Virus record (IMG/VR): IMGVR_UViG_3300046167_000798
From: a virus
Lineage: Duplodnaviria > Caudoviricetes
Strand: one strand, 5' to 3'
DNA length: 64,000 nucleotides
Position numbers and translations under genes: made by a program. The notes beneath the pieces were generated by a model. That model worked only from the letters and a program-made list of their open reading frames with translations. It was not told the DNA's origin and did not search any database. Positions 1 through 64,000 of this stretch are shown in pieces; positions within the stretch are counted from its first letter, which is position 1; each line of letters starts with the position of its first letter.

Positions 1-262
1 ATACATTATCACCATTTACCTTTAAGAATCCAAGTGAATCAATTTGTGCGGATGAAGATACTACTGAATCTCCATTTATTTCTAAAAATTTGTTATATCC
101 ACTAATCTGAGCAGATGAAGATACTACTGAATCTCCGTTTATTTCTAAAAATGTGTTATATCCACTAATTTGAGCCGATGAACTAACTACATTATCACCA
201 TTTATTTCTAAGAAAGAATTATATCCACTAATTTGAGCAGATGAAGAAATAATGTTACTTCC
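1..262 (-). repeat. 63-nt coding tandem repeat, about 4 copies (21 aa VVSSSAQISGYNxFLEINGD)
   Basis: ctactgaatctcc recurs at 61 and 124 (period 63); units stay in frame within the ORF. Confidence 0.9.
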
Positions 263-628
263 TGGCAGTGAATTAACATATAAATTTCTATATTTTTTAG
301 AAAGTGTACCTAAGTCATGTGTATTATCAGCATCAGGTATAAGAGAACCACTAAGTTCTGCATTAATAGTAATATTATCATTTGCAATCTCATCACCTAA
401 TATAATATTACCTTTTATTGTTAAATCATTTGCAACATGAATATATGATGCAGATACAGTTCCACTTATACTTACAGTATTTACTGTATTTGAACCTGAT
501 TTTAAAAGAATATGAGAGTTTGAGCCATCTCCAACCACCAAAGTATTTAAACTTGAGTGATAGAAAAGCTCTGATTGTTGAAGTGAGGGAATGGATGTTC
601 CTCTTCTTAGTTTTAATATAGCTGCCAT
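1..628 (-). CDS. Ser/Gly-rich virion fibre-like protein, N-terminal part (runs off window edge)
   Basis: Not in ORF track. Manual translation from ATG at 628: MAAILKLRRGTSIPSLQQSELFYHSS...LIPDADNTHDLGT...; open to base 1. N-terminus resembles MAQIIKHRRG of the neighbouring gene. Confidence 0.75.
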   Translation of the reverse strand, partial: MAAILKLRRGTSIPSLQQSELFYHSSLNTLVVGDGSNSHILLKSGSNTVNTVSISGTVSASYIHVANDLTIKGNIILGDEIANDNITINAELSGSLIPDADNTHDLGTLSKKYRNLYVNSLPGSNIISSSAQISGYNSFLEINGDNVVSSSAQISGYNTFLEINGDSVVSSSAQISGYNKFLEINGDSVVSSSAQIDSLGFLKVNGDNV

Positions 629-654
629 CTAAATTTTATTTCCCATTTATTTTA

Positions 655-662
655 TATAAATA
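655..662 (-). promoter_or_regulatory. Putative late promoter TATTTATA
   Basis: Intergenic, 26 nt upstream of the ATG at 628; same octamer precedes many genes. Confidence 0.55.
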
Positions 663-708
663 TACCTTAATGTAGGTTTTGGGTTGCAACATAATACAAC
701 TCCACCTA

Positions 709-716
709 TATAAGTA
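709..716 (-). promoter_or_regulatory. Putative late promoter variant TACTTATA
   Basis: Just downstream of the terminator; one mismatch to TATTTATA; same variant precedes the bS21 gene. Confidence 0.4.
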
Positions 717-735
717 TAAAATCTCCAAAAACTAT

Positions 736-770
736 AAAAAAAATCCCCCAACTCAAAGAAGGGGGATTTT
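736..770 (-). terminator. Rho-independent terminator
   Basis: 10-bp stem AAAATCCCCC/GGGGGATTTT with T-run on minus strand, about 20 nt after the stop at 792. Confidence 0.85.
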
Positions 771-791
771 AAATTTATTTAGTATATTCTA

Positions 792-3407
792 TTAGAATGT
801 ACCTCCATCAATTTCGTTACTTGCAACGAATGATGAACCATTCCATTGAATTACATCACCTGCCGTAGAAGGTGTAACTGATTCAAGAGATTTGTTTGAA
901 TCATAGTAAACGAATGAATTAGCAGTTGCTGAATTAACTCTTAATTCCGCAGTTCCACTTATTGTTACGTTTGTTCCATCATCAGTAATCAATGAATCAA
1001 CTAATAATCCACTAGCATTAGATTTAAGTACTGTGTTAGAAGTAGGAGTTGCATTTAATAAAGCAATTTCCTTTTCACCTCCAAGTGCACCAGCCATCCA
1101 ATGGTCTTCAGATGCATCCCATAGTAAAGAACCACTAACTGTAGCTCCACCAACAGCATCAGATACTAAGATACCTGCATCACCACTAGCTCCACCATAG
1201 TTAAGTTCTAAAACTCTATCACCGATATTAACAGTAGTTGAATCAATTGTTGTAGTTGTACCTTCAACAGTTAAATCACCAGTTACTCTTACATTACCAG
1301 TAAGTGTTGGGTTAGTTACGATACCAACTTGTATTTGATTATTAGTTACTGCAGTTTCGATTTCGTTTGCAGTACCAACAACCGCTAAGGTATCTACACC
1401 AACGTTTACTACATCAGTACTTGAACCATCACCAACTGTTAATCCTAATGAACCAGATGTTAAACCTGAACCATCAAAATCAATTTTTGAGTGATTAATT
1501 GCTGCTGAAGCATTAATGTGAGTATTTGTAATACCACCACTCTTAACACTTACTGTTCTAGCGGCAGAACCATTAAAGGTTGTTCCACTATTTAAAGCAA
1601 TTGTTGAATCATCAACTGTTAAGTTATTTAAGTTACCACCAAGAGTTACACCTGATATAGTTTTGTTTGAACCTAAAGCCGAACCATCAATTTGACCCGA
1701 ACCAGATACGATACCAGTTGCATCACTATTAATTTTAGAGAAAGCAATTGCCGCATTTGAAGCAATAGATGCATTTACAACCGCATTTGCAGCCAATTCA
1801 TCAGCTCCAACCGCATCATCAGCTAACATCGAGTTAACTACTTTTTGAGCTCCGATTGCAGAAACACCACTTGAATTTACAGTTACATCACCTGTCATGT
1901 CAGTTAATTGACCTGAACCTGATACTACTGAATCTCCATTTGTGTTTAAGAAATTACCAGATAATTGTGCAGAAGATGAAAATACACCTTCAGCATTTAA
2001 TTTAGTTTTTACACCACCAGTAAATGTTGAAGAAGCAGTTGCTAATTCAATATTATCTGCATTTGCAACAATACCATTGTTTGCAGATACTACATTTATT
2101 GTTCTAGTTGCCGCAATTGTACCACCACCAGTTAAACCAGTTCCAGCAGTTACACTTACTGAAGTATGGTCAATGTGGTCATTTGCATCGTAATCAGATA
2201 AACCACTTAAAGCGATTTGACCTGAAGCTGATACGATACCTTGTCCTTTAGCCAATAATATATCATATTCCGAACCAGATGCTCCAGCAATCCATTTATC
2301 ATTTGTAGCATCCCATAGTAAAGAACCTGATACTTGATTTGGAGCAGTTACATCTCCAATCATTAAACCACCATTTGCAGCTCCTGTACCATTAAGTTCA
2401 ATGATATTATCACCGATATTAACAGTTGTAGAAGATACACTTGTTGTAGTTCCTTGTACAGTAAAGTTACCTGTTACAGTTACATTACCACTAAGAGTTG
2501 GGTTAGTTACGATACCGATAGCAACTTGGTTATCAGTTACAGTTGTTTCAATTTCGTTTGCAGTACCTGCGAAAGTTAAAGTATCAACTCCAACTTGAGC
2601 AACATCAGTACCAGTTCCACCAGCAATTGATAAACCTAATGAACCAGATGTTAAACCTGAACCATCGAAATCAATTTTAGTATGGTCAAGTGCACCATTT
2701 GCAGTATTTGTATTTGAAACTACTACTTGAGATGAACCAGATACGATACCAGTTGCATCACTATTAATTTTTGAAAATGCAATTGCCGCATTTGAAGCAA
2801 CAGATGCATTTACTACTGCATTTGAAGCTAATTCATCAGCTCCAACTGCATCATCAGCTAACATTGAGTTAACTACTTTTTGTGCTCCTATCGCAGAAAC
2901 TCCTGAAGAGTTTACAGTTATATCACCTGTCATATCAGTTAACTGACCTGAACCAGATATTACACTATCTCCATTGATTTCTAAGAATGTTGAAGTTAAT
3001 TGTGCAGATGAAGAAATTACTCCATCTCCATTGTTCTTCAAAAATCCTAAACCATCGATTTGAGCAGAAGATGAAACAATTCCTGTTCCATTTGTACTTG
3101 CCGTTGCTTTTACTTCAGTATTTCCACCTTTACCTAAAATGTAAAGTTTTTCTTCTGAAGTATTATAAAACGGAATACCATCAATTGAGTGTCCATAAGA
3201 ACCCCCAGTTAAATTAGGTGTTGATGAACCTGATAATATCTTGTTTGATGGGGTTACGGTAGAACCATCGATTCCTACCATTAAGATTCCATCATTTACT
3301 GCAGATATTCCGGAAGAACCAGTAATAACGAGTAATTCACCCGCTCTTTTAGTTGCACCAGATACGGATTCAAGGCCACCACGTCTGTGTTTAATAATTT
3401 GTGCCAT
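792..3407 (-). CDS. Virion fibre/structural protein with Mtd_N-like N-terminus and internal duplications (871 aa)
   Basis: N-term MAQIIKHRRG; beta-rich GNxTVxGTTT...VNIGD modules; C-term EIDGGTF; Gly/Ser-rich; AAGGA upstream. Confidence 0.7.
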   Translation of the reverse strand: MAQIIKHRRGGLESVSGATKRAGELLVITGSSGISAVNDGILMVGIDGSTVTPSNKILSGSSTPNLTGGSYGHSIDGIPFYNTSEEKLYILGKGGNTEVKATASTNGTGIVSSSAQIDGLGFLKNNGDGVISSSAQLTSTFLEINGDSVISGSGQLTDMTGDITVNSSGVSAIGAQKVVNSMLADDAVGADELASNAVVNASVASNAAIAFSKINSDATGIVSGSSQVVVSNTNTANGALDHTKIDFDGSGLTSGSLGLSIAGGTGTDVAQVGVDTLTFAGTANEIETTVTDNQVAIGIVTNPTLSGNVTVTGNFTVQGTTTSVSSTTVNIGDNIIELNGTGAANGGLMIGDVTAPNQVSGSLLWDATNDKWIAGASGSEYDILLAKGQGIVSASGQIALSGLSDYDANDHIDHTSVSVTAGTGLTGGGTIAATRTINVVSANNGIVANADNIELATASSTFTGGVKTKLNAEGVFSSSAQLSGNFLNTNGDSVVSGSGQLTDMTGDVTVNSSGVSAIGAQKVVNSMLADDAVGADELAANAVVNASIASNAAIAFSKINSDATGIVSGSGQIDGSALGSNKTISGVTLGGNLNNLTVDDSTIALNSGTTFNGSAARTVSVKSGGITNTHINASAAINHSKIDFDGSGLTSGSLGLTVGDGSSTDVVNVGVDTLAVVGTANEIETAVTNNQIQVGIVTNPTLTGNVRVTGDLTVEGTTTTIDSTTVNIGDRVLELNYGGASGDAGILVSDAVGGATVSGSLLWDASEDHWMAGALGGEKEIALLNATPTSNTVLKSNASGLLVDSLITDDGTNVTISGTAELRVNSATANSFVYYDSNKSLESVTPSTAGDVIQWNGSSFVASNEIDGGTF
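1091..2975 (-). repeat. Two internally duplicated modules (A about 80 aa, offset 1035 nt; B about 130 aa, offset 1191 nt)
   Basis: A: GDSVxSGSGQLTDMTGD...INSDATGIVSGS at ~2734-2975 and ~1699-1940. B: KIDFDGSGLTSGSLGL...SGSLLWDA at ~2284-2678 and ~1091-1487. Confidence 0.9.
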
Positions 3408-3534
3408 TTTAATTTTTTTCCTTTGTTTTGTTAATTAAATTTGTTTTGTTAACTATAACCTTTATTTTTTTTAAATCAACAGGACATATGCCGTATTGGT
3501 CAATTAAATTCTGATTCCTATGTAGGAATACGAT

Positions 3535-3542
3535 TATAAATA
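3535..3542 (-). promoter_or_regulatory. Putative late promoter TATTTATA followed by a ~127 nt leader
   Basis: Intergenic octamer; hairpin ATTCCTA/TAGGAAT (3514-3529) starts 5 nt downstream. Confidence 0.55.
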
Positions 3543-3573
3543 TGAAAAGTTAGAAGAAAAGTTTTAGATTCTG

Positions 3574-4167
3574 TTATATATTTCCACCATCGATAGTTGT
3601 CTTCTGAACACCACCTACAAAATGTGCCGAACCTGTATTTAAATTAATTCCTGAAGAGCTTAAATTAATTCCACTTCCAGCCACTAATTCAAGTACAACG
3701 TTACCACTCGATGCACCACCTGTAATACCTTGGTCTGATGTGAAAACTGCAGTGATATCACCACCTCCACCTCCTCCTCCACCACCGGAGCCAGTTAATG
3801 CAGATAAATCAATTGATTGAGATATTCTTGTAGAACCATCTATATTTTGACCAAATAATGTTAAAGTATGAGTTCCATCAAATGAGGCAGATACAAATGA
3901 ACCACTATCAAAAGAAAATTGGGAAAATGATACTGTATCAGTAAAAGAGAATGGTGGATTTGCAAGAGATACATTTGCTGTATATAAAGAAGCACTATCA
4001 GATAAATAGATAATCTGTCCATCCGAAAAATAATTCGGTGAAGTAGCTTGAGCATCTGCTGAAGTATATATCTTAAAGGCACCTTTGATTCTTTCAACTT
4101 CTGCTAATATTATATTACCAGCTTTTGCCGAATCATTTAAACCTACTTGTCCTGGAAAAAACGGCAT
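3574..4167 (-). CDS. Virion structural protein with poly-Gly hinge (197 aa)
   Basis: AAGGAG 8 nt before ATG; G9 run; C-term TIDGGNI resembles EIDGGTF of the next gene. Confidence 0.65.
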   Translation of the reverse strand: MPFFPGQVGLNDSAKAGNIILAEVERIKGAFKIYTSADAQATSPNYFSDGQIIYLSDSASLYTANVSLANPPFSFTDTVSFSQFSFDSGSFVSASFDGTHTLTLFGQNIDGSTRISQSIDLSALTGSGGGGGGGGGDITAVFTSDQGITGGASSGNVVLELVAGSGINLSSSGINLNTGSAHFVGGVQKTTIDGGNI

Positions 4168-4201
4168 TAGTTATTCTCCTTTTTATTTGTTAAACTCATT
4201 A

Positions 4202-4209
4202 TATAAATA
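4202..4209 (-). promoter_or_regulatory. Putative late promoter TATTTATA
   Basis: Intergenic, 34 nt upstream of ATG 4167. Confidence 0.6.
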
Positions 4210-4222
4210 TACATTTTCATCA

Positions 4223-7200
4223 TTATGCCCCTCCACTTCCACTTGATGGATTTAATCCTAGATTGAAGTTTGTTGAACTTGCAAGTTGGCCAGTTGCACC
4301 TACTATAAACCATTTAGTAAATCCAAGATGTGATGTTCCTAATGTTATTTGATTAATTTCTGATGTTTCAACTGTACTTGTACCATCAACTGTTGTTCCA
4401 TCTGTTCCTACTTCTAATACATATTCTCCTGCAGTTGAACCCCCAAAACCATTTGCTGTACTTGTTGGAAACCCAGTCATTGATGAACCACTTGGCATTA
4501 AAATTGCAAAGTGTTTCGATGAATTTCTAGTTATTACACCACTAGTACCCATGGCTCTTAATACATCGTGTACATTATCACCAGTACCTTCTGCTAATTT
4601 ATTTGAAGTAATTGTACTCCCATATGAATATGTAAATGAACTATCTCCAAGTACATCTCCATTTATAACTTTATCTACAAATCCAATTCCACTATATGGT
4701 GTTGCTACCGGTGGAGTTGAACTATCTTCTGATTGAATACCCAAAGCAGTATTATATGTTGCATTGTCAAATCCTACATCATAAACATATATTTTACCAT
4801 TATTTGCTGATGCATCAACTGTGATTGTTTCACCAGTTAATGTTACCGATTCATCATAATTATCAGTTACAGTAATATTGATTGTATAAGTTCCAGCCGC
4901 CAATGAAGCTTTTGGTTGTATTTCAAATGGAGATGATGTTCCACTAACATCAAATTGACTTCCATGTGTTCCACCAAGTGTAATTGTAAATGGTGAATTA
5001 GATTCTGTATCTGTTACTACCAACGCACCTGCATCAGAACCACTTGTTGCATTATCACTTTCATAATTTGATGAAGATGTAAATGATGCTACTGGTGATG
5101 AGTTACCAAATACTGTTGCAGTTACTACTCCACTTCCTATATTATCATATTGGTCTCTAAATGTGATTGTACTTTGGAATGTATCTGTACTTTGAGTAAC
5201 AGAACCACTTAAATTTACATTAAGAGTTAAATTACCACTATTATCTACTGCAATAGATGACATTGATGATGTATATGATTGTACAACAGGTGAACCATGT
5301 GATGGAGAATATGAAACACTTAGTTGAGCAGCATTTCCTTGATTAAATCCTGTTTGGTCTCTAAATACATCTCCACTTTCTGCAGATTCTATAATATAAA
5401 TTGCAGTATCTCCACCAAGAGAACCAGTAGATGATTGTGCTATTGTAAATGTGTTACTTACAGTCGTTGTACTAAATCCATGAACATCTTGTATTGATGC
5501 AGTATAAGGATACGTTCCAGCTGGTACTGAAGTATTATTCACTAACAATTTCATACTTGGAGTTGAGATTGATGGAGTAAAATAAGTTGAATTAAATCCA
5601 CTAAATGATAATCCACTATTTGGAATTGAATCACTTTCAGTATCACTAACTACTAAGTTAAGTATTTGTGCCGAACCAGTTGCTTGGTTTGTATTCAAGT
5701 TAGAAGTTGAAGTTGAACTTACAGTTGGTGCGTTGTTTTGAGCAATGTTGACTGTAATTGAATCACTACCATTATTTCCATATTGGTCATTCCAAGATAT
5801 TGTAGATGTAATTGTTTCTCCATTTGTATTTCCACTACCACTAATATTTCCACCAGCTTTCAATTTACCATTTGATGAATCAATTGCAATTAATGCATTT
5901 GATGAAGCAAAGTTTGTAGCTGATTGTGAACCATAGTTTGGTGAGTAAGAAACACTTACTTCTCCTTGTGTTCCTGTTCTACCATTTGAATTAGTAAATA
6001 TGAAATCATTATTAAGTGCTGATTCAATAATATAGAAAGTACCATTTTCACTCATTGAACCTAAATTAGCAGATGCAATAGTTACAGTTCTATCATATTC
6101 AGATACTTGATATCCATCTGAAACACTAACTTTATATGTATATGAACCTCCTGCTAAATCTTGTTTAGTTTTTAATTGTACCGAAGATGTGTTTGAATTT
6201 TGTGGTACAACATCAATCTTACTTGCATCAGTTCCACTTAGTGAAATACTATAAGGTACATCTGCTTCTGTATCAGTAATTGTGAAACTTTCTACTAAAC
6301 TTCCACTAACCATTTGGTTTTCATTATAGATACTTGTATTTTGTGTAAATGAAGCAGATGGATGATTATTTGCAAATACATTAACTGTTACATTTCCACT
6401 TCCAGCATTACCATATTGGTCTTGGAATCCAATTGTAGATACAATAGTATCTCCACTACCAGTAGATGAACCACTAATATGAGATGCCAATGATAATTGT
6501 CCATTTGTATTAATTGCAATTGCTGAATTTGATGAAGTCCAAGATGAACCTTGTACTGCTTGTGAACCATAGTTTGGTGAGTACGATACTGTCATTTGTG
6601 ATTGATTACCTGCACCAAATCCACTTGCATCTCTAATTGCTTCTCCACTTTTTCCTGATTCTATGATATAAGAAGTTGTATCTCCTCCAAGTGTACCATT
6701 ATCAGCAGCTGCGATGGTAAGTGTTCTACCTGTATAATCTGATGATTCACTATAAGAATCAGTAACTCTTAGATTATAGTTTAAAGTACCAGCAGATAAA
6801 TCTTCATTTGCTCGTATATAAAGAGAGGATGATGTTCCATTTGTATAATTGATATTAAGTTTGGATGCATCAGTACCGGATAGTGAAGCTGAGTAAGGAG
6901 TATCACCCTCTGTATCTGTTATTGTAACTAAAACTAAATTAGAATTAGTTACTGCTAAATTTGCATTTAGATTAGATGTTTGATTTGTAAATGAAGCACT
7001 TGGGAAATGATTAGGTAAAATTACTACACTTAAACTATCAGTAGTTGTTGTACCGAAAGTATTTGTAAATGTAATTGTTGAATCTAATGATTGTCCACTT
7101 TGTTTAGCCGAACCACTTACATGAAATCCTAATGATAAATTACCACTTGAATTTATTGAAATTTCTGAATTAGATGATGCCCAAGTACCACTTTGATTTG

Positions 7201-10200
7201 AATTATAATCTGCAGTAGTTGAACCATAGTTTGTTGTTTTTATAGTTGTACCATTTTCTTCAGATTCTTTGATATAAGGCCCTGCTGACCAGTTATCTGA
7301 AAGTGTTGCTGGTGTATCATCTATAATATTGATAGTTGCAACAGATGCAGATGAAATTTGTGCATTATAATTATCTCTTACTTGTACTCTATATTGATAA
7401 GAGTTTATTAAATCAGAATTTATTACAACACCAGTTTTTCTTGTTACATTACCACTCGAATCCATTTGGAAAGGATTTTCATGTGGGTCTGTTAATTGTG
7501 AAGTACCACCATATGAACCACTTGTTACTTCTGAACCATCTAATAATAATTTATGTAAATCAAATGTTACGAAAGATATACTATCTCCTTCACTATCAGT
7601 TGCCGATATAGAGCCAACTGATGCTCCATTTGATGAATTTTCGTTTATTGAACCTACAACTTGTGAATTTACAACTGGTACTAAGTTATCAGTTACATTT
7701 ACTGTAATTGGTAAGATAGTTCTTGAATCAGAATCTTGTCCATTTACATAATGTTCATCCGAAGCAGTTATACTAAAGTTGTAAGTTGTTTTTGTTCGTA
7801 ATCTAACGAACTTGTATTTTGTCTAATATCAACATAAGTTGAATATTTTGTTACATCGAAATGATTACCATCAATCGATGAAGAAGTGATAGTGATTGAA
7901 TCACTTTCTACATCAGTAAAGAAAACTCTTTTTACTAAAGTATCATTTGCAGAACTTTCATTTAAGTTTGCAGTTACCGAAGTAATAACATTTCCACTTA
8001 CCGAATTTTCTCTAAATTTAGGAGCTTCGTTTGGAGTTACAATTATATAAATATCCTTTGTAACAGTTGTATTAAAAGTATCTGTTGCAGTTACTTCAAC
8101 CTTATGTCCATGTGCACCACTAACCGAATCAGTATTGAAAGATGCAGAAGTTGGTAAAGAATTTAATGTCATTACACCATTTGATGCAACTCTTACTAAA
8201 TCATCACTATATGCTGATGATGTTCCGAATGTTAATGATTGTCCTTCAGGGTCTGTTCCTGTTACTGTTACAATCGTTGAACCATTTGTAGTGTATTCTG
8301 AAATTGTTTGATTACCAGTTGTTATACTTGGTGCACTATTTGGATAAAATATTGCATTTAAGAAATCTGTTACTGAACCACTTGTACCAGGATTAAATGA
8401 TGATGTAAAGAATGCTGGTAATTTATCTTGTGATATTACTCTATTTCCATCGAAATCAGTTGAACCTCCACTTGAACTAATAATATAGTTTCCACTACCA
8501 GAATTTATTGTAATATTTGTACCTGGTAATATTGAACCACTTAAAACAGTTGTTCCATCTAAAGTTCTAAGAACACTTCCACTAATTACTCCTGTTCCAT
8601 CTAAAGTTCTTAATACAGAACCACTAATTACTCCACTACCATCTAAAGTTCTAAGTACACTTCCACTAATTACTCCACTACCATCTAAAGTTCTAAGTAC
8701 ACTTCCACTAACTACGCCGGTTCCATCTAAAGTTCTTAATACTGAACCACTTATAATATTACTACCATCAGTAATTTGAGTTGAACCACTAACTAATCCA
8801 CTTGGTACATTTGTTAGTTGAGTAAAATCACTCGTTCCACCACCACTACCAAATCCACTTGAAGCGGCTGATGCTGAAATATATGCATCTGTAATTATTG
8901 AAGTTATTTGTGCTGAACCACTAATTACTCCCGCAGGTAAACCTGCCGTTATATCGTTTGAAATTACCCAATATCCATCATAGTAAACATAAAGATTACC
9001 ATCATTGGATTTCCACCATAAATCACCTTCTGAAGGCGAGCTTGGTGCCGAATCTGAAACAGTTACACTTGCTCCACCACCACTAGCCGAAGAAGATATT
9101 TCAAAATTATTTCCAACTTGATTTATTGTAATACTTGTTCCTGCTACCAATGAGCCACTAAATACACCTGTTCCATCAAGTGTTCTTAATACCGAACCAC
9201 TTATAATTCCACTACCATCAGTAATTTGTGATGAACCACTAATTACACCACCTGGTAATAAAGTTGTAATAGAACCACTTAAAACATTATCTGTATTAAG
9301 TTTTGATTTTATTGTTGTATCGATAGATGATGTAAATGATTCTAATGCAGCATCTCTTTGTCTACTTGAAGTATAGTGATTTGCAAATGCAGTATCGTTT
9401 GTTGTATCAGTTGAGTTAACTAAATCTACAATTTCTACGAATTGGTCATAATCTGCATTAGCACCACTTAGTATATTATCTATTCTTGATTTCTCTGTGA
9501 GGATTCTTGAATCTACTGAAGAACTATATGAACCACTAACCAATCCACTAGGAAGTTGTGATACCAATGAACCACTTAAGATTCCTGTTCCATCAAATGT
9601 TCTAATGACAGAACCACTAACTACTCCTGTTCCATCCAAAGTTCTTAATACAGAACCACTTACAACACCAGTACCATCAAATGTTCTAATAACAGAACCA
9701 CTAACTACACCATCACCACTTGCATTAATATATCGTGTATCAAACTCAGTAGTTAATTGTGCCGATGAAGAAATTGTTCCTGCTGGTACTGAACCTCCAC
9801 TACCTGTTGGTATGGTTACAGTATTTCCATCTGATATTGTAAGTTGGTCTCCACTAATAGAAAGTGATTGAGTATCCGAACCTGTATTATCAGTTGCGTT
9901 TTCTAAAGTATCTAATCTTGTATCTACTGAAGATGAGAATGAAGTGAATGTTGAACCACTAATAATACCTTTAGGAAGTTGGTTAATAATTGAACCACTT
10001 AAAATTCCGCTTCCATCAGTTATTTGTACAGATGAAGAAACCAAACCACTTGGTTTACCACTTAATCCACTAAAAGTTATTTGAGATGAACCACTAACAG
10101 TTCCACTTGGTAAATAAGTTAGTATTGAACCACTTATAACACCACTACCATCCAAAGTTCTAAGAACACTTCCACTAACTACACCACTACCATCAAATGT

Positions 10201-10698
10201 TCTAATAACAGAACCACTTACAACACCAGTTCCATCCAAAGTTCTTAATACAGAACCACTTACTAATCCATTTGGAATATTTTGTAAGTTTGTGTTCCAA
10301 TCAGCACCACTACCACTTGCAGAAATACCTACAATTCTTGAATCTACCGATGAACTAAATGATGTAAAAGTAGAACCACTAATTAAGCCGGTTGGAATAC
10401 CACTTAATTCGTTCCATGATGAAGCTCCACTACCACCAGTTGAACTAATTGTAATTTGGTTTGAAGAAGATGCAATAGTAACATTTGAACCACCTTTAAA
10501 AATAGGAGTACCTGTAATGTTTGAGTAAGGTATGTTAGTTAATCCACTACCATTACCAATAAAAGAACCACTAAAAGAACCACTTACACCACTTGCAGCT
10601 GAAAGATTAACCGAACCTGCATTTACAGCGAAATCTCCTGTAATTACCGAAGCAGTAACTACACCTTGTATCTGTTTACTTTGAATTAATGTTGCCAT
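4223..10698 (-). CDS. Giant cadherin/Ig-like repeat fibre or adhesin-like virion protein (~2158 aa, one frameshift)
   Basis: ORFs 7768-10698 and 4223-7465 join if one base is added to the T5 run at 7789-7793, giving LDYEQKTTYNFSITASD (cadherin-like) and an open frame through 7465. Repeated NxAP...V.VTD.EGD units; SGS-rich N-half. Confidence 0.8.
8553..8760 (-). repeat. 42-nt coding tandem repeat x5 (SGSVLRTLDGxGVI)
   Basis: Seen in DNA and protein; further clusters of the same unit at ~9580-9720 and ~10130-10260 and one copy near 9180. Confidence 0.9.
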
Positions 10699-11063
10699 TA
10701 TCTACTCACTATCTTTCCTTTTACTGAAAAATCTGTATTCACTATACTTGGTGGGTCTAGTGTTATATTTTCAGTAAAATTAATTACTATATTTGTTCCA
10801 TTATCAGTAACCGTATAAGTGTCAGCTGGTTTTTTTATTCCTTGTAAATATACATCCACATATTCTGATAATTTATCAACTTCAATATCTTGAAATACGA
10901 ATTTCTTATTAGATAATGTAAGTGTAAATAAATCTCCACTTAAATTAATAGAATCTGGTACATGAGTAAAGATTGTTGTATCATTTATCACTTCTTGTAC
11001 TAAAGCCTTAAATCTATCTCTATCGTTAAAAGGAGTTATTATATTTGGTTTACTTTTACTCAT
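10698..11063 (-). CDS. Small virion protein, Ig-like/gp15-C-like domain (121 aa)
   Basis: DVYLQGIKK...DTYTV...NIVINF motif shared with the two upstream genes; position in tail/neck block. Confidence 0.5.
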   Translation of the reverse strand: MSKSKPNIITPFNDRDRFKALVQEVINDTTIFTHVPDSINLSGDLFTLTLSNKKFVFQDIEVDKLSEYVDVYLQGIKKPADTYTVTDNGTNIVINFTENITLDPPSIVNTDFSVKGKIVSR

Positions 11064-11389
11064 ACCGTATCTAAATCTCCTTCTAATTTTATATCATCAC
11101 TTGCAATTACATTATAAGGGAAATTACTTTTGAAAAATTTAACAAAAAATGTATTTCCACTATGTTCGGTAATGTAATCCTTTTCTAAAATATATTGACC
11201 GTTTATAAATATATCAAATCTAGCGTGTTCCTTACGAAATGGACGTAAAAATAATTTTAAATCCTTCATCTTTACATTATCAAGTTTCCATATATAATAT
11301 GTTGGATGTGTCAAATCATGTGCAACCAACTTATACTCATCTGGTTCATGTACTTGTGCCAATATTTTTGCTAAATCCTTTATTGCCAT
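11060..11389 (-). CDS. Small virion protein, paralog of neighbour (109 aa)
   Basis: DIFINGQYI...DYI...NTFFVKF...DDIKLEG; 4-nt overlap with the next gene. Confidence 0.5.
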   Translation of the reverse strand: MAIKDLAKILAQVHEPDEYKLVAHDLTHPTYYIWKLDNVKMKDLKLFLRPFRKEHARFDIFINGQYILEKDYITEHSGNTFFVKFFKSNFPYNVIASDDIKLEGDLDTV

Positions 11390-11390
11390 T

Positions 11391-12551
11391 TTATTTCTCT
11401 ATAAATTTACCAGTTACACCAAATTCATCTGTATTTTCCAAAATATAACCCAAATCAGTTTGAGTTGATTGTAAATCATCTGGATACGAACCACCAACCG
11501 AAAGTGAACCTGTTGAAAAATTAAACTCTATTTCACTATTACCATAAGAACCGGTATATGAATATTTATGATGTGGTATGAATACTCCATTTATATATAC
11601 CCTAAACCAATCATTAGTATCAAATACACCATTTAATTCTGGTGGTAATTTTGGTAATTCTACATTTGATAATTTAAATGTATCAGCATCTACAAAAGTT
11701 GCTTGTTGCGAACCACGAATTGACATAAAATCAATTATATCTGAATATTCATTGTATAATCTCTTTTCTACTGTTGAGTTTGTTACACCACCTTGATTTA
11801 ATCCTGTTAAATCAGTTTCAGTACCCCAAACTACTTTTTTAGGAGATATGGATTTCTTGTGTGTACTTTGATTATCAAATTGTTCAGGTAAAAGGTAAGC
11901 ATTTACTACCATAGTAAAGTTTGTTCTAACAATTCGTTGAGAACCTTCACTTATTTCTGTTGTATTATCAAATGAATCTATTTTTGTTCTAAATTTGAAT
12001 CCACCCTTATCTCCCCAATATTCATCTGTTGCATATTGGAAGGCTTCAACAATTTTATTCATATGTTCAGTAAAATCTGTCCAAATTATTACCTCATATG
12101 TTATACTAACATAATCAGGTATAATAATATCAAATAATTCAACTGGTTTTTGTGTTCCAGTCATTGCAGAGAACTTATCGTACTTATGTTTTTTAGAATA
12201 TCGTGATATTGATGGATATGAAACGTGCCTATTCATTGTATTTGATAGAGTATCGTTTCTTTCGATTGAGTTTCTCTTAAACATTACCAAAGGAATTTGT
12301 AATACACCCTTTTTATCTCGTAAAAATCCATCTTTTTGTACAGATTTCCATCTTTCAGGATTTCCATACACAACTGGTATCTTTTGTTTCTCTTGGAATA
12401 TCTCAACAGTAGGCAATACAGTATCAATCATATGTTCTGCGATTGCTAAATCAACATCATATAATTTTACACCCTTACCTTTTTCAATACTTTCTTTTTT
12501 GTATTGAAGAGCTCTATTTGGTTTTATATTTTTTAATGGGTCAATTGCCAT
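11391..12551 (-). CDS. T4 gp15-like tail terminator / sheath stabiliser with C-terminal extra domain
   Basis: KIPVVYGNPERW...PLVMFKR...PDYVSITYEVIIWT pattern and position after the neck genes. Confidence 0.6.
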   Translation of the reverse strand: MAIDPLKNIKPNRALQYKKESIEKGKGVKLYDVDLAIAEHMIDTVLPTVEIFQEKQKIPVVYGNPERWKSVQKDGFLRDKKGVLQIPLVMFKRNSIERNDTLSNTMNRHVSYPSISRYSKKHKYDKFSAMTGTQKPVELFDIIIPDYVSITYEVIIWTDFTEHMNKIVEAFQYATDEYWGDKGGFKFRTKIDSFDNTTEISEGSQRIVRTNFTMVVNAYLLPEQFDNQSTHKKSISPKKVVWGTETDLTGLNQGGVTNSTVEKRLYNEYSDIIDFMSIRGSQQATFVDADTFKLSNVELPKLPPELNGVFDTNDWFRVYINGVFIPHHKYSYTGSYGNSEIEFNFSTGSLSVGGSYPDDLQSTQTDLGYILENTDEFGVTGKFIEK

Positions 12552-13114
12552 TAGTGATATATCCTTTCATCTATTTGAATTTGACTTCTTCTTACCATAA
12601 ATCCAACACCAATCAATGTATTACTAGAATCTTCGAAAGTATTTGTATTTTTATCGTAAATTTGTGGCTGACCTCCAATTAATTGATTTTCTCGTATGTT
12701 ATCCATTTCATAATAGATACCATCAAACAATATTACATCACCAATCTCAGGAAAACCAACTGTTGTGTTTTGAATTGCTTCTGTTGGTATTAATGTACCA
12801 TTTACATCTCTAATTTTAGGAACTGAGTGTGATGTTTCTCGTAATCTCTGAATATTAAACCTAAATTCAACTGCTTGTTGTTTATCTGCACCGAATCCTT
12901 CGTAAACTACATTCATTGGTTCTCTATCTACAATTGCCATAAGAGTAGAAGGTGCTCTCCATACTTTACCAAGAGATTCACCATATAAATTAGTTTTAGT
13001 TTCACCCACAGATACCTTGAACAAGGTTACTGCTTGTTCTACAACATAATCAACTACCTCTTCTGAGATAGTTTTTATGAAATCCAAATCTTTTGAGTTA
13101 AAAAACTTTGGCAT
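12551..13114 (-). CDS. T4 gp14-like neck / head closure protein
   Basis: TKTNLYGES...FG...PEIGDVILF pattern; synteny between gp13-like and gp15-like genes. Confidence 0.55.
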   Translation of the reverse strand: MPKFFNSKDLDFIKTISEEVVDYVVEQAVTLFKVSVGETKTNLYGESLGKVWRAPSTLMAIVDREPMNVVYEGFGADKQQAVEFRFNIQRLRETSHSVPKIRDVNGTLIPTEAIQNTTVGFPEIGDVILFDGIYYEMDNIRENQLIGGQPQIYDKNTNTFEDSSNTLIGVGFMVRRSQIQIDERIYH

Positions 13115-13118
13115 AACG

Positions 13119-14273
13119 TTATCCTATATAAATTGCTAATGGAACTTTGTTAATGATTGTTTGTTGTTGGTCAACCATTGCAGCTTCATTTTCCATTCTT
13201 ACTTTTTTACTTACTTCATTTAAATTTTCTCTTAGTTGTTCAATAAGAGTATCTTTTTCACTTTGTGCTTCCGCTCTTAATGATGCCCCATCTAAAGAAA
13301 CCTCAGAACCTGGTATTGGAACAGTAGAATATTTTTCTCTAACTGCACCTAACATCTCTTTTGCTAAAGCAAGTGTATATTTTCTAATCCATTGTTTACC
13401 AACATCATTGATTTTAATGTATTGTGCAAAGTTGTATCCTATATTTGAGTAATCTGATACTACATTTGGAAGTACAATACTACTTGCATCTCTAACATCC
13501 TTTACTACTTGATATTCAAAGTGAAGTTTGTAGTTTGAGGTTGGTTTTGGTAAAATTGTTATTTTATTGTTTACTATATTGAATGAATGTGCAGATTTTC
13601 TCATTTGGTCATTGAATTCAATCTGTTGAATCCTTAACATATCCTCATAAATTGGCATCATTATAAATTGTGCCGCTGGTGAGAATGAACCAAATCCAAA
13701 TTCATCAACTAAGTTAAGTGTTCCTTGTCCACTTACCGAATAAGGGTCAAAGAATCTGTTAATTGCTGGAGTTGTTTCGTAATATACCTTAGTAATATCT
13801 ATTCTTTCATTACTTTCAGATACTTTACCCCATAAGATCTTGTAAATCATATTGTTGTGAACCAGTATTTATATCAATTGAACCTCTTTTAATATCTGCT
13901 CTACCACCGACATTTGCAAGATTACCATATGATTCTGCTATTGTTACTATGTTATTTAGTTCTGAACCTTGTACTGATTGTCCAGTATAATCAGAACCAG
14001 TTGGTTGTCCTTCTAACGAACCGAGATTATTTCTTATATTAAACTGATTTACTTGTGCAGAATATTCCGATACTGATTCTTCAAAAACTGCGAAGAAGTT
14101 TTCTCCTTGTAGTTCTATATCAATAATAGGATATCCTAACCTTTTTGCACACCACGATGCCTACCCTTGGTGCAATCTAATTGAAATGATGTATCATCAT
14201 CATAGATACCAAATGGTGTAGAGGAACCTGATGAAAAATCAGCTGAACCTGTCCAAATTCTTGCTTGAGACAT
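13119..14273 (-). CDS. T4 gp13-like neck protein (~383 aa, three single-base insertions)
   Basis: ATG at 14273 with AAGGAG; removing one base at each of 14174-5, 14160-1 and 13834-5 gives MSQARIWTGS...DAPRVASWCAKRLGYPIIDIEL...DLWGKVSE joined to track ORF 13119-13850. Confidence 0.65.
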
Positions 14274-14307
14274 ATTATTTTCTCCTTAACTTATACAATT
14301 ATACTAT

Positions 14308-14315
14308 TATAAATA
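14308..14315 (-). promoter_or_regulatory. Putative late promoter TATTTATA
   Basis: Intergenic, 34 nt upstream of ATG 14273 and downstream of the capsid terminator. Confidence 0.6.
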
Positions 14316-14344
14316 TAAAATATTTGAAAAGGAAGTGTATAAAC

Positions 14345-14375
14345 AAAAAAAGAGGGAACATTTCTGTTCCCTCTT
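14345..14375 (-). terminator. Rho-independent terminator after major capsid gene
   Basis: 11-bp stem AAGAGGGAACA/TGTTCCCTCTT, GAAA tetraloop, T-run on minus strand. Confidence 0.9.
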
Positions 14376-14426
14376 AATTCTATCATCACTATTGTAATGA
14401 CTTACTACTAAAATTTAATTAACCGA

Positions 14427-16011
14427 TTATAGGTTTAAATCTTTAACGTAGATTTTACCATAGAATTCAGGTCTAACCATTTTCTTAGCGTATCTTGTCA
14501 TAACTCCTCTTCTTGGAGTGAAGTTAGTCGGGTCATACACTAGAGGTGTCATGATTAATGGTACATACGGTGCATAAACAGCTCCAGTTTCAAGGAAATT
14601 ACTTCCTTTAAATCCTAACAAGATTTCGTTTGAAGTCATGTAAGGGTTTTTGTAAACTGTATATCTGTTTGCAATAGAACCAACAGTAGTTACACCAGCT
14701 GCGAAAGATGAAGCATCTTTATCAGCAGATACACTAAATCCTGGGATAGATTCTAAAATAGTACATACATCAGGAGAAGCAACTACGAAGTTAGCTCCAC
14801 CTCTTAAAGTCAATTGGTGAATCTTGTTCGATACTTTGTTAAGTTTCGCACCAAGAGTCTGGAACCAAGAGTTCTTAGTATAAGCAGCAGCGTTTCCACC
14901 AGCTATCCATGAAGAACCATCGTACTCTTCACCTAAAGTTACTGACCAGTATTCAGTAGTTAAAGCATTAGCTTTTAACATATCAAGGATTTCAAGGTCA
15001 ATCTCTAGTGAGATGTACTCTGATAACATTGAAGTTAATTCAGCTTCAGCATCGATACTGTGGTAAGCATTTAAATCTTGAGCCAATTCAGGAGTCCATA
15101 CAGCCTTAAGTTTTCTTGTCTTAGCAACGATTGCTTCAGACTTCAACTCTAGGTCTACTTCTGGAATACCGATATCACTTGCAGGTTCTTGTGGAGAACT
15201 ATCTTCGAAGTCTCCTCTGTTTGCAGCGATTGGTTGTTGTGAATACTTTTACTGAATCTAAAGTTGTTGGGTTATTAGCACCATCAGCTTTTACGAAAAA
15301 GTAAAGGTTAGATGAATCAGCGTATGAGTGTGCAGAATACTGAGCAGCAATAACTGTATCAGCAACTACGAATGAACGTACACCATCAACATCAGGTCTA
15401 GTAAGTGTTGATTTAGCAACTCCTACTTTTGCAATTTGTCCAGCAGCGATAGAAGCTGAAAGACTTGAATCAAATCCAACATCAGACCATGATGCAGATG
15501 CGAATGATGCTACTGCAGCATTTGCTTCTGTTACGTCATTTACTGAATATCCGAATCTACCATCTCCGTAAAGACCGTTTACAGCAGAATCAGTTGAACC
15601 TAGGTCATTTCCTGTACCACCAAATAGTGATTTTCCACTAAATGCTGGGTTACCTGCTTGTGCAGTACCATACTTAAAGTCTAAGTAAAAAATTAGACCA
15701 GAAGGTAAGTTCATTGGTTGAACACTAACGAATTCTTTCGATGCGATTTCACCGAAGATTCTTCTTACTAGAGGAAGGGCTACACCACTCCACTCTTCGT
15801 TACCACCACCTGTACCGGTTGCAGTAGCTTCATCAAGCAATTGTTTTGCTTGGTTTTCTAACAATACAGATACCTGTGATTGTTCTCTCTCTCCTAAACC
15901 TTCAAGAAGTCCAGTTTGTTCCCATTTTCCTTTAAGTTCTCTTGTCTCAGCAAGCATTACTTGTTGTGGGTTCTTTCCTTCCATCAATTTAGATAAATCA
16001 AAATTTGCCAT
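14427..16011 (-). CDS. gp23: Major capsid protein, T4 gp23-like (~527 aa, one frameshift)
   Basis: LLENQ, LVRR, VQPMxxPSGLIFY, AKTRKLKAxWTxELAQDL and YAPY.PL motifs. Removing one base from the T4 run at 15247-15250 fuses the two track ORFs (DSVKYSQQPIAANRGDFED...EVDLELKSEA). Confidence 0.95.
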
Positions 16012-16041
16012 TTTTATTTTTCCTTTTTTTTTGGGTTAAAA

Positions 16042-17226
16042 TTAGTTAATATTAGCAAGTTTCTTGAATCTATCAGCCATCGTATTAGTTGATTCAGCTA
16101 TTACTTCTTTCGAAGGAGCAGTTGATGCAACTGGTTTAGATGCGAATGATTCAGTAATTTTCTTACTAACTTTTTGTTTTTTTGAAGTTCCATTAATCTT
16201 AAACGATTCAGCTAAAGTGCTAAATACAAGTTTAACTTCTCTTACATTACCTGTTCTGTCTAATGTCTCAACAACTTTCATTTTTTGGTCATTGTTTAAG
16301 TCATATGAACGGAATAATTTGTTTGTATAAAGTAATTTTGCATTAAGCAAGTTTACTTCATTGATTGTAGTTTTAAGTTCCTTGATTGTACTCATTGCTT
16401 CTTTTAATTCAGCTTGAGCTTCTTCAAGTTCATTAGTTTCTTCTACAACTTCTTCAGAAACTTCTTCATCTGATTCTTCTTCTTCTCCGTATCCCATTTC
16501 TTTTAGGATTTCGTCTAAGTCGATTTCTTCATCATCAGATTCTTCTGATACTTCTTCTTCTTCAGAGTGGTCTTCATCACCTTCTTCAGAAATTTCTTCT
16601 TCTTCAGATTCTTCACCTTCATTGTGGTGTTCATCTTCGTGAGATTCGATTTCATCAGATGCGATATCAGCAACTTCTTCCTCTTCTTCATCATCAAGTT
16701 CTTCTTCAAGTTCTTTAATGATAGCTTCAAGGTCAAGTTCATCTTCTTCTTCTTCTTCTGCTACTTCTTCTTTAGATTCTTCAGAGTGAGTTTCATCAAC
16801 TTCCTCATCAGATTCTTCTTCTTCAGCAACAACTTCAGATTCTTCAGATACTTCTTCTTCAGATACTTTTTCTTCTTCAGCTTCTTCAGCAACAACTTCA
16901 GTTTCTTCAGATACTTCTTCTGTTTCTTCAGATACAGTTTCAGTTGATTCTTCAACTTCTTCTTTATCTTCTTCTTCAGTTACAGTTTCTTCGGATACTT
17001 CTTCTGTAGCTTCTTCAACTGTTTCAGTTTCTTCTACTACTTCGTTTTCTTCAATTTCTTCTGAATCTTCACCTTCTTCAATTTCTTGTTGAAGTTTCTG
17101 AGATAGAATAGATTGTAAACGAGGTGTAAAAGCTTCCTCAAGAGCTATCTTAGCATTTGCAATTGCAGTTTCTCTAACGGCTTTTGCATCAGCGATAGCT
17201 TCTTTTAACAAATTTGAGTTTGCCAT
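16042..17226 (-). CDS. gp22: Prohead core scaffold protein, gp22-like, extremely Glu-rich
   Basis: Acidic low-complexity middle, coiled-coil C-half, between protease and capsid genes; ends with RFKKLANIN. Confidence 0.8.
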   Translation of the reverse strand: MANSNLLKEAIADAKAVRETAIANAKIALEEAFTPRLQSILSQKLQQEIEEGEDSEEIEENEVVEETETVEEATEEVSEETVTEEEDKEEVEESTETVSEETEEVSEETEVVAEEAEEEKVSEEEVSEESEVVAEEEESDEEVDETHSEESKEEVAEEEEEDELDLEAIIKELEEELDDEEEEEVADIASDEIESHEDEHHNEGEESEEEEISEEGDEDHSEEEEVSEESDDEEIDLDEILKEMGYGEEEESDEEVSEEVVEETNELEEAQAELKEAMSTIKELKTTINEVNLLNAKLLYTNKLFRSYDLNNDQKMKVVETLDRTGNVREVKLVFSTLAESFKINGTSKKQKVSKKITESFASKPVASTAPSKEVIAESTNTMADRFKKLANIN

Positions 17227-17377
17227 AATAATATACCTTTCGATTATGTGTTTGTGAAAATATTAAGGGATTTTCAATGGAAAATTAATAAATCGGTTTT
17301 TCGGTCACCCTACATAAGAACTCGTGGGTATTCATAAACCTTTAAGTATGAACCTACATTCGGTAGGTTATTCAGTA
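17227..17377 (-). promoter_or_regulatory. Long structured 5' leader of scaffold-capsid operon
   Basis: 151 nt without ORF; stems AACCTAC/GTAGGTT (17351-17369), TTCATA/TATGAA (17331-17352), bulged ACCCAC/GTAGGGT (17307-17329), GAAAAT/ATTTTC (17256-17275). Confidence 0.45.
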
Positions 17378-17385
17378 TATAAATA
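17378..17385 (-). promoter_or_regulatory. Putative late promoter TATTTATA
   Basis: Intergenic, heads the scaffold-capsid leader. Confidence 0.6.
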
Positions 17386-17405
17386 TACAATCTATAACAA
17401 AAACG

Positions 17406-17711
17406 TTATTTTCTTGTATTTTTATTTTTATCTTCTTTTTTTTGATTCTTTGGTTTTTTCTTCTTTTTAGTGTAAAACCTTATTGAAGTATCACCATCAT
17501 CTATCTTACCAAGTATGGTTTCCTTCTGTTGTTCTCTAATAGCTTGTTGTTTTTGTTTTCTACGAACTGTTGTGGGTTTTGTGTAGTATCGTCTTTCTCT
17601 CAGTTCTAAAAGATGTCCTGAATCAATTGTTCTTCTTTTTAATTTTTTTAATGCTCTGTTAATATCTCCTTTGATAACTTTAACAGAAACGATTGCATTT
17701 TTTTTACTCAT
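17406..17711 (-). CDS. rpsU: Ribosomal protein bS21 homolog with basic C-terminal extension (101 aa)
   Basis: VxV..GDINRALKKLKR...G.L.ELRERRYYTKPT..RR...QAIR is the bS21 signature; ~40 extra residues ending in a Lys-rich tail. Confidence 0.88.
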   Translation of the reverse strand: MSKKNAIVSVKVIKGDINRALKKLKRRTIDSGHLLELRERRYYTKPTTVRRKQKQQAIREQQKETILGKIDDGDTSIRFYTKKKKKPKNQKKEDKNKNTRK

Positions 17712-17741
17712 TCTCCTTAATTTATGTGTAACGTTATTTTA

Positions 17742-17749
17742 TATAAGTA
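17742..17749 (-). promoter_or_regulatory. Putative late promoter TACTTATA for bS21
   Basis: Intergenic, 30 nt upstream of ATG 17711. Confidence 0.5.
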
Positions 17750-17764
17750 TATACGTTTGAAGTT

Positions 17765-18109
17765 TTAAGAACCTTTACCTGTTCCTGATTTTCTTCCTTT
17801 GGTATGTGTAGAAACATTGATAGGTTTCTTACCCTGTCCTGCAGATGATTTACCACCTCTATTAGATTTATTTTGTGCTGCTCTTTTTCTACGAGTTGCA
17901 GATTCTTTTTCTTTTTTACTCATAGTTTTGGCTTTAGCGGCAGGAACACATTTAGCATATCCTTTTTTCTTACCACTTGTACCACATGGAGGATGTTTAC
18001 CACTTTTATCTTTTTTACCGATGTTAACCCACTTGGATTTAAACCAGTTTCTCAAATCTTCATTTGTGGTTTCTTCAAATATCTCGTCTATGATATCTTG
18101 TAATCTCAT
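17765..18109 (-). CDS. Basic conserved phage protein, putative internal head protein
   Basis: Acidic N-leader MRLQDIIDEIFEETTNE, then EDLRNWF..KWVNIG...CG...YAKCVP basic domain. Confidence 0.5.
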   Translation of the reverse strand: MRLQDIIDEIFEETTNEDLRNWFKSKWVNIGKKDKSGKHPPCGTSGKKKGYAKCVPAAKAKTMSKKEKESATRRKRAAQNKSNRGGKSSAGQGKKPINVSTHTKGRKSGTGKGS

Positions 18110-19527
18110 TATTTACCTAATTGGAATAATTTTTCTTCTGCAGCTGCATTAGTTCTGTAATCGTAATGTTTTGGATTTACTCCAAAATCTTTTAGGGATT
18201 TTTCTAACCAAATTCTATACTTTCTTTTACCATACTTTTTTTCCATGGTATCAAGTACATCGTAAAATATCTTTTCAAATTTAACTTTTTTTACTAAATC
18301 TTTGATTTGTTTTTTATCTTCTACCATTGGATTATATCCTTGTGGTACACCATCATCCTTACCTTCAGCGAATTTCATTAATCCTCTTACTCTTTTTATT
18401 AATGTACCTGCAGGAATTCCATAGGTATCACTCATTACATCTTGAGTAAACTTGTTTGATAGGAAGTTAGATAATTCTTTTTTAGTTGCAATACCACTCT
18501 TAAAATCATCTCTAGCAATTCTATCTAATTCTTTAGCATCTATCTTACCTTTGAAGTATGCAGTAAGTGCATCTGCTTTGTAGTTGTATTTACCTTCGTT
18601 TACTGATTCATTTACATCATACATCTTACTGTTTCTACCAACAGATATAAGAGTTAAACCTTTATGTTTCTTACTTAACTTAGCAAATTCTTTTTGTGCT
18701 TTGTTGATATCTCCATCACCTGGTCTTTTACCACCATCTTGGTAATAAACTTTATCGTAATCTTGTTTCCTTTTATCAAACTTATCTACTATTACTAATA
18801 TTTCGTTTACTGATTCTCTTGTTAGTTTATATCCTTGTTTTGCAAGTGTTCCAACAAAATCACTTAAATCTTTTTTGTTCTTGAAGATTTTTATATCAAA
18901 GAAATCACTACCATCTTTGTGTTTCTTTTTTCCATCGTGATAAGATATTGTGTATTTTGCTTTACCAATACCATCTTGTCTTTTGAATCTTTTCTTACCT
19001 TCGTTCTTCTTACCCTTTTCCTCATATCCATTTGCGAATGCTGCTTTTCTTTGAGCATCTGATGAGAATCCTTCGTTCTTAGAAATTAATTCATCTACAT
19101 CTTTATGAACATCTTTGTAGTTGTTAAATTTTTGTTTACGAATAGCACTATAAATTGCTAATGAGTATTTTTGTGAGTTGTTGTGAATTTTACTTTTAAT
19201 AAAGTTACCAGATTTTTCAGCTGATTTAGAATCTTTCATTTCAACATCATTTACTGCAGTTGAAAATATTTTAAAAGCTTCAAAATGATTCTTCTTGTTA
19301 TAATCCATTACCATATCTTCGATAAAAGATAATGAAGATTTCATATTCTCTTTGTTTTGTTTGAAAACTTTGGTTGCCATAGGGTCACCTTTTTTCAAGA
19401 ATCGTACAAACTCTTCTTGTTTTTTCTTGACCTGACTCTTTTCATCAAAGTAATCTTTCTTTCTAAAAAGATTGAATACTTTTTCAAATTCTTTATTAGG
19501 GGATTTGAATCTTTCGTTGATTAACAT
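18109..19527 (-). CDS. Modular putative internal head protein (~472 aa)
   Basis: Likely start MLINE at 19527 (GGAGG ~9 nt upstream); modules separated by KNEG, RESVNE, NESVNE, FAEG. Confidence 0.55.
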   Translation of the reverse strand: MLINERFKSPNKEFEKVFNLFRKKDYFDEKSQVKKKQEEFVRFLKKGDPMATKVFKQNKENMKSSLSFIEDMVMDYNKKNHFEAFKIFSTAVNDVEMKDSKSAEKSGNFIKSKIHNNSQKYSLAIYSAIRKQKFNNYKDVHKDVDELISKNEGFSSDAQRKAAFANGYEEKGKKNEGKKRFKRQDGIGKAKYTISYHDGKKKHKDGSDFFDIKIFKNKKDLSDFVGTLAKQGYKLTRESVNEILVIVDKFDKRKQDYDKVYYQDGGKRPGDGDINKAQKEFAKLSKKHKGLTLISVGRNSKMYDVNESVNEGKYNYKADALTAYFKGKIDAKELDRIARDDFKSGIATKKELSNFLSNKFTQDVMSDTYGIPAGTLIKRVRGLMKFAEGKDDGVPQGYNPMVEDKKQIKDLVKKVKFEKIFYDVLDTMEKKYGKRKYRIWLEKSLKDFGVNPKHYDYRTNAAAEEKLFQLGK

Positions 19528-20478
19528 TTTTTCCATCCTCCACCAGCTGCTTTATACTTTTTCGGCTGCCCAACCATTAGCGTATGCTGATGGGTAAACA
19601 TCAAATTTTTGTTTTGCTTGAGATTTATAAGAACTCCACTTAGATGGGTTAGTAGGACAATTTTTCTCCATTAGAGTTTCAACCTTTTGACCGAACTCAT
19701 ATAATGCAGTTTCTTGTTCGTTTAAATCTTTTACTTCTTTTATTGTAGTAGTGATAGAACCATCATCGTTTCTCATTGATACTGCTACAGGTTCTTCGTT
19801 TAAAGATTCGTTACATCCTCCTTCGGTTGTTCCATTACATCCACATCCACAATCTTCTTTGGATTCTAAAATACTATCCAATTTTTTACTAACATGAATT
19901 TCTATTCCTTTAGGTTTACTTGATATAATATATTCTTTAGATGTTTCGAACATACTATACCCATTTACTTTAAATTTAGATTTCCTTATAAAAGGACCAA
20001 TTTGTTTTAATAATGAATCGGCAAAAATTTCAGAAGGAGCATCTTCATTTATTGATAATTCTTTAGATTCGTTCATTCCTAAACGTTCTTTCATTTGTTC
20101 TTCTGATATCTCACCAATCTTATAGTATCTTGAAAGGATGTGTCCCATATCTTCATATAATCCACCCATTCTTTGGTCAAGTGCCTTAGCTTCAGAAGCA
20201 ACTTTATCGAATTGTTTACCCAACTTATCCAATTCACTCATGTTTCTTTTAATCGTGTGTTTATCAAACCAATCATCACCTTCGTGAATTGCTAATGTTC
20301 TAGCTGCTTCTGTAATACCACCAAGTGTTTCTGCCACTTGAGTAATATCAGATTTTCTATCCATTGATTCTTGATATTTGTTGTAAGTAGAAACGATTTC
20401 TAAGAAGTGTTTTTTAACTTCTAAAGAAAGAGGTCTCTTTTCTTCTGATTCGTTCATTAGTTGGGTTAATTTAATCAT
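19521..20478 (-). CDS. Modular putative internal head protein ending in a SAYANGWAAxKYKAAGGGW (DUF5872-like) module; one frameshift
   Basis: Starts MIKLTQLMNESEE with AAGGAG; removing one base at the T5 run 19558-19562 restores ...WAAEKYKAAGGGWKKC-stop. Confidence 0.55.
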
Positions 20479-20488
20479 TGTACTCTCC

Positions 20489-21652
20489 TTAAAATAATTT
20501 TTTTAATTTTTTATCACCATAAACATCGGCGAAATACCATTTCTTATCTTTCATATTGTATAAATATATGTATTCTGCTCCACCACTTCTATCTGCAGTA
20601 TCTACATATTTACTAAAATCTTTCATATCACCTTTAGTTGGTTTCCCATTTTTGTAATATTCAATTTCTTTATCATCAAAGATTCCTCTTGCTCCACCCA
20701 TCTTGATTAGTTTAAGAACATCTTTATCACTTTTCATGTGATGTTTTAAACCTGGTTTCATATTTGATGGATATCCATCGTAGTGAACGTATGCAGAAAC
20801 AATCTTACCATTTCTACCAATTACACCAACTTGAGAACGAGTTCCTTCATTGATTATTGATTCTGGTAATAAATCTCTTAGATTTGTAGAGGTATTCTCT
20901 AAACTCATTTTCTTATCAAATAAATCTTTTAAATCTGCCCTTACATCAGCACTTCTAACAAAATCTGAACCAGAATCTTCAATATCATCTACAAACATTT
21001 TTGCAGTTTCTAAATCTCTTCCTTTAAGATATGGGAATATATCTGATTCTGCATAATCTCTCATTTCATCGCCATCTAAATCACCAATATTATTTTGAAC
21101 ATCATCTATCTGTGCATCAGAGTATTCATCTCTTACAGGTTCATCTTTCTTAGGTTCTTCTCCTTTAGGTTCTTCTTTTGGAGAATCTAAAGTCATTTTC
21201 TTATCAAATAAATCTTTTAAATCTTTTCTTAAATCAGCACTTCTATCAAAATCATCCCCTGCCGCATCAATATCATCTACATACATTTTTGCAAGTTCCA
21301 AATCTCTTCCTTTAAGATATGGGAATATATCTGATTCTGCATAATCTTGTATTTCATCACCAGGCATATCATCAATATTATTTTGAACATCTTCTATCTG
21401 TGCATCGGTTTGGTCATCCCTTACAGGTTCATCTTTCTTAGGTTCATCTTTCTTAGGTTTATCAAAGATGTTTACTTTAGGAGTATCTTTTTTATCATCA
21501 CCATCTTCTGAATCTTTTATTTTAGAATGAGTTCCAGCCTTTACAGCAGCATCTCTTGCATCTTTTGTTTTGAATACAGCAGTTTCTCCACTCTTTTTAG
21601 ATGTAGCAGTAAACGTTTCTTCTTCTTTTAATAAATCAGTTAATTTAATCAT
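20489..21652 (-). CDS. Modular putative internal head protein with 96-aa duplication and C-terminal GTRS...HYDGYP domain
   Basis: Starts MIKLTDLLKEEE; AAGGAG upstream; IINE-GTRSQVG...YVHYDGYP module. Confidence 0.55.
   Translation of the reverse strand: MIKLTDLLKEEETFTATSKKSGETAVFKTKDARDAAVKAGTHSKIKDSEDGDDKKDTPKVNIFDKPKKDEPKKDEPVRDDQTDAQIEDVQNNIDDMPGDEIQDYAESDIFPYLKGRDLELAKMYVDDIDAAGDDFDRSADLRKDLKDLFDKKMTLDSPKEEPKGEEPKKDEPVRDEYSDAQIDDVQNNIGDLDGDEMRDYAESDIFPYLKGRDLETAKMFVDDIEDSGSDFVRSADVRADLKDLFDKKMSLENTSTNLRDLLPESIINEGTRSQVGVIGRNGKIVSAYVHYDGYPSNMKPGLKHHMKSDKDVLKLIKMGGARGIFDDKEIEYYKNGKPTKGDMKDFSKYVDTADRSGGAEYIYLYNMKDKKWYFADVYGDKKLKKLF
20906..21470 (-). repeat. 288-nt (96 aa) tandem duplication
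   Basis: cattttcttatcaaataaatc at 20906 and 21194; YAESDIFPYLKGRDLE...DLKDLFDKKM twice. Confidence 0.92.
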
Positions 21653-21837
21653 AATTTCTTTGTCTCCTTTTTGAGTGTATATAAATCAAGTTTACCATCT
21701 TCTGTTAACTTAACATCATAATTTGTTTTTCTTATATCATTGTGACCGCCTTTAAATGGAACACTTGCAACGTTTCTTGTTACTGTTCCTAATTTAATTT
21801 TATTATCACCTAAGTATTTTTTTATATCAAATGCCAT
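21649..21837 (-). CDS. Small hypothetical protein (62 aa)
   Basis: Co-oriented, fills the gap between protease and next gene with a 4-nt overlap. Confidence 0.6.
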   Translation of the reverse strand: MAFDIKKYLGDNKIKLGTVTRNVASVPFKGGHNDIRKTNYDVKLTEDGKLDLYTLKKETKKL

Positions 21838-21840
21838 AAT

Positions 21841-22434
21841 TTAGTTTAATTCTGTTATAATTTCTCTCATCAAATCTTGTGATTTACACCACTCGTTACA
21901 AACTTCACCTTGTTTAATAAGTTGTTTGTTAACAGATTCATTCATCGGAGTCATAAATGCTCCATGTGTTGATGGATTAGAAACAAAATCCCAACCAATC
22001 AATTCAAAATCTTCACCTACTTGTACTTTACCACCAGATAGAGGTTCTACTGAACCCATACCTCTTGATGATATACCTAAAAGGATTCCTGCTTTAAGTA
22101 GTTCTTTTAAGATGTTACCAGATGGGGTCGGTAAAATCTCAACTGTTCCTACTAAATCATCATTATCCCAATGTATCTCTCTTACGTTATGAGATACGTT
22201 CTTTAGATTGATTACAGAAGAATCTGGATGGTCTAATTCACCAAGTGCTCTTCTTTCTTTAATAAGTGTTTCGTATTTTTTTGCTTCTCTCATCAAAATT
22301 TCTTTAGGATATATCCTTCCATTTTGATTTTCAGCACCTGCTCTTTGTAAAATACCCTTAACGATAGTTCTTCCACTCTCGTCCTCGTTTACTCTACCTT
22401 CGAATAGGTTTGTTTCTATTAATAAATTTGCCAT
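21841..22434 (-). CDS. gp21: Prohead protease, T4 gp21-like
   Basis: NQNGRIYP, ALGELDHP, GISSRGMGS, DFVSNPST motifs; likely start MANLLIE at 22434 (TAATG overlap, GGGGAG). Confidence 0.93.
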   Translation of the reverse strand: MANLLIETNLFEGRVNEDESGRTIVKGILQRAGAENQNGRIYPKEILMREAKKYETLIKERRALGELDHPDSSVINLKNVSHNVREIHWDNDDLVGTVEILPTPSGNILKELLKAGILLGISSRGMGSVEPLSGGKVQVGEDFELIGWDFVSNPSTHGAFMTPMNESVNKQLIKQGEVCNEWCKSQDLMREIITELN

Positions 22435-22622
22435 TATGCTCCCCAACTTTTACGTTTTTTAAACAAATCAAAAAAGATTGCCGATACCTCTTGTCTGATG
22501 ATTTTTCTAATTTCATCTCTATCAGACTCATTGAGTTCCTCAGTAACTAAAAAATGGTTTACACCAAATTTAGCATTTGAGATTTCCTCATTGATGATAT
22601 CGAACAATTCACTTTTCTTCAT
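22434..22622 (-). CDS. Small head-module protein (62 aa)
   Basis: MKKSELFDIINEEI leader; coupled to the protease start. Confidence 0.55.
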   Translation of the reverse strand: MKKSELFDIINEEISNAKFGVNHFLVTEELNESDRDEIRKIIRQEVSAIFFDLFKKRKSWGA

Positions 22623-22623
22623 C

Positions 22624-23058
22624 TTATTTTATCTTACCACTTCTTTCGAGTTCTTTTGCTGCACCGATTACATAACCCAATGCAGTTTTAAGGTCTCTAT
22701 TCATATATTTAGCAATCTTTTTGACTGCCATCATTACAATTCTTTTTTCTTCAGTAGAGTATCCTTCGTTTACCGACTCATCTTTTTTTTTTCCGTCTTT
22801 TTTCTCTATTGCCTTTTGAAGTGCCGGTGGTAATTTTTTCTGAGCATCTGTTAATTCAGAAACTTGTTCTTTTTTTGCTCCTCTACCTTTCCAAGTTTTT
22901 TCAATCTTGTTAAAGAATGCCTTCTTTTCTTCATCAGACATAGAAGGAATAGATTTACCTGCTTTTTCTAAGGCTCTTTTGAAAAATTCTTGATATTCAG
23001 ATTCTTCAATCATAGCTTCTCTAACTATGTTTTTTAAATGTTCTCTTGTTATTTTCAT
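22624..23058 (-). CDS. Putative internal head protein (144 aa)
   Basis: MKITREHLKNIVREAMIEE leader; CAGGAG SD; VSEL and DESVNEG linkers. Confidence 0.5.
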   Translation of the reverse strand: MKITREHLKNIVREAMIEESEYQEFFKRALEKAGKSIPSMSDEEKKAFFNKIEKTWKGRGAKKEQVSELTDAQKKLPPALQKAIEKKDGKKKDESVNEGYSTEEKRIVMMAVKKIAKYMNRDLKTALGYVIGAAKELERSGKIK

Positions 23059-24101
23059 TTTTCTATCTCCTGTATAGTTCGAGCGATATTTATCAATCTC
23101 TCCTTTATCTTATAAATATGTTTATTTGTTCTTTTCCAATACTGATTGGAATCTAACTCATTCATTGTTTTAATTTTATTATACCAATTAAAAAACTTTT
23201 GAGTTTCTGCTAACTGATATTTTAATTCCTTTAAACCCATTGCCATCTTTTTATGAGGATGCATTGTTTCATCGTTTTTTAATTCTAACCAACGATTAAC
23301 TGGTCTCTTTACTTTAGCTTCGTTTATCGATTCTTTTAATCGATTCATTTTTTTATCAGTTACGAAATATGCAGAACCACCACCTGGAATTCCTTTTTCC
23401 ATATCTTGTAATCTCTTTACTTCTTTTTCAGCATCTTTAAATGTTCTGAATTCTTTTGGTGGTAATTTTTTATCTCTTTTTAAATCATATCCACCAACTA
23501 AAGATTTACCTCTTCCTCTACCTTTATTACGAGTAATATAGTATTTTGCTTCGTTTACTGATTCGTTAACTTTCTTTACGTGCTGAACAATCTTCTTAGC
23601 AAATGCAGGAGAAGTGATTTTAGCTATCTGAATAATAGTTTCTCTTCCATTAGGTCTGATACTCTTTACACTACCTCCACCTTTCATATCAGGAAACTTA
23701 CCATCCATTGAGTACCCATAATCTTTTATTGCAATAAGGTTACTACCTTTATCAAACATAAATTTGTAAGAACTTATTCTTGAACTATAAGAAATTCGTA
23801 TAGTTACTTCAAATTCACCTTCTTTATTTTTTTTATCAGAACCGATAACCATTCCGAATGATTCACCAGTTTTGTTGTTTCTACCTTTGATAGAAGCTTC
23901 ATCCATTTTACCAACTATTTTCATACCAAATTGAGTTGAAATCTTTTTCTTACGTTTTTTATCTTTAGCACCACCATCAGAAAATGCACCAGGTACATTA
24001 TACCCAGCTACATTGCCTGTTGCAGTTGCCTCATCCAATTCTTTTTCAACTTCTTGGATAAGTTCTTCTAAAAATTTATTAAGATTTTGTTCTATTGACA
24101 T
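23055..24101 (-). CDS. Modular putative internal head protein (348 aa)
   Basis: LDEATATG shared with the capsid protein; linkers MDEA, NESVNEA, KESINEA; AAGGAG SD. Confidence 0.55.
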   Translation of the reverse strand: MSIEQNLNKFLEELIQEVEKELDEATATGNVAGYNVPGAFSDGGAKDKKRKKKISTQFGMKIVGKMDEASIKGRNNKTGESFGMVIGSDKKNKEGEFEVTIRISYSSRISSYKFMFDKGSNLIAIKDYGYSMDGKFPDMKGGGSVKSIRPNGRETIIQIAKITSPAFAKKIVQHVKKVNESVNEAKYYITRNKGRGRGKSLVGGYDLKRDKKLPPKEFRTFKDAEKEVKRLQDMEKGIPGGGSAYFVTDKKMNRLKESINEAKVKRPVNRWLELKNDETMHPHKKMAMGLKELKYQLAETQKFFNWYNKIKTMNELDSNQYWKRTNKHIYKIKERLINIARTIQEIEK

Positions 24102-24951
24102 TTTTTATCTCCTTAACCAATTCATAAGACATCATTAAAGCCGAAACTTGGTCATCGGTAACTTTTTTACCAATTTTCTGTTTTTTCAAAACATTAATAG
24201 TTTCTTTCAACTTTATTTTTGTAATCTTATCTTTCATACTCTTATACATTGAATGTAATTCAGTAATAGTTTTGATTAATTCTGATTCAAAATATTCGTT
24301 GAACTTGGATGTGTTAGTAACATTATTAATATACTCTCTTAACAATCCTTTTTGTGATTTATCTAAAGTAGTATATTTTTTATTAAAAGTTTCAACAAGA
24401 ATCTTGTATGTCAATAACCTGAGGTCTTTCTCTTGTTTTCTATATTCTTCTACTAATTTATCTTGTTTAAGAACTTTAGAATCTTGGGAAATAGATGAAA
24501 TGTGCTCTACAATAGTAATTTTCGAATCGAATATATCCTTGACATCAAGAATATCATTCTTTTTACCTTCAAAAAGTTTATGAATTGAAGCTAAAATTTT
24601 ATAGTTTGTTACCGGGGAAGATAAAAAATTATTAATTTCAAAATTTTCTTTGATTGATTTTACAAGATTATATTTTTCTCGTTGAAGTTTTTTATAATTA
24701 ATTCTAGTATGTGCTTCTAATATAGCATCAATAAATTTTTCTGCTTTAGATTCACTATTATACTTTTCATTTATTAAAAGGTTAAATAATCTAAGTTCCT
24801 TAGACATTTCAGTACCTTTACCGTAGAATTCTCTGATTATTTCTTTTGACTTTTCTTCACTACCATTTAGTATTTCAACAGTAATCTGCCTTGTTAAAAG
24901 TTCAAAAAGGAAACCAGTATTCTTAAATTTTGAATGTTTTATTTTTTTCAT
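24079..24951 (-). CDS. Conserved helical head-module protein next to portal (290 aa)
   Basis: Long ORF KHSKFKNTGFLFELL...; own TATTTATA and AGGA; function not recognised. Confidence 0.6.
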   Translation of the reverse strand: MKKIKHSKFKNTGFLFELLTRQITVEILNGSEEKSKEIIREFYGKGTEMSKELRLFNLLINEKYNSESKAEKFIDAILEAHTRINYKKLQREKYNLVKSIKENFEINNFLSSPVTNYKILASIHKLFEGKKNDILDVKDIFDSKITIVEHISSISQDSKVLKQDKLVEEYRKQEKDLRLLTYKILVETFNKKYTTLDKSQKGLLREYINNVTNTSKFNEYFESELIKTITELHSMYKSMKDKITKIKLKETINVLKKQKIGKKVTDDQVSALMMSYELVKEIKNVNRTKS

Positions 24952-24991
24952 CTTATTTTTTTCCTATTATGATATAGTAAAATTTCCCTAC

Positions 24992-24999
24992 TATAAATA
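24992..24999 (-). promoter_or_regulatory. Putative late promoter TATTTATA
   Basis: Intergenic, 40 nt upstream of ATG 24951. Confidence 0.55.
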
Positions 25000-25027
25000 T
25001 AAATTTATAAAGTTAACAGAAATTTCT

Positions 25028-26752
25028 CTACTCTTCAAGTATATTATCTTCATCTAACATACCTTTAATCTCATTTAAATATTTACGTTTTGATGCTATA
25101 CCTGATATCATTTTTATTGCTTTTTCTTCAGAAGTTCTTGAACGTTTTTTGTTTTTTTCCTTCTTTCCCAAAGGGTCTCTACCTAATGGATGTTTATCTT
25201 TCCCATAAGTACCACCTTCACGAGGCCTTCCACCCTTATTTTTTATTTCTTGTTTCAATGCTTCTATTGATTCTTCAATATCATCAGGTTCTTCATCTTC
25301 CATTGCAGGGTCATTACCCTCATCTTCAATAGAACGGAATCTAAATCTATCTTTTAAATCATCTAACATCATTACTCTTTGTTCATCAGATTCTCCTTCA
25401 GATAATTTAAATATATTTTCATATACCCAATCTTTAGATAACATATTTAATCCTTGAATATCTTGAGCCAATCTAATTTTTTCACTCCACAAGTTTACTT
25501 TCTCTTGTTCATAAATTGTAGATGGATTTACTAATTGTAATTCAAAGTTAGTCATTTCTGAATCTGTTATCCCTTGTGCATATAAATGAACAATGGCAAT
25601 TTTAGATAATTCTGAAATTACTGTTCTTTGGATTCTTTCAATTGTTCTTGCAAATCTTACATCTTCAGCAGCAAGTGTTGCTTTACCATTTACATTTTCT
25701 TCATATCCTAAATAAGCTCTTGGAATTTTTAATGCTGCAAATAATTTATTTTTTAAGTAATCAATATCTTCAATAGTTGCATACTCTAATCCTGAAAGAT
25801 TATCGATTTGTGTACCACTATCACCACCACGAACAGGAAGATAGAAATCTTCTGTTAGGTTTTGCATATTATACTTTAAGTTGTAATCACCAGTATTTCT
25901 ATCGATGAAAGGAACTTTCTTCATCTTGTTGATGATTCTCTGCATATAGTTATCCACTTCTGTTGGTGGGATGTTACCAATATCAATTTTGAAAACTCTT
26001 TTTTCAGGTGCTCTCATGATTCTATGGATTAACATAGCATCTTCCATTAGAGATAATTGTTTCCACAATCTTCGTCCATTCTCAATCATAGATTTACCAT
26101 ATGGTAACCAGTTAGTATCTGCTAACAACCTAAAGTGAGCGATTTCAAAGTTTTCGTATTCTTCTTTTCCATTCGGGTCTTCAGTAATTTTAAACTTTAC
26201 TGAATTTGGATTTGATGGGTCTGTTCTTTCTAATCTTTCTGTATTATAAACTGAATGAGGAGTAACATTTACGATACCTTTTCCTTCTGCAACTTCTAAA
26301 CCTAAAAAGAAATCTCCATACTTACACATATTTCTAGTCCATGGCCATAAGTTGAATTCTATATTAAGAACATCATAAAATAAGTTTACTAATATATCTT
26401 GAACTCGTTCATTATCAGAATGAATCATAAGAGTATCACCAAATTCGTTCTTTAGTGTTGATTCATCTGCATATATATCAAGAGCCGATGCAAGTATTGG
26501 GTCGTTATCCATCGCATCGTAATCTCTAAAAACTTCTCTACGAACTTGTTGGTATGCCATTGATTGAGCACCACCTGCTTGTTCAAAGAAACTTTTTTGT
26601 AGTTTCGTATATCTATCTCTTAGAGAAGATAAATTTGTTTGTTGTCTTTCATCGGTATCAACAACTTTTCTCTTACCATCTTTGTCAACAGTAACAACTG
26701 CTTGAGCTCTGAAGAGTTTCGTTAATCTACCAAAAAATGAAGTATCTGCCAT
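25028..26752 (-). CDS. gp20: Portal vertex protein, T4 gp20-like
   Basis: QLSLMEDAMLIHRIMRAPEKRVFKIDIGN, EDFYLPVRGG...L.G, IEDIDY...LF.AL.IP motifs. Confidence 0.95.
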   Translation of the reverse strand: MADTSFFGRLTKLFRAQAVVTVDKDGKRKVVDTDERQQTNLSSLRDRYTKLQKSFFEQAGGAQSMAYQQVRREVFRDYDAMDNDPILASALDIYADESTLKNEFGDTLMIHSDNERVQDILVNLFYDVLNIEFNLWPWTRNMCKYGDFFLGLEVAEGKGIVNVTPHSVYNTERLERTDPSNPNSVKFKITEDPNGKEEYENFEIAHFRLLADTNWLPYGKSMIENGRRLWKQLSLMEDAMLIHRIMRAPEKRVFKIDIGNIPPTEVDNYMQRIINKMKKVPFIDRNTGDYNLKYNMQNLTEDFYLPVRGGDSGTQIDNLSGLEYATIEDIDYLKNKLFAALKIPRAYLGYEENVNGKATLAAEDVRFARTIERIQRTVISELSKIAIVHLYAQGITDSEMTNFELQLVNPSTIYEQEKVNLWSEKIRLAQDIQGLNMLSKDWVYENIFKLSEGESDEQRVMMLDDLKDRFRFRSIEDEGNDPAMEDEEPDDIEESIEALKQEIKNKGGRPREGGTYGKDKHPLGRDPLGKKEKNKKRSRTSEEKAIKMISGIASKRKYLNEIKGMLDEDNILEE

Positions 26753-26793
26753 TTTGTTCCTAATTTAAATTATAACCTTTATTTGTTTTTGTT

Positions 26794-27183
26794 TTACCAT
26801 TTTCTACAAGACCAATACCTTGCTTTGTGTCTTGGTCCTGGTGAATCACAATTATGTCTAGCTCTAAATGCTTTTCTTGCATCTGGATTATTCTTTCGAA
26901 TAGACATTGTTTTTTCTCCTGATTTCTTTGCTGAACTTCCTCCATGTCCAAAGTTAACTTTTACAACGTTACCTTGTGGGTTTTTGACATATACCTTAAA
27001 TTTTTTAACATCACCTTGCATTGGTTTTCCAAGTTTAACTGTTCTACCTTGATACTCAGCTTCATTCATATCAGATTTGTATTCTTTCATGAACTCACAG
27101 AATTCTTTTATATCGTGATAATTTTCCACAGTATATTCTTCTGTGTATATTTCTTCGTTAAGTAAATTTTTTAATGATATCAT
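26794..27183 (-). CDS. Conserved phage protein with RARHNC...ARYWSC module, putative internal head protein
   Basis: MISLKNLLNEE leader, MNE-AEYQG junction; AAGGAG SD. Confidence 0.55.
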   Translation of the reverse strand: MISLKNLLNEEIYTEEYTVENYHDIKEFCEFMKEYKSDMNEAEYQGRTVKLGKPMQGDVKKFKVYVKNPQGNVVKVNFGHGGSSAKKSGEKTMSIRKNNPDARKAFRARHNCDSPGPRHKARYWSCRKW

Positions 27184-27201
27184 AGTTATTTCTCCTTATA
27201 T

Positions 27202-27209
27202 TATAAATA
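27202..27209 (-). promoter_or_regulatory. Putative late promoter TATTTATA
   Basis: Intergenic, 18 nt upstream of ATG 27183. Confidence 0.55.
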
Positions 27210-27214
27210 TACAA

Positions 27215-28807
27215 TTATTTAATTAACCAAGTTAGGTCTTCATTACTATCTCCAACTCTCATTTTCCAAGGGTCATCTTCCATTGAAGAGTTACCTCCAA
27301 ATCCCATTCCACTAATATCTAAAGAGTGTGCTCCAATACCACCTAATGCTTGTTTTGTTAAATCAATTCCTTCTTGTCTTAATCTTAATGCAGTATCTCT
27401 AACCCATAATCCGATTGATAATGACATTGTTAAATCATCATTATAACCTCTCATAGCTTCAGCTCTGTTTCCACTCCATATAAATGTAAATAATTCATCT
27501 ATTGTTCTTTGTGAACGAATCGTTACTGATTTTTCTCTAATATATTGTTCCAACTTTGATATAATCAAAGGTCGTGTTTTGGAAGTTGTACTAAATCCTG
27601 CCGTTAATCCTCTATCTTGTGCTCTATATTTGTTTGTTAATTGATTTTCTACATCTACATACTTTAAATCCTTACTCATGTAGAAAAGATTCCCATATCC
27701 TCTATCAATTACTTGTTGTATTACTGCCCAACCAATATTTGCGTTCTCAATAACAAGTAATGCATTATTATATTCAGTTGAAAGTGATACAAGGAAGTTT
27801 CCAAAATCTTTTGTATCTAATTTACCTTTATATTCGGCAACTTGAGATGATTCTTCTATATCAATAACATGACATGCAGAATAATCCGAGGAATCTCCAC
27901 GAGCAACATCCGCTACAACCATATAAGCTTTATTATAGTTTGGATATTCCCATTTCCAAAGGTTTCCATCGAATCCTGTTTTCTCCATTGGTTCTTGTAC
28001 ATAAGATTCTTTATAAAACAAAAGGAGTTGTGGGTCTATCACAGTATCACCAGAAGAAACAAAATCACAATCACATTCTTGTGCCGCTCCTTTTGGTCCT
28101 AATAGTACCTCTTGTTCATCTCTCCAATTTTGGTCTCTTTCAGGATGAACACTCCAATGTAATCTAATTGAGTTAAATGTATTTGTTTGTTCTTCAGAAC
28201 CAACCCAAGTTTTGTGAAAGAAATTTCCGACACCATTTGGTGTTGAAAGGATAATCGCATTACCACCAGTCGATAGTGTTGATTGTGCTGATACCCAAAT
28301 ATCTTCAATCTTATCAATAAATGCCGCCTCATCAAATACTAATAGGGATAGTGCTTCAGAACGACCAGCATCTCCAGCGGCTGATGTTGCTTTTATCTGA
28401 GAACCATTCGAGTATCTCAGAGATAACTTATTATCCTCTACTGTTGTTTGTTTTAACCACGATGGTAAGTACTGATTCATTACACGAACCTTCGTTACAA
28501 GGTTCTTAGCAACCTCTTGTTTAGTTGCAATTACTAATACATTAAAATCTTGATTGAATAACATTTTCCAAAGTGAAAATCCCGCAGTTAAGGTAGAGAT
28601 ACCTGTTTGTCGAGATTTAAGGATAATATTGTATCTGTGTTCTGCAAATTGGTCTAATGTTCTTTCTTGAAATTGATATAAATGAAAAGGTATCTTACCA
28701 CGCACAGGATGTTGAATCATACAATATTTTTTCATAAAGTAGATTGGGTCTCCAGCACATTTCTGATACTCAAGTTTTATAATATCTTTTAAAGATTGTT
28801 TAGCCAT
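27215..28807 (-). CDS. terL: Terminase large subunit, T4 gp17-like
   Basis: Walker A KSRQTGIST, Walker B LLVFDEAAF, STPNG, nuclease ADVARG..DYS and DDLTMS. Confidence 0.96.
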   Translation of the reverse strand: MAKQSLKDIIKLEYQKCAGDPIYFMKKYCMIQHPVRGKIPFHLYQFQERTLDQFAEHRYNIILKSRQTGISTLTAGFSLWKMLFNQDFNVLVIATKQEVAKNLVTKVRVMNQYLPSWLKQTTVEDNKLSLRYSNGSQIKATSAAGDAGRSEALSLLVFDEAAFIDKIEDIWVSAQSTLSTGGNAIILSTPNGVGNFFHKTWVGSEEQTNTFNSIRLHWSVHPERDQNWRDEQEVLLGPKGAAQECDCDFVSSGDTVIDPQLLLFYKESYVQEPMEKTGFDGNLWKWEYPNYNKAYMVVADVARGDSSDYSACHVIDIEESSQVAEYKGKLDTKDFGNFLVSLSTEYNNALLVIENANIGWAVIQQVIDRGYGNLFYMSKDLKYVDVENQLTNKYRAQDRGLTAGFSTTSKTRPLIISKLEQYIREKSVTIRSQRTIDELFTFIWSGNRAEAMRGYNDDLTMSLSIGLWVRDTALRLRQEGIDLTKQALGGIGAHSLDISGMGFGGNSSMEDDPWKMRVGDSNEDLTWLIK

Positions 28808-28808
28808 T

Positions 28809-29498
28809 CTATTTTTTTCCTAGTTTCCAATACATAGAACCACCAACAAATGGTTTATACTCACCAAGTTGATTTGATATACCAATATTTAAACCGTAAA
28901 TATTTTGTTTTTTGTTTTTAAATAAAACATTACCACTAAGATTATTTAATCCATTGGTTTGGTCTATTCCTGTTCCGAATCCAATATAAAATTCATTTTT
29001 TGGTAACTCTTTTACTATTGTAGTATTATAAACTGTTGGAATTTTAAAGAACCAATCGATTTCTCTTGATTCAATTCTGTTTTGTGAAATAATATCGGTT
29101 AGAATACCAAATCCCAAATCTCCACTTGGTTTGTTACCTACTGAATCAGTAACTACATCAGGAAAATCATATGCAAGATTCAATGTATCTTTAACTGTTA
29201 CCTTTGAGAAGTAATCTTTAATAATTGCAAGTGAATCTACATCAACTGGTATCTCTACTTCTTTAATTACTTCTTTTGTAATATACTTCGGTACATACTT
29301 TGTTACTTTAACTTCTTTTTCTACATATATCGTATCAGTTTTTGATTCTAATAACTCATATTGTTCTCCATCTACTTCTACAAGAGTCTTATCTCCATAA
29401 TCTTCCCCACAACCTCTTAAAAATAAAATAATTCCTAATAAAAGAAGGATTACTACTTCCCTCCATCGTTTAATTAATAAACTAAATATAATGCTCAT
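28809..29498 (-). CDS. Membrane-anchored or lipoprotein-like protein (possible lysis/spanin-like)
   Basis: Hydrophobic N-segment VVILLLLGIILFLRGC; beta-strand-like C-terminus. Function is inference. Confidence 0.35.
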   Translation of the reverse strand: MSIIFSLLIKRWREVVILLLLGIILFLRGCGEDYGDKTLVEVDGEQYELLESKTDTIYVEKEVKVTKYVPKYITKEVIKEVEIPVDVDSLAIIKDYFSKVTVKDTLNLAYDFPDVVTDSVGNKPSGDLGFGILTDIISQNRIESREIDWFFKIPTVYNTTIVKELPKNEFYIGFGTGIDQTNGLNNLSGNVLFKNKKQNIYGLNIGISNQLGEYKPFVGGSMYWKLGKK

Positions 29499-30143
29499 AA
29501 TTTTTTTCCTTTAACTTATCAAAAAGCTTCTTCTCTTTTGACTTCTAATTCTTTAATTTCGTTTTCCGCCGTAATCAATAAGTTCTTGTATCTCAGCTTT
29601 AACCTCATCAATAGATTTTGGTAACTTCCATTTTTCTGTTACCTTTCCATCTGAACCTATCATTTCATATTCTTCTTTAAGTTCATCTATTGATTGTTTA
29701 TATGATTCTAATTTTGTTTTACCATATACAATCATCTTTGTCCATACCTTATAATTTTGATATTCTAACCACAAACCAGCAGTTCGTATCTCATGTTCTT
29801 TATTAACAGTACATTCCATACAAAATCCACCACTTTGAATGAATTTTAAATCTTTATCTGTTTTCTTAATGGTTTTACACTCAGAATTCTTACAATTTGA
29901 CTTTTCTTGAAGATATTTTCTAATTTCTTGGAAAGCTTCCGAATTTTTACCTGTTTTTAGAACATATCCTTCTTTTTTCTCATATCTGTTATGCTTATCT
30001 TCCCAAACATCACCAACTTTACGAGATTCTTCTTTTTTTGTGTATCCAATGGTAGTATTTTTATCATACTCACCTGTTTCCACCATATCAACCAACTTTC
30101 TACGAGTTGGGTGCATATATTTCTTCTTGAATTCTTTACCCAT
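29482..30143 (-). CDS. Cys-containing conserved phage protein (~219 aa, two single-base insertions near the 3' end)
   Basis: CKNSEC...CMEC; removing one base at 29573-4 and at 29521-5 gives ...IDTAENEIKELEVKREEAFDKLKEKNYEHYI-stop. Confidence 0.55.
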
Positions 30144-30169
30144 TGTTATATATTAGGTTATAATTTATA

Positions 30170-30177
30170 TATAAATA
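30170..30177 (-). promoter_or_regulatory. Putative late promoter TATTTATA
   Basis: Intergenic, 26 nt upstream of ATG 30143. Confidence 0.55.
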
Positions 30178-30203
30178 TATCAAATTAAAGAAACCGATAA
30201 ATT

Positions 30204-33200
30204 TTAGAAGAAAATACCAAGTATTTGATTTACGGATGCAAATGTACCAGTAAGTTTAAAAGTATTTCCTTTATACAAGAACACGATACCTTCATTTGGT
30301 ACAATTTTTTTAGAACCACCAATAGAATTTAATCTACCAAGTTCCAATTTAAGTTTTTCTATCTTTTTTGGGTCACCCGATTTCTTAACATCTTTGATTG
30401 TTTTATCAATTCGTTTTTTCATATCACGAACTGCTGAATCAGGATTAACTGTAAGTGCTGATGAAGTAAATTCTAATACTTCTGCTCCAAGACCAAGGAA
30501 AATCTGTTCGAACTTCATTAAGTTCTTCTTACCAATCTTCTTTTGGTCATCTTTATCTGTTTTCTTAGCCCATTCTAATGTTTTTTCATCAGTAATGTTC
30601 TTTTTATCTAATCTAAATCCCTTATCCATAAACGCCCATCTCTTAACTAACCCCATTTTGGTTTTGTTATCGAGTGTTGATGGTGAATTTTTATCAACCC
30701 ATTGTTCCCACCATGCTTGGTGATAGTTCGCAACACCATCAGTATCCTTTAAACCAAATTCTTTTTGTAGTTTAGATATCTGTGATGAGTATTTACTTCT
30801 TTTCTTTGATAAATCGGTAGATTTGGGTAGTTTTACAACAGGTGGGCCTTTGATTGTATAACTATCTTGTACATCTTTGTTAACTTGTTTAATCATACCA
30901 GCCAATATTCTAGCCGCATCACCATTCTCTCCAATTGCAACACCTTCTTCATTAAATTCCATAGTACCATGGAACACAAGTAACGCCTGACCATAAGGAA
31001 TAACGTTTACTGATGTTGGATATATCACTTCAAGGTTCATAAAACACGCACCTTGTTTAAAAATCTTATCTCTTTGTTTATCGTTAAGTGATTTGATTGC
31101 ATTTGAGAGGTCTTTCATTGCATAATTGTAAGCATCACTCAATCCACCCCTACCTTGGAACTTATCTGATACCCCTTGTATATCCAAAGCATTCTCACCT
31201 CTGTTTTTTAGGTGTCCTTTGTTTCTGGCCGCTACCAATCTACCATCTCTCCATGAAATAGCTAGTGCTTGACCATCTGTTTTCTCTCTTGTGAACTCTA
31301 ATGTACCTTCGAGTGCTCTATTTACGATATCTTTAAGTTGTCCAAAGGTTAAATTGATATCAGTATCAAATGGGTGAGACATATGTCCATACGCACCACC
31401 TTCTTGGAGTAATTTAGATTCGTTTATGTTTTCTTTGATTAGTTGTTGTGGTGTTTTAGTGTTCGGTAAAAACATTTCAACTAACTTATTATCAATATCA
31501 CTTATTAATTGTTCTATTTCATTCATAAACTTTTCCTTTTCTTTATTTTTAATCCACAATCCTATTTCAGGTCCTTTGATATCAGATGGAGCATCCTTTC
31601 CACCAATAGATAAGTTAAAGTTTACAAACTTTTTCATATCTTTTCCAACCAACTTACCAAATTTAAGGATTTGGTCATCTGATAAAGATGTTTTTTGTTG
31701 TAGTTTCTTGAATACTACAATTTCTTCTGGTCTAAAGTGTTGTAGTGATACTAAAAATACAATATTATTTTTTTCGTCATTAGAATAAGTTAATTTGTTT
31801 AATTGTTTTCCTAATACCGAAGGTGAATTCTTTTTTAATAGTGATGCAATGAACAAAATATAATCATTATCCTTGATGTAAGGTTTAGATATTTTAAGAT
31901 TTGGGAATATTAGTGAAGTGAATCCAATCTTATCATTCAACTCCATATACTTTTTAGTATCTTTAGCCTGATTTGATTGATTTTATAACCTCATCTCTAA
32001 CTCTTTCAAATGAAACTCCTTTAAGTGATGGGTCTTTTTGTAACGCATCAAGTAATTCTTTATCTAAGTTACCACCTAACCTTGCTTGGAATCTTAAAGC
32101 TCTTAGTTTTCTTAATGGGTCTTCATCAAATCTTTCTGATGCCTTACCAACTGTTCTAATGTTTTTCTTTTTAAGGTCTGCAATACCTCCAACTAAATCA
32201 ACTATCTCTTTTCTATCAATATCATAGAACAAAGCATTGATAGTTAAATCTCTTCTTCGTACATCACCCTCTATATCTGTATAATCAACCGATGAAGGTC
32301 TTCTACCTTTACCAATATCTTTTCTAAACGTTGCAATTTCATGTCCACCAACCATTACAACTCCGAATGATTTACCAACCTCAACAGTTTTCATTCCTAA
32401 ATCTTTTGCAATCTTTAACACCTCATCTGGTTTTGCATCTGTTGCTAAATCAAAATCCTTTGGTGATTTACCAAGTATAGCATCTCTTACTGCTCCACCT
32501 ACTACATAAAGTTTCTTACCATTCTTTTTAAATCCTTTTTGGATTTTAATGATATCAGATGGTACTCTTAATTTAAAGTTTTTACTTTCATCTAATCCAC
32601 TTCTATCGTGTTTAGAGAATTTACCTAATTTATCAAATGCTCTAAATGATTTTAGTTTATTTACTTTTTTAGGTGTCATTACAGATAGTTGTTTATATCT
32701 CATGTGGTTTTTAACAATGTAAAATACATTTGCTGGATTACCACCAACTGATTCTATAAACTTTTTATACTTCTTTACTAAAGATGCTGATACTTTCTCA
32801 TGTCCAAAGTGTGTAATGTGTCCTTTCTTTGGATGAATACCTGCAGTTTCATCTTTTCCTATATCATGGAACATTGCTGCTATTGCAATATCAATGTCAT
32901 CTTCTTTGATTGAACGATTTACAACTACGATTGTGTGTTTAAGAACATTTCCTTCAGGATGTTTATCTACTCTTTGACCAAAGTTTTTTAAATTGTAAAC
33001 TCTCTTTTGTAAATCAGAAGGCATCTTTTTAAATAAGGATTTGAAATCGGTGATTCCTAATTCTTTTAAACTTTCTTCAATTGGTTCGTATCCTCGTTTC
33101 TTAGTATCCTTTTCTTTTTCTTGATGTCCACCTAGTTTACCATCATCATCAAAATCTATTGTATCTGGTTCAGCTATTGAACCTCTTTTTGCATATGATG

Positions 33201-35070
33201 AATATGTATGATGTTTATTAAAATCTTTTTCAGCTTCTGATGAAGGTTTACTACTCTTTACAGATTTAAACTTATCTGTTACCTTTGTTGGTAACGATTC
33301 CTTTACTACATCTTCTTGTTTTTTACCTTGAAACTTATCAAATTCTTTTTGCCTAAGAGCTGGTAGAAATCTAAACTTAGCTCTTTTCATTATTCTACCC
33401 TTTTTTCTCACTACGTTCTTATGAACTACTTGTGATTGTTTGATAGTTAAATCAGATTTCTTTTTATCAGGAAATAAATCTTTCAAAAACTCATCATAAA
33501 CTTGTCTGTATGCCATTTTGTAAGCAATCTTTTTAAGTTTAGAAAGAGGTTTTCTTCGTTTCATTGTTCTGGCTCTTCTTCTTGCTATTTGAGCTTTCTT
33601 ACCAGCCATTGCCGCTTTTCTTCTCAATTTATCAGCAGGTCTCATTTTCCCTCGTTCATCGAGTTCTTCATTCAAACCCATTTTCTCTTTCCAAGAATCA
33701 AAAGCATCAAAATCGTACTCTCCTTTTTGAGAATCCCATCCACATGAATGACATAAATACTTTTCACTATCATCAGATTCTATTTCCCATTGGTGATTAC
33801 ATTTTTCACACTTAACTTCTGTTCCTGCAAGTTCTGAAATGAATCCTTCTTTAACCATTCTAAAGGTAACCACTTTTCTACCATTGATTGTTGGCATTCC
33901 ATGTTCATCTTTACCGATTGTTTTAACAACTGTTTTCTTGTTCTTAAATCTACCAGTCATAATAGTATCCCCAACTTTAATTGGTAGTACTATATTTTCA
34001 TTTAAAGATGCTTCGTATTCTTCTTGGGCTTTTTTATCACCTTTTTGAGAATCTAGTGATTGTTCTTTTTCATCTTTGTTAATATCCAATCCCTTTACCA
34101 ATTCGTAACCAACTAATGCCGCTTTACGAGTTACATGCTTAAACCATTTAGAATAAGCATCTGATGAATAGATATCAACTTGGTTAGTTGCAGTTGTTGT
34201 ACCAAGTACACCTGCTGGAAATGGAGTTACTGCTTTAACAGGTCCATTTGGGTATGTTGGATGGTCATAATAATCTTCTAATTCTTTAGTAGTAATCATA
34301 TTTACCACTTCGTATCCAATTCTCTTTGCTCTCTCTACATTTATCTTAGAGAAAACATCGTAGTTTGGAAACATGAAGTTTGGCCCATCATCTGCTTGAC
34401 CACTTCCCATTTTAGAACTCTCATTTAACAACCACTCTTCAATCATCTCTTTAGAAATTTCAATTCCCTCATCGAGTTTATCAGTAATCATACTGAAGAT
34501 AGTTGCATTAAACTTTCCATACGCTCTTTTCTTAAAGAAGTTCTTTTTCTGTTCATCAGAACCAACTGATAAACCATTTCTTACTTCTGTACCACTTACT
34601 GCACCACCAGACATTGGAGCTGCATAAACATATCCTCTATCTCTATATCCTTCCGATGGGTCTCCTTTATATGTTTGAAAGTATTTTCCACTATCAGGTC
34701 TTAATCTACTTTTATCTTTCTCGCCAACAACAGTTACAAATGCAGTTGTTTCTTCATCGAACTTTTTAAGAATTTCTGTGGGTTTGTATGGGTCTCTAAC
34801 TTTATGTATTTTGGATTTTGGAATTCCAAACATAGTAGTCATAATTTTCACCTTTTCTTTGAAGTTAAAAGGTGATTTAGGTAATTGTACCTTATCAGAT
34901 GTACCAACATAAACATTATCCTTACCGAACTTTTTGACAAGGTGTTGGTAAGTACCAGCATGTCCTTTGTGCATAGGCTGAAACCTACCCACATAGATAA
35001 CTACTGTTTTTTTAATAGGATTCTTATCCTCCATTATACTCTCTACGAGAAATTTGGAAAGTTCATTCAT
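30204..35070 (-). CDS. Multi-enzyme polyprotein (~1621 aa, one frameshift): HxGH nucleotidyltransferase, Zn ribbon, HD phosphohydrolase, CCA-adding enzyme, RNA-ligase-like domain
   Basis: GRFQPMHKGH and SGTEVR; CEKC...CHSC; HPEGNVLKHT...FHDIGK; VGGAVRD, DFD, RRDLTINA, EDPLR; EKTDG...EGIVF...FKLTG. Removing one base at 31967-8 gives KSAKDTKKYMELND, joining the two track ORFs. Confidence 0.8.
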
Positions 35071-35091
35071 ATTTGGTACACCTTATCAGTA

Positions 35092-35099
35092 TATAAATA
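35092..35099 (-). promoter_or_regulatory. Putative late promoter TATTTATA
   Basis: Intergenic, 21 nt upstream of ATG 35070. Confidence 0.55.
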
Positions 35100-36149
35100 T
35101 TAATTATATAAATTAAAGAAAGCATGTCCAGTTTTATCCAATTCTAAATCATGTGAATTGTTATTTAAAAACTCTAAATATTCTGGATTTGTAAATTTGT
35201 TTGTTTTAGCTATATTAAGTGCCGTTTGTCTGTTTCTTTCTAACTTGTTTGATATCAAATCATATAGTTTATTATAATCTTTATCTTTTAACCTATCTAA
35301 GTTTTCACAAATACCAATTATTCTTTCTGTTCTTGTTTCTTTTGAATCAAATGAATAATCAAATATTTCATCATACAACTCAAACCCAAATTCTTCTAAT
35401 GTTTTATGAAATCCCTTATATGAATATGTAATAAATGGCTGACCAACTAATAATGGTTTACAAGTTTTTTCAGATATACCTATTATTTCATCATCACTTT
35501 CGGTTACTAGATTTATCAAAGGATTTCCATAAGTTATATCGTGCCAATACCAAGACCATCCGTCTTGTTTAGAATCTGTGGTAAGTTTTTTATATTTGTT
35601 ATCAAAATACTTAAATTTATAATCATATACATCCCCATCCATTAACCAACTATAATTACCATAAGATAGTAAATCGTATTTAGATAAGGTATCCATCATT
35701 TCACATCTGAAATCATGTGGTTTATTATTTAAGTTTATAAATAAAGAACTTTTGGAATTGTTGGATATATTTTTAGATACATTATCAATATTGTAATTTT
35801 TGTTTTCATAATGTTTATAAACTAAAAAGTTTAAAAAGTAAAGTGGACTATCAAAAAACTTTATATTAGATAATTCTTTTCTATTGTACCAACTTGATTG
35901 TTTTTTGTAAAAAGAAAGTGCAAAAATTAAAGTTAAGTTATATCTTACTAATTTATTATTAATTTCTTCAAAATTTTCATGGCCAATTTCTCTTTCTTGC
36001 AAGTTTTCCATGTAAATATACTCACCCCCATCTAATATCACATTATGGATAAAAGAATTACTACAAGATGATTCATCATATTCTAGTATCATCTCTAGTA
36101 TTGTATCAGGAGAACCCTGCCCAATATACTGATGAACTGATTTACTCAT
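35100..36149 (-). CDS. GT10-like putative glycosyltransferase, paralog 1
   Basis: NLNNKPHDFR, NLVTES, SEKTCKP, QPF, GFELYDEIFDYSFD motif set. Confidence 0.5.
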   Translation of the reverse strand: MSKSVHQYIGQGSPDTILEMILEYDESSCSNSFIHNVILDGGEYIYMENLQEREIGHENFEEINNKLVRYNLTLIFALSFYKKQSSWYNRKELSNIKFFDSPLYFLNFLVYKHYENKNYNIDNVSKNISNNSKSSLFINLNNKPHDFRCEMMDTLSKYDLLSYGNYSWLMDGDVYDYKFKYFDNKYKKLTTDSKQDGWSWYWHDITYGNPLINLVTESDDEIIGISEKTCKPLLVGQPFITYSYKGFHKTLEEFGFELYDEIFDYSFDSKETRTERIIGICENLDRLKDKDYNKLYDLISNKLERNRQTALNIAKTNKFTNPEYLEFLNNNSHDLELDKTGHAFFNLYN

Positions 36150-36150
36150 A

Positions 36151-36282
36151 TTAATGATTTTTATAAATAAATGGGTCTCTTTTACGAAGTTCTTCTAATT
36201 TCTTTTTATATTGTTTTTGAAGCTTTCTTCTTTGTATTTTTTTTATTACCCAACCAAATAAAAAGTTATATATTTTTTTCAT
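36151..36282 (-). CDS. Small basic protein (43 aa)
   Basis: Below track cutoff; MKKIYNFLFGWVIKKIQRRKLQKQYKKKLEELRKRDPFIYKNH fills the gap exactly. Confidence 0.6.
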   Translation of the reverse strand: MKKIYNFLFGWVIKKIQRRKLQKQYKKKLEELRKRDPFIYKNH

Positions 36283-36286
36283 AATC

Positions 36287-36836
36287 TTAGTTTTTATAAT
36301 ATAATTCAGGATACTCTACTAGTATATGTATTCCCCCTTCGGATAAAGCCTTTCTTATATGCTGGTAATATCTTTTCTGCAGTATCTAATTTTTCAATAG
36401 TACAATTTGTAACCATTTGTTTAAAAGCATCTGTGTAATCTGCTTTGTGTTGATGACCAGGGTCTAATGGTTTATCAGAACCCTTACCAACTCGTATGAT
36501 TACATTTGGTTTCCATTGACCATCAGACATTACTTCTAACTTATCTAAATGATTAATTAATTGGTTTGCTGCAAGAATAACAAAATCCCATCTTGGATAA
36601 AAAGATATAACTTGATGGCCGGTCATTGCCAATCCAACTGTCATTCCCATTTGGGTTTCTTCCATTACTGGTGTTTCTATCATTCTTTCTTTTGGTAATC
36701 CCTCAATAGTTTTACTCATTGGGTTACCATAATAAACTATCTGTTGTCCGATGAATATTGTTTTATCATCTTCCATTGAAAGTTTCATTGCTTCTGTTAA
36801 AGCATCTAAGTACGGTGTAAATTCTGGTTGTGCCAT
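36287..36836 (-). CDS. TPP-dependent enzyme beta-type subunit (transketolase/E1-beta pyrimidine-binding domain only; ~182 aa, one frameshift)
   Basis: IETPVMEETQMGMTVGLAMTG..VISFYPRWDF..LAANQLINH; removing one base at 36349-50 gives KKALSEGGIHILVEYPELYYKN-stop. Confidence 0.8.
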
Positions 36837-37765
36837 TAGTTGTTTTCTTTAAAATAGTTATATGTTCTTTTTACTCCTTCTTCAAATCCTGTTTGAGGAA
36901 GTAGTCCATTCTTTTCTTGTATTGTGGTATTCATTCTTCTTCTTGGTTCTCCATTTGGTTTAGAAGTATCCCAATTCACTTTTATATCTTTACCACTTAC
37001 TTTTATAATTGTATCAACCATTCGTTTGATTGATATTTCTTCACCACTACCTAAGTTTGTAGTGATATGTAATTTATCTTCATAACATTTGATTGTTGCA
37101 TCAGCTACATCTCCCGCGTAGATGAAATCTCTTGTTGGTGTTCCATCTCCCCATCCTACAATCTCTCCTTCTGATTCATAAACCTTTTTGATATTAGCAG
37201 GTAGTGCCATTGCCCACTCACCAAAGTTATCATACTCACCAAAGATATTTGCTGGTCTTACAACTGTCCAATTTTTCCAATTGTGTTGTACACCATATGC
37301 TTCTAAGTACAACTCTGGTACTCTCTTACTCCACGATGGATACCAATCATGTTGTGATGGTAGGGTTTTCCATACTGTATCTTCAATGAATTCTGGTGCT
37401 GATTCATATACACCAACTGATGACATGAATACTAACCAAACATCTTTTCTAAAACAGTTTTCAATAATGTTAAAGTTTCCTTTGATTGATGGTTCTAAGA
37501 AATCAACAGGATTTTCTTTTGCTGTTTTGGGAGTTCCTTTAATACCAAACGAATTTATACATCCATCAAAATCATGCCAATCAAACAATACAGATACTTT
37601 TTTTGTATCTCTTAAATCTATATTATGAAATTTAAAGTTTTCTCTTTTTTCTTTTGGTTCTTTTAAATCTACACCTACTACAAAGTATCCTTTACTTATA
37701 AGTTTATTTACAATGTGAGTTCCAACTAAACCACTACAACCTGTTACTAAAACTGTTTTACTCAT
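36836..37765 (-). CDS. NDP-sugar epimerase/reductase, GDP-L-fucose synthase-like
   Basis: TGCSGLVG, MSSVGVY, YPSWSK, RPANIFG, WGDGTPTRDFIY. Confidence 0.8.
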   Translation of the reverse strand: MSKTVLVTGCSGLVGTHIVNKLISKGYFVVGVDLKEPKEKRENFKFHNIDLRDTKKVSVLFDWHDFDGCINSFGIKGTPKTAKENPVDFLEPSIKGNFNIIENCFRKDVWLVFMSSVGVYESAPEFIEDTVWKTLPSQHDWYPSWSKRVPELYLEAYGVQHNWKNWTVVRPANIFGEYDNFGEWAMALPANIKKVYESEGEIVGWGDGTPTRDFIYAGDVADATIKCYEDKLHITTNLGSGEEISIKRMVDTIIKVSGKDIKVNWDTSKPNGEPRRRMNTTIQEKNGLLPQTGFEEGVKRTYNYFKENN

Positions 37766-38708
37766 TTTCTATTTTTTTTATAATTGATTTTGCCAAAACT
37801 TCATGACATCTTTTCGATGGGTGATTATCTTTAATTCTAGGATTAAATGTATCATCAGTAGAAATCATCATTTCTTCATTATCTTTCATTAATTTTTGTA
37901 TTGTATTATACCCATCTTTATAATCAAGTTTTATAATTCTATCAGTAAACCACTTATCATCCTTCATATAATCATAATTCTTATCAATCCAAATTAAAAT
38001 TCTAACTTTAATTCCATTTTGCTCATACTTGATTAATTCTTTTTTTAATATTTTAGTTTTTTCTTTATAGAAAGAATCTTGCCACTCATCCAAAGTTAAA
38101 TTATTTTGCATTAACCACTCTATAAATAATTTATGAATTACAGGTTGTGGATTTGCAACTGAAATTCTGAAGGTTTGAGTATCCTTGTTCCAAAAATCAG
38201 TTTCCCATAATGAATTATCAGAAGTAAAATGTGGCCCTACTGATTCAGGATTTTCTTGAATACTCTGTTTTTCTTCCCATGTAAGTTTAACATCTTTTAT
38301 ATTTAATTTAAAATCAAATGAATTTCTTTCAGTAACAGAAGTTTGAAATATTATATAATCTATATCATTATAATCTAAACAATCTTTTGGAGGATTCTTC
38401 ATGATATGAGTTAACCAATTAAAATGGCCGTGGTTTTTATAAAATTCTTTATCAAAACATAATTTTAAAAATTTATAAGAAATATCATCAGAACCTCCAT
38501 TTGTACGCTTACTATATTCAAAGGTATTAAAGTGATTTGTAACTAGCCTTGAAAATCTAATAGTATCTTTATATAAGATATGAGAAACCTTAACTTTATC
38601 TTCAATATACTCACAATTTTTTGGATAATATATATCATCTAAATTTGAGTAAAACCACAATCCTTGTCCCCAAGTAAATGAATCTCCTGTAAAAACTATT
38701 CCTTTCAT
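37758..38708 (-). CDS. SGNH/GDSL-like hydrolase or acyltransferase
   Basis: N-term TGDSFTWG and C-term DNHPS (DxH). Confidence 0.6.
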   Translation of the reverse strand: MKGIVFTGDSFTWGQGLWFYSNLDDIYYPKNCEYIEDKVKVSHILYKDTIRFSRLVTNHFNTFEYSKRTNGGSDDISYKFLKLCFDKEFYKNHGHFNWLTHIMKNPPKDCLDYNDIDYIIFQTSVTERNSFDFKLNIKDVKLTWEEKQSIQENPESVGPHFTSDNSLWETDFWNKDTQTFRISVANPQPVIHKLFIEWLMQNNLTLDEWQDSFYKEKTKILKKELIKYEQNGIKVRILIWIDKNYDYMKDDKWFTDRIIKLDYKDGYNTIQKLMKDNEEMMISTDDTFNPRIKDNHPSKRCHEVLAKSIIKKIENE

Positions 38709-40018
38709 ATTATTTCGTATTTATCCAATACCCCATCTAAACTTAAATTATCAATTGAAGATATAATCTCAGTAATAGCATCTACTCTTCTTTGTTTAGG
38801 ATGTATTCTCTTTCTCCAAGTATTATGATTATGTTCAATTGTTGGTCTCATCTCTTCTAACATTTCAACCAATTCCTTTTCACTTTTTTTATTTAAATCT
38901 TCTAGTATTTTTATAATCATATTTAACCGAGTATCCAAATCCAACTCATCATCATAAGATTCATCCCACCACTTGTTAAATGTTTTATATCCTAATTTTT
39001 TAAGATATTTTAATGTATATGGTGAACTAATCATTAAAAAAGGCATATGTGCTGCTATTGGTTTAAATGTTTTTTCAGAAAAATATATTACGTTATGTTC
39101 TACGTTTGTTTCAGTAACAACCCATAAAAATGTATTTTTTGTATTTTTAAAATTCATTATTTGACCATGATAATCTCCTACTTCATTTCCATTCAATCCA
39201 TATTTTTCCCAATCTGACTCATCCAATTCAGGTAAATGCATTGGAGTAAGTTTAACAAAATTATTATATTCTTCTTCTGTAATTGAATAGTGTCTTGAAT
39301 CAAACAACTCCCACATTTCATCCGAAGGAGGTAATTCTATACTTTGATTTAAAAATGATACATTTCCCCTTTCTAATAAATTTTCTTTAACTAATTTAGA
39401 TACGAATAATAATCTACTAAGATGTCCTTTTCGATTATAACATACAAACAACTTATCTATATTTTCTTTTTTTTCATATTTTTCAGGTAAATTAAAACAA
39501 TTTATATGTGTCTCTGATGGTTGTGTAAATGGAATACAAACTAAATTAAATCTTTTCTTTTTACAAATTTGATTTGCTATTTGATTTTGATATACAAAAA
39601 ATACACTTCCTTTTGGTAATTTTAGATGTTTCATCATACTATTTAAATTTAGTAGTGAATATTCGGGCTCTCCCCATGGATGTAATCCACGACTTCCCCA
39701 ATAACCATCATCTCCAATTGTAATAACTATTTTAGCTTTTTTAGTTCTTATATCGTTTAGAATAGTTTCTGGTAAATTTTTAAAAACAGTAAATGGTTCA
39801 TCTTGTTTAAGAATTCTACTTGTCCAAAAATCTTCAGGCTTAAAAAATCCAAATTGACAAGAAAATAAAACAATGTAAGATTTTACAGAATTGATAAGAG
39901 TATCATTTATAAAAGTTGCGTTTCCTACATGCCTCATTCTTCCTCCTGAATCATTGATTAAGTTTGAATATTGAAACCCCTCAATAACTGCGGTTTTATT
40001 TTTAAAAATTACAGACAT
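38705..40018 (-). CDS. GT10-like putative glycosyltransferase, paralog 2
   Basis: CYNRKGHLSR, VVTET, SEKTFKP, MPF, WDESYD. Confidence 0.5.
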   Translation of the reverse strand: MSVIFKNKTAVIEGFQYSNLINDSGGRMRHVGNATFINDTLINSVKSYIVLFSCQFGFFKPEDFWTSRILKQDEPFTVFKNLPETILNDIRTKKAKIVITIGDDGYWGSRGLHPWGEPEYSLLNLNSMMKHLKLPKGSVFFVYQNQIANQICKKKRFNLVCIPFTQPSETHINCFNLPEKYEKKENIDKLFVCYNRKGHLSRLLFVSKLVKENLLERGNVSFLNQSIELPPSDEMWELFDSRHYSITEEEYNNFVKLTPMHLPELDESDWEKYGLNGNEVGDYHGQIMNFKNTKNTFLWVVTETNVEHNVIYFSEKTFKPIAAHMPFLMISSPYTLKYLKKLGYKTFNKWWDESYDDELDLDTRLNMIIKILEDLNKKSEKELVEMLEEMRPTIEHNHNTWRKRIHPKQRRVDAITEIISSIDNLSLDGVLDKYEII

Positions 40019-40026
40019 AAATTAAT

Positions 40027-40671
40027 TTAAAATACTACCCATTTTCCAGTACCATAATGTGGGTACTTTGATTCATACTTATAATACATTACATCTTCTG
40101 GTAATTCTCTCTGAATACCATTCCAAGTATCTAATGTTGGTGTGTTTGTACTTACACCATTATCTTCTACAATAAAATGAATAGGTAAATCATAATTTCT
40201 TGCATACTTGTGAACTTCATAAAAGATGCCACTTTCAAATGACATATCACCTACAAAAACCCAAACTTTTTCATCACTACCTTTTAGTTTAAGTGATTTT
40301 GCAACACCTAGTGCAATTGGTAAAGTTCCAGTAACAATTGCAGATGCATAAAAATTAGAATCTTTATCTACAATAGTAATTGATTTACCATCTAATATTT
40401 TTTGTTTAAGAACTTGTGGTTCTACCCCATGTAGTAATGCATGGTAATGAGACCTCCAAGTTGAGAATACCCAATCGGTTGGAGATATTTTTTTGAACAC
40501 TTCTATAAGTTGTTCTTCATTTCCATTAGATAAGTGTATAGGCCCTCTAATATCCCCACCTTCCCAATGTGATATAATATCATCTTCAAAGGCGATTAAA
40601 TCTTCCTTTGACCAATTTCCTTCTATCCATCTATCTTCGTGGTAATCTAAATTTTTAATTTCTGTTTTCAT
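40027..40671 (-). CDS. TPP-dependent enzyme alpha-type subunit (E1-alpha-like, 214 aa)
   Basis: GPIHLSNGNE, STWRSHYH, TPP-binding GD...(EDN) motif. Confidence 0.82.
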   Translation of the reverse strand: MKTEIKNLDYHEDRWIEGNWSKEDLIAFEDDIISHWEGGDIRGPIHLSNGNEEQLIEVFKKISPTDWVFSTWRSHYHALLHGVEPQVLKQKILDGKSITIVDKDSNFYASAIVTGTLPIALGVAKSLKLKGSDEKVWVFVGDMSFESGIFYEVHKYARNYDLPIHFIVEDNGVSTNTPTLDTWNGIQRELPEDVMYYKYESKYPHYGTGKWVVF

Positions 40672-41797
40672 AAATATTTAAAATTTCGTTAGGTATGTGA
40701 TTACTACCATGTGTTATTTTGTGTATAAGTTGTTTATTATATTCAAGTGTTGGCTCCATTAAATCATAAAGTTCATTATAATCTTTATTTTTTAATTTTA
40801 TTAGTTGTTCAATAATTAAATCATATCTTTTAAAAACATCTTCTTCATCGTCAAAAGAATAATCCAAAACATTATCATACAATTTAAAACCATACTTTAA
40901 AAGTTCTTTGTTTTGATTTGTAGAACCAAATGCAATAAAAGGTTGTTTTAAAAAAATACATCTAAATGTTTTTTCTGTAATGTAAGGAACATCCATTGAA
41001 GTTTCACCTGCCAAATTAAATAAGGCCTTTGGTGTTAAAATTCTATCAGAAAACTCACCAACAAAATTTTTATTTTTATTAGATATATCATCTAAGTTTA
41101 AAATTTCTTCATTCCAATATATAAAATCCTTATAGAAAGAATCATCTTTGATTATATCATTACCTACTCCTTCGGTATATAACTGATTCCAAGAAGTAAA
41201 ACCACAATCAAACAAATTTGAATTATATAACTTATCAATCATAATTCTTCTATGAATTCTTGGTCTTAAGTTCATATTCAGATACAATTTTTCAAAATCT
41301 TTTTCAATTTCTAAATCATAAACTTTACAATCTAATTTTCTTTCATTAATAAAATCTCTTCTTAGTTGTATATATGTGTGTTCTACTAACCAAGTAGGCC
41401 AATATATTATTTTAAATCTTTTTAAATTAATATCTTTAAGAAAATCTTGATATAGTTTAGGATTATCTGAACCATATACAAAATAAAAATTGCAATCTAA
41501 TTTTTCTAAATTAGTATCAAATTCTATAATTTTTTTATGTGTTCCTTCATATGCCCATTCATTAATAAAATCAATAAAAAAAGAAGATTGACATTCGGTT
41601 GGTAAAAATTGATACATATTTTTACAACTATTTTTTGATATATATTCAAGTGTATTACTTTCAAAGGAACTACCATCCTTAGAATAAAAATAGTTTGGTT
41701 GAGCAAAATAATTTATTCCGTCTAAGGTTTTGGATTCGGAATTACATATTGTTAAGATATAATCAAAAACTTTATTGTAAAAACTTCTTTCATCCAT
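40655..41797 (-). CDS. GT10-like putative glycosyltransferase, paralog 3
   Basis: NMNLRPRIHR, NLAGET, TEKTFR, QPF, GFKLYDNVLDYSFD. Confidence 0.5.
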   Translation of the reverse strand: MDERSFYNKVFDYILTICNSESKTLDGINYFAQPNYFYSKDGSSFESNTLEYISKNSCKNMYQFLPTECQSSFFIDFINEWAYEGTHKKIIEFDTNLEKLDCNFYFVYGSDNPKLYQDFLKDINLKRFKIIYWPTWLVEHTYIQLRRDFINERKLDCKVYDLEIEKDFEKLYLNMNLRPRIHRRIMIDKLYNSNLFDCGFTSWNQLYTEGVGNDIIKDDSFYKDFIYWNEEILNLDDISNKNKNFVGEFSDRILTPKALFNLAGETSMDVPYITEKTFRCIFLKQPFIAFGSTNQNKELLKYGFKLYDNVLDYSFDDEEDVFKRYDLIIEQLIKLKNKDYNELYDLMEPTLEYNKQLIHKITHGSNHIPNEILNIYENRN

Positions 41798-42371
41798 TTG
41801 GTTTATCTCTTTTAGATAATATTGGATTATCTGTTGGCCAATCTATGTTAAATCTTTTATCGTTCCAAAATACTGTACCTTGTTTATCATCATCGTAGTA
41901 TTCACCTTGATATGCAAGTTTGTATTGGAAAATGGAATTATCTTCCATTACATAGTGTCCATTTGCGAACATCGGTGGAATTAAAACTTGAGTACCTGTT
42001 TCAGGACCAATTATAAAAGATTCCCACTTACCATAGTTTGGTTGTTTTGGTCTTAAATCCAAAACCACAAGATATAACTTACCATGAGGACATGAAATTA
42101 GTTTCCATGTTTTATCATCCCAATGTAACCCTCTTAAGACATTTTGTTTTGATTTTGAATATCTATCGTGATTAAACTTCAACCCTTCGTTTCTTTCACC
42201 AGCTGGTAATAATCTATCGTAGAAATCAGAATGATATGTTGTAGTAATCATTCCTCTATATTCGTGATATATAGATGGTTGTATAATCTTTACTTGAGGC
42301 AAAACAGAACCATTGTAAAAGTGAAAATCATCCCAACTTCTTTCTTTGTAAAATATACTTCTATTTTTCAT
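41790..42371 (-). CDS. rmlC: NDP-4-keto-6-deoxysugar 3,5-epimerase (RmlC family)
   Basis: SKSKQNVLRGLH, VVLDLR, LIPPMFANGH, WND..FNIDWP...ILSKRD. Confidence 0.9.
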   Translation of the reverse strand: MKNRSIFYKERSWDDFHFYNGSVLPQVKIIQPSIYHEYRGMITTTYHSDFYDRLLPAGERNEGLKFNHDRYSKSKQNVLRGLHWDDKTWKLISCPHGKLYLVVLDLRPKQPNYGKWESFIIGPETGTQVLIPPMFANGHYVMEDNSIFQYKLAYQGEYYDDDKQGTVFWNDKRFNIDWPTDNPILSKRDKPNG

Positions 42372-43120
42372 TATAACAATTCTTTATTAATTATACTTAC
42401 TCCTTTTTGCTGAACAACTTGAGTTGAACATTTATTTGCAAATTCAAGAGATTCTTCAATTGAACGAGTCTGTATATATTTAAATATAAGACCTGCCAAA
42501 AAACTATCTCCAGCTCCAGCAACATCCTTTACACCAACATCTTTGGTTGGATAATTTTTTCCATTCCAATCACATCCATTTGGGCCTCGTGTAATAATTG
42601 TTTTTTCTTTTAATAATACATTACTATCTATCTGAGTTTTGCTTCTTAGATATTCATTATAATTTATCTTTATATAAGATATGTACTTACACCAACTTCC
42701 AAGTTTTTTCTTTGTATCTAAAAAAGTTGGACAATTACATTTTGATGATATTTCTTCTATATCGGATTTTGATAAGAATCCTTTATCATAATCTGCAAAT
42801 ACAACCAAATCAAATTCATCTGTATTTGGCAGTTCTGTTAAATTAAGATTAGAAACTTTATCATTTTCATCTATTCGTAATAAAATGTAATTATAAGAAT
42901 CATCAACATATCTTATTTTTGTAACTTCTTCAGTATTACAAACCAAATGAGTATCAACTCCAAGTGCTTTTAGATTCAATTGAACATTTTCAGCCATTCC
43001 TTTAGAATAAGTTTCTCTCAATGGTTTAATGACAGGTACTGGTGCCTCTGGTGATAATCTTAAAACATCACCATAAATAAAAACATCATCACAACTCTCT
43101 CCTATTACTAATACTTTCAT
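42371..43120 (-). CDS. PfkB-family sugar-phosphate kinase, HldE/RfaE kinase domain
   Basis: RLSPEAPVPV, DYDKG, DVAGAGDSFLAG. Confidence 0.85.
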   Translation of the reverse strand: MKVLVIGESCDDVFIYGDVLRLSPEAPVPVIKPLRETYSKGMAENVQLNLKALGVDTHLVCNTEEVTKIRYVDDSYNYILLRIDENDKVSNLNLTELPNTDEFDLVVFADYDKGFLSKSDIEEISSKCNCPTFLDTKKKLGSWCKYISYIKINYNEYLRSKTQIDSNVLLKEKTIITRGPNGCDWNGKNYPTKDVGVKDVAGAGDSFLAGLIFKYIQTRSIEESLEFANKCSTQVVQQKGVSIINKELL

Positions 43121-43122
43121 AT

Positions 43123-43984
43123 CTATCCTTTTATATATTTTACAAATGATGAAAAAAGATTTTCTAACTGATTATTTTCAAATTTATAATCTTTCATTCC
43201 ATCACTTCTAAATTGTTTTTTATATTCTATCTCTAATATGTTTTCTCTATCTGTTAATCCAATGTGAGATAAATCTATAATAGATAGTTTGTTATTTAAA
43301 TATTCAAAAGTATTTATAAACTTATCTATATCTAACTTCGGGTCTCCATTTTCATTAACATATGCATCATAGTACTTAATTTCATTTGGTCTTATATGAT
43401 GTGATTGAAATCCTTTCCAATATTTTTCCTCAAACATAGATAATAAATATAAAATCATTCCTTTATGTGGACCTGATTCGTTAAAGAATTCTGTGTTTGG
43501 TAAATTATCTGCAAACTTTTTTATCATCTCATGGCTACCAAAAAAAAGCATGGTCTGGAATATGTTGTAAGGGCTCACCATTATTGCTTAATTGACCTAA
43601 TGGATATATCTGATTGGGTACATTATTTAGTAATTTTTCTAAATCTTTTATATAAAATGTACTATCAACTCTTCCTATGAAAATACAATCATATACATCA
43701 TCACACTCATTCAAGTACTTAGATAAAAACCTAAAAGAATAATGAAGAACATGATTATCTGTATTTGAAAAATCTTTCCTATCGTATAAAAAAACCTTTG
43801 GATTGTTTAATGTATTAAAGTCTTCTTCTGTAACAGATTCAAAGTTTGATGAACCTAAATATTCACTTGTTGTATTTGGAGTGTGAATTACAATATCTAA
43901 GTTTGGGATATCTAATATGTTCCAAAACTTTCTTGCAGTTTCAAAGGTTCTCTTTTCCCCATATAAAAAATATAAACATTTCAT
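43123..43984 (-). CDS. Hypothetical glycan-locus protein, possibly glycosyltransferase-like (~286 aa, one frameshift)
   Basis: Removing one base from the A8 run at 43540-43547 joins the two track ORFs (IPDHAFFGSHEMI); start MKCLY overlaps the upstream stop. Confidence 0.5.
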
Positions 43985-44388
43985 TACCAACTAATTTCCC
44001 AATCCTTAAATTCTGCTGCAATACAATCTACCTTATAATCTTTTCTACCACCATCAACTTCTTGTATTTTATTTTTTGCTGTATTTCTGATTCCATTTAA
44101 TCCATGTGTTAACAACAAGTTATTTCCTACATCTTCACCATTTCTTGCATTATCTTCATTTACCCAAATATGAGTATTCATCTGAGCCAATACAATTATT
44201 GCTCTGATAAAATCACCATCAATTTTTAATTGTTTTGTGGTAGTTAAGATTTCTGTAATATCATGTACGATTTCTTCAATCTCTTTTTGATATTCTTTTT
44301 TGTGTTGTGGTATTTTAACTTCTTTAAGTTGAACAATTGTCAACCTATCAATTAGTTCTCCTAATGTTGGTAAATATTTTCTAGCCAT
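43984..44388 (-). CDS. Helical protein with TLGELIDRLTI motif (DUF6165-like)
   Basis: Motif recognition only. Confidence 0.45.
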   Translation of the reverse strand: MARKYLPTLGELIDRLTIVQLKEVKIPQHKKEYQKEIEEIVHDITEILTTTKQLKIDGDFIRAIIVLAQMNTHIWVNEDNARNGEDVGNNLLLTHGLNGIRNTAKNKIQEVDGGRKDYKVDCIAAEFKDWEISW

Positions 44389-45335
44389 TTATATAACTTT
44401 TTAATTCCTGTTTCTAATTTTTCTGTTGGCTCCCACTCTAATAATTTTTTTATTAATTTATTATCAGAGTTTCTTCCTCTTACTCCAAGAGGCCCATCTA
44501 TATTTTTTATCTTTATATTCTTATTACTAATTCTAATAATCATTTTAGTAAAATCATTTATGGATATCATTTCTTCAGAACCAACATTAATTGGAGTAGT
44601 TACTTCTGATTTCATTAATCTTCGTAATCCTTCAACACACTCATCTACATATAAGAATGAACGAGTTTGTTTTCCATCTCCCCAAACTTCAATAGTATCT
44701 CCTTCATTTGATTTTACAACTTTTCTACAAATAGCAGCAGGTGCTTTTTCTTTTCCTCCATCATAAGTTCCCATAGGGCCGAATATATTATGTAATCTTG
44801 CAATTTTTGTATCTATTCCATAATTTTTTCTAAATGATAAATACAATCTTTCTGAGTATAACTTTTCCCAACCATATTCCGAATCAGGATTTGCTGGATA
44901 TGCTGAACTTTCTTCACAATTAGGATTATCAGGGTCTAATTGATTGTGTTCTGGATATACACAAGCTGATGAGGTATAAAGAACTTTATCAATACCAAAC
45001 TCTGAACATACCTTTAATACATTTAAGTTAATTATAGATGAGTTGTGCATTATATCAGCATCATTTTCACCTGTAAATATGTATCCTGCTCCACCCATAT
45101 CTGCCGCGAGTTGGTAAACTTCATCAACTCCATTACCATCTATAATCAAAGAAGATTTTACAAGATTTAGATTTCTTAAATCACCTACAATAAAATCATC
45201 ACATATATCTTCGTGATTAAAATATTCATGTGATTTTATATCAACACATCTTACATAATATCCTTCTGATTTTAATCTTTTGGCTAAGTGTCCTCCAATG
45301 AATCCACCACCACCAAGTACTACTGCTGTTTTCAT
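44361..45335 (-). CDS. GDP-mannose 3,5-epimerase-like NAD-dependent epimerase
   Basis: GGGGFIG, QLAADMGGAGYI, SSACVYP, PDSEYGWEK, WGDGKQTRSF. Confidence 0.85.
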   Translation of the reverse strand: MKTAVVLGGGGFIGGHLAKRLKSEGYYVRCVDIKSHEYFNHEDICDDFIVGDLRNLNLVKSSLIIDGNGVDEVYQLAADMGGAGYIFTGENDADIMHNSSIINLNVLKVCSEFGIDKVLYTSSACVYPEHNQLDPDNPNCEESSAYPANPDSEYGWEKLYSERLYLSFRKNYGIDTKIARLHNIFGPMGTYDGGKEKAPAAICRKVVKSNEGDTIEVWGDGKQTRSFLYVDECVEGLRRLMKSEVTTPINVGSEEMISINDFTKMIIRISNKNIKIKNIDGPLGVRGRNSDNKLIKKLLEWEPTEKLETGIKKLYKWLENIYQH

Positions 45336-46546
45336 ATTGCTAAACTTTTTATAAAATTTTTATCACTATCATCATTAATTATCTTTTTAATAACATTTCT
45401 ATTATATTCAAATCTTTGAAAATTATGTTTGAAAAAATCTTTAATTTCATTTTCTATTTTAGATAATCTGATTATTTCACTTTGTATCATTTTAAATCGT
45501 TTACTTGGATTTTCTTCCAAATCATATGAATGGTCAACTACATCATCGAACCAATCAAAATCAAACTTTTCTCTCATTCTTTTTATATGACCATGTGTTG
45601 CCAATATAATTGGTATCTGATAAAACCACAATGGTTGAGTAGATTTTTCCGTAATGTGTATTACATCCTTCCACTCATATTGAGTTTCAGTAACTATATT
45701 AATATAGGCATGTTTATATAAATTATTTTTATAAGTTAAATCATGTTGAGGTCCGTTTTTATCAAATTCAAAATTTTCAAATTTACTTTTTTTACTTGTA
45801 ATAGCATATAACCATTCAGCTTCTTTATCATATACTTCACTTTCTGTTTCATCAATGATTGGTGTATATGATGATTTAAAATAATCTATACAATCATTTT
45901 CTGTATTATAATAAGCTTTAAATTTATCTCCTTGTAAAAAACTATAATCTACTTTATCTAGTAAATTTTCTTTTTTTAGAAAAAGAATTAATGCAACTCT
46001 ATGTGATTTAAATGCTCTATTATAACATTGAAACAAACAATCTCTTTCTGTATCATATCCCCAACTCCCAGCTTCTTCAAATGTTCTTGCAATCCCAACT
46101 GGTATATGATTATTTGAATAAACATTTATATTACTATTTGCTTGTTGTTTTAAATTATCAATCAAATCATTTCCACAAAAAAGATAAAATTGTTTTTCAT
46201 CTATACCAATTGAATTTACATATTTTTTTATATCAATAATTGCATCTGGTGAATCACTTTCATGAAAAGTTACAAATAAAAACCTGATATCATATCCTTC
46301 TTTGTAAAGATTTATTATATCTAATGGTATTTCAAATTCTTTGTTTTCTAAATCCTGTGAAGGATATCCATATGTACGATAACATACATAATATGTTTTT
46401 TCTTTTTGAATATCATCTATATTACAAATAACATAATCATTTTTCATATCCCAATGACCAAATGTATCTAATATATTATCCTCAATATCCTCGTGCTGTT
46501 TTCTCAAAGAATCAGATAATAATATGTTAATTTTATTTGTACTCAT
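45332..46546 (-). CDS. GT10-like putative glycosyltransferase, paralog 4
   Basis: CYNRAFKSHR, NIVTET, TEKSTQP, FDDVVDHSYD. Confidence 0.5.
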   Translation of the reverse strand: MSTNKINILLSDSLRKQHEDIEDNILDTFGHWDMKNDYVICNIDDIQKEKTYYVCYRTYGYPSQDLENKEFEIPLDIINLYKEGYDIRFLFVTFHESDSPDAIIDIKKYVNSIGIDEKQFYLFCGNDLIDNLKQQANSNINVYSNNHIPVGIARTFEEAGSWGYDTERDCLFQCYNRAFKSHRVALILFLKKENLLDKVDYSFLQGDKFKAYYNTENDCIDYFKSSYTPIIDETESEVYDKEAEWLYAITSKKSKFENFEFDKNGPQHDLTYKNNLYKHAYINIVTETQYEWKDVIHITEKSTQPLWFYQIPIILATHGHIKRMREKFDFDWFDDVVDHSYDLEENPSKRFKMIQSEIIRLSKIENEIKDFFKHNFQRFEYNRNVIKKIINDDSDKNFIKSLAI

Positions 46547-46561
46547 GTTGTATATATATAT

Positions 46562-47770
46562 TTAAAAATTAATAATACTATTAGAAATATGAACATCTGT
46601 TTGTTTTGTAAATTCTAATATACTATTTTTATTATTTAAAAATCTATCTTTATTGTTTTTATAAAAATGTATTATTTCATTTTCCAATCTACTTAATCGT
46701 AAGCACTCTTCAATAATCATTTTTAGTCTTTTTGTATTATCTAATTCTTTATCATAATCATGATTAATAAAATCATCAAATAAATCTAAATTATAATCAT
46801 CTCTTAAAGTTTTAACATGATTGGGAGATGCAACAAATATAGGTAATATTGGTAAACAAAATGGTTTTAAAGATTTTTCTGTTATATGGATACCATCAAA
46901 CCAATATACTGATTCAGTAATTATATTTATGTAAGAATTTCTATAATCTTTATGATTAACTTTTCCTGCAAAATCATAACCTGTTTCAAATAAATTTTCA
47001 ACATCTTTAAAATCTGAACTGTGTGATTCGTAATCAGTTAATTTCGGTTTTTTCATTTTATTAACATGATTTTTTTTGTAAAAAGAAAATGACTTATTAA
47101 TGTTATTAAAATCACTTTCTCTAAACTCATCCCAGTCTGTTTTAGGTGGTGTTAGAAAAGAATAATTTGTATTATCTAAAAGTCCATACATATCTAATAA
47201 ACAAATTGTAAAAAATCTATGTTCTTTACCTTCTTTATTTACACATAAAAACATCTTATCTCTTTTTTCTTCATTCCAAACCAAATCAAAATACTTAAAT
47301 TTTTCTAATAATGTTTTTGCAGTATTCTTCCATAAAAAATTTGTTTTAAATGTTTTAACATTTGTTTTAGAGTTTAAATTTTTTAAATTGGAATCATTAT
47401 TAATTAAAATAATTTTTTCTTGATGATTATCAAATAAATTAAGTAATTTTTCTATTTGTTTATATGGTTGTGTTTCATGCATATCCATAAAAACTAATCT
47501 AAAATTATCTTCTTTTAATAATTCTTTTATTTTTTTTAGAAATACACTATCAGTAGAATATACATCTATAATATGGTCAATTGAAAAGAATGATATAAAA
47601 TCAATATAATAAAATTTTTCATCTGGATTAAAGATAATATCATCTGATAATCTTAAATTTATATCAACACTATTATCTGAAAACCACATAAAGTGATTTA
47701 ATGTATTTTCAATTGTTGAAGACTCATAAATACTATGCCTTAACTCATATAAATCTTCTAATATATTCAT
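46562..47770 (-). CDS. GT10-like putative glycosyltransferase, paralog 5
   Basis: CVNKEGKEHR, NIITES, TEKSLKP, FDDFINHDYD. Confidence 0.5.
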   Translation of the reverse strand: MNILEDLYELRHSIYESSTIENTLNHFMWFSDNSVDINLRLSDDIIFNPDEKFYYIDFISFFSIDHIIDVYSTDSVFLKKIKELLKEDNFRLVFMDMHETQPYKQIEKLLNLFDNHQEKIILINNDSNLKNLNSKTNVKTFKTNFLWKNTAKTLLEKFKYFDLVWNEEKRDKMFLCVNKEGKEHRFFTICLLDMYGLLDNTNYSFLTPPKTDWDEFRESDFNNINKSFSFYKKNHVNKMKKPKLTDYESHSSDFKDVENLFETGYDFAGKVNHKDYRNSYINIITESVYWFDGIHITEKSLKPFCLPILPIFVASPNHVKTLRDDYNLDLFDDFINHDYDKELDNTKRLKMIIEECLRLSRLENEIIHFYKNNKDRFLNNKNSILEFTKQTDVHISNSIINF

Positions 47771-48777
47771 TATCTATTCAAAAATTTTCTTCCCTTTTTT
47801 ATTTCATTTCTCCAATAATCTAAAAGGTCATTCATAGTTTCTTCAAAAGTATATTTTGGTTTCCATCCTGTATGTTTTCTGAACTTTTCTGTATTTGGTA
47901 CTTGTAAATCAGCATCAATAGGTCTTAACCTATCTTCATCTACTTCAATTGTAATATCATCTCTTGTAGATTGTGAAATTAAGTAGTTTAACATATCTCC
48001 AATCTTACAAGTGTACTCACCACCAATATTATAGTACTCACCACTAATTGGATTTTTAGTTACCAATAAATAATAGGCTTCTACTGCATCTCTAACATCT
48101 GCATAAGTTCTAAGTGAATCTAAGTTACCAACATATATTGTAGGTTCTTGTAATCCAGCTTCTATCATTGCTATTTGTTTTGCAAAAGTTGATTCTGAGA
48201 ATACATCACCTCTTCTTGGACCTGTATGTGTAAACATTCGTGTTGTCATTATGGTTATACCAAATGCTTCTGCATAATATCTACCTAATAAATCTGTTCC
48301 TACTTTTGATATTGCATATGGAGATGCTGGATGTATTGAACACTCCTCATCTATTGGTAATTTATCTTTTGGTACTCTACCAAATATTTCAGATGAAGCA
48401 CAAACATGAACTACAACATCATCCTCACCATAATCTCTTATAGATTCCATTAAGTTTGCAGTACCTATAATATTTGTTTGTAAAGTTTCAAGTGGAGCTC
48501 TAAAAGATGTTTTTGGATAAGATTGAGCAGCTAAATGAAATACATAATTTGCTTCAGATTGTTCTACTGCTTGAATTACTGATGGTAAATCATTCAAATC
48601 TCCATTGATTAAAAACAATCTATCTTTCTTGTTAATTCTATCAAAGTGGTGTTCTAAGTTATCTAATCTATCGTTCCATCTAATAAATCCATAGATATCC
48701 CAAGTTGTATTCTCAATAAGGTAATCTACCAAGTGAGAACCAACCATTCCTGTTATTCCTGTTATTAATACATTCAT
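47770..48777 (-). CDS. gmd: GDP-mannose 4,6-dehydratase-like
   Basis: TGITGMVGSHL, HLAAQS, ASSE.FG, SPYAISK, F.HTGPRRG, GNLDSLR. Confidence 0.8.
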   Translation of the reverse strand: MNVLITGITGMVGSHLVDYLIENTTWDIYGFIRWNDRLDNLEHHFDRINKKDRLFLINGDLNDLPSVIQAVEQSEANYVFHLAAQSYPKTSFRAPLETLQTNIIGTANLMESIRDYGEDDVVVHVCASSEIFGRVPKDKLPIDEECSIHPASPYAISKVGTDLLGRYYAEAFGITIMTTRMFTHTGPRRGDVFSESTFAKQIAMIEAGLQEPTIYVGNLDSLRTYADVRDAVEAYYLLVTKNPISGEYYNIGGEYTCKIGDMLNYLISQSTRDDITIEVDEDRLRPIDADLQVPNTEKFRKHTGWKPKYTFEETMNDLLDYWRNEIKKGRKFLNR

Positions 48778-49730
48778 TTGTTTTGTTTAAACCATTCAAT
48801 TGTTTCTCTAATACCTTCTTCAAATGAATAACTTGGTTTAAATCCAAGATTATTTATTTTTTCGGTACTAACCATCCTAAAAGGTATAGTTGTAGGTTTA
48901 GAATTATCCCAAACAATCTTTGGGGAAAGGCCTGATACCTTTTGAATCGTATTTACTATATCTCCTACTGTAATTGGAGCTCCATATCCAACATTATACG
49001 GCTCCATTGGGTTACCATGTTCAATAATTGTTAATGCACCCTTAATCACATCCTTAACATACAAGAAATCTCTTACAACATCAGGTGAACCCCAAGCAGT
49101 GAATGGATTTTCACCTCCTAACATACGATTTATGATTGCAGGTATCACATGACAAGTTTTTACGTTAAAATTATCATTAGGTCCAAAGATTGCCGAACCT
49201 CTACCTAAGAATATCTTTAAATCAGAGAAGTTTGAAGTATGTTCCATCAATTTTTCTCTGTATCTTCTCATCCAACCATAACCAAAGTACGCAATGTAAG
49301 GTTCTTCTTCCCAAAATTCATCCTCCTTCACAGGATATCGTCTATCTGGATAACCAGTTGATGAGTTTAGGTCAAAAAACGAATCTACTTCGTTTCTAGC
49401 ACACGCATCAAGTACATTTCCAAGTAAAGTGATGTTTCCAAGTGAACCTTGTATATCGGTTCGTACTGAACCAGGATGTAAAACATGACCTGCACAATGA
49501 ATAACTAAATCTGCACCATTTGTGAGTTTGATTGCATCATCAAGGTTGTTTAAATCGATGTTTTCTAGTATTGTTATATCTTTTTGTATCTCTTCACTAA
49601 CTTGTAGTGGTGAATTGTAGGTGTGAGTAGTAATATTCGCACCTAACTTGTTTAATTCTGTGATGAAGTGTGTTGCAAGGAAACCTGCACCTCCTGTAAC
49701 TACAACTTCTTTGTTATTAAAGTAACTCAT
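48774..49730 (-). CDS. GDP-L-fucose synthase-like epimerase/reductase
   Basis: TGGAGF, YGW, FGPNDNF, HVIPA, WGSPDVVRDFLY. Confidence 0.78.
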   Translation of the reverse strand: MSYFNNKEVVVTGGAGFLATHFITELNKLGANITTHTYNSPLQVSEEIQKDITILENIDLNNLDDAIKLTNGADLVIHCAGHVLHPGSVRTDIQGSLGNITLLGNVLDACARNEVDSFFDLNSSTGYPDRRYPVKEDEFWEEEPYIAYFGYGWMRRYREKLMEHTSNFSDLKIFLGRGSAIFGPNDNFNVKTCHVIPAIINRMLGGENPFTAWGSPDVVRDFLYVKDVIKGALTIIEHGNPMEPYNVGYGAPITVGDIVNTIQKVSGLSPKIVWDNSKPTTIPFRMVSTEKINNLGFKPSYSFEEGIRETIEWFKQNK

Positions 49731-50448
49731 TTAGTATTTTTTTTAATTTATTTGGTTCTACTTTTGGTTGATGTAATCCTAATGGATTTTCATAGTAAAT
49801 ATCTTCAACCGAAAACTTTTTTGCAACATCATAAGGTGCAATATCTTCATCTTTAAGGTATTTACAAAAATATATATCTTCCATAGTGATTTCATCATCA
49901 TTATATTTATCTGTAATCTCTATCATTCTTGATTTCTTACGAAATGATAATCCACCATTACCAACAATCTTTCCTTCTCGATATCTAATCCATGGTGCAC
50001 CTATATAATTGTATGAAGTAAACTCATCTATACCAAATCTTGTTAAGATTGTATCTGTTTGAAAGATTAAAATGTTTTCTGTTGGTAGTTTTTTCCAAAA
50101 CTCAGTACTTTTAAACATATCGTTATACAAAATACCATTTAAATCATCAACTTCTAAGTTTTCTATCTGAACATTGTTCCAATTTTGTGTAAAATCCTTA
50201 ACAAGTTGTTCATTTTTGTTTCCATGGTATATTTTCAATCCCCATTTTATATCAGAACTACTTTCATTTAGATAAAACATTACATTTTTACAAATAATTT
50301 CTAAATCTTTGTGATTTCTTGGTTCAACAATAACAGCATAATAATCACTATCATCAAAAATTATTGGAACATAGTTTTTTAATTTTTTCTTATATTTTAA
50401 AAGAAAATTATTCCATATCTCAATATGTTCTTTTGTTTGTTTTGGCAT
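49717..50448 (-). CDS. Putative glycosyltransferase (DUF5672-like)
   Basis: VEPR, IFQTD, YIGAPW, VGNGGLSFR, EDIYF, FSVE pattern. Confidence 0.55.
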   Translation of the reverse strand: MPKQTKEHIEIWNNFLLKYKKKLKNYVPIIFDDSDYYAVIVEPRNHKDLEIICKNVMFYLNESSSDIKWGLKIYHGNKNEQLVKDFTQNWNNVQIENLEVDDLNGILYNDMFKSTEFWKKLPTENILIFQTDTILTRFGIDEFTSYNYIGAPWIRYREGKIVGNGGLSFRKKSRMIEITDKYNDDEITMEDIYFCKYLKDEDIAPYDVAKKFSVEDIYYENPLGLHQPKVEPNKLKKILNELL

Positions 50449-51446
50449 TATTTTTTATTTTTCCAATAAGAATACATTCCTTTATCTAATTCATATTCAG
50501 ACCAAACAAATCTTTCTCTCATTGGTTGTTCTTTGGCCCATTCCCACATTTGTTTTAATCCATCTTTCATAGAAGTTTTATGTTCAAATCCTAATAAGTA
50601 AATTGATTTTTCAAATGTTGGTATTGAGTGTTTGACCTCATGTCTTGCTTCCAAATAACTTCGTTTTCCATTTCCTATAACTTGTAATAGTAACGAAGAT
50701 GCTTCATTTATGGATATCTCTTCTACTCCACCCAAATTAATAACTTCTTGACTTGCTTCTGGTCTTATAGCAGAATTCCAAAGGGGTTCTAATATATCAT
50801 CAATATAACTAAATGCTCTTGTTTGTTCACCATCTCCAAAAATTGTTATATCTTCGCCTTTTAAATACTGATACATCCATATTCCCAATACGTTTCTGTA
50901 CTTATCCCATATGTTTTGTTTAATACCATATACATTATGTGGTCTGATTATACAATAATCTAACCCATGTTGTTCGTTTGCTATTTTAATATCCATTTCA
51001 CAAGCATATTTTGCAACTCCATATGGGTCTATTGGTGATTGTTGTTGTTCTTCATCAAAAATACCACCTTCACCATGTCCATATACTGCAAGACTTGAAG
51101 TAAATACTAACCTTTTTACATTATGTTTTATACATTCATTAACAATCTTAGCAGTTGATTTTAAATTGTTATCATAATTGTAACAACGAATGAAAGGAGA
51201 TAATCCTTCAGCAGCATAAGCAGCAAAATGGAAAACATAATCTATTTTATTTGATTCAAAAATATTTTCTATTGGATGTTCTGTTAAATTCATTTGCCAG
51301 AACTTAACTTTTGGATTTATATTTTCTTCATACCCACCACTTAAATCATCTACTCCAATTACCTCAACTTCTGGTTTGTTTTCTATAATCCAATCTGCCA
51401 ATCTACTTCCAAGTAAACCTGCAACTCCTGTAATTAGTATTTTCAT
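50448..51446 (-). CDS. NAD-dependent NDP-sugar epimerase/dehydratase
   Basis: TGVAGLLG, HFAAYA, FTSSLAVYG, PYGVAK, RPHNVYG, FGDGEQTRAF. Confidence 0.88.
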   Translation of the reverse strand: MKILITGVAGLLGSRLADWIIENKPEVEVIGVDDLSGGYEENINPKVKFWQMNLTEHPIENIFESNKIDYVFHFAAYAAEGLSPFIRCYNYDNNLKSTAKIVNECIKHNVKRLVFTSSLAVYGHGEGGIFDEEQQQSPIDPYGVAKYACEMDIKIANEQHGLDYCIIRPHNVYGIKQNIWDKYRNVLGIWMYQYLKGEDITIFGDGEQTRAFSYIDDILEPLWNSAIRPEASQEVINLGGVEEISINEASSLLLQVIGNGKRSYLEARHEVKHSIPTFEKSIYLLGFEHKTSMKDGLKQMWEWAKEQPMRERFVWSEYELDKGMYSYWKNKK

Positions 51447-52054
51447 ATCAAATCTTTTATTTCTTTATATATGTATTCTCCTATTAGTTTATAACCTTCT
51501 AAGTTTGGATGATAATCTCCTTCGTAGTAATTCTCTTCATCATTCCAAACCATTTTACTTCCATATTCCCAAACTGATTTTTTATTTACCATTTCTTCTA
51601 CTTGAAGCTGATAAGATAACGTTCCTTTTGGATTTATATAATATTTTGGAAAATTAAAATTATCATTTTCTATAAATGGATAAAATCCATTAAAGTAAAA
51701 CTTTTTATAACCATAAAGAAGTGTTTCAAATTTTTTAAATAACTCCTCAGGTGTGTATTTGTTGTACTTTTGATATCTATGAGGATATGAAAATACAATA
51801 ACGATTACATCTTCTTTATTTATAAACTTAAGATTCTCTTCTACCGCTTTATAAATGTATTCATTTCCAAATCCACAAACCCCAAGGTTAATATACGAAA
51901 TATTTAGCAAATTTCCAAGCCATTTTGGAAAAGAATTTTGTTCTCTTAGTTTTTCTATGAATTTTGGTGGTGTTGGATTCTCTTTATATTCAATTTCTGT
52001 TTCAACTCCATGCCCTGCCGTCCAACTATCTCCAAATGTAATTAATCTAATCAT
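51443..52054 (-). CDS. SGNH/GDSL-like protein, second paralog
   Basis: TFGDSWTAG, NLG..G.GN, DYHPN. Confidence 0.65.
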   Translation of the reverse strand: MIRLITFGDSWTAGHGVETEIEYKENPTPPKFIEKLREQNSFPKWLGNLLNISYINLGVCGFGNEYIYKAVEENLKFINKEDVIVIVFSYPHRYQKYNKYTPEELFKKFETLLYGYKKFYFNGFYPFIENDNFNFPKYYINPKGTLSYQLQVEEMVNKKSVWEYGSKMVWNDEENYYEGDYHPNLEGYKLIGEYIYKEIKDLI

Positions 52055-53406
52055 AAATTATTTATAAAATATTTAATATCTTGGTCGTTGTTTGGAAAAT
52101 TCTCAACTATTTTTTTATTTTTTTCAAACCGTTCTCTATTTGATTTAAAAAAGGTTTTAAATAAATCTTGATTATCATTTATCCTTTCAATCTCTTTTAG
52201 TGTTGCTTGAAATCTTTCTTTATCATTTTCTATATCATTGTATGAATGGTCTATAATATCTCTATAAAAATCAAAACCAAATTCTTCTTCCATAAATTTT
52301 ATATGGTCTTTAGTTGCAAATATGATTGGAAATTGATAGTAAAAGAAAGGTCTGATTGACTTTTCAGTTACATGAATAACATCATTTGGATAATCAAAGC
52401 AAGATTCGGTAATAATACTTACATACGAATCTTTATGAGTTTCATCTGTTTCAGGTATCATGAGTCCACCAGATGCTCCACCAGCTCCTTCAATATGAAT
52501 ATCAGGTCTTTCAAATCCAAAATAATTTAATTTAACATTTTGTTCATAATCACTTTTTTTAGTATCCATGACAATGAATTTCTCTATAATATCTTTTTTT
52601 GAATCTACATCATTTAATAAACAATCAAACTGAGTATAGTGAAAGTGCTCCCAAAAATCTTTTTTTTCATATGAGAAATTAAACAACATAGACCAATTAG
52701 TGTTTTTAAGAATATTTCTATCTTCTAGTTCTATTAATGTTGCAACTCTATGTGTTTTTGGTGTTTTATTAAAACAAGAAAAAAACTTATCACTTTTTTC
52801 TTTAAAATACGAAGAACCCAATTCATTCCAAATACTTGAAGATGTTATTTGTAAAAGATTTGTTCTAAAAAACTCAAAATTTGAATTTAACGATTCTCTA
52901 TACTCTTTTATTTTAGGATTGTTTGAAATGATTACTAATTTACTATCTGATATATTATTTTTTTTAAAATAGTTTACTACCGAAGTAATATCTTGTAAAT
53001 TTTCAGGTTCATGTTCTCTTATATATAAAAACTTTATATTATCACACTCACTTAAACATTTATTAATAGAACTTGGTAAATCAGTTTGAGAAAAAATATC
53101 ATGCAAACTCCAATGTGATTTTATAGCATAATAAAATTTAGTTTCAGGATTATTATATACTTCTGATACTTTATATTTGTTTATAGTAAATAAATTACGA
53201 GGATATCCTAATTGTTCATAGAAAAATCTTTCGTAAAAATCAAAGTAACCCAACTCATCTCTAAAATCAGTATCTCCTAAAAGATTTGCTAATGTATATT
53301 GAGGAGTATCTACTAAAACTGTTTCTAATTCATTTGAAGTTTCTTTTACTACCCAAGAATCATAAACAAAATTTAAAGTTTTTTTAATGTTTTCGTGTGT
53401 TCCCAT
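52051..53406 (-). CDS. GT10-like putative glycosyltransferase, paralog 6
   Basis: CFNKTPKTHR, SIITES, TEKSIRP, GFDFYRDIIDHSYN. Confidence 0.5.
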   Translation of the reverse strand: MGTHENIKKTLNFVYDSWVVKETSNELETVLVDTPQYTLANLLGDTDFRDELGYFDFYERFFYEQLGYPRNLFTINKYKVSEVYNNPETKFYYAIKSHWSLHDIFSQTDLPSSINKCLSECDNIKFLYIREHEPENLQDITSVVNYFKKNNISDSKLVIISNNPKIKEYRESLNSNFEFFRTNLLQITSSSIWNELGSSYFKEKSDKFFSCFNKTPKTHRVATLIELEDRNILKNTNWSMLFNFSYEKKDFWEHFHYTQFDCLLNDVDSKKDIIEKFIVMDTKKSDYEQNVKLNYFGFERPDIHIEGAGGASGGLMIPETDETHKDSYVSIITESCFDYPNDVIHVTEKSIRPFFYYQFPIIFATKDHIKFMEEEFGFDFYRDIIDHSYNDIENDKERFQATLKEIERINDNQDLFKTFFKSNRERFEKNKKIVENFPNNDQDIKYFINNL

Positions 53407-54547
53407 AATGGATAACTTTTACTGTATCTGATTTAAAACTTCTCCAAGGGTCAACTACAATAGAATCCTTTGGAAAATTAAAATCATGATGTTTACCCAT
53501 ATGTCCTAAAAGATACACAGCTTTGTACGGATGTGGTTGGTCGTATTCTGGTACAATTCCTTCTTCTTTACAGTAATGCCCTACAAGTATAGATGAAGAA
53601 CCATCTAAGTAGTGAACATCTGGTTTATATGCTTTACCAAGTATAACAATAGGAAGTTTATTTTCGTTAGCCAACTCTACTAACTTAAGTGCCATATTTT
53701 TTGCCTGTACTTCTCTTGCCAACATAATAGCATCAAATAAATCATAACCCAATCCTAAGTTTTCTGCCATATATCTTAATGCAATATTATCTCTTGGATG
53801 ACATCCACCACCATCTCCCATTCCAGCCTTCATATAAGCCGGTCCAAGTATTCTGTAAGTACTTCTTTCAAGTGCACCTGTTACAACATCAACATTCATG
53901 TTACCATTTTTTTCTGCAACATCTTGAATCATGTTTACTAATGCTACTTTTGTTGAAATAAAAGTATTATAGAAGATTTTAATTCCTTCTGCCTCATCCC
54001 AAGTACCAACTTCATATCGTGTACCTGGTTTAATGAATGTTTTATAGAAATCTAAAAGTATTTTTGCATCACCTGTCATTGAACCATCTTCTGTACCGAT
54101 GATTACCATCTCAGGATTAACCATATCCCATTTTACAGTACCCATAGCAATTAGATATGGATTGTAAATAAATCTTGTATTGGATAATCTGTCGATAAAC
54201 TCTCTTCTGATTGTACCAGGTAAAACTGTTGAAATAAGAACTACTAATTGTTCTTTATTTGTGTGTTTGTTTACTTCATCTAATACATTGTTAACGATTG
54301 AGTAATCGAAATCTTTATTTGGTAAATGTGATGTGGGTTCTCTTCCATCATAATCAGGATGGTGAGGTGTAGGAACAGCAATAAAGATTAATTCTCTATC
54401 TTTACAAACTTCTTCAATGGAACTAACCATTTGAAAATTAGCCGGTTCAACTTTTGTTACATCGTAACCTATTACTTCATGTTTTTCAGCCATTATTTCA
54501 GCTGATTCTTTTCCGAGTTTTCCAACTCCTATAAAACCTATTTTCAT
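53384..54547 (-). CDS. ugd: UDP-glucose/GDP-mannose dehydrogenase family
   Basis: GFIGVGKLG, STVLPGT, YNP, EGIK.FYNT, GDGGGCHPRD, LGKAYKP. Confidence 0.88.
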   Translation of the reverse strand: MKIGFIGVGKLGKESAEIMAEKHEVIGYDVTKVEPANFQMVSSIEEVCKDRELIFIAVPTPHHPDYDGREPTSHLPNKDFDYSIVNNVLDEVNKHTNKEQLVVLISTVLPGTIRREFIDRLSNTRFIYNPYLIAMGTVKWDMVNPEMVIIGTEDGSMTGDAKILLDFYKTFIKPGTRYEVGTWDEAEGIKIFYNTFISTKVALVNMIQDVAEKNGNMNVDVVTGALERSTYRILGPAYMKAGMGDGGGCHPRDNIALRYMAENLGLGYDLFDAIMLAREVQAKNMALKLVELANENKLPIVILGKAYKPDVHYLDGSSSILVGHYCKEEGIVPEYDQPHPYKAVYLLGHMGKHHDFNFPKDSIVVDPWRSFKSDTVKVIHYGNTRKH

Positions 54548-54567
54548 ATTGTATTATTTGTTTTATA

Positions 54568-54575
54568 TATAAATA
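54568..54575 (-). promoter_or_regulatory. Putative promoter TATTTATA inside glycan locus
   Basis: In one of the few intergenic gaps of the locus, 20 nt upstream of ATG 54547. Confidence 0.45.
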
Positions 54576-54581
54576 TATAAT

Positions 54582-56789
54582 TTATTTTATATCGTAAAAT
54601 ATATTTGCTAATATCTTAATAACTGAGTGTTGTGGGTTATAATCTCCAGCAGATAATTTATATCTTAAATCTACTTTATTATTAAAGTGTTGTTGATTGT
54701 AACGACACACCTCTATCATTTCATTTCTTAGTTCTTTCAATTCATCTATTGATTTATTTTCTAGTAATGCAAGTATATCAGCAACCTTCTGAATTCTAAC
54801 ATTAACATCAGTATCATTATCATAATCTTCATTCCACCATTTATCAAATGTTTTAAATCCTAATTTTTTAAGATATTTTAATGTATGTGGATTTCCTATT
54901 AATAAAAAAGGATGTCCTAAATATATTGGTTTCCATATTTTTTCAGATAAGAATAAAATTTTCTCATCAGCTAATGTTTCAGTTACCAATGATACAAATG
55001 TATGTGAAAAATCAGATATCGATATATCGTTTGCCCAATTTACATCCAATGTTCTATCAATAGTTAGTGGTGTTATTGAACTAAGTTCTTTCAAATTTGT
55101 ATAAATACGAGAATCACCTTCTTTTAAATCAAACTCACCAATACTAATCATTCCTCTCTTCAGTAAATCATATTCAAATAATTTTGAACAAATTCCTATT
55201 CTATGAGCTCTTCCCATATTTCTATTATAGGATAAATACAAGTTCATTGATTCATGTGGGTGATATGGAATTACATCATCTGGTCTAAATTGTGGATTTA
55301 ACCATATATCAAATGCAGATTCTCCGATACAATTAATTTTTAAACCTTTTTCTTTTGCAGAATCAGATATTTTTAAATTACCCGAAATATAATAAACCGA
55401 TTCTTCTTTTATTTTAGATTCATCACACCATTTTTTTATAATTTCCAAATCGTTGTTTTTATCTCCACCACTATATCCCTCAAGTGTATGATAGAAAACT
55501 ATTCTAGCTCTATTTTCCTTTACATCTCTTATAAATTTTTTAGAAACACATTTAAATCCAATATCTTTATTTAATTCAAAATAAGCTGGATTATAGATGG
55601 GGATTAAATATAGGTGTTTGTTATTTTTTATAGTTTTTCTATCATATAGTTTTACATTTTCACGCTTATTTATAGGAGCAACCATTCCTTTAAATGTTTC
55701 CTTGGTCATAAATTTTTTTGGGTCTCCATGTAGTACATTCCACTCCCCCCATAGTTTAGGAATACTAATTTTTCCTTCTTCTTCCAAGTACCATGTTTTC
55801 GATGAAGTTGCTGGTCTATTAAAATCTAATATACTATCATAATCTTCAAGAGTTATATTGATATCACCAACATACAAATCCCATATACCAGTATAATATG
55901 ATTTTGGAATAAGATTGGGATTTAATTTTTTAATTCTAGCAAAACTAACCGAATAATCTCTACTATCATTTACAACTTGAAAATCAGCATCTACTTTGGA
56001 TTCTATTACTTTTTCAATTTCACCAACTAACTCTCTTTTTGTAATATTTAATTCATCAAATCCAAGATTTAAAATTTTATCTTTATATGGAGTATTAATC
56101 AATCCAAATAAAAGTTCACACGCATCATCAATATGTAAATGAGGTCTATGTGCTTCAGGGTCCCAAATTTCTACTGACTTCCCTTCTTTAATATCTCCTA
56201 TTAAATTATTTATAAGAATATCATTTCTCTGAAAATCTCCTCTTCCATATAAAGTAGATAATCTAAATATTTTAAAAGAGTTGTTTTCTTTTAACATTAA
56301 CTTCTCACATTCTATTTTAAGTTTAGAATAATGTGAGGTTACCATTGGTTCAGTATATTCATTAACTGCCTCAGTTGTTTTTCCATATACACTACAACTA
56401 CTCATAAAATAAAAATGTTTTCCAGAATTTTCATTATCAATAGTATCACGAAACATTTCAATTACTTTAGAAAATCTATCTACTTCTTCAAGTACAGTTT
56501 TATCATCATTTATATCTTGTAATCTTGGGGATGCTAAATAAAATATTTTATCGTAATTTTCTAAGTTATTTACGTTGTTTTTTAAATTTAAAATATCATC
56601 TTCAATAAACTCAAAATGGTCTTGTTCTAATCCATTGTATATATTGAATTTATCTGATAACTTATCGATTACATCGTATGTATCATAATTCATATTATCA
56701 CATATGGTAACATGAAATCTATCTAACAATAATCTCTTAGATAATTTAAGTCCTAAATAACCAGCTCCTCCTATTACTAATATTTTCAT
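54582..56789 (-). CDS. Fusion of NAD-dependent epimerase/dehydratase and GT10-like glycosyltransferase (paralog 7)
   Basis: N-half GGAGYLG, SSCSVYG, YSKLK; C-half SYNRNMGRAHR, SLVTET, SEKIWKP, HPF, GFKTFD. Confidence 0.7.
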   Translation of the reverse strand: MKILVIGGAGYLGLKLSKRLLLDRFHVTICDNMNYDTYDVIDKLSDKFNIYNGLEQDHFEFIEDDILNLKNNVNNLENYDKIFYLASPRLQDINDDKTVLEEVDRFSKVIEMFRDTIDNENSGKHFYFMSSCSVYGKTTEAVNEYTEPMVTSHYSKLKIECEKLMLKENNSFKIFRLSTLYGRGDFQRNDILINNLIGDIKEGKSVEIWDPEAHRPHLHIDDACELLFGLINTPYKDKILNLGFDELNITKRELVGEIEKVIESKVDADFQVVNDSRDYSVSFARIKKLNPNLIPKSYYTGIWDLYVGDINITLEDYDSILDFNRPATSSKTWYLEEEGKISIPKLWGEWNVLHGDPKKFMTKETFKGMVAPINKRENVKLYDRKTIKNNKHLYLIPIYNPAYFELNKDIGFKCVSKKFIRDVKENRARIVFYHTLEGYSGGDKNNDLEIIKKWCDESKIKEESVYYISGNLKISDSAKEKGLKINCIGESAFDIWLNPQFRPDDVIPYHPHESMNLYLSYNRNMGRAHRIGICSKLFEYDLLKRGMISIGEFDLKEGDSRIYTNLKELSSITPLTIDRTLDVNWANDISISDFSHTFVSLVTETLADEKILFLSEKIWKPIYLGHPFLLIGNPHTLKYLKKLGFKTFDKWWNEDYDNDTDVNVRIQKVADILALLENKSIDELKELRNEMIEVCRYNQQHFNNKVDLRYKLSAGDYNPQHSVIKILANIFYDIK

Positions 56790-57796
56790 TCTCTTACTAA
56801 ATCAGTTGTTACACAATGGAATGAACCACCTAAAGTTCTTGAATGTCTAATCTGACAATCAAGTGTATCGATTCCATATTTCTTTAAATCTGTTATTAAT
56901 TGTTTTTGTCTATTATCTACAATTACTGTATTTTCATCTACTGATAATAAATTTACTCCAATCCATAAAGATGCTCTTATTGTTTGGTGGTATCCAATAT
57001 CTACCATCGGTGGACACCAAATTTTATCCCAAGATTTTAAGAACTCAGGCATATTGTTTTCATTTACTCTTTCAGGATTTAATAAACACAATCCTTCTCT
57101 CAAAACTGCAATAGTTGAATCAATATGAATATATGAATATACATCTTCAATGGTATGAACTCTATATTCACTACCTAAGAAGTTTTGCAACCACTTAGCA
57201 CCCTTTAAATTACCGGTGTTGGATACTAAGTACAAAATATCGTTATTACATCTTAGAATGTTTGCCGCATCAAATACAGGCTCGTGGTTATTTAAAGTAA
57301 TTTTAGATAAATCCTCTCTTTGATACATTGAATCTAATAATCTAGGTTTAGGAGCAGCTACCCAATTAGCACCTTGTTCCATTTTTTCTATAAAGATATC
57401 CTTGAAACAATCTGTTTCATATTGTCTTGACCTTAAAGACATTGCTGATTCAATTATATTATTACCAATTACTGTTACAGTATCTCTTGGACAGAAAGTA
57501 TAATACTGAGAAGTTTCCCAATGTCCATTTGATATTGTTTTAGTAGTATCGATAGGTGATGGTCTATAAACCTTAACACCAACATCAGTTAAAAGATTAG
57601 AAAGGTTTTCTAAATCTTCATAAGTTTCATCATATACTTTTTGGTCCCAAAATCCTAATTCGTTTTTTGGTATAGAATCTTCAGTAGCATAATTTATACA
57701 ATGTAAATCCTTACCATGAGTTGGCATATTTGCATTATCTACTGTTCCTACTATAACCTCTTTGAGTTTTCCCCACTCATTGTTTACATTAACCAT
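56786..57796 (-). CDS. Amidinotransferase (glycine / inosamine-phosphate amidinotransferase family)
   Basis: NEWGKLKEVIVG, FCPRD, FDAAN (Asp), HIDST (His), GGSFHCVT (Cys) catalytic triad. Confidence 0.9.
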   Translation of the reverse strand: MVNVNNEWGKLKEVIVGTVDNANMPTHGKDLHCINYATEDSIPKNELGFWDQKVYDETYEDLENLSNLLTDVGVKVYRPSPIDTTKTISNGHWETSQYYTFCPRDTVTVIGNNIIESAMSLRSRQYETDCFKDIFIEKMEQGANWVAAPKPRLLDSMYQREDLSKITLNNHEPVFDAANILRCNNDILYLVSNTGNLKGAKWLQNFLGSEYRVHTIEDVYSYIHIDSTIAVLREGLCLLNPERVNENNMPEFLKSWDKIWCPPMVDIGYHQTIRASLWIGVNLLSVDENTVIVDNRQKQLITDLKKYGIDTLDCQIRHSRTLGGSFHCVTTDLVRE

Positions 57797-57809
57797 ACTT
57801 ATTGTTTAT

Positions 57810-59720
57810 TTATTGTTTATTATAATTATAAGAACATCTCCAATATCTATTTTTTCTCTGATAGTGGTATGCTCTGTGATAAAATTCTAAAGGTTCTAAT
57901 TCTTCTTTATCATAATGGTCTAAAGTTATTGTTTCTGAATCTAATAAACCTAAAGTGTTTTGTATTGTATCTTGTTTATATGTTTTTTGAATTGGATAAA
58001 TATTAGTATAATCTCTACACATATCTAAATTAAATCTTACAACATCTGATAAATCTTCTTTAAATTTATGTTTACAAAATTCTGTTAGTTCTTCTTGTAA
58101 CCTATCTCTATTTTGTGAAAATACAATAGAAGTTGCTCCTTTATATTCCCAAAAAATATCATCATCTCCTAATACTTGTCTACCCCAAAATTCGGCTCTT
58201 TCAAAAACACCTCTCAACGAATCCTCACTCTCCAATAATTCTTCGCCAATTATAGTATCTTTCTTTGTATAAAAATATTCTAACATATCTTCAACAATAT
58301 CAATATGCTTAATACCATATTTGTTGTAAATATATTCTAAGAGATAGTGTCCCCATCCATAATAATAAAATACTATTAAAAGATGGGAAAACAAATTACC
58401 TTTAACAACAATATCTCGTGTTGTCGTGTTCGTCCCAACCACCGCTAACGTTCTCTCTACTATATAATCTTCTAAATCATCAACAGTTAAATAAAATGTA
58501 TCTAGGGGTACATCAACTGTTTTTAATTCATATTTTTTAATATATTCAGGTTGTCCCATTTCCGCATTGTAAGTAATAACAAGTGGATGTACCATTAAAA
58601 AATCTTTTTGTCCTAATTCTATTAATCTTTGAATACCATTTTTTAAAGTATCATAAGTTTCATTTGGCATTGGCCAAATTAATTCTGAATATGTTGGTAT
58701 ATCAACTTCTTGATATTTTTTTAAGTATGTAAGTGCTTCTTCTGTTTTAAGATTTAATCTTTTTGATGCATCTAGTGTTTCTTGATTCAAAGATTGCATT
58801 GCAAATGTTACTCCTTTAAATAATCGAGTACCTGCTTCTTTATCCATCATTGCTATTTCATAGATTCTATCAGAATTTGCCTTTGCCCAAGTTACATCCC
58901 AAAATTTTGGCCATCCTGTTTTCTGTTTTGTTTCAATTACATATTTTGTAATATCAACATCTCTTGGCATCAATCCCCAATTTGAATCACATACTGCAAC
59001 ATACTCAATCTTTTTTCTTGCCATCCAATCAATCTCTGCTTTCACTCTTACCATATCAAACATTTTGATTTTCTGCCAATATGCATCTCCGATATCACAA
59101 AATGTACATTTGTAAGGACAACCTCTTAAAGTTTCATAAGTTACCTGCCACATTTGAGGCCCATGTTCCTTTTCAACTCTTTCCATAATCCAATCATAAA
59201 AACCTGAAAGGATTGGTGATGGAATAATATTCAAATCTTGTACTCTTGTTGGAAGTGGACAAAGTTCTCCTCCTTTTGGAAAAACATGAGGAATATCTTC
59301 AAACGTTTCTCCTTTATGAAATCGTTTTAATAATTCTTTTGATGCAAATTCACCCTCTCCTAAAACGGCAACATCAAACATTGGATAATTTGTAAAAAAC
59401 TCTTTATCTCGTTTATCAACATGAGGTCCTCCTGTGATTGTTAAACAGTTTGGATATTTTTCTTTTGTTCTTTTTGCTAATTCTTTATTATATTCCCAAT
59501 TCCAAACATAAGAAGATAACATCATTACATGAGGTTCATCAACCATATCATCTACATATTGTTTTGGTGGTTTTTTTTCAATCAAAACATCAGAAACTTG
59601 GTAATTTTCTTTTACCATTTTACTTGTACTCGCAAACATCCATTGGTAACTTATCGCAATAGGTAAGAAACTGTTTGGTCCGTATTTATCCGCTACTTGT
59701 ACAAGATATAAGTTTTTCAT
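57810..59720 (-). CDS. Cobalamin-binding radical SAM enzyme
   Basis: N-term SSYVW...GGPH B12-type domain; RGCPYKCTFC (CxxxCxxC). Confidence 0.88.
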   Translation of the reverse strand: MKNLYLVQVADKYGPNSFLPIAISYQWMFASTSKMVKENYQVSDVLIEKKPPKQYVDDMVDEPHVMMLSSYVWNWEYNKELAKRTKEKYPNCLTITGGPHVDKRDKEFFTNYPMFDVAVLGEGEFASKELLKRFHKGETFEDIPHVFPKGGELCPLPTRVQDLNIIPSPILSGFYDWIMERVEKEHGPQMWQVTYETLRGCPYKCTFCDIGDAYWQKIKMFDMVRVKAEIDWMARKKIEYVAVCDSNWGLMPRDVDITKYVIETKQKTGWPKFWDVTWAKANSDRIYEIAMMDKEAGTRLFKGVTFAMQSLNQETLDASKRLNLKTEEALTYLKKYQEVDIPTYSELIWPMPNETYDTLKNGIQRLIELGQKDFLMVHPLVITYNAEMGQPEYIKKYELKTVDVPLDTFYLTVDDLEDYIVERTLAVVGTNTTTRDIVVKGNLFSHLLIVFYYYGWGHYLLEYIYNKYGIKHIDIVEDMLEYFYTKKDTIIGEELLESEDSLRGVFERAEFWGRQVLGDDDIFWEYKGATSIVFSQNRDRLQEELTEFCKHKFKEDLSDVVRFNLDMCRDYTNIYPIQKTYKQDTIQNTLGLLDSETITLDHYDKEELEPLEFYHRAYHYQRKNRYWRCSYNYNKQ

Positions 59721-60409
59721 TTTGAGAATATACTATTTTTTGTTATATCTTTATAGGACTCCGAAGAATGAGTATCTTCGTGTTCTACATTAAGTTGATT
59801 AAATAAAATCAATCCTCTTGCTGCATCTTCTGGTGTCATATACATATGATACCCAAATAAATCAATATCATCTTCTAACTGAGATTTATTTAAATCTCTA
59901 CCATCATATCTAATCTTTTTTAAATACTCATATGCCCTTTTATCATCAGTTAGTATAATCCCACCTCTACCAATTGGTAATCTTTTTTTAATCTGAAAAG
60001 ATAAAACTTGCAGTGAGTTATTACCAACATACATATCTTTTGTAAATCTACCCGCAGAATCCCAAATATTAAAAGGTTCTAATTGATAAATACCTTTCCA
60101 TTCTGTATTTTCAAAAAATACTCTATATCCTGCATTTATAATTTGTTTAGGTACTGATATGTAAGTGTGTTTTGGTATTGATATTACATTACCTTCCTTA
60201 CGAATATATTTTAAACAAAGAAATAATCCATTTGTACAACAATCAATTGCAATTGCATATTTAGAACCAGCATATTCTGATATTTCTTTTTCAAACATTT
60301 CCACAATCTCGTGTGGTTTATTCCAATCGTAACCAAGTTCTCTAATTTGGTCTGGTTCAGGTCTTTGGAATTCTTTTGGTATTTTTCCGAGTGGCCAAGT
60401 ATTATGCAT
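59717..60409 (-). CDS. DegT/DnrJ/EryC1/StrS-family PLP aminotransferase, short form (230 aa)
   Basis: CCTNGL, DSA, SFQIKK (PLP Lys), GGIILTDD, G..MYM. Confidence 0.85.
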   Translation of the reverse strand: MHNTWPLGKIPKEFQRPEPDQIRELGYDWNKPHEIVEMFEKEISEYAGSKYAIAIDCCTNGLFLCLKYIRKEGNVISIPKHTYISVPKQIINAGYRVFFENTEWKGIYQLEPFNIWDSAGRFTKDMYVGNNSLQVLSFQIKKRLPIGRGGIILTDDKRAYEYLKKIRYDGRDLNKSQLEDDIDLFGYHMYMTPEDAARGLILFNQLNVEHEDTHSSESYKDITKNSIFSK

Positions 60410-61566
60410 TATATGTAAGGTGTTGTATCATTATTTAATTTACTATTTTTATATACTTCAAGAATTTCTTCTATATTATTATCTCGAACATTTACAACAG
60501 GTTTATTTCTATCTTCATTATTATAATATTTTGCAAATTCACTCCAAGTTGAATCAGGATTTGCTATAAGCATTCCACAGTAACTAAGACCGAATAAGTC
60601 AATAATATTAGCAAAAACATTACCATATGTTTTCATAAATTCTATATCCATTCCTGCTCTATATGCATTTTCTTCCATTGCATATCTAAAAAATACTTTT
60701 TCAGATATTCTATCCTTATATCTTAATTCATATGGCCTTAGAAATACATCAGGTAAATCATGTGAAATATAAAATTTTTGTTTTGGATTTATTTTTAGTA
60801 TTTCATCAATTATATCAAAATACATAGTATCAGGATAAAATTTATAATTATCGTTAACTGATTTTAATCCATGAATTTTTTCTTTATACATTTTGCCTAA
60901 ATTTGGGTCTGTATCATCCCATGTTTTTATTTCTTCATCATTTACTTTAACTCCATTAAATCTCCTTATATGAATACCAACACAATCATGTAATGAAGAT
61001 GATAAAGTTTCTTCCATATATGAGTGTCTTAATCTTATCTTAGTTAAAGGTCTATTATATGGGTCATATGAATCCTTTATTGATTTTGATGCATATTTGT
61101 TAACTACATCTTTTAAAGTTTCATATCCAAAATCAGAATGATAATGGTCTTTATCTAATATTCCTTTATTATTAAAAATTTTAGCCACATTCGATAGTTT
61201 TAACTTTTCTGATAAGTAAACATTTTCATTTGGTAAATCATATACTGTTTTAAATGATAATGTTTCATAATCAAAATTCCAAGTCCAATCTTGTTTTTGT
61301 AAATTTGATACAGATGGAAATGTGTTTGGCATATCAATCAGAGGTAATTCTGGCCAATGTTTTTGTTGTATTTGTATTTTATGAGAGTTTTTATTTATCT
61401 CAGATAAAAAATGTGCAATTTCCCAATGGAATATTCTATTACATAATCCTGTATCATTGTTACTAAGTGAAACATTGAAATTATTAAAATAATTATGAGC
61501 CTGTCCCCACCCTCCAAATGGTTCAATCCATCTTAGGGTTTTTTTAAAAATATCATGATTATTCAT
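60409..61566 (-). CDS. GT11/GT23-like fucosyltransferase-fold protein
   Basis: GLCNRIF, VGIHIRR, FYISHD, DLFGLSYC...STWS. Confidence 0.6.
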   Translation of the reverse strand: MNNHDIFKKTLRWIEPFGGWGQAHNYFNNFNVSLSNNDTGLCNRIFHWEIAHFLSEINKNSHKIQIQQKHWPELPLIDMPNTFPSVSNLQKQDWTWNFDYETLSFKTVYDLPNENVYLSEKLKLSNVAKIFNNKGILDKDHYHSDFGYETLKDVVNKYASKSIKDSYDPYNRPLTKIRLRHSYMEETLSSSLHDCVGIHIRRFNGVKVNDEEIKTWDDTDPNLGKMYKEKIHGLKSVNDNYKFYPDTMYFDIIDEILKINPKQKFYISHDLPDVFLRPYELRYKDRISEKVFFRYAMEENAYRAGMDIEFMKTYGNVFANIIDLFGLSYCGMLIANPDSTWSEFAKYYNNEDRNKPVVNVRDNNIEEILEVYKNSKLNNDTTPYI

Positions 61567-63034
61567 CTATTGTGAATTATTAGGATTATATACACCATCT
61601 TCAAAGTGTGTAATTTCACCTGATTTCATTGGTACATCGGGTATTGTTTGGTCAACATCTATTCCTTGATACCAAACTGCTAGTTCTGGAAATGTTTTAC
61701 AAAAATCCTTACCTCTTCGTTTATCATATTGTTCATAGAATGATTTGAAATCATGAAAGTGAGTATCGTTCTCATCTTCAGTAGTAACATGACCTGTTTT
61801 AACTACTTCTATATAATCTACCAATCTTTCTATTTGTGCAATTTCACCCTCACTAAATAATTCGTAAAAATCTTTATCTTGTTTTCTTGTTTCAAACCAC
61901 TTTGATAGTTTTTTGTGTAAAAATACTTTTACATCAGTTGGTAAAGATAATGGAGACATAAATGCAGGCCATCTTAAGATATTAAAATCAACATTAGGTC
62001 TATTTGGTCCATATTTTCTTTTTAACACAATCATATCATCTAAGAATTCATCTATTGAGAATAAACATAGTGAGTTAATTGTCATCATTACTGTTAAAGA
62101 ACGAAATATATCTTTATTTACCCCTTCAAGAAACGCAACCATATGACTTCTCCATTCAGGATAAATCAACCCATCTCTAATATAATCAGCATGAGGCCCA
62201 TAAGCTTCATTTGAAGTATATAAATCAAATTCTTTAATTGGTAATTCATAAGAAGCATCAATTAATCTTTGGATTCTTTTAAAGTTACCACCTAAGTTAG
62301 AATTTACAGCCAATCTAAGTTTATCAGAAGGATATCCTTTCATTTTATCTAAGAAACTCCAAAAGTTTGGAGATGCACAAGGTTCACCACCTGTAATTCT
62401 TATTTCTTCCAATCCTCCTTCAATCAAATCAGGCCACCACTTTAGAAATGCCTCTACATAAGGATTTTGTTCGAGGTATTTACCATTTGCATCCGCCCAT
62501 GAACCATTGTTTTGATATGCACCAGCTGATACTGATTTAAACTTTTGATAAGGTCCGAACTTATCAATATCTTTACCCCAAGTAGTGGAGTATCCAGCAT
62601 TACAATAAGAACACGCAAAATTACAAACTCTATCAAATGAAGCTTCTATTGTTTTTGGAATAATATCAACATCTGCTCCTAGTTCTTTAATCTTTGCAAT
62701 ATCTTCTTCTTTATAGATTTTAGATTTGTAAACCCTATCACCAATATTATCTCTACCAATATCTTCAATCTTCCAACAATAAGAACATTCAGCAGGTCGT
62801 GTTCCTTCCAACATCATTTTTCTCTGTCTTTTAGAGAAGTCTGTATTATGTAGTTCTTGTGGTCTATCTTTTAACTTTTCTGCATCGATTGGATGTGGTA
62901 AAGGTAAATGACATGAGTTCTTAAAACCCATGACCTAAGTGTAACGATACATTGTACCATTTAGCTGCACAAAAACTTGGTGATATACTGTTGAGATTTT
63001 TATCTCTCCATTTTCTTAAATTATCTGTTGACAT
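61567..63034 (-). CDS. Radical SAM enzyme with N-terminal Cys/His (twitch-like) extension (~488 aa, one frameshift)
   Basis: CNFACSYC, GGEP; removing one base at 62923-6 extends to MSTDNLRKW...FCAAKWYNVSLHLGHGFKNSCH. Confidence 0.85.
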
Positions 63035-63050
63035 ATATTATTGTATAAAT

Positions 63051-63782
63051 TCAGTTGGTGTCTTTTCTAAAAAATATGTATTTTCCTGAATTATCGAAAA
63101 TTATATCTTTATTGTTCTTATCTAATGTATAATTAAATATTATATTTTTATATTCCGGTAACTTGTTTAAATCAGTTACTTCTGTATTTTTTATTTTTTT
63201 AATAGTTTCGATATCTATGATATCTTCTACAAAGAATAATGAATTTAAATGATACGAGCCATGATATCTATGTTCGGGTACTTGTGTACCTGGATTTCCA
63301 CTTCCTATCAATAACCCCTCTTCTCTATAATCATCTATTAGATTTTTATCAAAATCTTTATCACTATTTCTTTCCCAATTAAAATAACAAATGAATTCAT
63401 CATCATTTCTTACTATGGTTACATTATTATATTCCTTTAATTGCTCATAGTTTATATTATAAAAAGGAACATAATGAAATTCATCACCAGCTACTTTTGT
63501 AGTTGCTTCTGACCAGAATTCTAAAGCAAGTGCATCTGCTTCTGTATTATAGGTTAACCCAAAGTTCTTTCCTGGCTTACCAAAGATACAAAAAATTTTA
63601 TCACTTTCCAAATTTTTATCCAATTTAAATTCAATATTTATTGCATATTGTTTTTGATGGAATAAATTTTTTATTTTTTCTGATTCTATTTTATTAAATT
63701 CAGTTACATATTGGTCATCTTTATGGTCAGATAAATCCCACTCATATTTAACCCAATATGGTTCTTTATAGTTTATAATCAT
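63051..63782 (-). CDS. LamG/concanavalin-like jelly-roll protein
   Basis: Beta-strand pattern with LLIG.G...YHG and C-term DNSG; resemblance by eye. Confidence 0.4.
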   Translation of the reverse strand: MIINYKEPYWVKYEWDLSDHKDDQYVTEFNKIESEKIKNLFHQKQYAINIEFKLDKNLESDKIFCIFGKPGKNFGLTYNTEADALALEFWSEATTKVAGDEFHYVPFYNINYEQLKEYNNVTIVRNDDEFICYFNWERNSDKDFDKNLIDDYREEGLLIGSGNPGTQVPEHRYHGSYHLNSLFFVEDIIDIETIKKIKNTEVTDLNKLPEYKNIIFNYTLDKNNKDIIFDNSGKYIFFRKDTN

Positions 63783-64000
63783 TTTAATTCATTTATAAAT
63801 TTTCTTAATTCAGGAAATGTTTCATAACAATCCAAATCTCTTCTTTTTTTGTAATCACTAATATAGTGTTTAAATTTTTTCTTTCCTATATCAAATGTAA
63901 TATCTGATTTATTATCTTCTATGAACATATCCTTTATTCTTGATATCTTTTCAATTTCTTTTAATGAAAATCCAGTATCACCTATTTCTTGCATATCATA
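63779..64000 (-). CDS. C-terminal end of a second radical SAM paralog (partial)
   Basis: KRRDLDCYETFPEL matches DKRRGKDFCKTFPEL near the end of the 61567 enzyme. Confidence 0.55.
   Translation of the reverse strand, partial: YDMQEIGDTGFSLKEIEKISRIKDMFIEDNKSDITFDIGKKKFKHYISDYKKRRDLDCYETFPELRKFINELK

Follow-up and report, generated by a model that had tools for sequence, protein, structure and literature searches.

The window analysed here, a 64,000-nt stretch of a virus genome (IMG/VR record IMGVR_UViG_3300046167_000798; Duplodnaviria, Caudoviricetes), carries three blocks of genes on its minus strand. The first (792–29498) is a virion morphogenesis block that contains TerL (27215–28807), the portal (25028–26752), the prohead protease (21841–22434), the ribosomal protein bS21 (17406–17711), the scaffold (16042–17226), the major capsid protein (MCP, 16011–14427), a neck/adaptor gene (14273–13119), and large tail-side proteins. 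The second (29553–36149) holds non-virion genes, namely g30143, an RNA-ligase-like gene, and the NMNAT-HD-CCA gene (31963–35070). The third (36306–63782) is a glycan/sugar-nucleotide locus of about 28 ORFs, in which epimerases/dehydratases, radical SAM, DegT, UDP-glucose dehydrogenase, and RmlC confirmed the assignment. Gene starts were taken as the first ATG by an ORF caller of our own, and the assembly of the window carries indel errors, which create a few false starts (15146, 13850, 62931, probably 43990 and 43581). The adaptor gene is broken by such indels, and the apparent split of the MCP reflects one at 15246; both MCP halves matched phrog_138, and every covering contig of three runs lacks one base at this position.

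The bS21 gene encodes 101 aa and is a true S21 protein (Pfam PF01165, E = 1.9e-12, 47.1 bits against a cut-off of 27, profile positions 1–54 of 55), with hits to bS21 chains of many solved ribosomes. It lies within the head module, between the protease and the scaffold/MCP genes, and on the same strand as all its neighbours. In an alignment with a Tyr54-type bS21 (9i5v_9), Arg59 and Glu60 fall without gaps on Tyr54/Val55, that is, at the positions of Bacteroidia Tyr54 and Ile55, and Arg59 is invariant in seven clade members. A Lys-rich C-terminal extension of 42 aa with a net charge of +8 follows. The protein thus lacks the Tyr54/Ile55 contacts and the weakly basic C-terminus that define the anti-SD-sequestering Bacteroidia bS21.

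Shine-Dalgarno motifs in the virion and enzyme blocks

An earlier note on this sequence had listed Shine-Dalgarno (SD) motifs ahead of the morphogenesis genes and reported only one in the glycan locus, and this observation was confirmed, with every listed motif found in place. AAGGAG/AGGAG precede the starts at 4167, 14273, 20478, 21652, 23058, 24101, and 27183; GGAGG precedes 19527 and GGAG precedes 22434; AGGA/AAGGA precede 3407, 12551, 13114, 16011, 24951, 26752, 28807, and 29498; and AGGT precedes 17226, 18109, and 35070. Spacing from the 3' end of the core to the ATG has a median of 8 nt, and 19 of 22 sites lie within 4–11 nt.

To evaluate these motifs against background, hybridisation of positions -20 to -3 with ACCUCCUUU was scored with ViennaRNA duplexfold. 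The 27 first-ATG starts at or below 29498 gave a mean of -4.74 kcal/mol, and 17 of 27 were at or below -4, against a local null of 17.9% derived from 655 non-start ATGs on the same strand (binomial p = 2.6e-7); with three starts corrected, the count is 19 of 26. In contrast, the 28 glycan starts gave a mean of -0.69, with 2 of 28 at or below -4 against a null of 15.2%, and the two classes differed by Mann-Whitney test (p = 2e-6). The two glycan starts are a doubtful TTG start at 43990 and the start at 43120 of a PfkB-like kinase, where AAGGA (43126–43130) lies 5 nt upstream and constitutes the single convincing SD-like motif in this locus. Background composition therefore does not explain the contrast. 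Nor does gene overlap, which had been set beforehand as a possible confounder: the contrast between glycan and virion starts holds within translationally coupled genes (gap ≤ 4 nt, 2/23 versus 7/13, p = 1.3e-3) and within spaced genes (0/5 versus 10/14, p = 9e-4).

Several of the virion sites are conserved among clade contigs. AAGGAG at 27192–27197, 8 nt before the start at 27183 (a 129-aa head-module protein), is kept in 25 of 27 contigs although flanking bases vary, and AAGGAG at 24109–24114, 7 nt before 24101 and inside the coding sequence of the upstream gene, is kept in 27 of 29. The corresponding counts are 27 of 27 for AGGAG at 23067–23071 (8 nt before 23058), 24 of 25 for GGGGAG at 22439–22442 before the protease start at 22434, 12 of 12 for AAGGAG at 21664–21669 (11 nt before 21652), 11 of 11 for AAGGAG at 20485–20490 (6 nt before 20478), and 4 of 4 for AAGGA at 16021–16025, 9 nt before the MCP start at 16011. 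AAGGAG also occurs at 14282–14287, 8 nt before the adaptor start at 14273, where a late motif lies at 14308–14316 and a terminator hairpin at about 14350–14388, and at 4176–4181, 8 nt before 4167, with a late motif at 4202–4210. The bS21 gene itself is preceded by AAGGAG (17713–17718), extended to AAGGAGA, with a 1-nt spacer, which is poor for SD function, and by the late motif ATACTTATA at 17742–17750.

The late-type promoter motif ATAYTTATA is not restricted to SD-led genes. It precedes the SD-less g30143 (30170–30178), the NMNAT-HD-CCA start at 35070 (35092–35100), where only a weak AGGTG is present, and the SD-less glycan start at 54547 (54568–54576), the one late motif of this A/T-rich-leadered locus. 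g30143 was SD-less in 21 of 21 clade contigs. The split thus separates virion genes from enzyme genes and follows gene class, not timing.

Distribution among related phages

The comparison covered about 38 related contigs, and orthologous starts of six genes keep GGAG in 93–100% of contigs with at least 78% portal identity while neighbouring bases vary, which indicates purifying selection on the motif; contigs at 69–76% portal identity mostly lack it. The same split appears in four related genomes (G003, G007, G008, and the complete 276-kb G010), whose enzyme blocks total 6 of 127 starts at or below -4 against about 17% expected (p = 2.6e-5). In G010, 1 of 12 early-promoter genes has SD, against 22 of 39 late-motif genes. 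The AAGGAG abutting the bS21 start is also seen in G003 and G007 but is absent in two further relatives, L080 and G005.

Among 80 related bS21 loci, all SD-rich genomes encode a bS21 with Arg at the position of Tyr54 (Arg54) plus a long tail, while loci of the Tyr54 type (L274–276) and of the short-tail types (G005, L285–287) have SD fractions of 0.07–0.17. G005 is sister to the SD-positive L080, so loss of the tail and loss of SD coincide there. The link is not clean, however. G013 (a complete genome) and L239 carry Arg54 bS21 with a 29-aa tail but have no SD, so the variant is not sufficient; G005, with Arg54 and a short tail, has none either. Conversely, G006/L052 lack bS21, both in the syntenic place and anywhere in 70.6 kb including the head module (E ≤ 10), yet show moderate SD enrichment that includes the MCP gene (14/39, p = 0.011), so phage bS21 may not be necessary. 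SD-positive genomes form essentially one clade, and the association with bS21 type therefore rests on very few independent events and could reflect a shared host lineage instead. No phage bS18 or bS6 was found, so bS21 is the only platform protein supplied.

The host is probably Bacteroidota, judged from relatives only, and nothing in the window itself fixes the phylum; the promoter type TAnnTTTG is not enriched in the window, which holds no early region. In the relatives G010 and G013, the early promoter TTG-N-TTTCGTATATTT[GA], of the TAnnTTTG type, is enriched 26–34 fold in intergenic DNA, and signal peptides ending in [AGS]-Q (Q-rule, PMC5837995) are found in G010, G013, and the relative G004. 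The nearest cultured relatives are Flavobacterium phage vB_FspM_immuto (NC_055915) and Microcystis phage Mel-JY01 (PP395634), with TerL identities of 54% and 56% and portal identities of 48% and 52%, respectively, and a shared head-module order. Immuto infects Flavobacterium, has no bS21, and, like G004, is wholly SD-free. Mel-JY01 has bS21 at the same place and SD on every gene class, which fits an SD-competent host (Microcystis is the reported one) rather than a switch. Of the three, only the clade of the window shows a class-specific split.

Possible role of the phage bS21

The earlier note had proposed that the phage runs two translation regimes, with host-style initiation for glycan genes and an SD regime for virion genes switched on when phage bS21 frees the anti-SD. 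This interpretation is partly supported. Two kinds of translation initiation region do coexist and their difference is conserved by selection across a clade, whereas a temporal switch between expression classes is not supported, and a bS21-dependent switch is plausible but remains hypothetical.

Bacteroidota ribosomes keep the 16S anti-SD locked away on bS21/bS18/bS6. In Flavobacterium johnsoniae, Tyr54 of bS21 stacks on A1534 and Ile55 contacts the 3' tail, and the C-terminus of Bacteroidetes bS21 is unusually non-basic (Jha et al. 2021, PMC7797042); ribosomes with Y54A or deltaC bS21, or depleted of bS21, translate SD-led mRNA 3–5 fold better (McNutt et al. 2023, PMC9976891). Our preferred but tentative explanation is that the window belongs to a marine jumbo phage of about 276 kb, of a large clade related to immuto, whose bS21 would occupy the bS21 site on 30S subunits late in infection. 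With Arg/Glu in place of Tyr54/Ile55 and a long Lys-rich tail, this protein would not hold the 16S 3' tail, and such ribosomes could pair with the SD sites embedded in the A-rich leaders of virion genes. Abundant virion mRNAs would thereby receive an extra, phage-private boost, while early genes and enzyme genes (glycan synthesis, RNA repair) would still be translated in the SD-less, A-rich mode of the host. The motif statistics, their conservation, the sequence features of bS21, and the pattern among relatives were demonstrated by our analysis; the host phylum, incorporation of phage bS21 into ribosomes, release of the anti-SD, dependence of translation on SD pairing, and any effect on translation are inferences. 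In its strongest form, this view would have a bS21 variant converting SD-blind ribosomes of marine Bacteroidota into SD-reading ones, and a whole clade of abundant jumbo phages that has rewritten its virion leaders to use this private channel while leaving enzyme and early genes on the SD-less mode, a possibility that the evidence leaves less likely than not.

Alternatively, the SD sites could be functional without being enabled by phage bS21, a reading we consider less likely than not, and somewhat less likely than the preferred one. The host lineage might read SD natively, or infection itself could leave many 30S subunits without host bS21, which exchanges quickly and whose synthesis would stop on host shut-off; SD strength would then tune output by abundance class, and phage bS21 would have another job, such as keeping 30S functional. 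In agreement with this, G006/L052 have SD on the MCP, protease, and other late genes without bS21, the Arg54 carriers G013, L239, and G005 have no SD, Mel-JY01 uses SD on all classes, and bS21-free F. johnsoniae ribosomes are SD-competent (PMC9976891). However, the depletion of SD below chance in non-virion genes of the clade (6/127) is unexpected in a natively SD-using host, close relatives with the same promoters (G004, G013) are entirely SD-free, and all strongly SD-positive genomes found carry the Arg54-plus-tail bS21.

A purely historical origin, in which the glycan locus is a mobile island that keeps the leaders of SD-less donors (hosts or other phages) while core virion genes keep ancestral SD sites, is very unlikely. 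The locus is indeed a variable island of lower G+C (22–28% against 30–37%) that does not align with the closest complete relative beyond 35100 and aligns only partly with G003. Nevertheless, conserved core genes outside it are also SD-less (g30143, the RNA-repair genes, and the early genes of G010), the different enzyme islands of four relatives are all SD-less, and the best cellular relatives of the Gmd gene are only 65–71% identical and lie mostly in SD-using phyla. In addition, more distant relatives lack SD on virion genes, so SD is derived in this clade, not ancestral. Equally improbable is that the purine-rich motif is a late-transcript signal (a promoter-proximal element, an RNA processing or stability site, or the binding site of a phage regulator) or a by-product of coding sequence: many sites do lie 10–25 nt downstream of the late motif, near predicted 5' ends, and the spacing at bS21 is poor, but the motif is complementary to the 16S 3' end at canonical distance, occurs at coupled starts inside upstream genes far from any promoter motif (24101, 21652, 12551, 11063), and is missing from some late-motif genes.

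In the bS21-encoding freshwater myovirus clades of Bacteroidetes (Chen et al. 2022, ISME Commun, PMC9723584), large phages likewise place bS21 among the TerL, portal, protease, and MCP genes and express it late, and the authors propose that it replaces host bS21 and selects phage mRNAs. There, bS21 is on the reverse strand and always keeps an aromatic residue (Tyr/His/Phe) at position 54, read as mimicking the host's anti-SD block, and no SD analysis of phage genes is reported in that paper; here it is co-directional, with an invariant Arg54 and a Lys-rich tail. In F. johnsoniae, SD recognition is gated by whether bS21 (Tyr54 and the C-terminal region) holds the 16S 3' tail, and the bS21 gene itself sits behind an SD (PMC9976891; Naeem et al. 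2026, PMC13000453; PMC7797042). In that host, one gene (rpsU) uses the gate, whereas here some 20 virion genes per 30 kb carry SD, and the proposed trigger is a variant bS21 rather than its absence. Among the bS21 paralogs of Francisella tularensis that bias translation of particular mRNAs (PMC9578407), swapping one variant for another also changes which leaders are translated well, but in a cellular system without an SD-blind background. The bS21 of the marine Pelagibacter phage HTVC008M can enter ribosomes, as shown in E. coli (Mizuno et al. 2019, cited in PMC9976891), but its host belongs to a different phylum and no class-specific SD pattern has been described.

Phage-encoded bS21 is the commonest ribosomal protein gene in viruses, and this clade links the long-open question of its function, now directly testable, with that of why Bacteroidia keep an anti-SD they hide. 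It provides a natural bS21 variant without the sequestering residues and about 20 conserved SD-led virion genes next to SD-less enzyme genes in the same late transcripts. The comparison set supplies ready-made controls in SD-rich genomes with Arg54-plus-tail bS21, SD-free genomes with Tyr54, tail-less, or no bS21, and the awkward exceptions G013 and G006. The phage is widespread in seawater and is present in metatranscriptomes, and any effect would therefore matter for how abundant marine Flavobacteria are taken over.

Gene content of the window and distribution of SD motifs

All real genes of the window lie on the minus strand. From high to low coordinates, they comprise a sugar-nucleotide/glycan locus (63782-36306) with SDR epimerases/dehydratases, Gmd, RmlC, UDP-glucose dehydrogenase, a DegT aminotransferase, two radical SAM enzymes, a PfkB kinase and TPP enzyme halves; a few non-virion genes (36149-29553), including an NMNAT-HD-CCA nucleotidyltransferase; and a head-to-tail morphogenesis block. 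The latter contains TerL (28807-27215), portal (26752-25028), prohead protease (22434-21841), bS21 (17711-17406), an acidic scaffold (17226-16042), MCP (16011-14427), a neck/adaptor gene (14273-13119), and large unannotated proteins down to 792. The bS21 gene encodes a bona fide Ribosomal_S21 protein (PF01165, E = 1.9e-12). Megablast of 15 kb of the window against phage records found no match, and neither did tblastn of bS21 against phage records, the latter probably because the protein is short and low in complexity.

Comparison with public sequencing runs disclosed indel errors in the assembly. Every contig from three runs that covers position 15246, inside MCP, lacks one base there, and the same holds at 14174 and 30819 for the runs covering those places. 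Further single-base indels relative to every covering contig lie near 62935 and 31967. Together they split MCP, the neck gene, an RNA-ligase-like gene and a radical SAM gene into pieces, a pattern that looks like long-read assembly error and not programmed frameshifting. A few ORF starts are therefore artefacts (15146, 13850, 62931, and probably 43990 and 43581).

The SD-like motifs listed in the earlier note were all recovered at their positions, and the contrast it described between morphogenesis and glycan genes is confirmed. To evaluate this contrast, we scored the pairing of positions -20..-3 with ACCUCCUUU. The 27 first-ATG starts at or below 29498 averaged -4.74 kcal/mol, with 17 at or below -4, while only 17.9% of 655 non-start ATGs on the same strand of that region reached -4 (p = 2.6e-7). 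The 28 glycan starts averaged -0.69, and two were at or below -4 against a local null of 15.2%; the difference between the classes has p = 2e-6. With three obviously mis-called starts replaced (14273, 22434, 19527), the virion count is 19 of 26. The note had named control for operon position and gene overlap as a test of its reading, and the contrast held both among coupled genes (p = 1.3e-3) and among spaced genes (p = 9e-4), so these factors do not explain it. Spacing is canonical, with a median of 8 nt and 19 of 22 motifs within 4-11 nt. Guanine peaks at -13 to -7 in virion leaders and is nearly absent there in glycan leaders, whereas A at -3 is frequent in both sets.

A late-type promoter-like motif, ATAYTTATA, occurs 17 times in the window against 7.3 expected, a count that no shuffle reached, and 16 of the 17 copies are on the coding (minus) strand between 655 and 54576 (e.g., 4202-4210, 14308-14316, 27202-27210, and 54568-54576). 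Most copies lie 18-40 nt upstream of gene starts, which implies very short leaders. The motif precedes SD-led starts (4167, 14273, 17711, 24951, 27183), but also SD-less starts (30143, and 54547 inside the glycan locus) and the weak 35070. SD-less and SD-led genes thus share late-type promoters, and the split separates virion genes from enzyme genes rather than early from late genes. The interpretation in the earlier note, a host-style regime for glycan genes and an SD regime for virion genes switched on when phage bS21 frees the anti-SD, is only partly supported.

Conservation of the split among related phages

A search with the portal found about 600 related IMG/VR contigs, of which the best 80 were kept. 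In the contigs with at least 78% portal identity, orthologous starts keep the SD while neighboring bases vary: 93% for g27183 and 93% for g24101 (genes are named by their start coordinate in the window), 100% for g23058, 96% for the protease, 100% for g21652, 100% for g20478, and 100% for MCP. In the 69-76% group, the same starts mostly lack SD. The 196-aa gene g30143 (29553-30143), which lies behind a late motif, has a leader (AACCTAATATATAACA) that is SD-free in 21 of 21 clade contigs, making it a conserved exception inside the packaging region. A nested pair of IMG/VR contigs, L014 and L022 (portal 90-92% identical), has lost the intergenic SDs of TerL, g27183, portal and g24101 (for example AAGGAG to AAAGAG or GAACAA) but keeps those that lie inside upstream coding sequence; both contigs are too short to show their bS21.

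Longer relatives repeat the split, with SD-rich head/virion genes in each case. In the enzyme block, SD-led starts number 0 of 30 in G008 (49 kb, 93% portal identity), 1 of 16 in G007 (41 kb, 81%), 1 of 20 in G003 (123 kb, 91%), and 2 of 29 in G010, a complete 276-kb genome to which window positions 369-35100 align at 68-91% nt identity. Pooled with the window, 6 of 127 enzyme-block starts reach -4, against about 17% expected (p = 2.6e-5). Early genes were read in G010, since the window is only part of its genome; there, genes behind early promoters have SD in 1 of 12 cases and genes behind the late motif in 22 of 39, with a null of 17.6%. The window's glycan locus does not align with G010, the closest complete relative, beyond 35100 and aligns only in pieces to G003 (35100-64000 compared). 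It is therefore a hypervariable enzyme island between the conserved tail-fibre and head modules, yet the island of each relative is SD-less.

Host inference and phage bS21

The window alone does not identify the host, and TAnnTTTG, the -7 element of Bacteroidota promoters, occurs there 100 times against 104 expected, which is uninformative. Inference was therefore based on relatives. The nearest cultured phages are Flavobacterium phage immuto and Microcystis phage Mel-JY01. The much closer uncultured relatives G010, G013 (also complete) and G004 share an early promoter, TTG-N-TTTCGTATATTT[G/A], which is enriched 26-34 fold in intergenic DNA and is of the Bacteroidota -33/-7 (TAnnTTTG) type (PMC6847099, PMC9723704). 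In G010 and G013, it has an invariant TTTCG immediately upstream of the -7 box (TTTCGTATATTT[GA]) and is present in 21-22 copies per genome; a strict pattern search undercounted it in G010, whose boxes end in A rather than G, and the discovered motif was used instead. These relatives also encode secreted proteins whose signal peptides end in [AGS]-Q, the Bacteroidetes Q-rule (PMC5837995). In G010, a cluster of late genes (220255-234500) encodes lipoproteins and secreted proteins with such signal peptides, some SD-led and some not. Both immuto and G004 are entirely SD-free, even below chance.

As a host marker, the T9SS C-terminal domain (PF18962) was found only in immuto and not in G003, G004, G005 (a further relative) or Mel-JY01, and a donor search with Gmd in 185,579 genomes gave best hits of 65-71% identity spread over many phyla, so that it carries no host signal. 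Taken from relatives only, a Bacteroidota host is likely. The phage is marine, is found in 17 studies, and occurs in metatranscriptomes.

In F. johnsoniae, Tyr54 of bS21 stacks on A1534, Ile55 contacts the 3' tail, and the C-terminal part is unusually non-basic (PMC7797042), while Y54A, C-terminal deletion or depletion raises translation of SD-led messages 3-5 fold (PMC9976891). The window's protein aligns without gaps to a Tyr54-type bS21, with Arg59/Glu60 at those positions, and the Arg is invariant in seven clade members. A C-terminal extension of 30-49 aa follows, with a conserved ILxKIxDG[DN]T motif and then a Lys run (net charge +5 to +11). In the window, this extension corresponds to bS21 residues 60-101 (17406-17531; columns 60-108 of alignment A1), and it is absent from the cellular bS21 chains among the PDB hits and from the SD-free G005 lineage. 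Searches for bS18 and bS6 homologues in five complete relatives found none.

To relate bS21 type to SD use, we compared 80 bS21 loci plus whole genomes. The strongly SD-positive genomes, many contigs that form essentially one MCP clade, carry Arg54 plus a long tail and have SD fractions of 0.35-0.84. SD-free lineages are L274-276 with Tyr54 (AIYIQ), G005 with Arg54 and a 13-aa tail, L285-287 with Arg54 and a 15-aa tail, the complete G013 and L239 with Arg54 and a 29-aa tail, and G004 and immuto with no bS21. The short tail of G005 is genuine, as the gene ends with a real terminator, and G005 is sister to the SD-positive L080. In contrast, G006/L052 lack bS21 but are moderately enriched in SD (14/39, p = 0.011), including on MCP; the search for bS21 in G006 covered its 70.6 kb, including the head module, at E <= 10. 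Mel-JY01 has a bS21 with Lys54 and SD on all gene classes.

On the portal tree, the bS21-bearing genomes fall outside a clade of bS21-less ones (support 82/88). The variant bS21 is thus associated with SD use, but it is neither clearly sufficient nor clearly necessary, and the number of independent evolutionary events is too small for a test. The correlation of bS21 tail length with SD index over 76 loci gave a Spearman rho of 0.19 (p = 0.09) for fraction and -0.39 (p = 6e-4) for mean energy; since it is not corrected for relatedness and is contradicted by two tail-bearing SD-free lineages, we do not rely on it.

Possible origin of SD competence, and the MCP region

The SD sites are real, selected and class-specific, and they occur in phages whose closest kin and own regulatory signals point to SD-blind hosts. 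Whereas the motif statistics, their conservation, the sequence features of bS21 and the pattern among relatives come directly from our analysis, the host phylum, any SD competence of ribosomes in infected cells and any part played in it by phage bS21 are inferred. The most economical mechanism is that ribosomes in infected cells become SD-competent, and the Arg54, tailed bS21 of the phage is the obvious, though tentative, candidate for causing this. In a close rival view, doubtful but only slightly less favored, SD competence would arise without it, through the host lineage or through bS21-free 30S after host shut-off. The readings that the split is mere history of a mobile island, or that the motif is not an SD, fit the data poorly. 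In the literature searched, we found no paper reporting SD sites on virion genes of bS21 phages, and Chen et al. 2022 describe only phage bS21 with an aromatic residue at position 54.

A G+C-rich hairpin followed by a T run (14350-14388, minus strand) lies directly after the MCP stop and is followed by a late motif and the SD-led neck gene, which looks like a strong terminator isolating the MCP transcript. Contig depth in RNA runs is much higher over MCP/scaffold than over other head genes; however, contig depth cannot rank genes, and this was not used as evidence. The scaffold gene (16042-17226) is extremely acidic and repetitive, and RNA and DNA contigs show many length variants and rearranged joints there.

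Follow-up and report, generated by a model that had tools for sequence, protein, structure and literature searches.

Organization of the head-gene region

The window, a 64,000-nt stretch of the IMG/VR record IMGVR_UViG_3300046167_000798, belongs to a widespread marine T4-like giant phage, carries its head-protein genes on the minus strand and is contained in seawater and virome runs from at least 16 studies. Nine non-core proteins, 2,029 aa in total, are encoded from terminase to scaffold (the zone), and were compared with the portal-to-scaffold zone of 59 related IMG/VR loci. Between terminase and portal, a 129-aa protein (26794–27183, minus strand, as are all features below) carries the canonical leader in the form MISLKNLLNE (27154–27183), followed by a basic domain (pI 9.6); members of this family have the leader in 34 loci, and the phrog_7595 match is limited to residues 37–129. 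Further along lie a 348-aa carrier (23055–24101) with the linkers ESVNE (23550–23564) and ESINE (23319–23333), a 144-aa carrier (22624–23058) in which an N part beginning MKITREHLKNIVRE is joined through ESVNE (22765–22779) to a 46-aa basic C module, and a 62-aa protein (22434–22622) of a family conserved in 21 loci, whose leader-like N-terminus MKKSELFDIINE is followed by Glu.

The gene for a T4 gp21-type prohead serine protease (21841–22446) sits in the middle of the cluster, among the candidate cargo genes. Beyond it are encoded a 62-aa basic protein without a leader (21649–21837), whose homologues in other clades are fused ahead of module 1 of the 308-aa protein; a 387-aa protein (20489–21652) made up of the leader MIKLTDLLKE, an acidic part, ESIINE (20846–20863) and a basic 118-aa module; and a 308-aa protein (19552–20478) with the leader MIKLTQLMNE and three modules, jointed at SINE (20044–20055) and ESLNE (19795–19809). 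The 475-aa polyprotein that follows (18109–19536) runs from MEKMLINE through a helical N domain, a decayed linker KKNE (~19000–19011), a 68-aa module, ESVNE (18802–18816), a 69-aa module and a second ESVNE (18595–18609) to a C domain. A very basic, DUF5872-like 114-aa protein (17765–18109; pI 10.7), in which the leader-like MRLQDIIDEIFE precedes Glu, and an acidic 394-aa scaffold protein (16042–17226) with the N-terminus MANSNLLKE and 37 [ILV]xE sites lead to the major capsid protein, whose Glu61 codon (15829–15831) marks a predicted maturation cut, LLDE before ATATG.

A T4-type protease with its predicted catalytic residues intact is present at this locus. The protein matches Pfam Peptidase_S77 (3.4e-26), phrog_207 (3.9e-49) and, by BLASTP, T4 gp21 (8e-21), its His69 and Ser122 aligning with His85 and Ser140 of the latter; a linker-like PMNESVNK occurs at residue 164, in the region of its C-terminus. 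The string LDEATATG, which an initial annotation of this DNA had placed both in the capsid protein and in the 23055–24101 protein, does occur in both, its Glu being residue 61 of the capsid protein and residue 24 of the 348-aa carrier. Capsid LLDE-Ala aligns with the T4 gp23 cut site LTE65-AEIGG and is conserved in one of the related loci. Taken together, the sequence evidence for involvement of the protease is consistent but indirect.

N-terminal leaders

The canonical leader comprises 10 residues, M-I-[KRS]-L-x-x-h-h-x-E, and equals in length and pattern the MKTYQEFIAE that precedes Ala in the T4 record of IPII and IPIII. In the related loci it heads at least 11 unrelated protein families, and its occurrences outside the zone all fall (38 of 38) in the 129-aa family or in a leader-bearing upstream enzyme polyprotein (NMNAT/HD/CCA/ligase-like). 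The propeptide pattern of ~10–20 residues ending in [LI]-x-Glu is likewise present in the window, a hydrophobic-hydrophobic-x-Glu string being found in the first 15 residues of 8 of the 9 zone proteins vs 5 of 51 others (Fisher 4e-6). Among those five are the protease, the scaffold and the enzyme polyprotein encoded upstream.

The initial annotation had described about ten genes starting with a similar amphipathic leader that ends in Glu. Its leader strings were all recovered on the minus strand, namely MIKLTDLLKEE (20489–21652), MIKLTQLMNES (19552–20478), MISLKNLLNEE (26794–27183), MRLQDIIDEIFEE (17765–18109), MKKSELFDIINEE (22434–22622), MKITREHLKNIVRE (22624–23058) and MSIEQNLNKFLEE (23055–24101), but eight proteins rather than about ten were counted, the canonical MI[KS]L form occurring in three proteins only and the other five having family-specific N-termini. 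These five N-termini resemble the canonical leader in pattern only. MEKMLINE, the short leader of the 475-aa protein, had been overlooked.

Fixation of the leader at the DNA level was considered and rejected: its silent sites vary freely, and selection therefore acts on it as a peptide. Leader and linker are, moreover, interchangeable in front of a module. In the window, an LLxEGGAYGHM domain comes after ENINE and a GTRSQVG module after ESIINE; one related locus has the former behind a MIRL leader instead, and another has the latter directly behind the leader.

These observations bear on the possibility that the proteins are cytoplasmic late polyproteins, never packaged and either left unprocessed or cut by a different protease. 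In favour of this, enzyme-like matches were obtained for a few modules (Zeta_toxin and CTP_transf_like in Pfam). Against it, the leader reproduces the pattern of the T4 capsid-targeting sequence, the prohead protease gene is flanked by these genes, Pfam and PHROG searches revealed no other protease in the cluster, and T4-type prohead proteases work inside proheads (PMC5694885). A cytoplasmic fate is considered very improbable.

The linker motif

The linker strings quoted in the initial annotation were all located on the minus strand. Two each fall in the 475-aa protein (RESVNE, NESVNE), the 348-aa protein (NESVNE, KESINE) and the 308-aa protein (LSINE, NESLNE), and one each in the 144-aa protein (DESVNE) and the 387-aa protein (ESIINE). 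ES[ILV]NE occurs six times in the 2,029 aa of the zone, where the count in 20,000 shuffles averaged 0.009 and never exceeded 1, and is absent from the remaining ~19,000 aa of the window. Over the 59 loci, 80 instances were found in 48 kaa of portal-to-scaffold zone vs 6 in 210 kaa elsewhere, a 55-fold difference, and all six of the latter lie in the upstream enzyme polyprotein. The generic [ILV]xE enrichment that had been proposed as a check came close to failing, with 28.1 (zone) vs 22.6 (other) sites per 1,000 aa in these loci, or 1.24-fold. The generic motif was dropped as a discriminator, and the case therefore rests on one specific motif, S-[ILVM]-N-E, which carries the signal.

A logo of 100 distinct sites gives Glu at P5 in 77, Val, Leu, Ile and Met at P3 in 67, 15, 14 and 4, respectively, and Ala or Gly at P1' in 36 and 22; P2 also accepts Thr, Ser, Lys and Asp. 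The resulting linker rule is [ILVM]-x-E followed by Ala or Gly, in keeping with the cleavage rule of T4-type head proteases, and variant joints (SLNE, SINE, SMNE, ESVKE, SVVTE, KIVE) keep the hydrophobic-x-Glu and the small residue. In the AlphaFold model of the 475-aa protein, pLDDT falls below 50 at residues 1–6, 159–179, 241–245, 302–315 and 394–408, and the linkers lie in these low-confidence stretches between domains; the model of the 348-aa protein (mean pLDDT 56) is too poor to carry weight. The logo, the pLDDT dips and the inheritance of whole segments described below jointly depict several folding units in one reading frame, separated by a repeated consensus site.

Exchange of modules at linker joints

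Linker-bounded segments have a median length of 75 aa and a median Lys fraction of 0.16, compared with 0.13–0.15 in the T4 IPs, and 87% of them have a pI above 8.5. They are inherited whole, since 84.6% of matches cover at least 90% of a segment vs about 48% for random cuts, and 25% of homology ends are no more than 6 aa away from a linker, vs 8.7% at random. For the 475-aa protein, internal HSP ends at 85% identity or more numbered just 11, below a useful number. Single-linkage clustering of modules was abandoned because joints lacking the Ser remained uncut and families were merged; grouping by strict coverage rules replaced it.

The turnover of modules is extensive. Among 120 close homologues of one protein there are 50 architectures, differing in carrier and in order, and up to eight modules stand behind one leader; for a single carrier family, 1,131 homologues were counted. 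The 348-aa protein is laid out as a conserved N part (residues 1–68, with LDE-ATATG and Glu24), two inserts (69–184 and 185–261) and a conserved C domain (262–348), and in its relatives the number of modules inserted between these two conserved parts ranges from none to five. Neither Glu24 nor Glu261 varies among 32 members of the family, and members without an insert still keep an [IL]NE-Ala junction with an invariant Glu. The C module of the 144-aa protein stands alone behind a MIKL leader in two loci and ends other carriers in three more, the 114-aa domain ends a 625-aa polyprotein in another locus (residues 520–625, 91% identical), and the C module of the 387-aa protein (residues 270–387, matching phrog_1987) aligns from residue 262–270 with stand-alone proteins of cyanophage and Streptococcus phage origin. 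The initial annotation had inferred a system in which modules are swapped at linker-delimited joints under a common leader, and had suggested comparing module content between related phages; with breakpoints that track the linkers, whole inheritance and changes of carrier and order, this comparative half of its inference is strongly supported at the level of sequence.

The same data bear on whether the proteins might simply be prohead core or scaffold components, akin to gp22, gp67 and gp68, cut merely to clear the head and neither retained nor delivered. The genes occupy the portal-to-capsid position of T4 genes 67, 68 and 22, in the 348-, 144- and 308-aa families the N part is conserved and belongs to the core shared by all relatives, that of the 144-aa protein has a weak scaffold PHROG match (E 0.0077), and in the 387-aa protein the acidic part (pI 4.3), with its 288-bp tandem repeat (20898–21449), fits the composition of gp22, gp67 and gp68, as does the 394-aa scaffold. 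The basic modules differ from that composition. The variable modules are the size of folded domains and lysine-rich like the retained T4 IPs, some are stand-alone proteins of unrelated phages, and a strain-level turnover of this order is unexpected for a structural scaffold. As an account of the whole set, a scaffold role is judged improbable, but for the conserved and acidic parts it is probably correct and would coexist with the proposed packaging of the basic modules.

Conservation of the joint at the nucleotide level

The joint is fixed as DNA as well as peptide, a nucleotide-level conservation that the initial annotation had overlooked. The word GAATCAGTAAACGAA accounts for 42 of 62 ESVNE sites, or 68% identity for the whole 15-mer, and the Val codon of the joint is GTA in 66 of 67 sites, vs a background of 0.45–0.61. 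Codon-pair bias was examined as a cause and found to be partial only: GTA precedes Asn in 61%, TCA precedes Val in 40% and AAC precedes Glu in 40% of cases, figures that are not enough to produce 68% identity over the whole word. A 16-mer of the joint retrieves at least 120 IMG/VR stretches; 115 of the 122 ORFs that contain it in frame are at least 80 aa long and four are shorter than 40 aa, and 80 of the 114 new loci so obtained have head genes of this clade. Of 30 contig joint ends in DNA contigs from four seawater/virome runs, 11–14 are no more than 24 nt away from a joint, vs 6–7.5% expected. The silent-site conservation shows that some constraint besides peptide recognition acts on the joint.

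One might then propose that the joint is chiefly a recombination cassette and flexible linker within uncut multi-domain chains, its likeness to a protease site being incidental. Silent sites fixed beyond codon and codon-pair bias, the clustering of contig joints and homology breakpoints at the joint, and the precedent of short conserved DNA cassettes (PeSLs) that shuffle modules in T4-type genomes (PMC2839356) all speak for such a proposal. Yet variant joints change codons and residues while retaining the hydrophobic-x-Glu and the small residue, the insert-free 348-aa relatives preserve their junction with its invariant Glu, joints swap with a leader that is not itself fixed at silent sites, and outside the genes near the protease the motif occurs only in one enzyme polyprotein, which has a leader as well. 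A purely recombinational role is unlikely on this balance, and the reading that is considered fairly probable is one of polyproteins that are targeted to the capsid and cleaved by the S77 prohead protease, with a linker that doubles as a recombination joint.

A model for joint-linked head cargo

According to this model, the genes around the protease would encode precursors of internal head proteins, and the amphipathic N-terminal leader would send each precursor to the core of the assembling prohead, in the manner of the T4 capsid-targeting sequence. Inside the prohead, the gp21-type S77 protease would cut after the leader Glu and after each E-S-[VIL]-N-E joint, freeing small modules, folded and rich in lysine (median length 75 aa, pI about 9.5), that would stay with the DNA like T4 IPI–III, while acidic parts would serve as scaffold and then be expelled. 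Recombination at joints would insert, delete, reorder and move modules and, since every joint is one 15-base sequence, would keep both frame and cut site, presumably leaving each strain with a cargo set of its own. Injection of the products into the host is the most speculative step, and a rather doubtful one at present.

In a broader formulation, which is conceivable but falls a little short of an even chance, the joint would serve two purposes, as a peptide cut site and as a fixed 15-base recombination word, and would amount to combinatorial cloning in nature. An abundant clade of giant marine phages could in this way reassort between its strains a pool of small injected proteins, numbering dozens to hundreds and plausibly acting in counter-defence or host takeover, and leader and joint would also bring whole enzymes, those of the upstream polyprotein, into the head. 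If the model is true, head-delivered proteins would be a major and fast-evolving arsenal of abundant ocean phages, extending beyond the T-even phages, and T4-type modular evolution would have a second layer, in which domains move through a coding joint beside genes that move through intergenic cassettes. The motif offers a simple rule for listing candidate virion cargo from metagenomes, the 15–16-base word serves as a probe for these loci, and leader and joint would provide a ready design with which one gene could load a T4-type capsid with several proteins. Furthermore, the question of what non-DNA material marine phages inject becomes testable, the predicted N-termini being searchable in virome metaproteomes.

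Comparison with known systems

Searches for relatives of the candidate cargo returned little. Foldseek of the 475-aa model against the PDB gave nothing at E ≤ 0.001, Pfam was almost empty for 89 polyproteins and matched no IP family, and in the ESM Atlas one module was weakly WGR-like (TM 0.6) and another fell only in unnamed viral clusters, both to be taken as leads only. BLASTP against T4 IPI–III, gp67, gp68 and gp22 gave only E > 0.09 (E > 0.2 for IPI–III), so that the compositional likeness of the acidic proteins to gp22, gp67 and gp68 is without homology by BLASTP. Among 50,697 phage records, Megablast found no match to a 15-kb query, and tblastn of the 475-aa protein found nothing. The nearest cultured phages, Microcystis phage Mel-JY01 and the Flavobacterium immuto phages (portal identity about 50%), have few or no ESVNE joints and are therefore unfit as direct models. 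A full-text literature search for ESVNE yielded nothing relevant, no description of joint-linked head-cargo polyproteins was found in the literature searched, and head cargo, prohead and protease all go unmentioned in a genomics study of pelagimyophages (PMC7029224).

The closest parallel is offered by T4 IPI, IPII, IPIII and Alt, for which a capsid-targeting sequence and gp21 processing have been described (Mullaney and Black 1996, via PMC3012670, PMC5694885). Both systems have a 10-residue amphipathic leader ending in hydrophobic-x-Glu (MKTYQEFIAE-Ala in T4, MIKLTDLLKE-Glu here), homologous S77 proteases, small basic lysine-rich products, here predicted, and a repertoire that is hypervariable apart from the conserved leader. 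Here, however, many modules share one frame through a standard internal joint that is fixed at the DNA level, the genes lie inside the head-morphogenesis cluster rather than in distant loci as in T4, and the cargo is without sequence homology to the T4 proteins. Head and inner-body or ejection proteins of phiKZ, 201phi2-1 and SPN3US also undergo multiple processing by a T4-related protease (PMC5694885, PMC10052503), at a short x-x-Glu motif with sometimes several sites per protein, and long propeptides target them. Unlike the proteins described here, they show mostly propeptide removal at [SAG]-x-E and no mosaics of interchangeable modules, and neither a standard joint nor silent-site fixation has been described for them.

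With regard to recombination, modules are reported to be shuffled by PeSL cassettes (promoter plus stem-loop) and by conserved elements located at the IP loci of T-even phages (PMC2839356, PMC4122927; Repoila et al. 1994, cited therein). In both cases short conserved border DNA promotes gain, loss and exchange among close T4-type phages, and IP genes are among the units shuffled in T-even phages. PeSLs, however, are intergenic regulatory cassettes that move whole genes, whereas the in-frame 15-base joint moves domains; in place of an intergenic promoter and stem-loop, the element found here lies in frame within ORFs, nearly all of them of substantial length. The African swine fever virus polyproteins pp220 and pp62 are cut at Gly-Gly-X and similarly yield several virion-core products per frame through a repeated consensus site of the virus's own protease, but their domain order is fixed, whereas here content and order vary by strain. 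On the strength of sequence and predicted properties, the proteins of this cluster are best regarded as a functional analogue of the T4 IPs and not as a family member by descent.

Organization of the head gene cluster

All genes of the window are carried on the minus strand. Reading down from 28807, the head gene cluster comprises the large terminase (27215-28807), a 129-aa protein, the portal (25028-26752; homologous to T4 gp20, E 6e-24), an adjoining 290-aa protein (24079-24951) that begins MKKIKHSKFKNTG, then 348-, 144- and 62-aa proteins, a Peptidase_S77 prohead protease (21841-22446; Pfam 3.4e-26; homologous to T4 gp21, E 8e-21) retaining the residues aligned with T4 His85 and Ser140, further 62-, 387-, 308-, 475- and 114-aa proteins, a ribosomal protein S21 homologue (17406-17711; Pfam 1.9e-12), an acidic scaffold of 394 aa and the major capsid gene (14427-16011; homologous to T4 gp23, E 1e-6). 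The 290-aa protein, conserved as far as Flavobacterium immuto phages and Microcystis phage Mel-JY01, has no leader, joint or family match; the S21 homologue also has no leader, and Mel-JY01 has a counterpart at the same place. The capsid gene lies in two frames, changing near 15257-15280; residues 1-248 of a 534-aa orthologue in the related locus L014 match one frame and residues 255-532 another, and the split probably reflects an indel introduced in assembly or sequencing, not biology. The closest cultured phages share only ~50% portal identity. More than 598 related stretches are found in IMG/VR, the window recurs nearly word for word in seawater and virome runs from at least 16 studies, and contigs with the 475-aa protein reach ~275 kb.

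Leaders and joints of the putative cargo proteins

The leaders and linkers quoted in the initial annotation are all present in the window. The nine non-core proteins between terminase and scaffold (2,029 residues in all) contain the linker, or joint, ES[ILV]NE six times, against a mean of 0.009 in residue shuffles (at most one in any of 20,000), and the remaining ~19,000 residues of the window contain none. Among 59 IMG/VR loci that cover the zone from portal to scaffold, the zone itself (48,351 aa) contains 80 ES[ILV]NE and 47 ESVNE[AG], and the remaining proteins (210,185 aa) 6 and 0, all six lying in homologues of an enzyme polyprotein encoded upstream of terminase. The enrichment in generic [ILV]xE sites, proposed as a measure in the initial annotation, amounts to only 1.24-fold in these loci. 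Among 100 distinct S-[ILVM]-N-E sites, P5 is Glu in 77, P3 is Val (67), Leu (15), Ile (14) or Met (4), and P1' is Ala in 36 and Gly in 22, followed by Lys or Arg at P2'; where Asn is not imposed, P2 is Asn (79), Thr (7), Ser (5), Lys (3) or Asp (3). This consensus fits the T4-type rule, in which hydrophobic-x-Glu precedes a small residue and which is known in T4 together with targeting propeptides of 10-20 residues (PMC5694885).

Joint-like sequences occur elsewhere as well. At residue 164 the protease has PMNESVNK, which closely resembles the joint except that Lys replaces the final Glu, and where its relatives have PVSMNES or NPISLNEGKQ; MNE/S (slashes mark known or putative cuts) could be a C-terminal autoprocessing site of the protease itself. 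The T4 gp22 scaffold (gene 22 of the T4 record, L083) has IFESVNISPE and T4 gp68 has LASINENMPLNEF, short resemblances that may be due to chance. In four loci retrieved with the joint DNA word (L171, L100, L140 and L116), tiny ORFs finish in ...SLTESVNEGK just before a stop and may be what is left of broken cargo genes, or joints located at a gene's extreme end.

The shared leader claimed at the outset holds as a pattern, hydrophobic-hydrophobic-x-Glu being found within the first 15 residues of eight of the nine non-core proteins and of 5/51 others (Fisher 4e-6), three of which are the scaffold, the protease and the upstream enzyme polyprotein. MIKLTDLLKE/E, MIKLTQLMNE/S and MISLKNLLNE/E match the T4 IPII and IPIII N-terminus (MKTYQEFIAE/A in the T4 record) in length and pattern, whereas the other five (MKITREHLKNIVRE, MSIEQNLNKFLEE, MKKSELFDIINEE, MRLQDIIDEIFEE and MEKMLINE) are each conserved within their own family and alike in pattern only. 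The strict form, M-I-[KRS]-L-x-x-h-h-x-E, is found at the start of 57 proteins in related loci, from 11 unrelated families, and its 38 occurrences outside the zone all belong to the 129-aa family or the enzyme polyprotein. The leader varies freely at silent positions and is therefore selected as a peptide. LDEATATG does occur, as had been noted, in both the capsid protein, where LLDE61/ATATG aligns with the known T4 gp23 cut LTE65/AEIGG, and the 348-aa protein (LDE/ATATG at Glu24); in 32 members of the latter family, Glu24 and the Glu preceding the conserved C-terminal domain are invariant.

Leader and joint are equivalent with respect to the modules that follow them. The GTRSQVG... module, which comes after ESIINE/ in the 387-aa protein and directly after a leader in related locus L009, matches stand-alone cyanophage and Streptococcus phage proteins, with matches starting at residues 262-270 (phrog_1987). 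L038 has the 46-aa C module of the 144-aa protein as a separate protein headed by a MIKL leader, the domain of the 114-aa protein is the end of a 625-aa polyprotein in L032, and the LLxEGGAYGHM... domain follows ENINE/ in a 580-aa protein of the window and a MIRL leader in L026. A 1035-aa NMNAT-like/HD/CCA-type protein (within 30204-35070, minus strand) begins MNELSKFLVE/S; it and the 580-aa protein contain the joint-like sites LLNES, SLNEN, GLNEE and ENINES, and homologues in relatives are up to 1,980 aa long, with ESVNE joints. Fold and family searches of the cargo proteins returned no function. That the set is cytoplasmic and never packaged is very improbable, given the position of its genes around the prohead protease and its T4-like leaders.

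Modules as units of inheritance

The proposal that modules are swapped at joints between related phages is borne out by the 475-aa protein, for which a search of 5.8 billion proteins returned 1,131 homologues. The best 120, 50-100% identical in their common parts, display 50 architectures built from ~45 module families, and some are the window form with one module exactly deleted or replaced at a joint; two of its modules recur, in reversed order, in a 348-type carrier of L009. The 348-aa family retains an N part of ~65 aa and a C domain of ~90 aa, separated by 0-5 unrelated inserts that each end in ESVNE, and insert-free forms keep an [IL]NE/A junction. At least 90% of a joint-bounded segment is covered by 84.6% of homologous hits, compared to ~48% with random cuts of the same proteins, and 25% of internal homology ends fall within 6 residues of a joint (8.7% expected; maximum of 1,000 randomisations, 10.8%).

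The AlphaFold model of the 475-aa protein (mean pLDDT 69.5) drops below 50 at residues 1-6 (leader), 159-179 (the decayed joint KKNE, NESVNE in relatives), 241-245 and 302-315 (two ESVNE joints) and 394-408 (where relatives recombine), with a helical N domain, two small alpha/beta modules and two helical units between the dips. The 348-aa model is poor (pLDDT 56), and both joints are among its dips.

Among the 271 distinct segments that run from one joint to the next, the median length is 75 aa (5-95%: 54-184), 87% have a pI above 8.5, and lysine makes up a median fraction of 0.16, compared to 0.13-0.15 in T4 internal proteins. That the pieces act only as scaffold and are expelled from the head is quite unlikely as a general account of such basic segments, and probably true for part of the set, which also includes acidic stretches. 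The acidic part of the 387-aa protein is encoded by a 288-bp tandem repeat (20898-21449; 1.9 copies, 86% match); one seawater contig skips 319 bases there, which suggests that copy number varies.

Fixation of the joint at the DNA level

A property absent from the initial annotation is that the joint is fixed as DNA: GAATCAGTAAACGAA encodes ESVNE in 42 of 62 distinct sites. The Val codon is GTA in 66/67 sites (background 0.45 overall, 0.61 before Asn), the Ser codon TCA in 72% (0.32 overall, 0.40 before Val) and the Asn codon AAC in 65% (0.34 overall, 0.40 before Glu), a fixation not seen in VNE tripeptides lacking the serine. As sole probe, the 16-mer retrieved at least 120 IMG/VR stretches, among which 170 matches lie in 122 ORFs, in frame as ESVNE (115 ORFs of at least 80 aa, only 4 below 40 aa), with up to seven joints per protein; of 114 loci new to the set, 80 carry head genes of the window's clade. 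Contigs from four seawater or virome runs have 30 contig-joint ends between them, of which 11 fall no more than 24 nt from one of the eight clear joints (6% expected), and 14 do so once the decayed joint and the point where the N part of the 348-aa protein stops are also counted (7.5% expected). At the decayed joint, one loose end reads as the reverse complement of GAATCAGTA. Such fixation would suit chains that stay uncut, with a purely recombinational joint, but the protease-like joint chemistry and the equivalence of joint and leader make this unlikely.

A model for packaged, joint-delimited precursors

The leader is probably a capsid-targeting sequence and the joint a prohead-protease site, at which packaged precursors would be cut. 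This is the account with the fewest assumptions; position, leader, the chemistry and placement of joints, leader/joint equivalence and product properties all fall under it. Precursors would enter the prohead core and be cleaved to small basic proteins remaining with the DNA, while their conserved and acidic parts would have a role in assembly. The fixed DNA word would explain module movement, identical 15-base joints providing in-frame, site-preserving crossover points that repeated exchange would keep alike. A dual role of the joint, as protease site and recombination joint, is put forward tentatively, and delivery of the cargo into the host is conceivable but somewhat doubtful.

The T4 internal proteins, a diverse and fast-changing set of small basic proteins, likewise combine a conserved targeting leader with gp21 processing (PMC3012670, PMC2839356). 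The genes described here follow the same design, a conserved leader on diverse small proteins, and their cargo has no homology to T4 internal proteins. No description of joint-delimited, shuffled head polyproteins was found in the literature searched, and the linking of many modules in one frame through a standard joint sets the present system apart from both the T4 internal proteins and the multiply cleaved phiKZ-like head proteins. In T4-type phages, intergenic PeSL cassettes are known to shuffle genes (PMC2839356), whereas the element described here is a coding joint that shuffles domains.

Follow-up and report, generated by a model that had tools for sequence, protein, structure and literature searches.

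The window analysed here is a 64,000-nt stretch of viral DNA which encodes a portal and a terminase and belongs to a large T4-like aquatic phage, uncultured and widespread. By terminase comparison it lies nearer to Microcystis phage Mel-JY01 and Flavobacterium phage immuto than to the pelagimyophages and cyanomyophages with a host recognition cluster (HRC). Within the window, a ~30-kb island of sugar-nucleotide enzymes and fucosyltransferase-like proteins contains three minus-strand genes at 56786-60409, which encode a short DegT-family aminotransferase (mini-DegT), a cobalamin radical SAM protein and an amidinotransferase. The initial annotation had recognized a DegT-type protein, a B12 radical SAM enzyme and an amidinotransferase with an intact triad, and these family assignments were borne out by Pfam and PDB matches. 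The gene junctions are either 1-4 nt overlaps or 13 nt spacings, and the genes are therefore probably co-translated. Since the arrangement is kept in related viral contigs, the order of the cassette is not one expected by chance. No membrane protein was found among the 30 island ORFs, the products of which are all soluble. The features are as follows.

35100-36149: paralogue of the C-terminal domain of the SDR fusion
38705-40018: paralogue of the same domain
40655-41797: paralogue of the same domain
47770-48777, minus: GDP-mannose 4,6-dehydratase (GMD; Pfam GDP_Man_Dehyd, 1.4e-73)
53384-54547, minus: UDP-glucose 6-dehydrogenase (Pfam UDPG_MGDP_dh_N and central domain; PHROG 9148, 6e-96)
54582-56789, minus: extended SDR fused to a C-terminal domain, 735 aa (Pfam Epimerase, 1e-21)
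56786-57796, minus: StrB1-type L-arginine amidinotransferase, 336 aa, activity predicted (PDB 1bwd, AF2/Foldseek, triad)
57810-59720, minus: cobalamin-dependent class B radical SAM C-methyltransferase of the TokK/CysS/KedN5 type, 636 aa, activity predicted (Pfam, TokK/CysS matches)
59717-60409, minus: mini-DegT, PLP-dependent sugar-aminotransferase-like, 230 aa, activity predicted (Pfam DegT_DnrJ_EryC1, AF2, Foldseek)
60409-61566, minus: P0004, 385 aa, no family match (language-model features)
61567-62931, minus: radical SAM protein of the N-terminal twitch-domain family, 454 aa (NCBIfam NF033640, Pfam Radical_SAM)

Enzymes of the cassette and its flanks

The amidinotransferase had no Pfam match above threshold (best ADI, E 0.012). 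Among PDB sequences it matched StrB1, the L-arginine:inosamine-phosphate amidinotransferase of Streptomyces griseus (1bwd, 6e-96), followed by SxtG (7e-60), HsvA (2e-57) and AGAT (3e-51). Its AF2 model (pLDDT 95.9) has the pentein fold, a five-fold beta-beta-alpha-beta propeller, and in Foldseek it superposes on StrB1 with a TM of 0.97 and an rmsd of 1.3 Å at 46% identity, compared to TM values of 0.91-0.93 for AGAT, SxtG and HsvA and ~0.63 for DDAH and ADI. AGAT (1JDW), SxtG (6U1R) and HsvA (5WPI) share the pentein fold and the Cys-amidino intermediate mechanism, but they are only 31-38% identical and score 177-206 bits versus 325 for StrB1. The phage protein and StrB1 are colinear, with two one-residue gaps only. 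The catalytic triad Asp176/His224/Cys328 aligns with Asp179/His227/Cys332 of StrB1, Asp105, Arg124, Asp226, Arg243 and Ser276 are conserved at the same positions, and His224 and Cys328 are conserved at ≥90% in 50 homologues. Alignment to SxtG and HsvA requires insertions of 6-7 residues at phage residues ~160-170, which are absent from both the phage protein and StrB1. We take this insert-free stretch to be the 170-loop that defines StrB1, where a missing helix is said to open the site to bulky acceptors. As judged from the alignments, the phage enzyme is predicted to have a StrB1-type open active site, its 170-loop being free of the helix insert. By sequence score and structure it is thus StrB1-like and not glycine-amidinotransferase-like, a distinction which the initial annotation had proposed to check. 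Within the cassette its gene is also the best conserved, at 80-96% among relatives versus 35-64% for its neighbours.

The 230-aa aminotransferase matched Pfam PF01041 (DegT_DnrJ_EryC1) at 1e-18 (68 bits, cut-off 19.8), and its best PDB sequence match was glutamine:scyllo-inositol transaminase (7b0d, 1.9e-7). In Foldseek its AF2 model (pLDDT 90.8) matched ArnB, perosamine synthase, CalS13 and PseC with TMq 0.6-0.68 and TMt 0.38-0.44, and aligned to ~230 of ~370 target residues, covering the large domain only. The two-domain DegT architecture (~360-400 aa) is therefore incomplete, with the C-terminal small domain missing. The Schiff-base lysine is retained: Lys142 aligns with the S-F-x-x-x-K lysine of 7b0d and, by offset, with ArnB Lys188. 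D117, K142 and G147-G150 are invariant among 38 homologues. A total of 2219 mini-DegT homologues were found, and the short length is kept in the 120 of these that were listed. The claim of a DegT-type aminotransferase thus holds for family profile and PLP lysine, but applies to the large domain alone, and since the C-terminal domain of full-length enzymes is absent the substrate could be unusual.

The 636-aa protein contains B12-binding (PF02310) and Radical_SAM (PF04055) domains, and the CxxxCxxC motif is present in its translation as C-P-Y-K-C-T-F-C. It matched TokK (7kdx, 3.3e-75, residues 17-496) and CysS (5.6e-46), and the NCBIfam KedN5 model matched residues 16-388 at 4.8e-66, although its 223 bits fall below the cut-off of 700. 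The B12-binding and radical SAM core is shared with the C-methylases TokK, ThnK and CysS. The phage protein differs from these in its C-terminal ~140 residues, which do not align to TokK, in its sugar context, and in being dispensable in sister phages. The gene is absent from the related loci L007-L010, L122/L123, L135, L139 and L152; with so many relatives lacking it, it is not a constant member of the cassette.

Upstream, the twitch radical SAM protein matched NF033640 (N_Twi_rSAM) at 2.4e-76 (257 bits, cut-off 170). It is a conserved member of the cassette, found in 10 of 10 close viral relatives at 64-95% identity, and is possibly a sugar or cyclitol oxidase or epimerase; no similarity to solved structures was detectable. 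P0004 had no match in Pfam, NCBIfam or PDB sequences. Its language-model features were nearest to viral hypothetical clusters, with O-FucT, NodZ and FUT8 clusters at 0.94-0.95 (a lead only). Its gene always lies upstream of mini-DegT in the clade, and it is probably a fucosyltransferase-like (GDP-6-deoxyhexose-type) glycosyltransferase. On the other side of the cassette, of the epimerase-glycosyltransferase fusion first described, the epimerase half stands: residues 1-~300 form an SDR of the nucleotide-sugar epimerase/dehydratase type (best PDB matches 6vo6, 6zl6 and MoeE5). The C-terminal domain (~415 aa), which is one of a phage family that has four or more paralogues in the window, had no Pfam match and is only weakly GT10-like (atlas lead at 0.80; hhalign against phage GT10-like ORFs carrying PF00852, probability 62%, E 7e-5, 94 columns). 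UDP-glucose 6-dehydrogenase genes were found near 28 of 80 viral amidinotransferases. A distant PfkB kinase is also encoded in the island.

Recurrence of the gene pair in phages and cells

The viral cluster to which the window belongs has 14 loci, and in each of them mini-DegT lies at most 3.5 kb from the amidinotransferase. The pair was also found in four further clusters, down to 43-48% amidinotransferase identity. Across 18 divergent viral amidinotransferase clusters the two genes are neighbours in five, often abutting (gaps of 2-23 bp in L177, L179-L184, L224, L234 and L235). Together with their adjacency in the cultured cyanophage S-SCSM2R, this supports the co-occurrence for which the initial annotation had asked. 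Conversely, roughly one in two of the viral amidinotransferase loci sampled has no mini-DegT within 10 kb, and the neighbours there are still mostly sugar enzymes; in one 14-member cluster (L012 type) they are an AAA ATPase, a DUF2201 metallopeptidase and a metallophosphatase.

The amidinotransferase is absent at 65 of 75 other viral mini-DegT loci. There, the typed neighbours are a hexapeptide acetyltransferase on one side and GMD on the other, and in phage immuto mini-DegT is followed by a PglB-like acetyltransferase. The GMD start was found within 100 bp of mini-DegT in 59 of the 80 mini-DegT loci fetched. This arrangement follows an amino-sugar capping logic, as in the GDP-perosamine/N-acetylperosamine system (GMD, Per, PerB), where a 4-keto sugar is aminated and the amine is capped. 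The phage acetyltransferase (LbH)/mini-DegT/GMD modules use the same mini-DegT family as the window. The window differs in that an amidinotransferase takes the capping position, GMD is not adjacent, and its mini-DegT sits on a separate branch; no acetyltransferase of the hexapeptide or PglB-like kind was detectable in the window. When adjacency to an amidinotransferase is mapped as a label onto the mini-DegT tree, 2 changes suffice, versus 25.9 in shuffles, and the amidinotransferase-linked proteins form a subfamily of their own. For this reason the GMD/perosamine analogy may not carry over to them.

The closest cellular homologues of the amidinotransferase are from PVC-group MAGs (Pirellulaceae, Victivallales, Kiritimatiellia), with neighbours encoding full-length DegT, radical SAM/SPASM proteins, transketolase subunits and GT9. 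Some other bacterial homologues are found in apparent small-molecule clusters, such as those of Vibrio with asparagine-synthase-like, AMP-binding and ArgRS genes.

In S-SCSM2R, ORF305 (AHBA_syn-like), ORF306 (radical SAM) and ORF309 (inosamine amidinotransferase) were described as antibiotic synthesis genes, and antibiotic production or host modulation was proposed without test (PMC12801897, 2025). Its mini-DegT (37% identity) and amidinotransferase (43%) are homologous to those of the window, with a radical SAM gene between them, and the pair sits among five glycosyltransferases. However, this radical SAM protein has 266 aa and is neither of the B12 nor of the N-twitch type, and a 2OG-Fe(II) oxygenase gene abuts the amidinotransferase. 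The HRC of T4-like aquatic pelagimyophages and cyanomyophages is likewise a large variable island with glycosyltransferases, UDP-glucose dehydrogenase and radical SAM cassettes; its genes were read as host O-chain modification, with no mention of an amidinotransferase or aminotransferase (PMC7029224).

A proposed guanidino-sugar pathway and its alternatives

The best-supported mechanism for the cassette, to which we give a probability of roughly 55%, is a guanidino-sugar pathway. An SDR dehydratase of the island would produce a nucleotide-activated keto-sugar, a candidate being GDP-4-keto-6-deoxymannose from the GMD at 47770-48777. Possibly this GMD supplies its 4-keto-6-deoxy sugar to mini-DegT; since the genes lie 11 kb apart, their link is one that we infer, and this counts against the guanidino-sugar reading. 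With PLP on Lys142, mini-DegT would then transaminate the keto-sugar to an amino sugar. Cys328 of the amidinotransferase would accept the amidino group of L-arginine as a thiouronium intermediate, with release of ornithine, and pass it to the sugar amine to give the guanidino sugar. Amidination would thus be the counterpart of N-acetylation in the related phage modules. In some lineages the TokK-type B12 radical SAM enzyme would add at least one C-methyl group. Finally, the fucosyltransferase-like proteins, P0004 and the C-terminal domain of the SDR fusion, would transfer the residue to an acceptor in the cytoplasm, for which a virion protein is the most likely candidate. The enzyme families, catalytic residues, operon structure and pairing across divergent phages are shown directly; the acceptor, sugar identity, step order and final target are inferred.

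This reading is favored because the mini-DegT/amidinotransferase pair recurs and the cellular homologues have sugar-gene neighbours, as do viral loci without mini-DegT. It draws further on the StrB1-type fold, triad and insert-free loop, on the PLP lysine and sugar-aminotransferase large-domain fold of mini-DegT, on the position of mini-DegT between acetyltransferase and GMD elsewhere while no such acetyltransferase is detectable here, and on the two label changes on the tree and the lack of membrane proteins in the island. The initial proposal of a keto- to amino- to guanidino-sugar route therefore gains from pairing, StrB1-likeness and the capping logic seen elsewhere, and is weakened by the roughly half of amidinotransferase loci that lack mini-DegT. 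Another point against an NDP-sugar substrate is that the acceptor of StrB1 is a phosphorylated aminocyclitol.

The same loci without mini-DegT would fit an amidinotransferase that acts on a small non-sugar amine (an amino acid, polyamine or similar), so that infection would yield a soluble guanidino compound, for example homoarginine, guanidinoacetate or an amidino-polyamine. The gene would then lie among sugar genes because of how the island is built, and not because it belongs to their pathway. Characterized relatives do take such acceptors (HsvA polyamines, AGAT glycine, and AmtA lysine according to PMC4887976), the Vibrio context resembles small-molecule biosynthesis, and the amidinotransferase is far better conserved than its neighbours. 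We consider this unlikely, as abutting pairs occur in divergent lineages, the nearest cellular relatives adjoin DegT, radical SAM and GT9 genes, loci without mini-DegT are still mostly among sugar enzymes, and both score and loop architecture are nearer to StrB1 than to small-acceptor enzymes. The likeness to StrB1 could instead point to a streptidine-like guanidino-cyclitol, for which the twitch radical SAM protein would oxidize a hydroxyl of a cyclitol or sugar (as BtrN does) before amination by mini-DegT, a kinase step and StrB1-like amidination. StrB1 is the closest solved relative, mini-DegT has the scyllo-inositol transaminase as its best PDB match, the twitch gene is constant in the cassette, a small radical SAM gene adjoins the pair in S-SCSM2R and PVC MAGs, and the PfkB kinase lies within the island. 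As in the StsC/StrB1 logic of streptidine, an amidinotransferase is paired with a DegT-family aminotransferase. Unlike that system, the phage genes form an NDP-sugar/glycosyltransferase island and not an aminoglycoside cluster, and the partner aminotransferase is the 230-aa single-domain form. A scan of the island gave no match to an inositol-phosphate synthase, a sugar-phosphate cyclase or a Gfo/Idh/MocA dehydrogenase, and beside the pair no inositol dehydrogenase, kinase or phosphatase was found in 30 island ORFs except the distant PfkB kinase. With NDP-hexose enzymes and glycosyltransferase-like proteins as neighbours, and a twitch protein unlike any solved structure, a cyclitol product seems quite improbable.

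A little less probable still is amidination of a finished macromolecule, be it on amines of an assembled glycan, on a modified DNA base, or on protein lysines of the virion or host, which would become homoarginine. Large acceptors might fit into a StrB1-type open site, the island encodes soluble proteins only, and the virion proteome of S-SCSM2R includes a second, distant "glycine amidinotransferase" (PMC12801897). Nevertheless, so close a link with an aminotransferase speaks for a small-molecule amine that is produced in situ, and no DNA-modification genes were seen beside the amidinotransferase. We know of no precedent for macromolecule amidination in this amidinotransferase family.

Implications for phage glycan chemistry

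Sugars with guanidino groups are familiar chiefly from antibiotics of the aminoglycoside type and not from glycans. To our knowledge, a guanidino sugar has not been described as a building block of viral or bacterial glycans or of any natural glycoconjugate. That widespread aquatic phages make a nucleotide-activated guanidino sugar through mini-DegT and the amidinotransferase, and install it on virions or the host surface, is a tentative proposal that falls somewhat short of even odds. A further outcome is the definition of a very large family of DegT proteins with a single domain, which challenges the assumed need of a C-terminal domain for sugar transamination. Because the pair is present in cultured S-SCSM2R, which grows on Synechococcus WH7803, the guanidino-sugar question is directly testable. 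If true, phages would make a new glycan chemistry, a permanently cationic residue with consequences for charge, adsorption, and resistance to glycosidases or to recognition by hosts and grazers. With the amidinotransferase gene found in at least 585 IMG/VR stretches and in 2489 protein clusters, this chemistry could be widespread in aquatic viromes, where the gene is currently annotated as creatine or antibiotic metabolism.

Gene layout of the cassette and its phage

The initial annotation placed an aminotransferase, a cobalamin (B12) radical SAM enzyme and an amidinotransferase in one cassette at 56786-60409, and exactly three ORFs were found in this interval. They are given here with a radical SAM gene lying upstream and two phage genes.

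59717-60409, minus strand, mini-DegT, a DegT-family protein of 230 aa
57810-59720, minus strand, B12 radical SAM enzyme, 636 aa
56786-57796, minus strand, amidinotransferase, 336 aa
61567-62931, minus strand, twitch radical SAM enzyme upstream of the cassette (N-terminal twitch family NF033640, over the cut-off)
25028-26752, minus strand, portal gene
27215-28807, minus strand, large terminase gene

The portal and large terminase genes mark the window as phage DNA. Every gene lies on the minus strand and the GC content is about 0.30. The terminase is nearest to those of Microcystis phage Mel-JY01 (56%) and Flavobacterium phage immuto (54%), both distant T4-like myoviruses, and a DNA search of the window against phage records gave zero matches. 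The ends of the cassette ORFs overlap by 1-4 nt or are spaced by 13 nt, and the flanking genes are joined likewise; the cassette and its flanks form one tightly packed transcription unit. A promoter and terminator scan gave signals no higher than those of shuffles.

The three cassette enzymes

Against Pfam and NCBIfam the amidinotransferase gave nothing over threshold, the sole signal being a weak ADI C-terminal match (E 0.012), and its family was recognized only through PDB sequences and fold. Among PDB sequences it matched StrB1 (1bwd) at 6e-96, followed by SxtG (7e-60), HsvA (2e-57) and AGAT (3e-51). Its AlphaFold model, computed with 50 homologues as input (pLDDT 95.9), superposes on StrB1 with a TM of 0.97, an rmsd of 1.3 Å and 46% identity; TM is 0.91-0.93 against the small-acceptor enzymes and about 0.63 against DDAH/ADI. 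The predicted intact triad was confirmed, with Asp176, His224 and Cys328 aligned to StrB1 Asp179, His227 and Cys332; R104, D105, R124, D226, R243, S276 and H327 are invariant or nearly so across homologues. The phage enzyme is colinear with StrB1, whereas its alignments with SxtG and HsvA require insertions of 6-7 residues around residue 165. The inserted stretch probably corresponds to the 170-loop helix, the absence of which is reported to open the active site of StrB1. The phage protein is specifically StrB1-like and is a previously unrecorded member of the StrB1-type amidinotransferases, a placement made from bit scores and structure, the homologue tree having no characterized leaves. Motifs derived from the StrB1, SxtG and HsvA alignments matched no exact orthologues among the fetched sequences.

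The B12 enzyme combines a B12-binding domain with a radical SAM core and carries a CxxxCxxC motif. Alignments were obtained with TokK, a carbapenem C-methylase (3e-75), and with CysS (6e-46), and the protein matches the NCBIfam KedN5 subfamily model, but under that model's cut-off. From its sequence, a class B C-methyltransferase is a reasonable reading. Its place as a core member of the cassette was ruled out because the gene is missing in several relatives; in these close relatives it is replaced by one or two ORFs without a known family, and it would therefore provide an optional tailoring step. At two related loci (L007, 8470-10043; L010, 9187-10008) the replacements are one or two ORFs of 244-280 aa without a Pfam match. 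The 280-aa protein of L007 and the 273-aa protein of L010 are homologous (33% identity), sequences like these are present at 13-15 of the 80 amidinotransferase loci, and these ORFs are a candidate alternative tailoring enzyme.

The mini-DegT protein matches the DegT_DnrJ_EryC1 profile well over threshold, and its Lys142 aligns with the Schiff-base lysine. To this extent the proposed DegT-type aminotransferase stands; the usual two-domain architecture is absent. The protein is about 140 residues shorter than any characterized DegT member, and its model (pLDDT 90.8) aligns with ArnB, GDP-perosamine synthase, CalS13, PseC and others over the large PLP domain only (TMq 0.6-0.68, TMt about 0.4 against sugar aminotransferase structures). 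D117, K141/K142 and the G147-x-G149-G150 turn are invariant among 38 homologues. It is not a broken gene, since 2219 proteins match it at E <= 1e-5 and the 120 matches listed are similarly short (196-292 aa, mostly 220-250). By itself, mini-DegT (window 59717-60409; loci L095-L173) is a very large family.

Sugar genes and recurrence in viruses and bacteria

From about 35 kb to the end of the window, nearly all ORFs assigned to a family are sugar-nucleotide enzymes. This island encodes six SDR epimerase/dehydratases, one of them a GDP-mannose 4,6-dehydratase (GMD), an RmlC-type epimerase, a UDP-glucose dehydrogenase, a PfkB kinase, split transketolase-like subunits, a DUF5672 protein and a GDSL-like protein. 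The ORFs without a family assignment group into paralogous families. One has four copies without a Pfam hit (35100-36149, 38705-40018, 40655-41797 and 54582-55829), is weakly GT10-like and takes in the C-terminal half of the SDR fusion, a 735-aa protein at 54582-56789; another has three (45332-46546, 46562-47770 and 52051-53406). Together they resemble an array of novel glycosyltransferases. The SDR fusion had been described as an epimerase-glycosyltransferase, of which the SDR half is clear (best solved matches 6vo6, the 6zl6 series and MoeE5) and the glycosyltransferase half has no Pfam hit. The latter gave a GT10 language-model similarity of 0.80, a weak lead, and a profile-profile probability of 62% (E 7e-5) against phage ORFs with PF00852. 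Similarly, the language-model features of P0004, a 385-aa protein at 60409-61566, lie near the O-FucT, NodZ and FUT8 clusters (0.94-0.95), which serves as a lead only.

No convincing membrane segments were found in the 30 island ORFs (35100-64000), and no flippase, polymerase or lipid-carrier transferase families were seen among them. Hence a cytoplasmic acceptor is the probable site of glycan assembly. Split transketolase/E1-like TPP subunits (window 36306-36836 and 40027-40671; L091, 8985-9905; L078, 13755-14660; also L177, L208 and L220) recur near amidinotransferases, in phage loci as well as in MAGs of PVC-group bacteria, a possible sign of two-carbon branching or chain extension within the same sugar pathway.

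In ten close viral contigs the order twitch radical SAM, P0004, mini-DegT, a variable position, amidinotransferase and SDR fusion is preserved, and the amidinotransferase is the best-conserved cassette gene (80-96%). A broader scan of IMG/VR gave at least 585 amidinotransferase stretches, and the 80 fetched loci formed 18 clusters at 70% identity. The expected co-occurrence in other phages was borne out, with a mini-DegT gene no more than 3.5 kb from the amidinotransferase throughout the window's own cluster (14 of 14 loci) and in four additional clusters, among them the cultured Synechococcus phage S-SCSM2R. In two clusters, with amidinotransferases that share 63-72% and 46% identity with that of the window, the two genes are only 2-23 bp apart from stop to start. 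On a mini-DegT tree of 89 sequences, adjacency to an amidinotransferase requires two changes against 25.9 for shuffled labels, a contrast inflated by relatedness; this indicates a distinct subfamily in which the pair is inherited together.

The mini-DegT gene is missing from a sizeable number of viral amidinotransferase loci, where sugar enzymes nevertheless predominate among the neighbors (Ugd, RmlC, SDR, sulfotransferase with APS kinase, radical SAM, 2OG oxygenases). Ten loci have a small 2OG-Fe(II) oxygenase directly beside the viral amidinotransferase, at 5-51 bp in nine and 159 bp in L182. The oxygenase lies at 11498-11989 in L001, at about 9500-9990 in L231, L236, L238, L239, L243 and L246, and just downstream of the amidinotransferase in L178, L179 and L182. 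These loci span several clusters, including S-SCSM2R, and suggest an extra hydroxylation step linked to amidino chemistry.

Among cellular relatives, the nearest labeled branches of a 193-sequence tree are Pirellulaceae, Victivallales and Kiritimatiellia MAGs. Their amidinotransferases have a full-length DegT aminotransferase, radical SAM/SPASM proteins, transketolase subunits and a GT9 heptosyltransferase as neighbors, a set of functions that matches the phage setting. A small radical SAM protein of these PVC-type MAGs is weakly related to that of S-SCSM2R, for which the best PDB match is 7wzv. By tblastn, none of the window's cassette proteins recurs around 80 bacterial homologues, and the contexts are heterogeneous: a Vibrio has asparagine-synthase-like, AMP-binding and ArgRS genes there, a Paenibacillus GlmS-like and kinase-like genes, and a Bdellovibrionales MAG aldolase-SDR and SDR genes. 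The amidinotransferase subfamily is therefore not confined to one pathway. The best bacterial homologue (52%; Vibrio zhanjiangensis, L014, 266-7667) belongs to a compact cluster that also encodes an MFS transporter, an asparagine-synthase-like amidotransferase, an AMP-binding enzyme and a further arginyl-tRNA synthetase, and that looks like an uncharacterized arginine-derived natural-product cluster.

A possible guanidino sugar

Mini-DegT does not always accompany an amidinotransferase, which was present in only 10 of 75 mini-DegT loci. In the others GMD usually starts less than 100 bp downstream of mini-DegT (59 of 80 fetched loci), and in typed loci a hexapeptide acetyltransferase lies upstream and GT10-like genes follow. 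In phage immuto, the genes after mini-DegT encode a PglB-like acetyltransferase, an SDR and glycosyltransferases. Classical pathways proceed from dehydratase to aminotransferase to N-acyl capping, and these modules follow that logic. The commonest viral setting, acetyltransferase, mini-DegT and GMD with GT10-like genes close by, looks like an N-acetyl-perosamine-type pathway using a truncated aminotransferase. No hexapeptide acetyltransferase was detectable in the window, and in amidinotransferase-linked lineages the amidinotransferase holds the capping position.

The favored reading, with a probability of about 0.55, is that mini-DegT would aminate an activated sugar, the amidinotransferase would convert the new amine to a guanidino group, and the island transferases would use the resulting guanidino sugar. 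Enzyme families, intact catalytic residues, tight gene packing and recurrent co-inheritance of the pair among sugar genes are shown; acceptor, sugar, step order and final target are inferred. The initial proposal is thus supported in part; the B12 enzyme, a putative methylase, would be only optional to it. The sugar may be GDP-mannose-derived, by analogy with the acetyltransferase modules and with the island's GMD 11 kb away.

Action of the amidinotransferase on a small non-sugar acceptor is unlikely. One viral cluster places the gene in a non-sugar context. That cluster comprises L012 (7183-14107) and 13 similar loci (among them L211, L215-L217 and L219) at 47-49% identity to the window's enzyme. 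L012, as typed, has an AAA ATPase, a DUF2201 metallopeptidase/VWA protein, a calcineurin-like phosphoesterase and a sulfotransferase around the amidinotransferase and is without mini-DegT, and these enzymes possibly have a different function. Less probable than a small acceptor is a guanidino-cyclitol, with the twitch radical SAM enzyme taking part in its synthesis; this radical SAM enzyme, like P0004, gave no usable match among PDB sequences. Amidination of a finished macromolecule is given slightly less weight still, and a DNA-modification reading was set aside as a DNA-modifying neighbor is absent.

The homologous trio of S-SCSM2R was previously listed as "antibiotic synthesis genes", with competitor inhibition suggested without an experiment on the trio (PMC12801897). 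The "host recognition clusters" of pelagimyophages, which are large and variable, include glycosyltransferases, UDP-glucose dehydrogenase and radical SAM cassettes; they were interpreted as modifying the host O-chain, and the text searched does not mention aminotransferases (PMC7029224). An ocean AMG survey treats the creatine pathway in viruses (PMC11360552). A guanidino sugar is proposed neither in PMC12801897 and PMC11360552 nor in the searched text of PMC7029224. What is new here is the proposed pathway, a phage module for amino sugars that uses a single-domain DegT protein and in which amidination would take the place of acylation.
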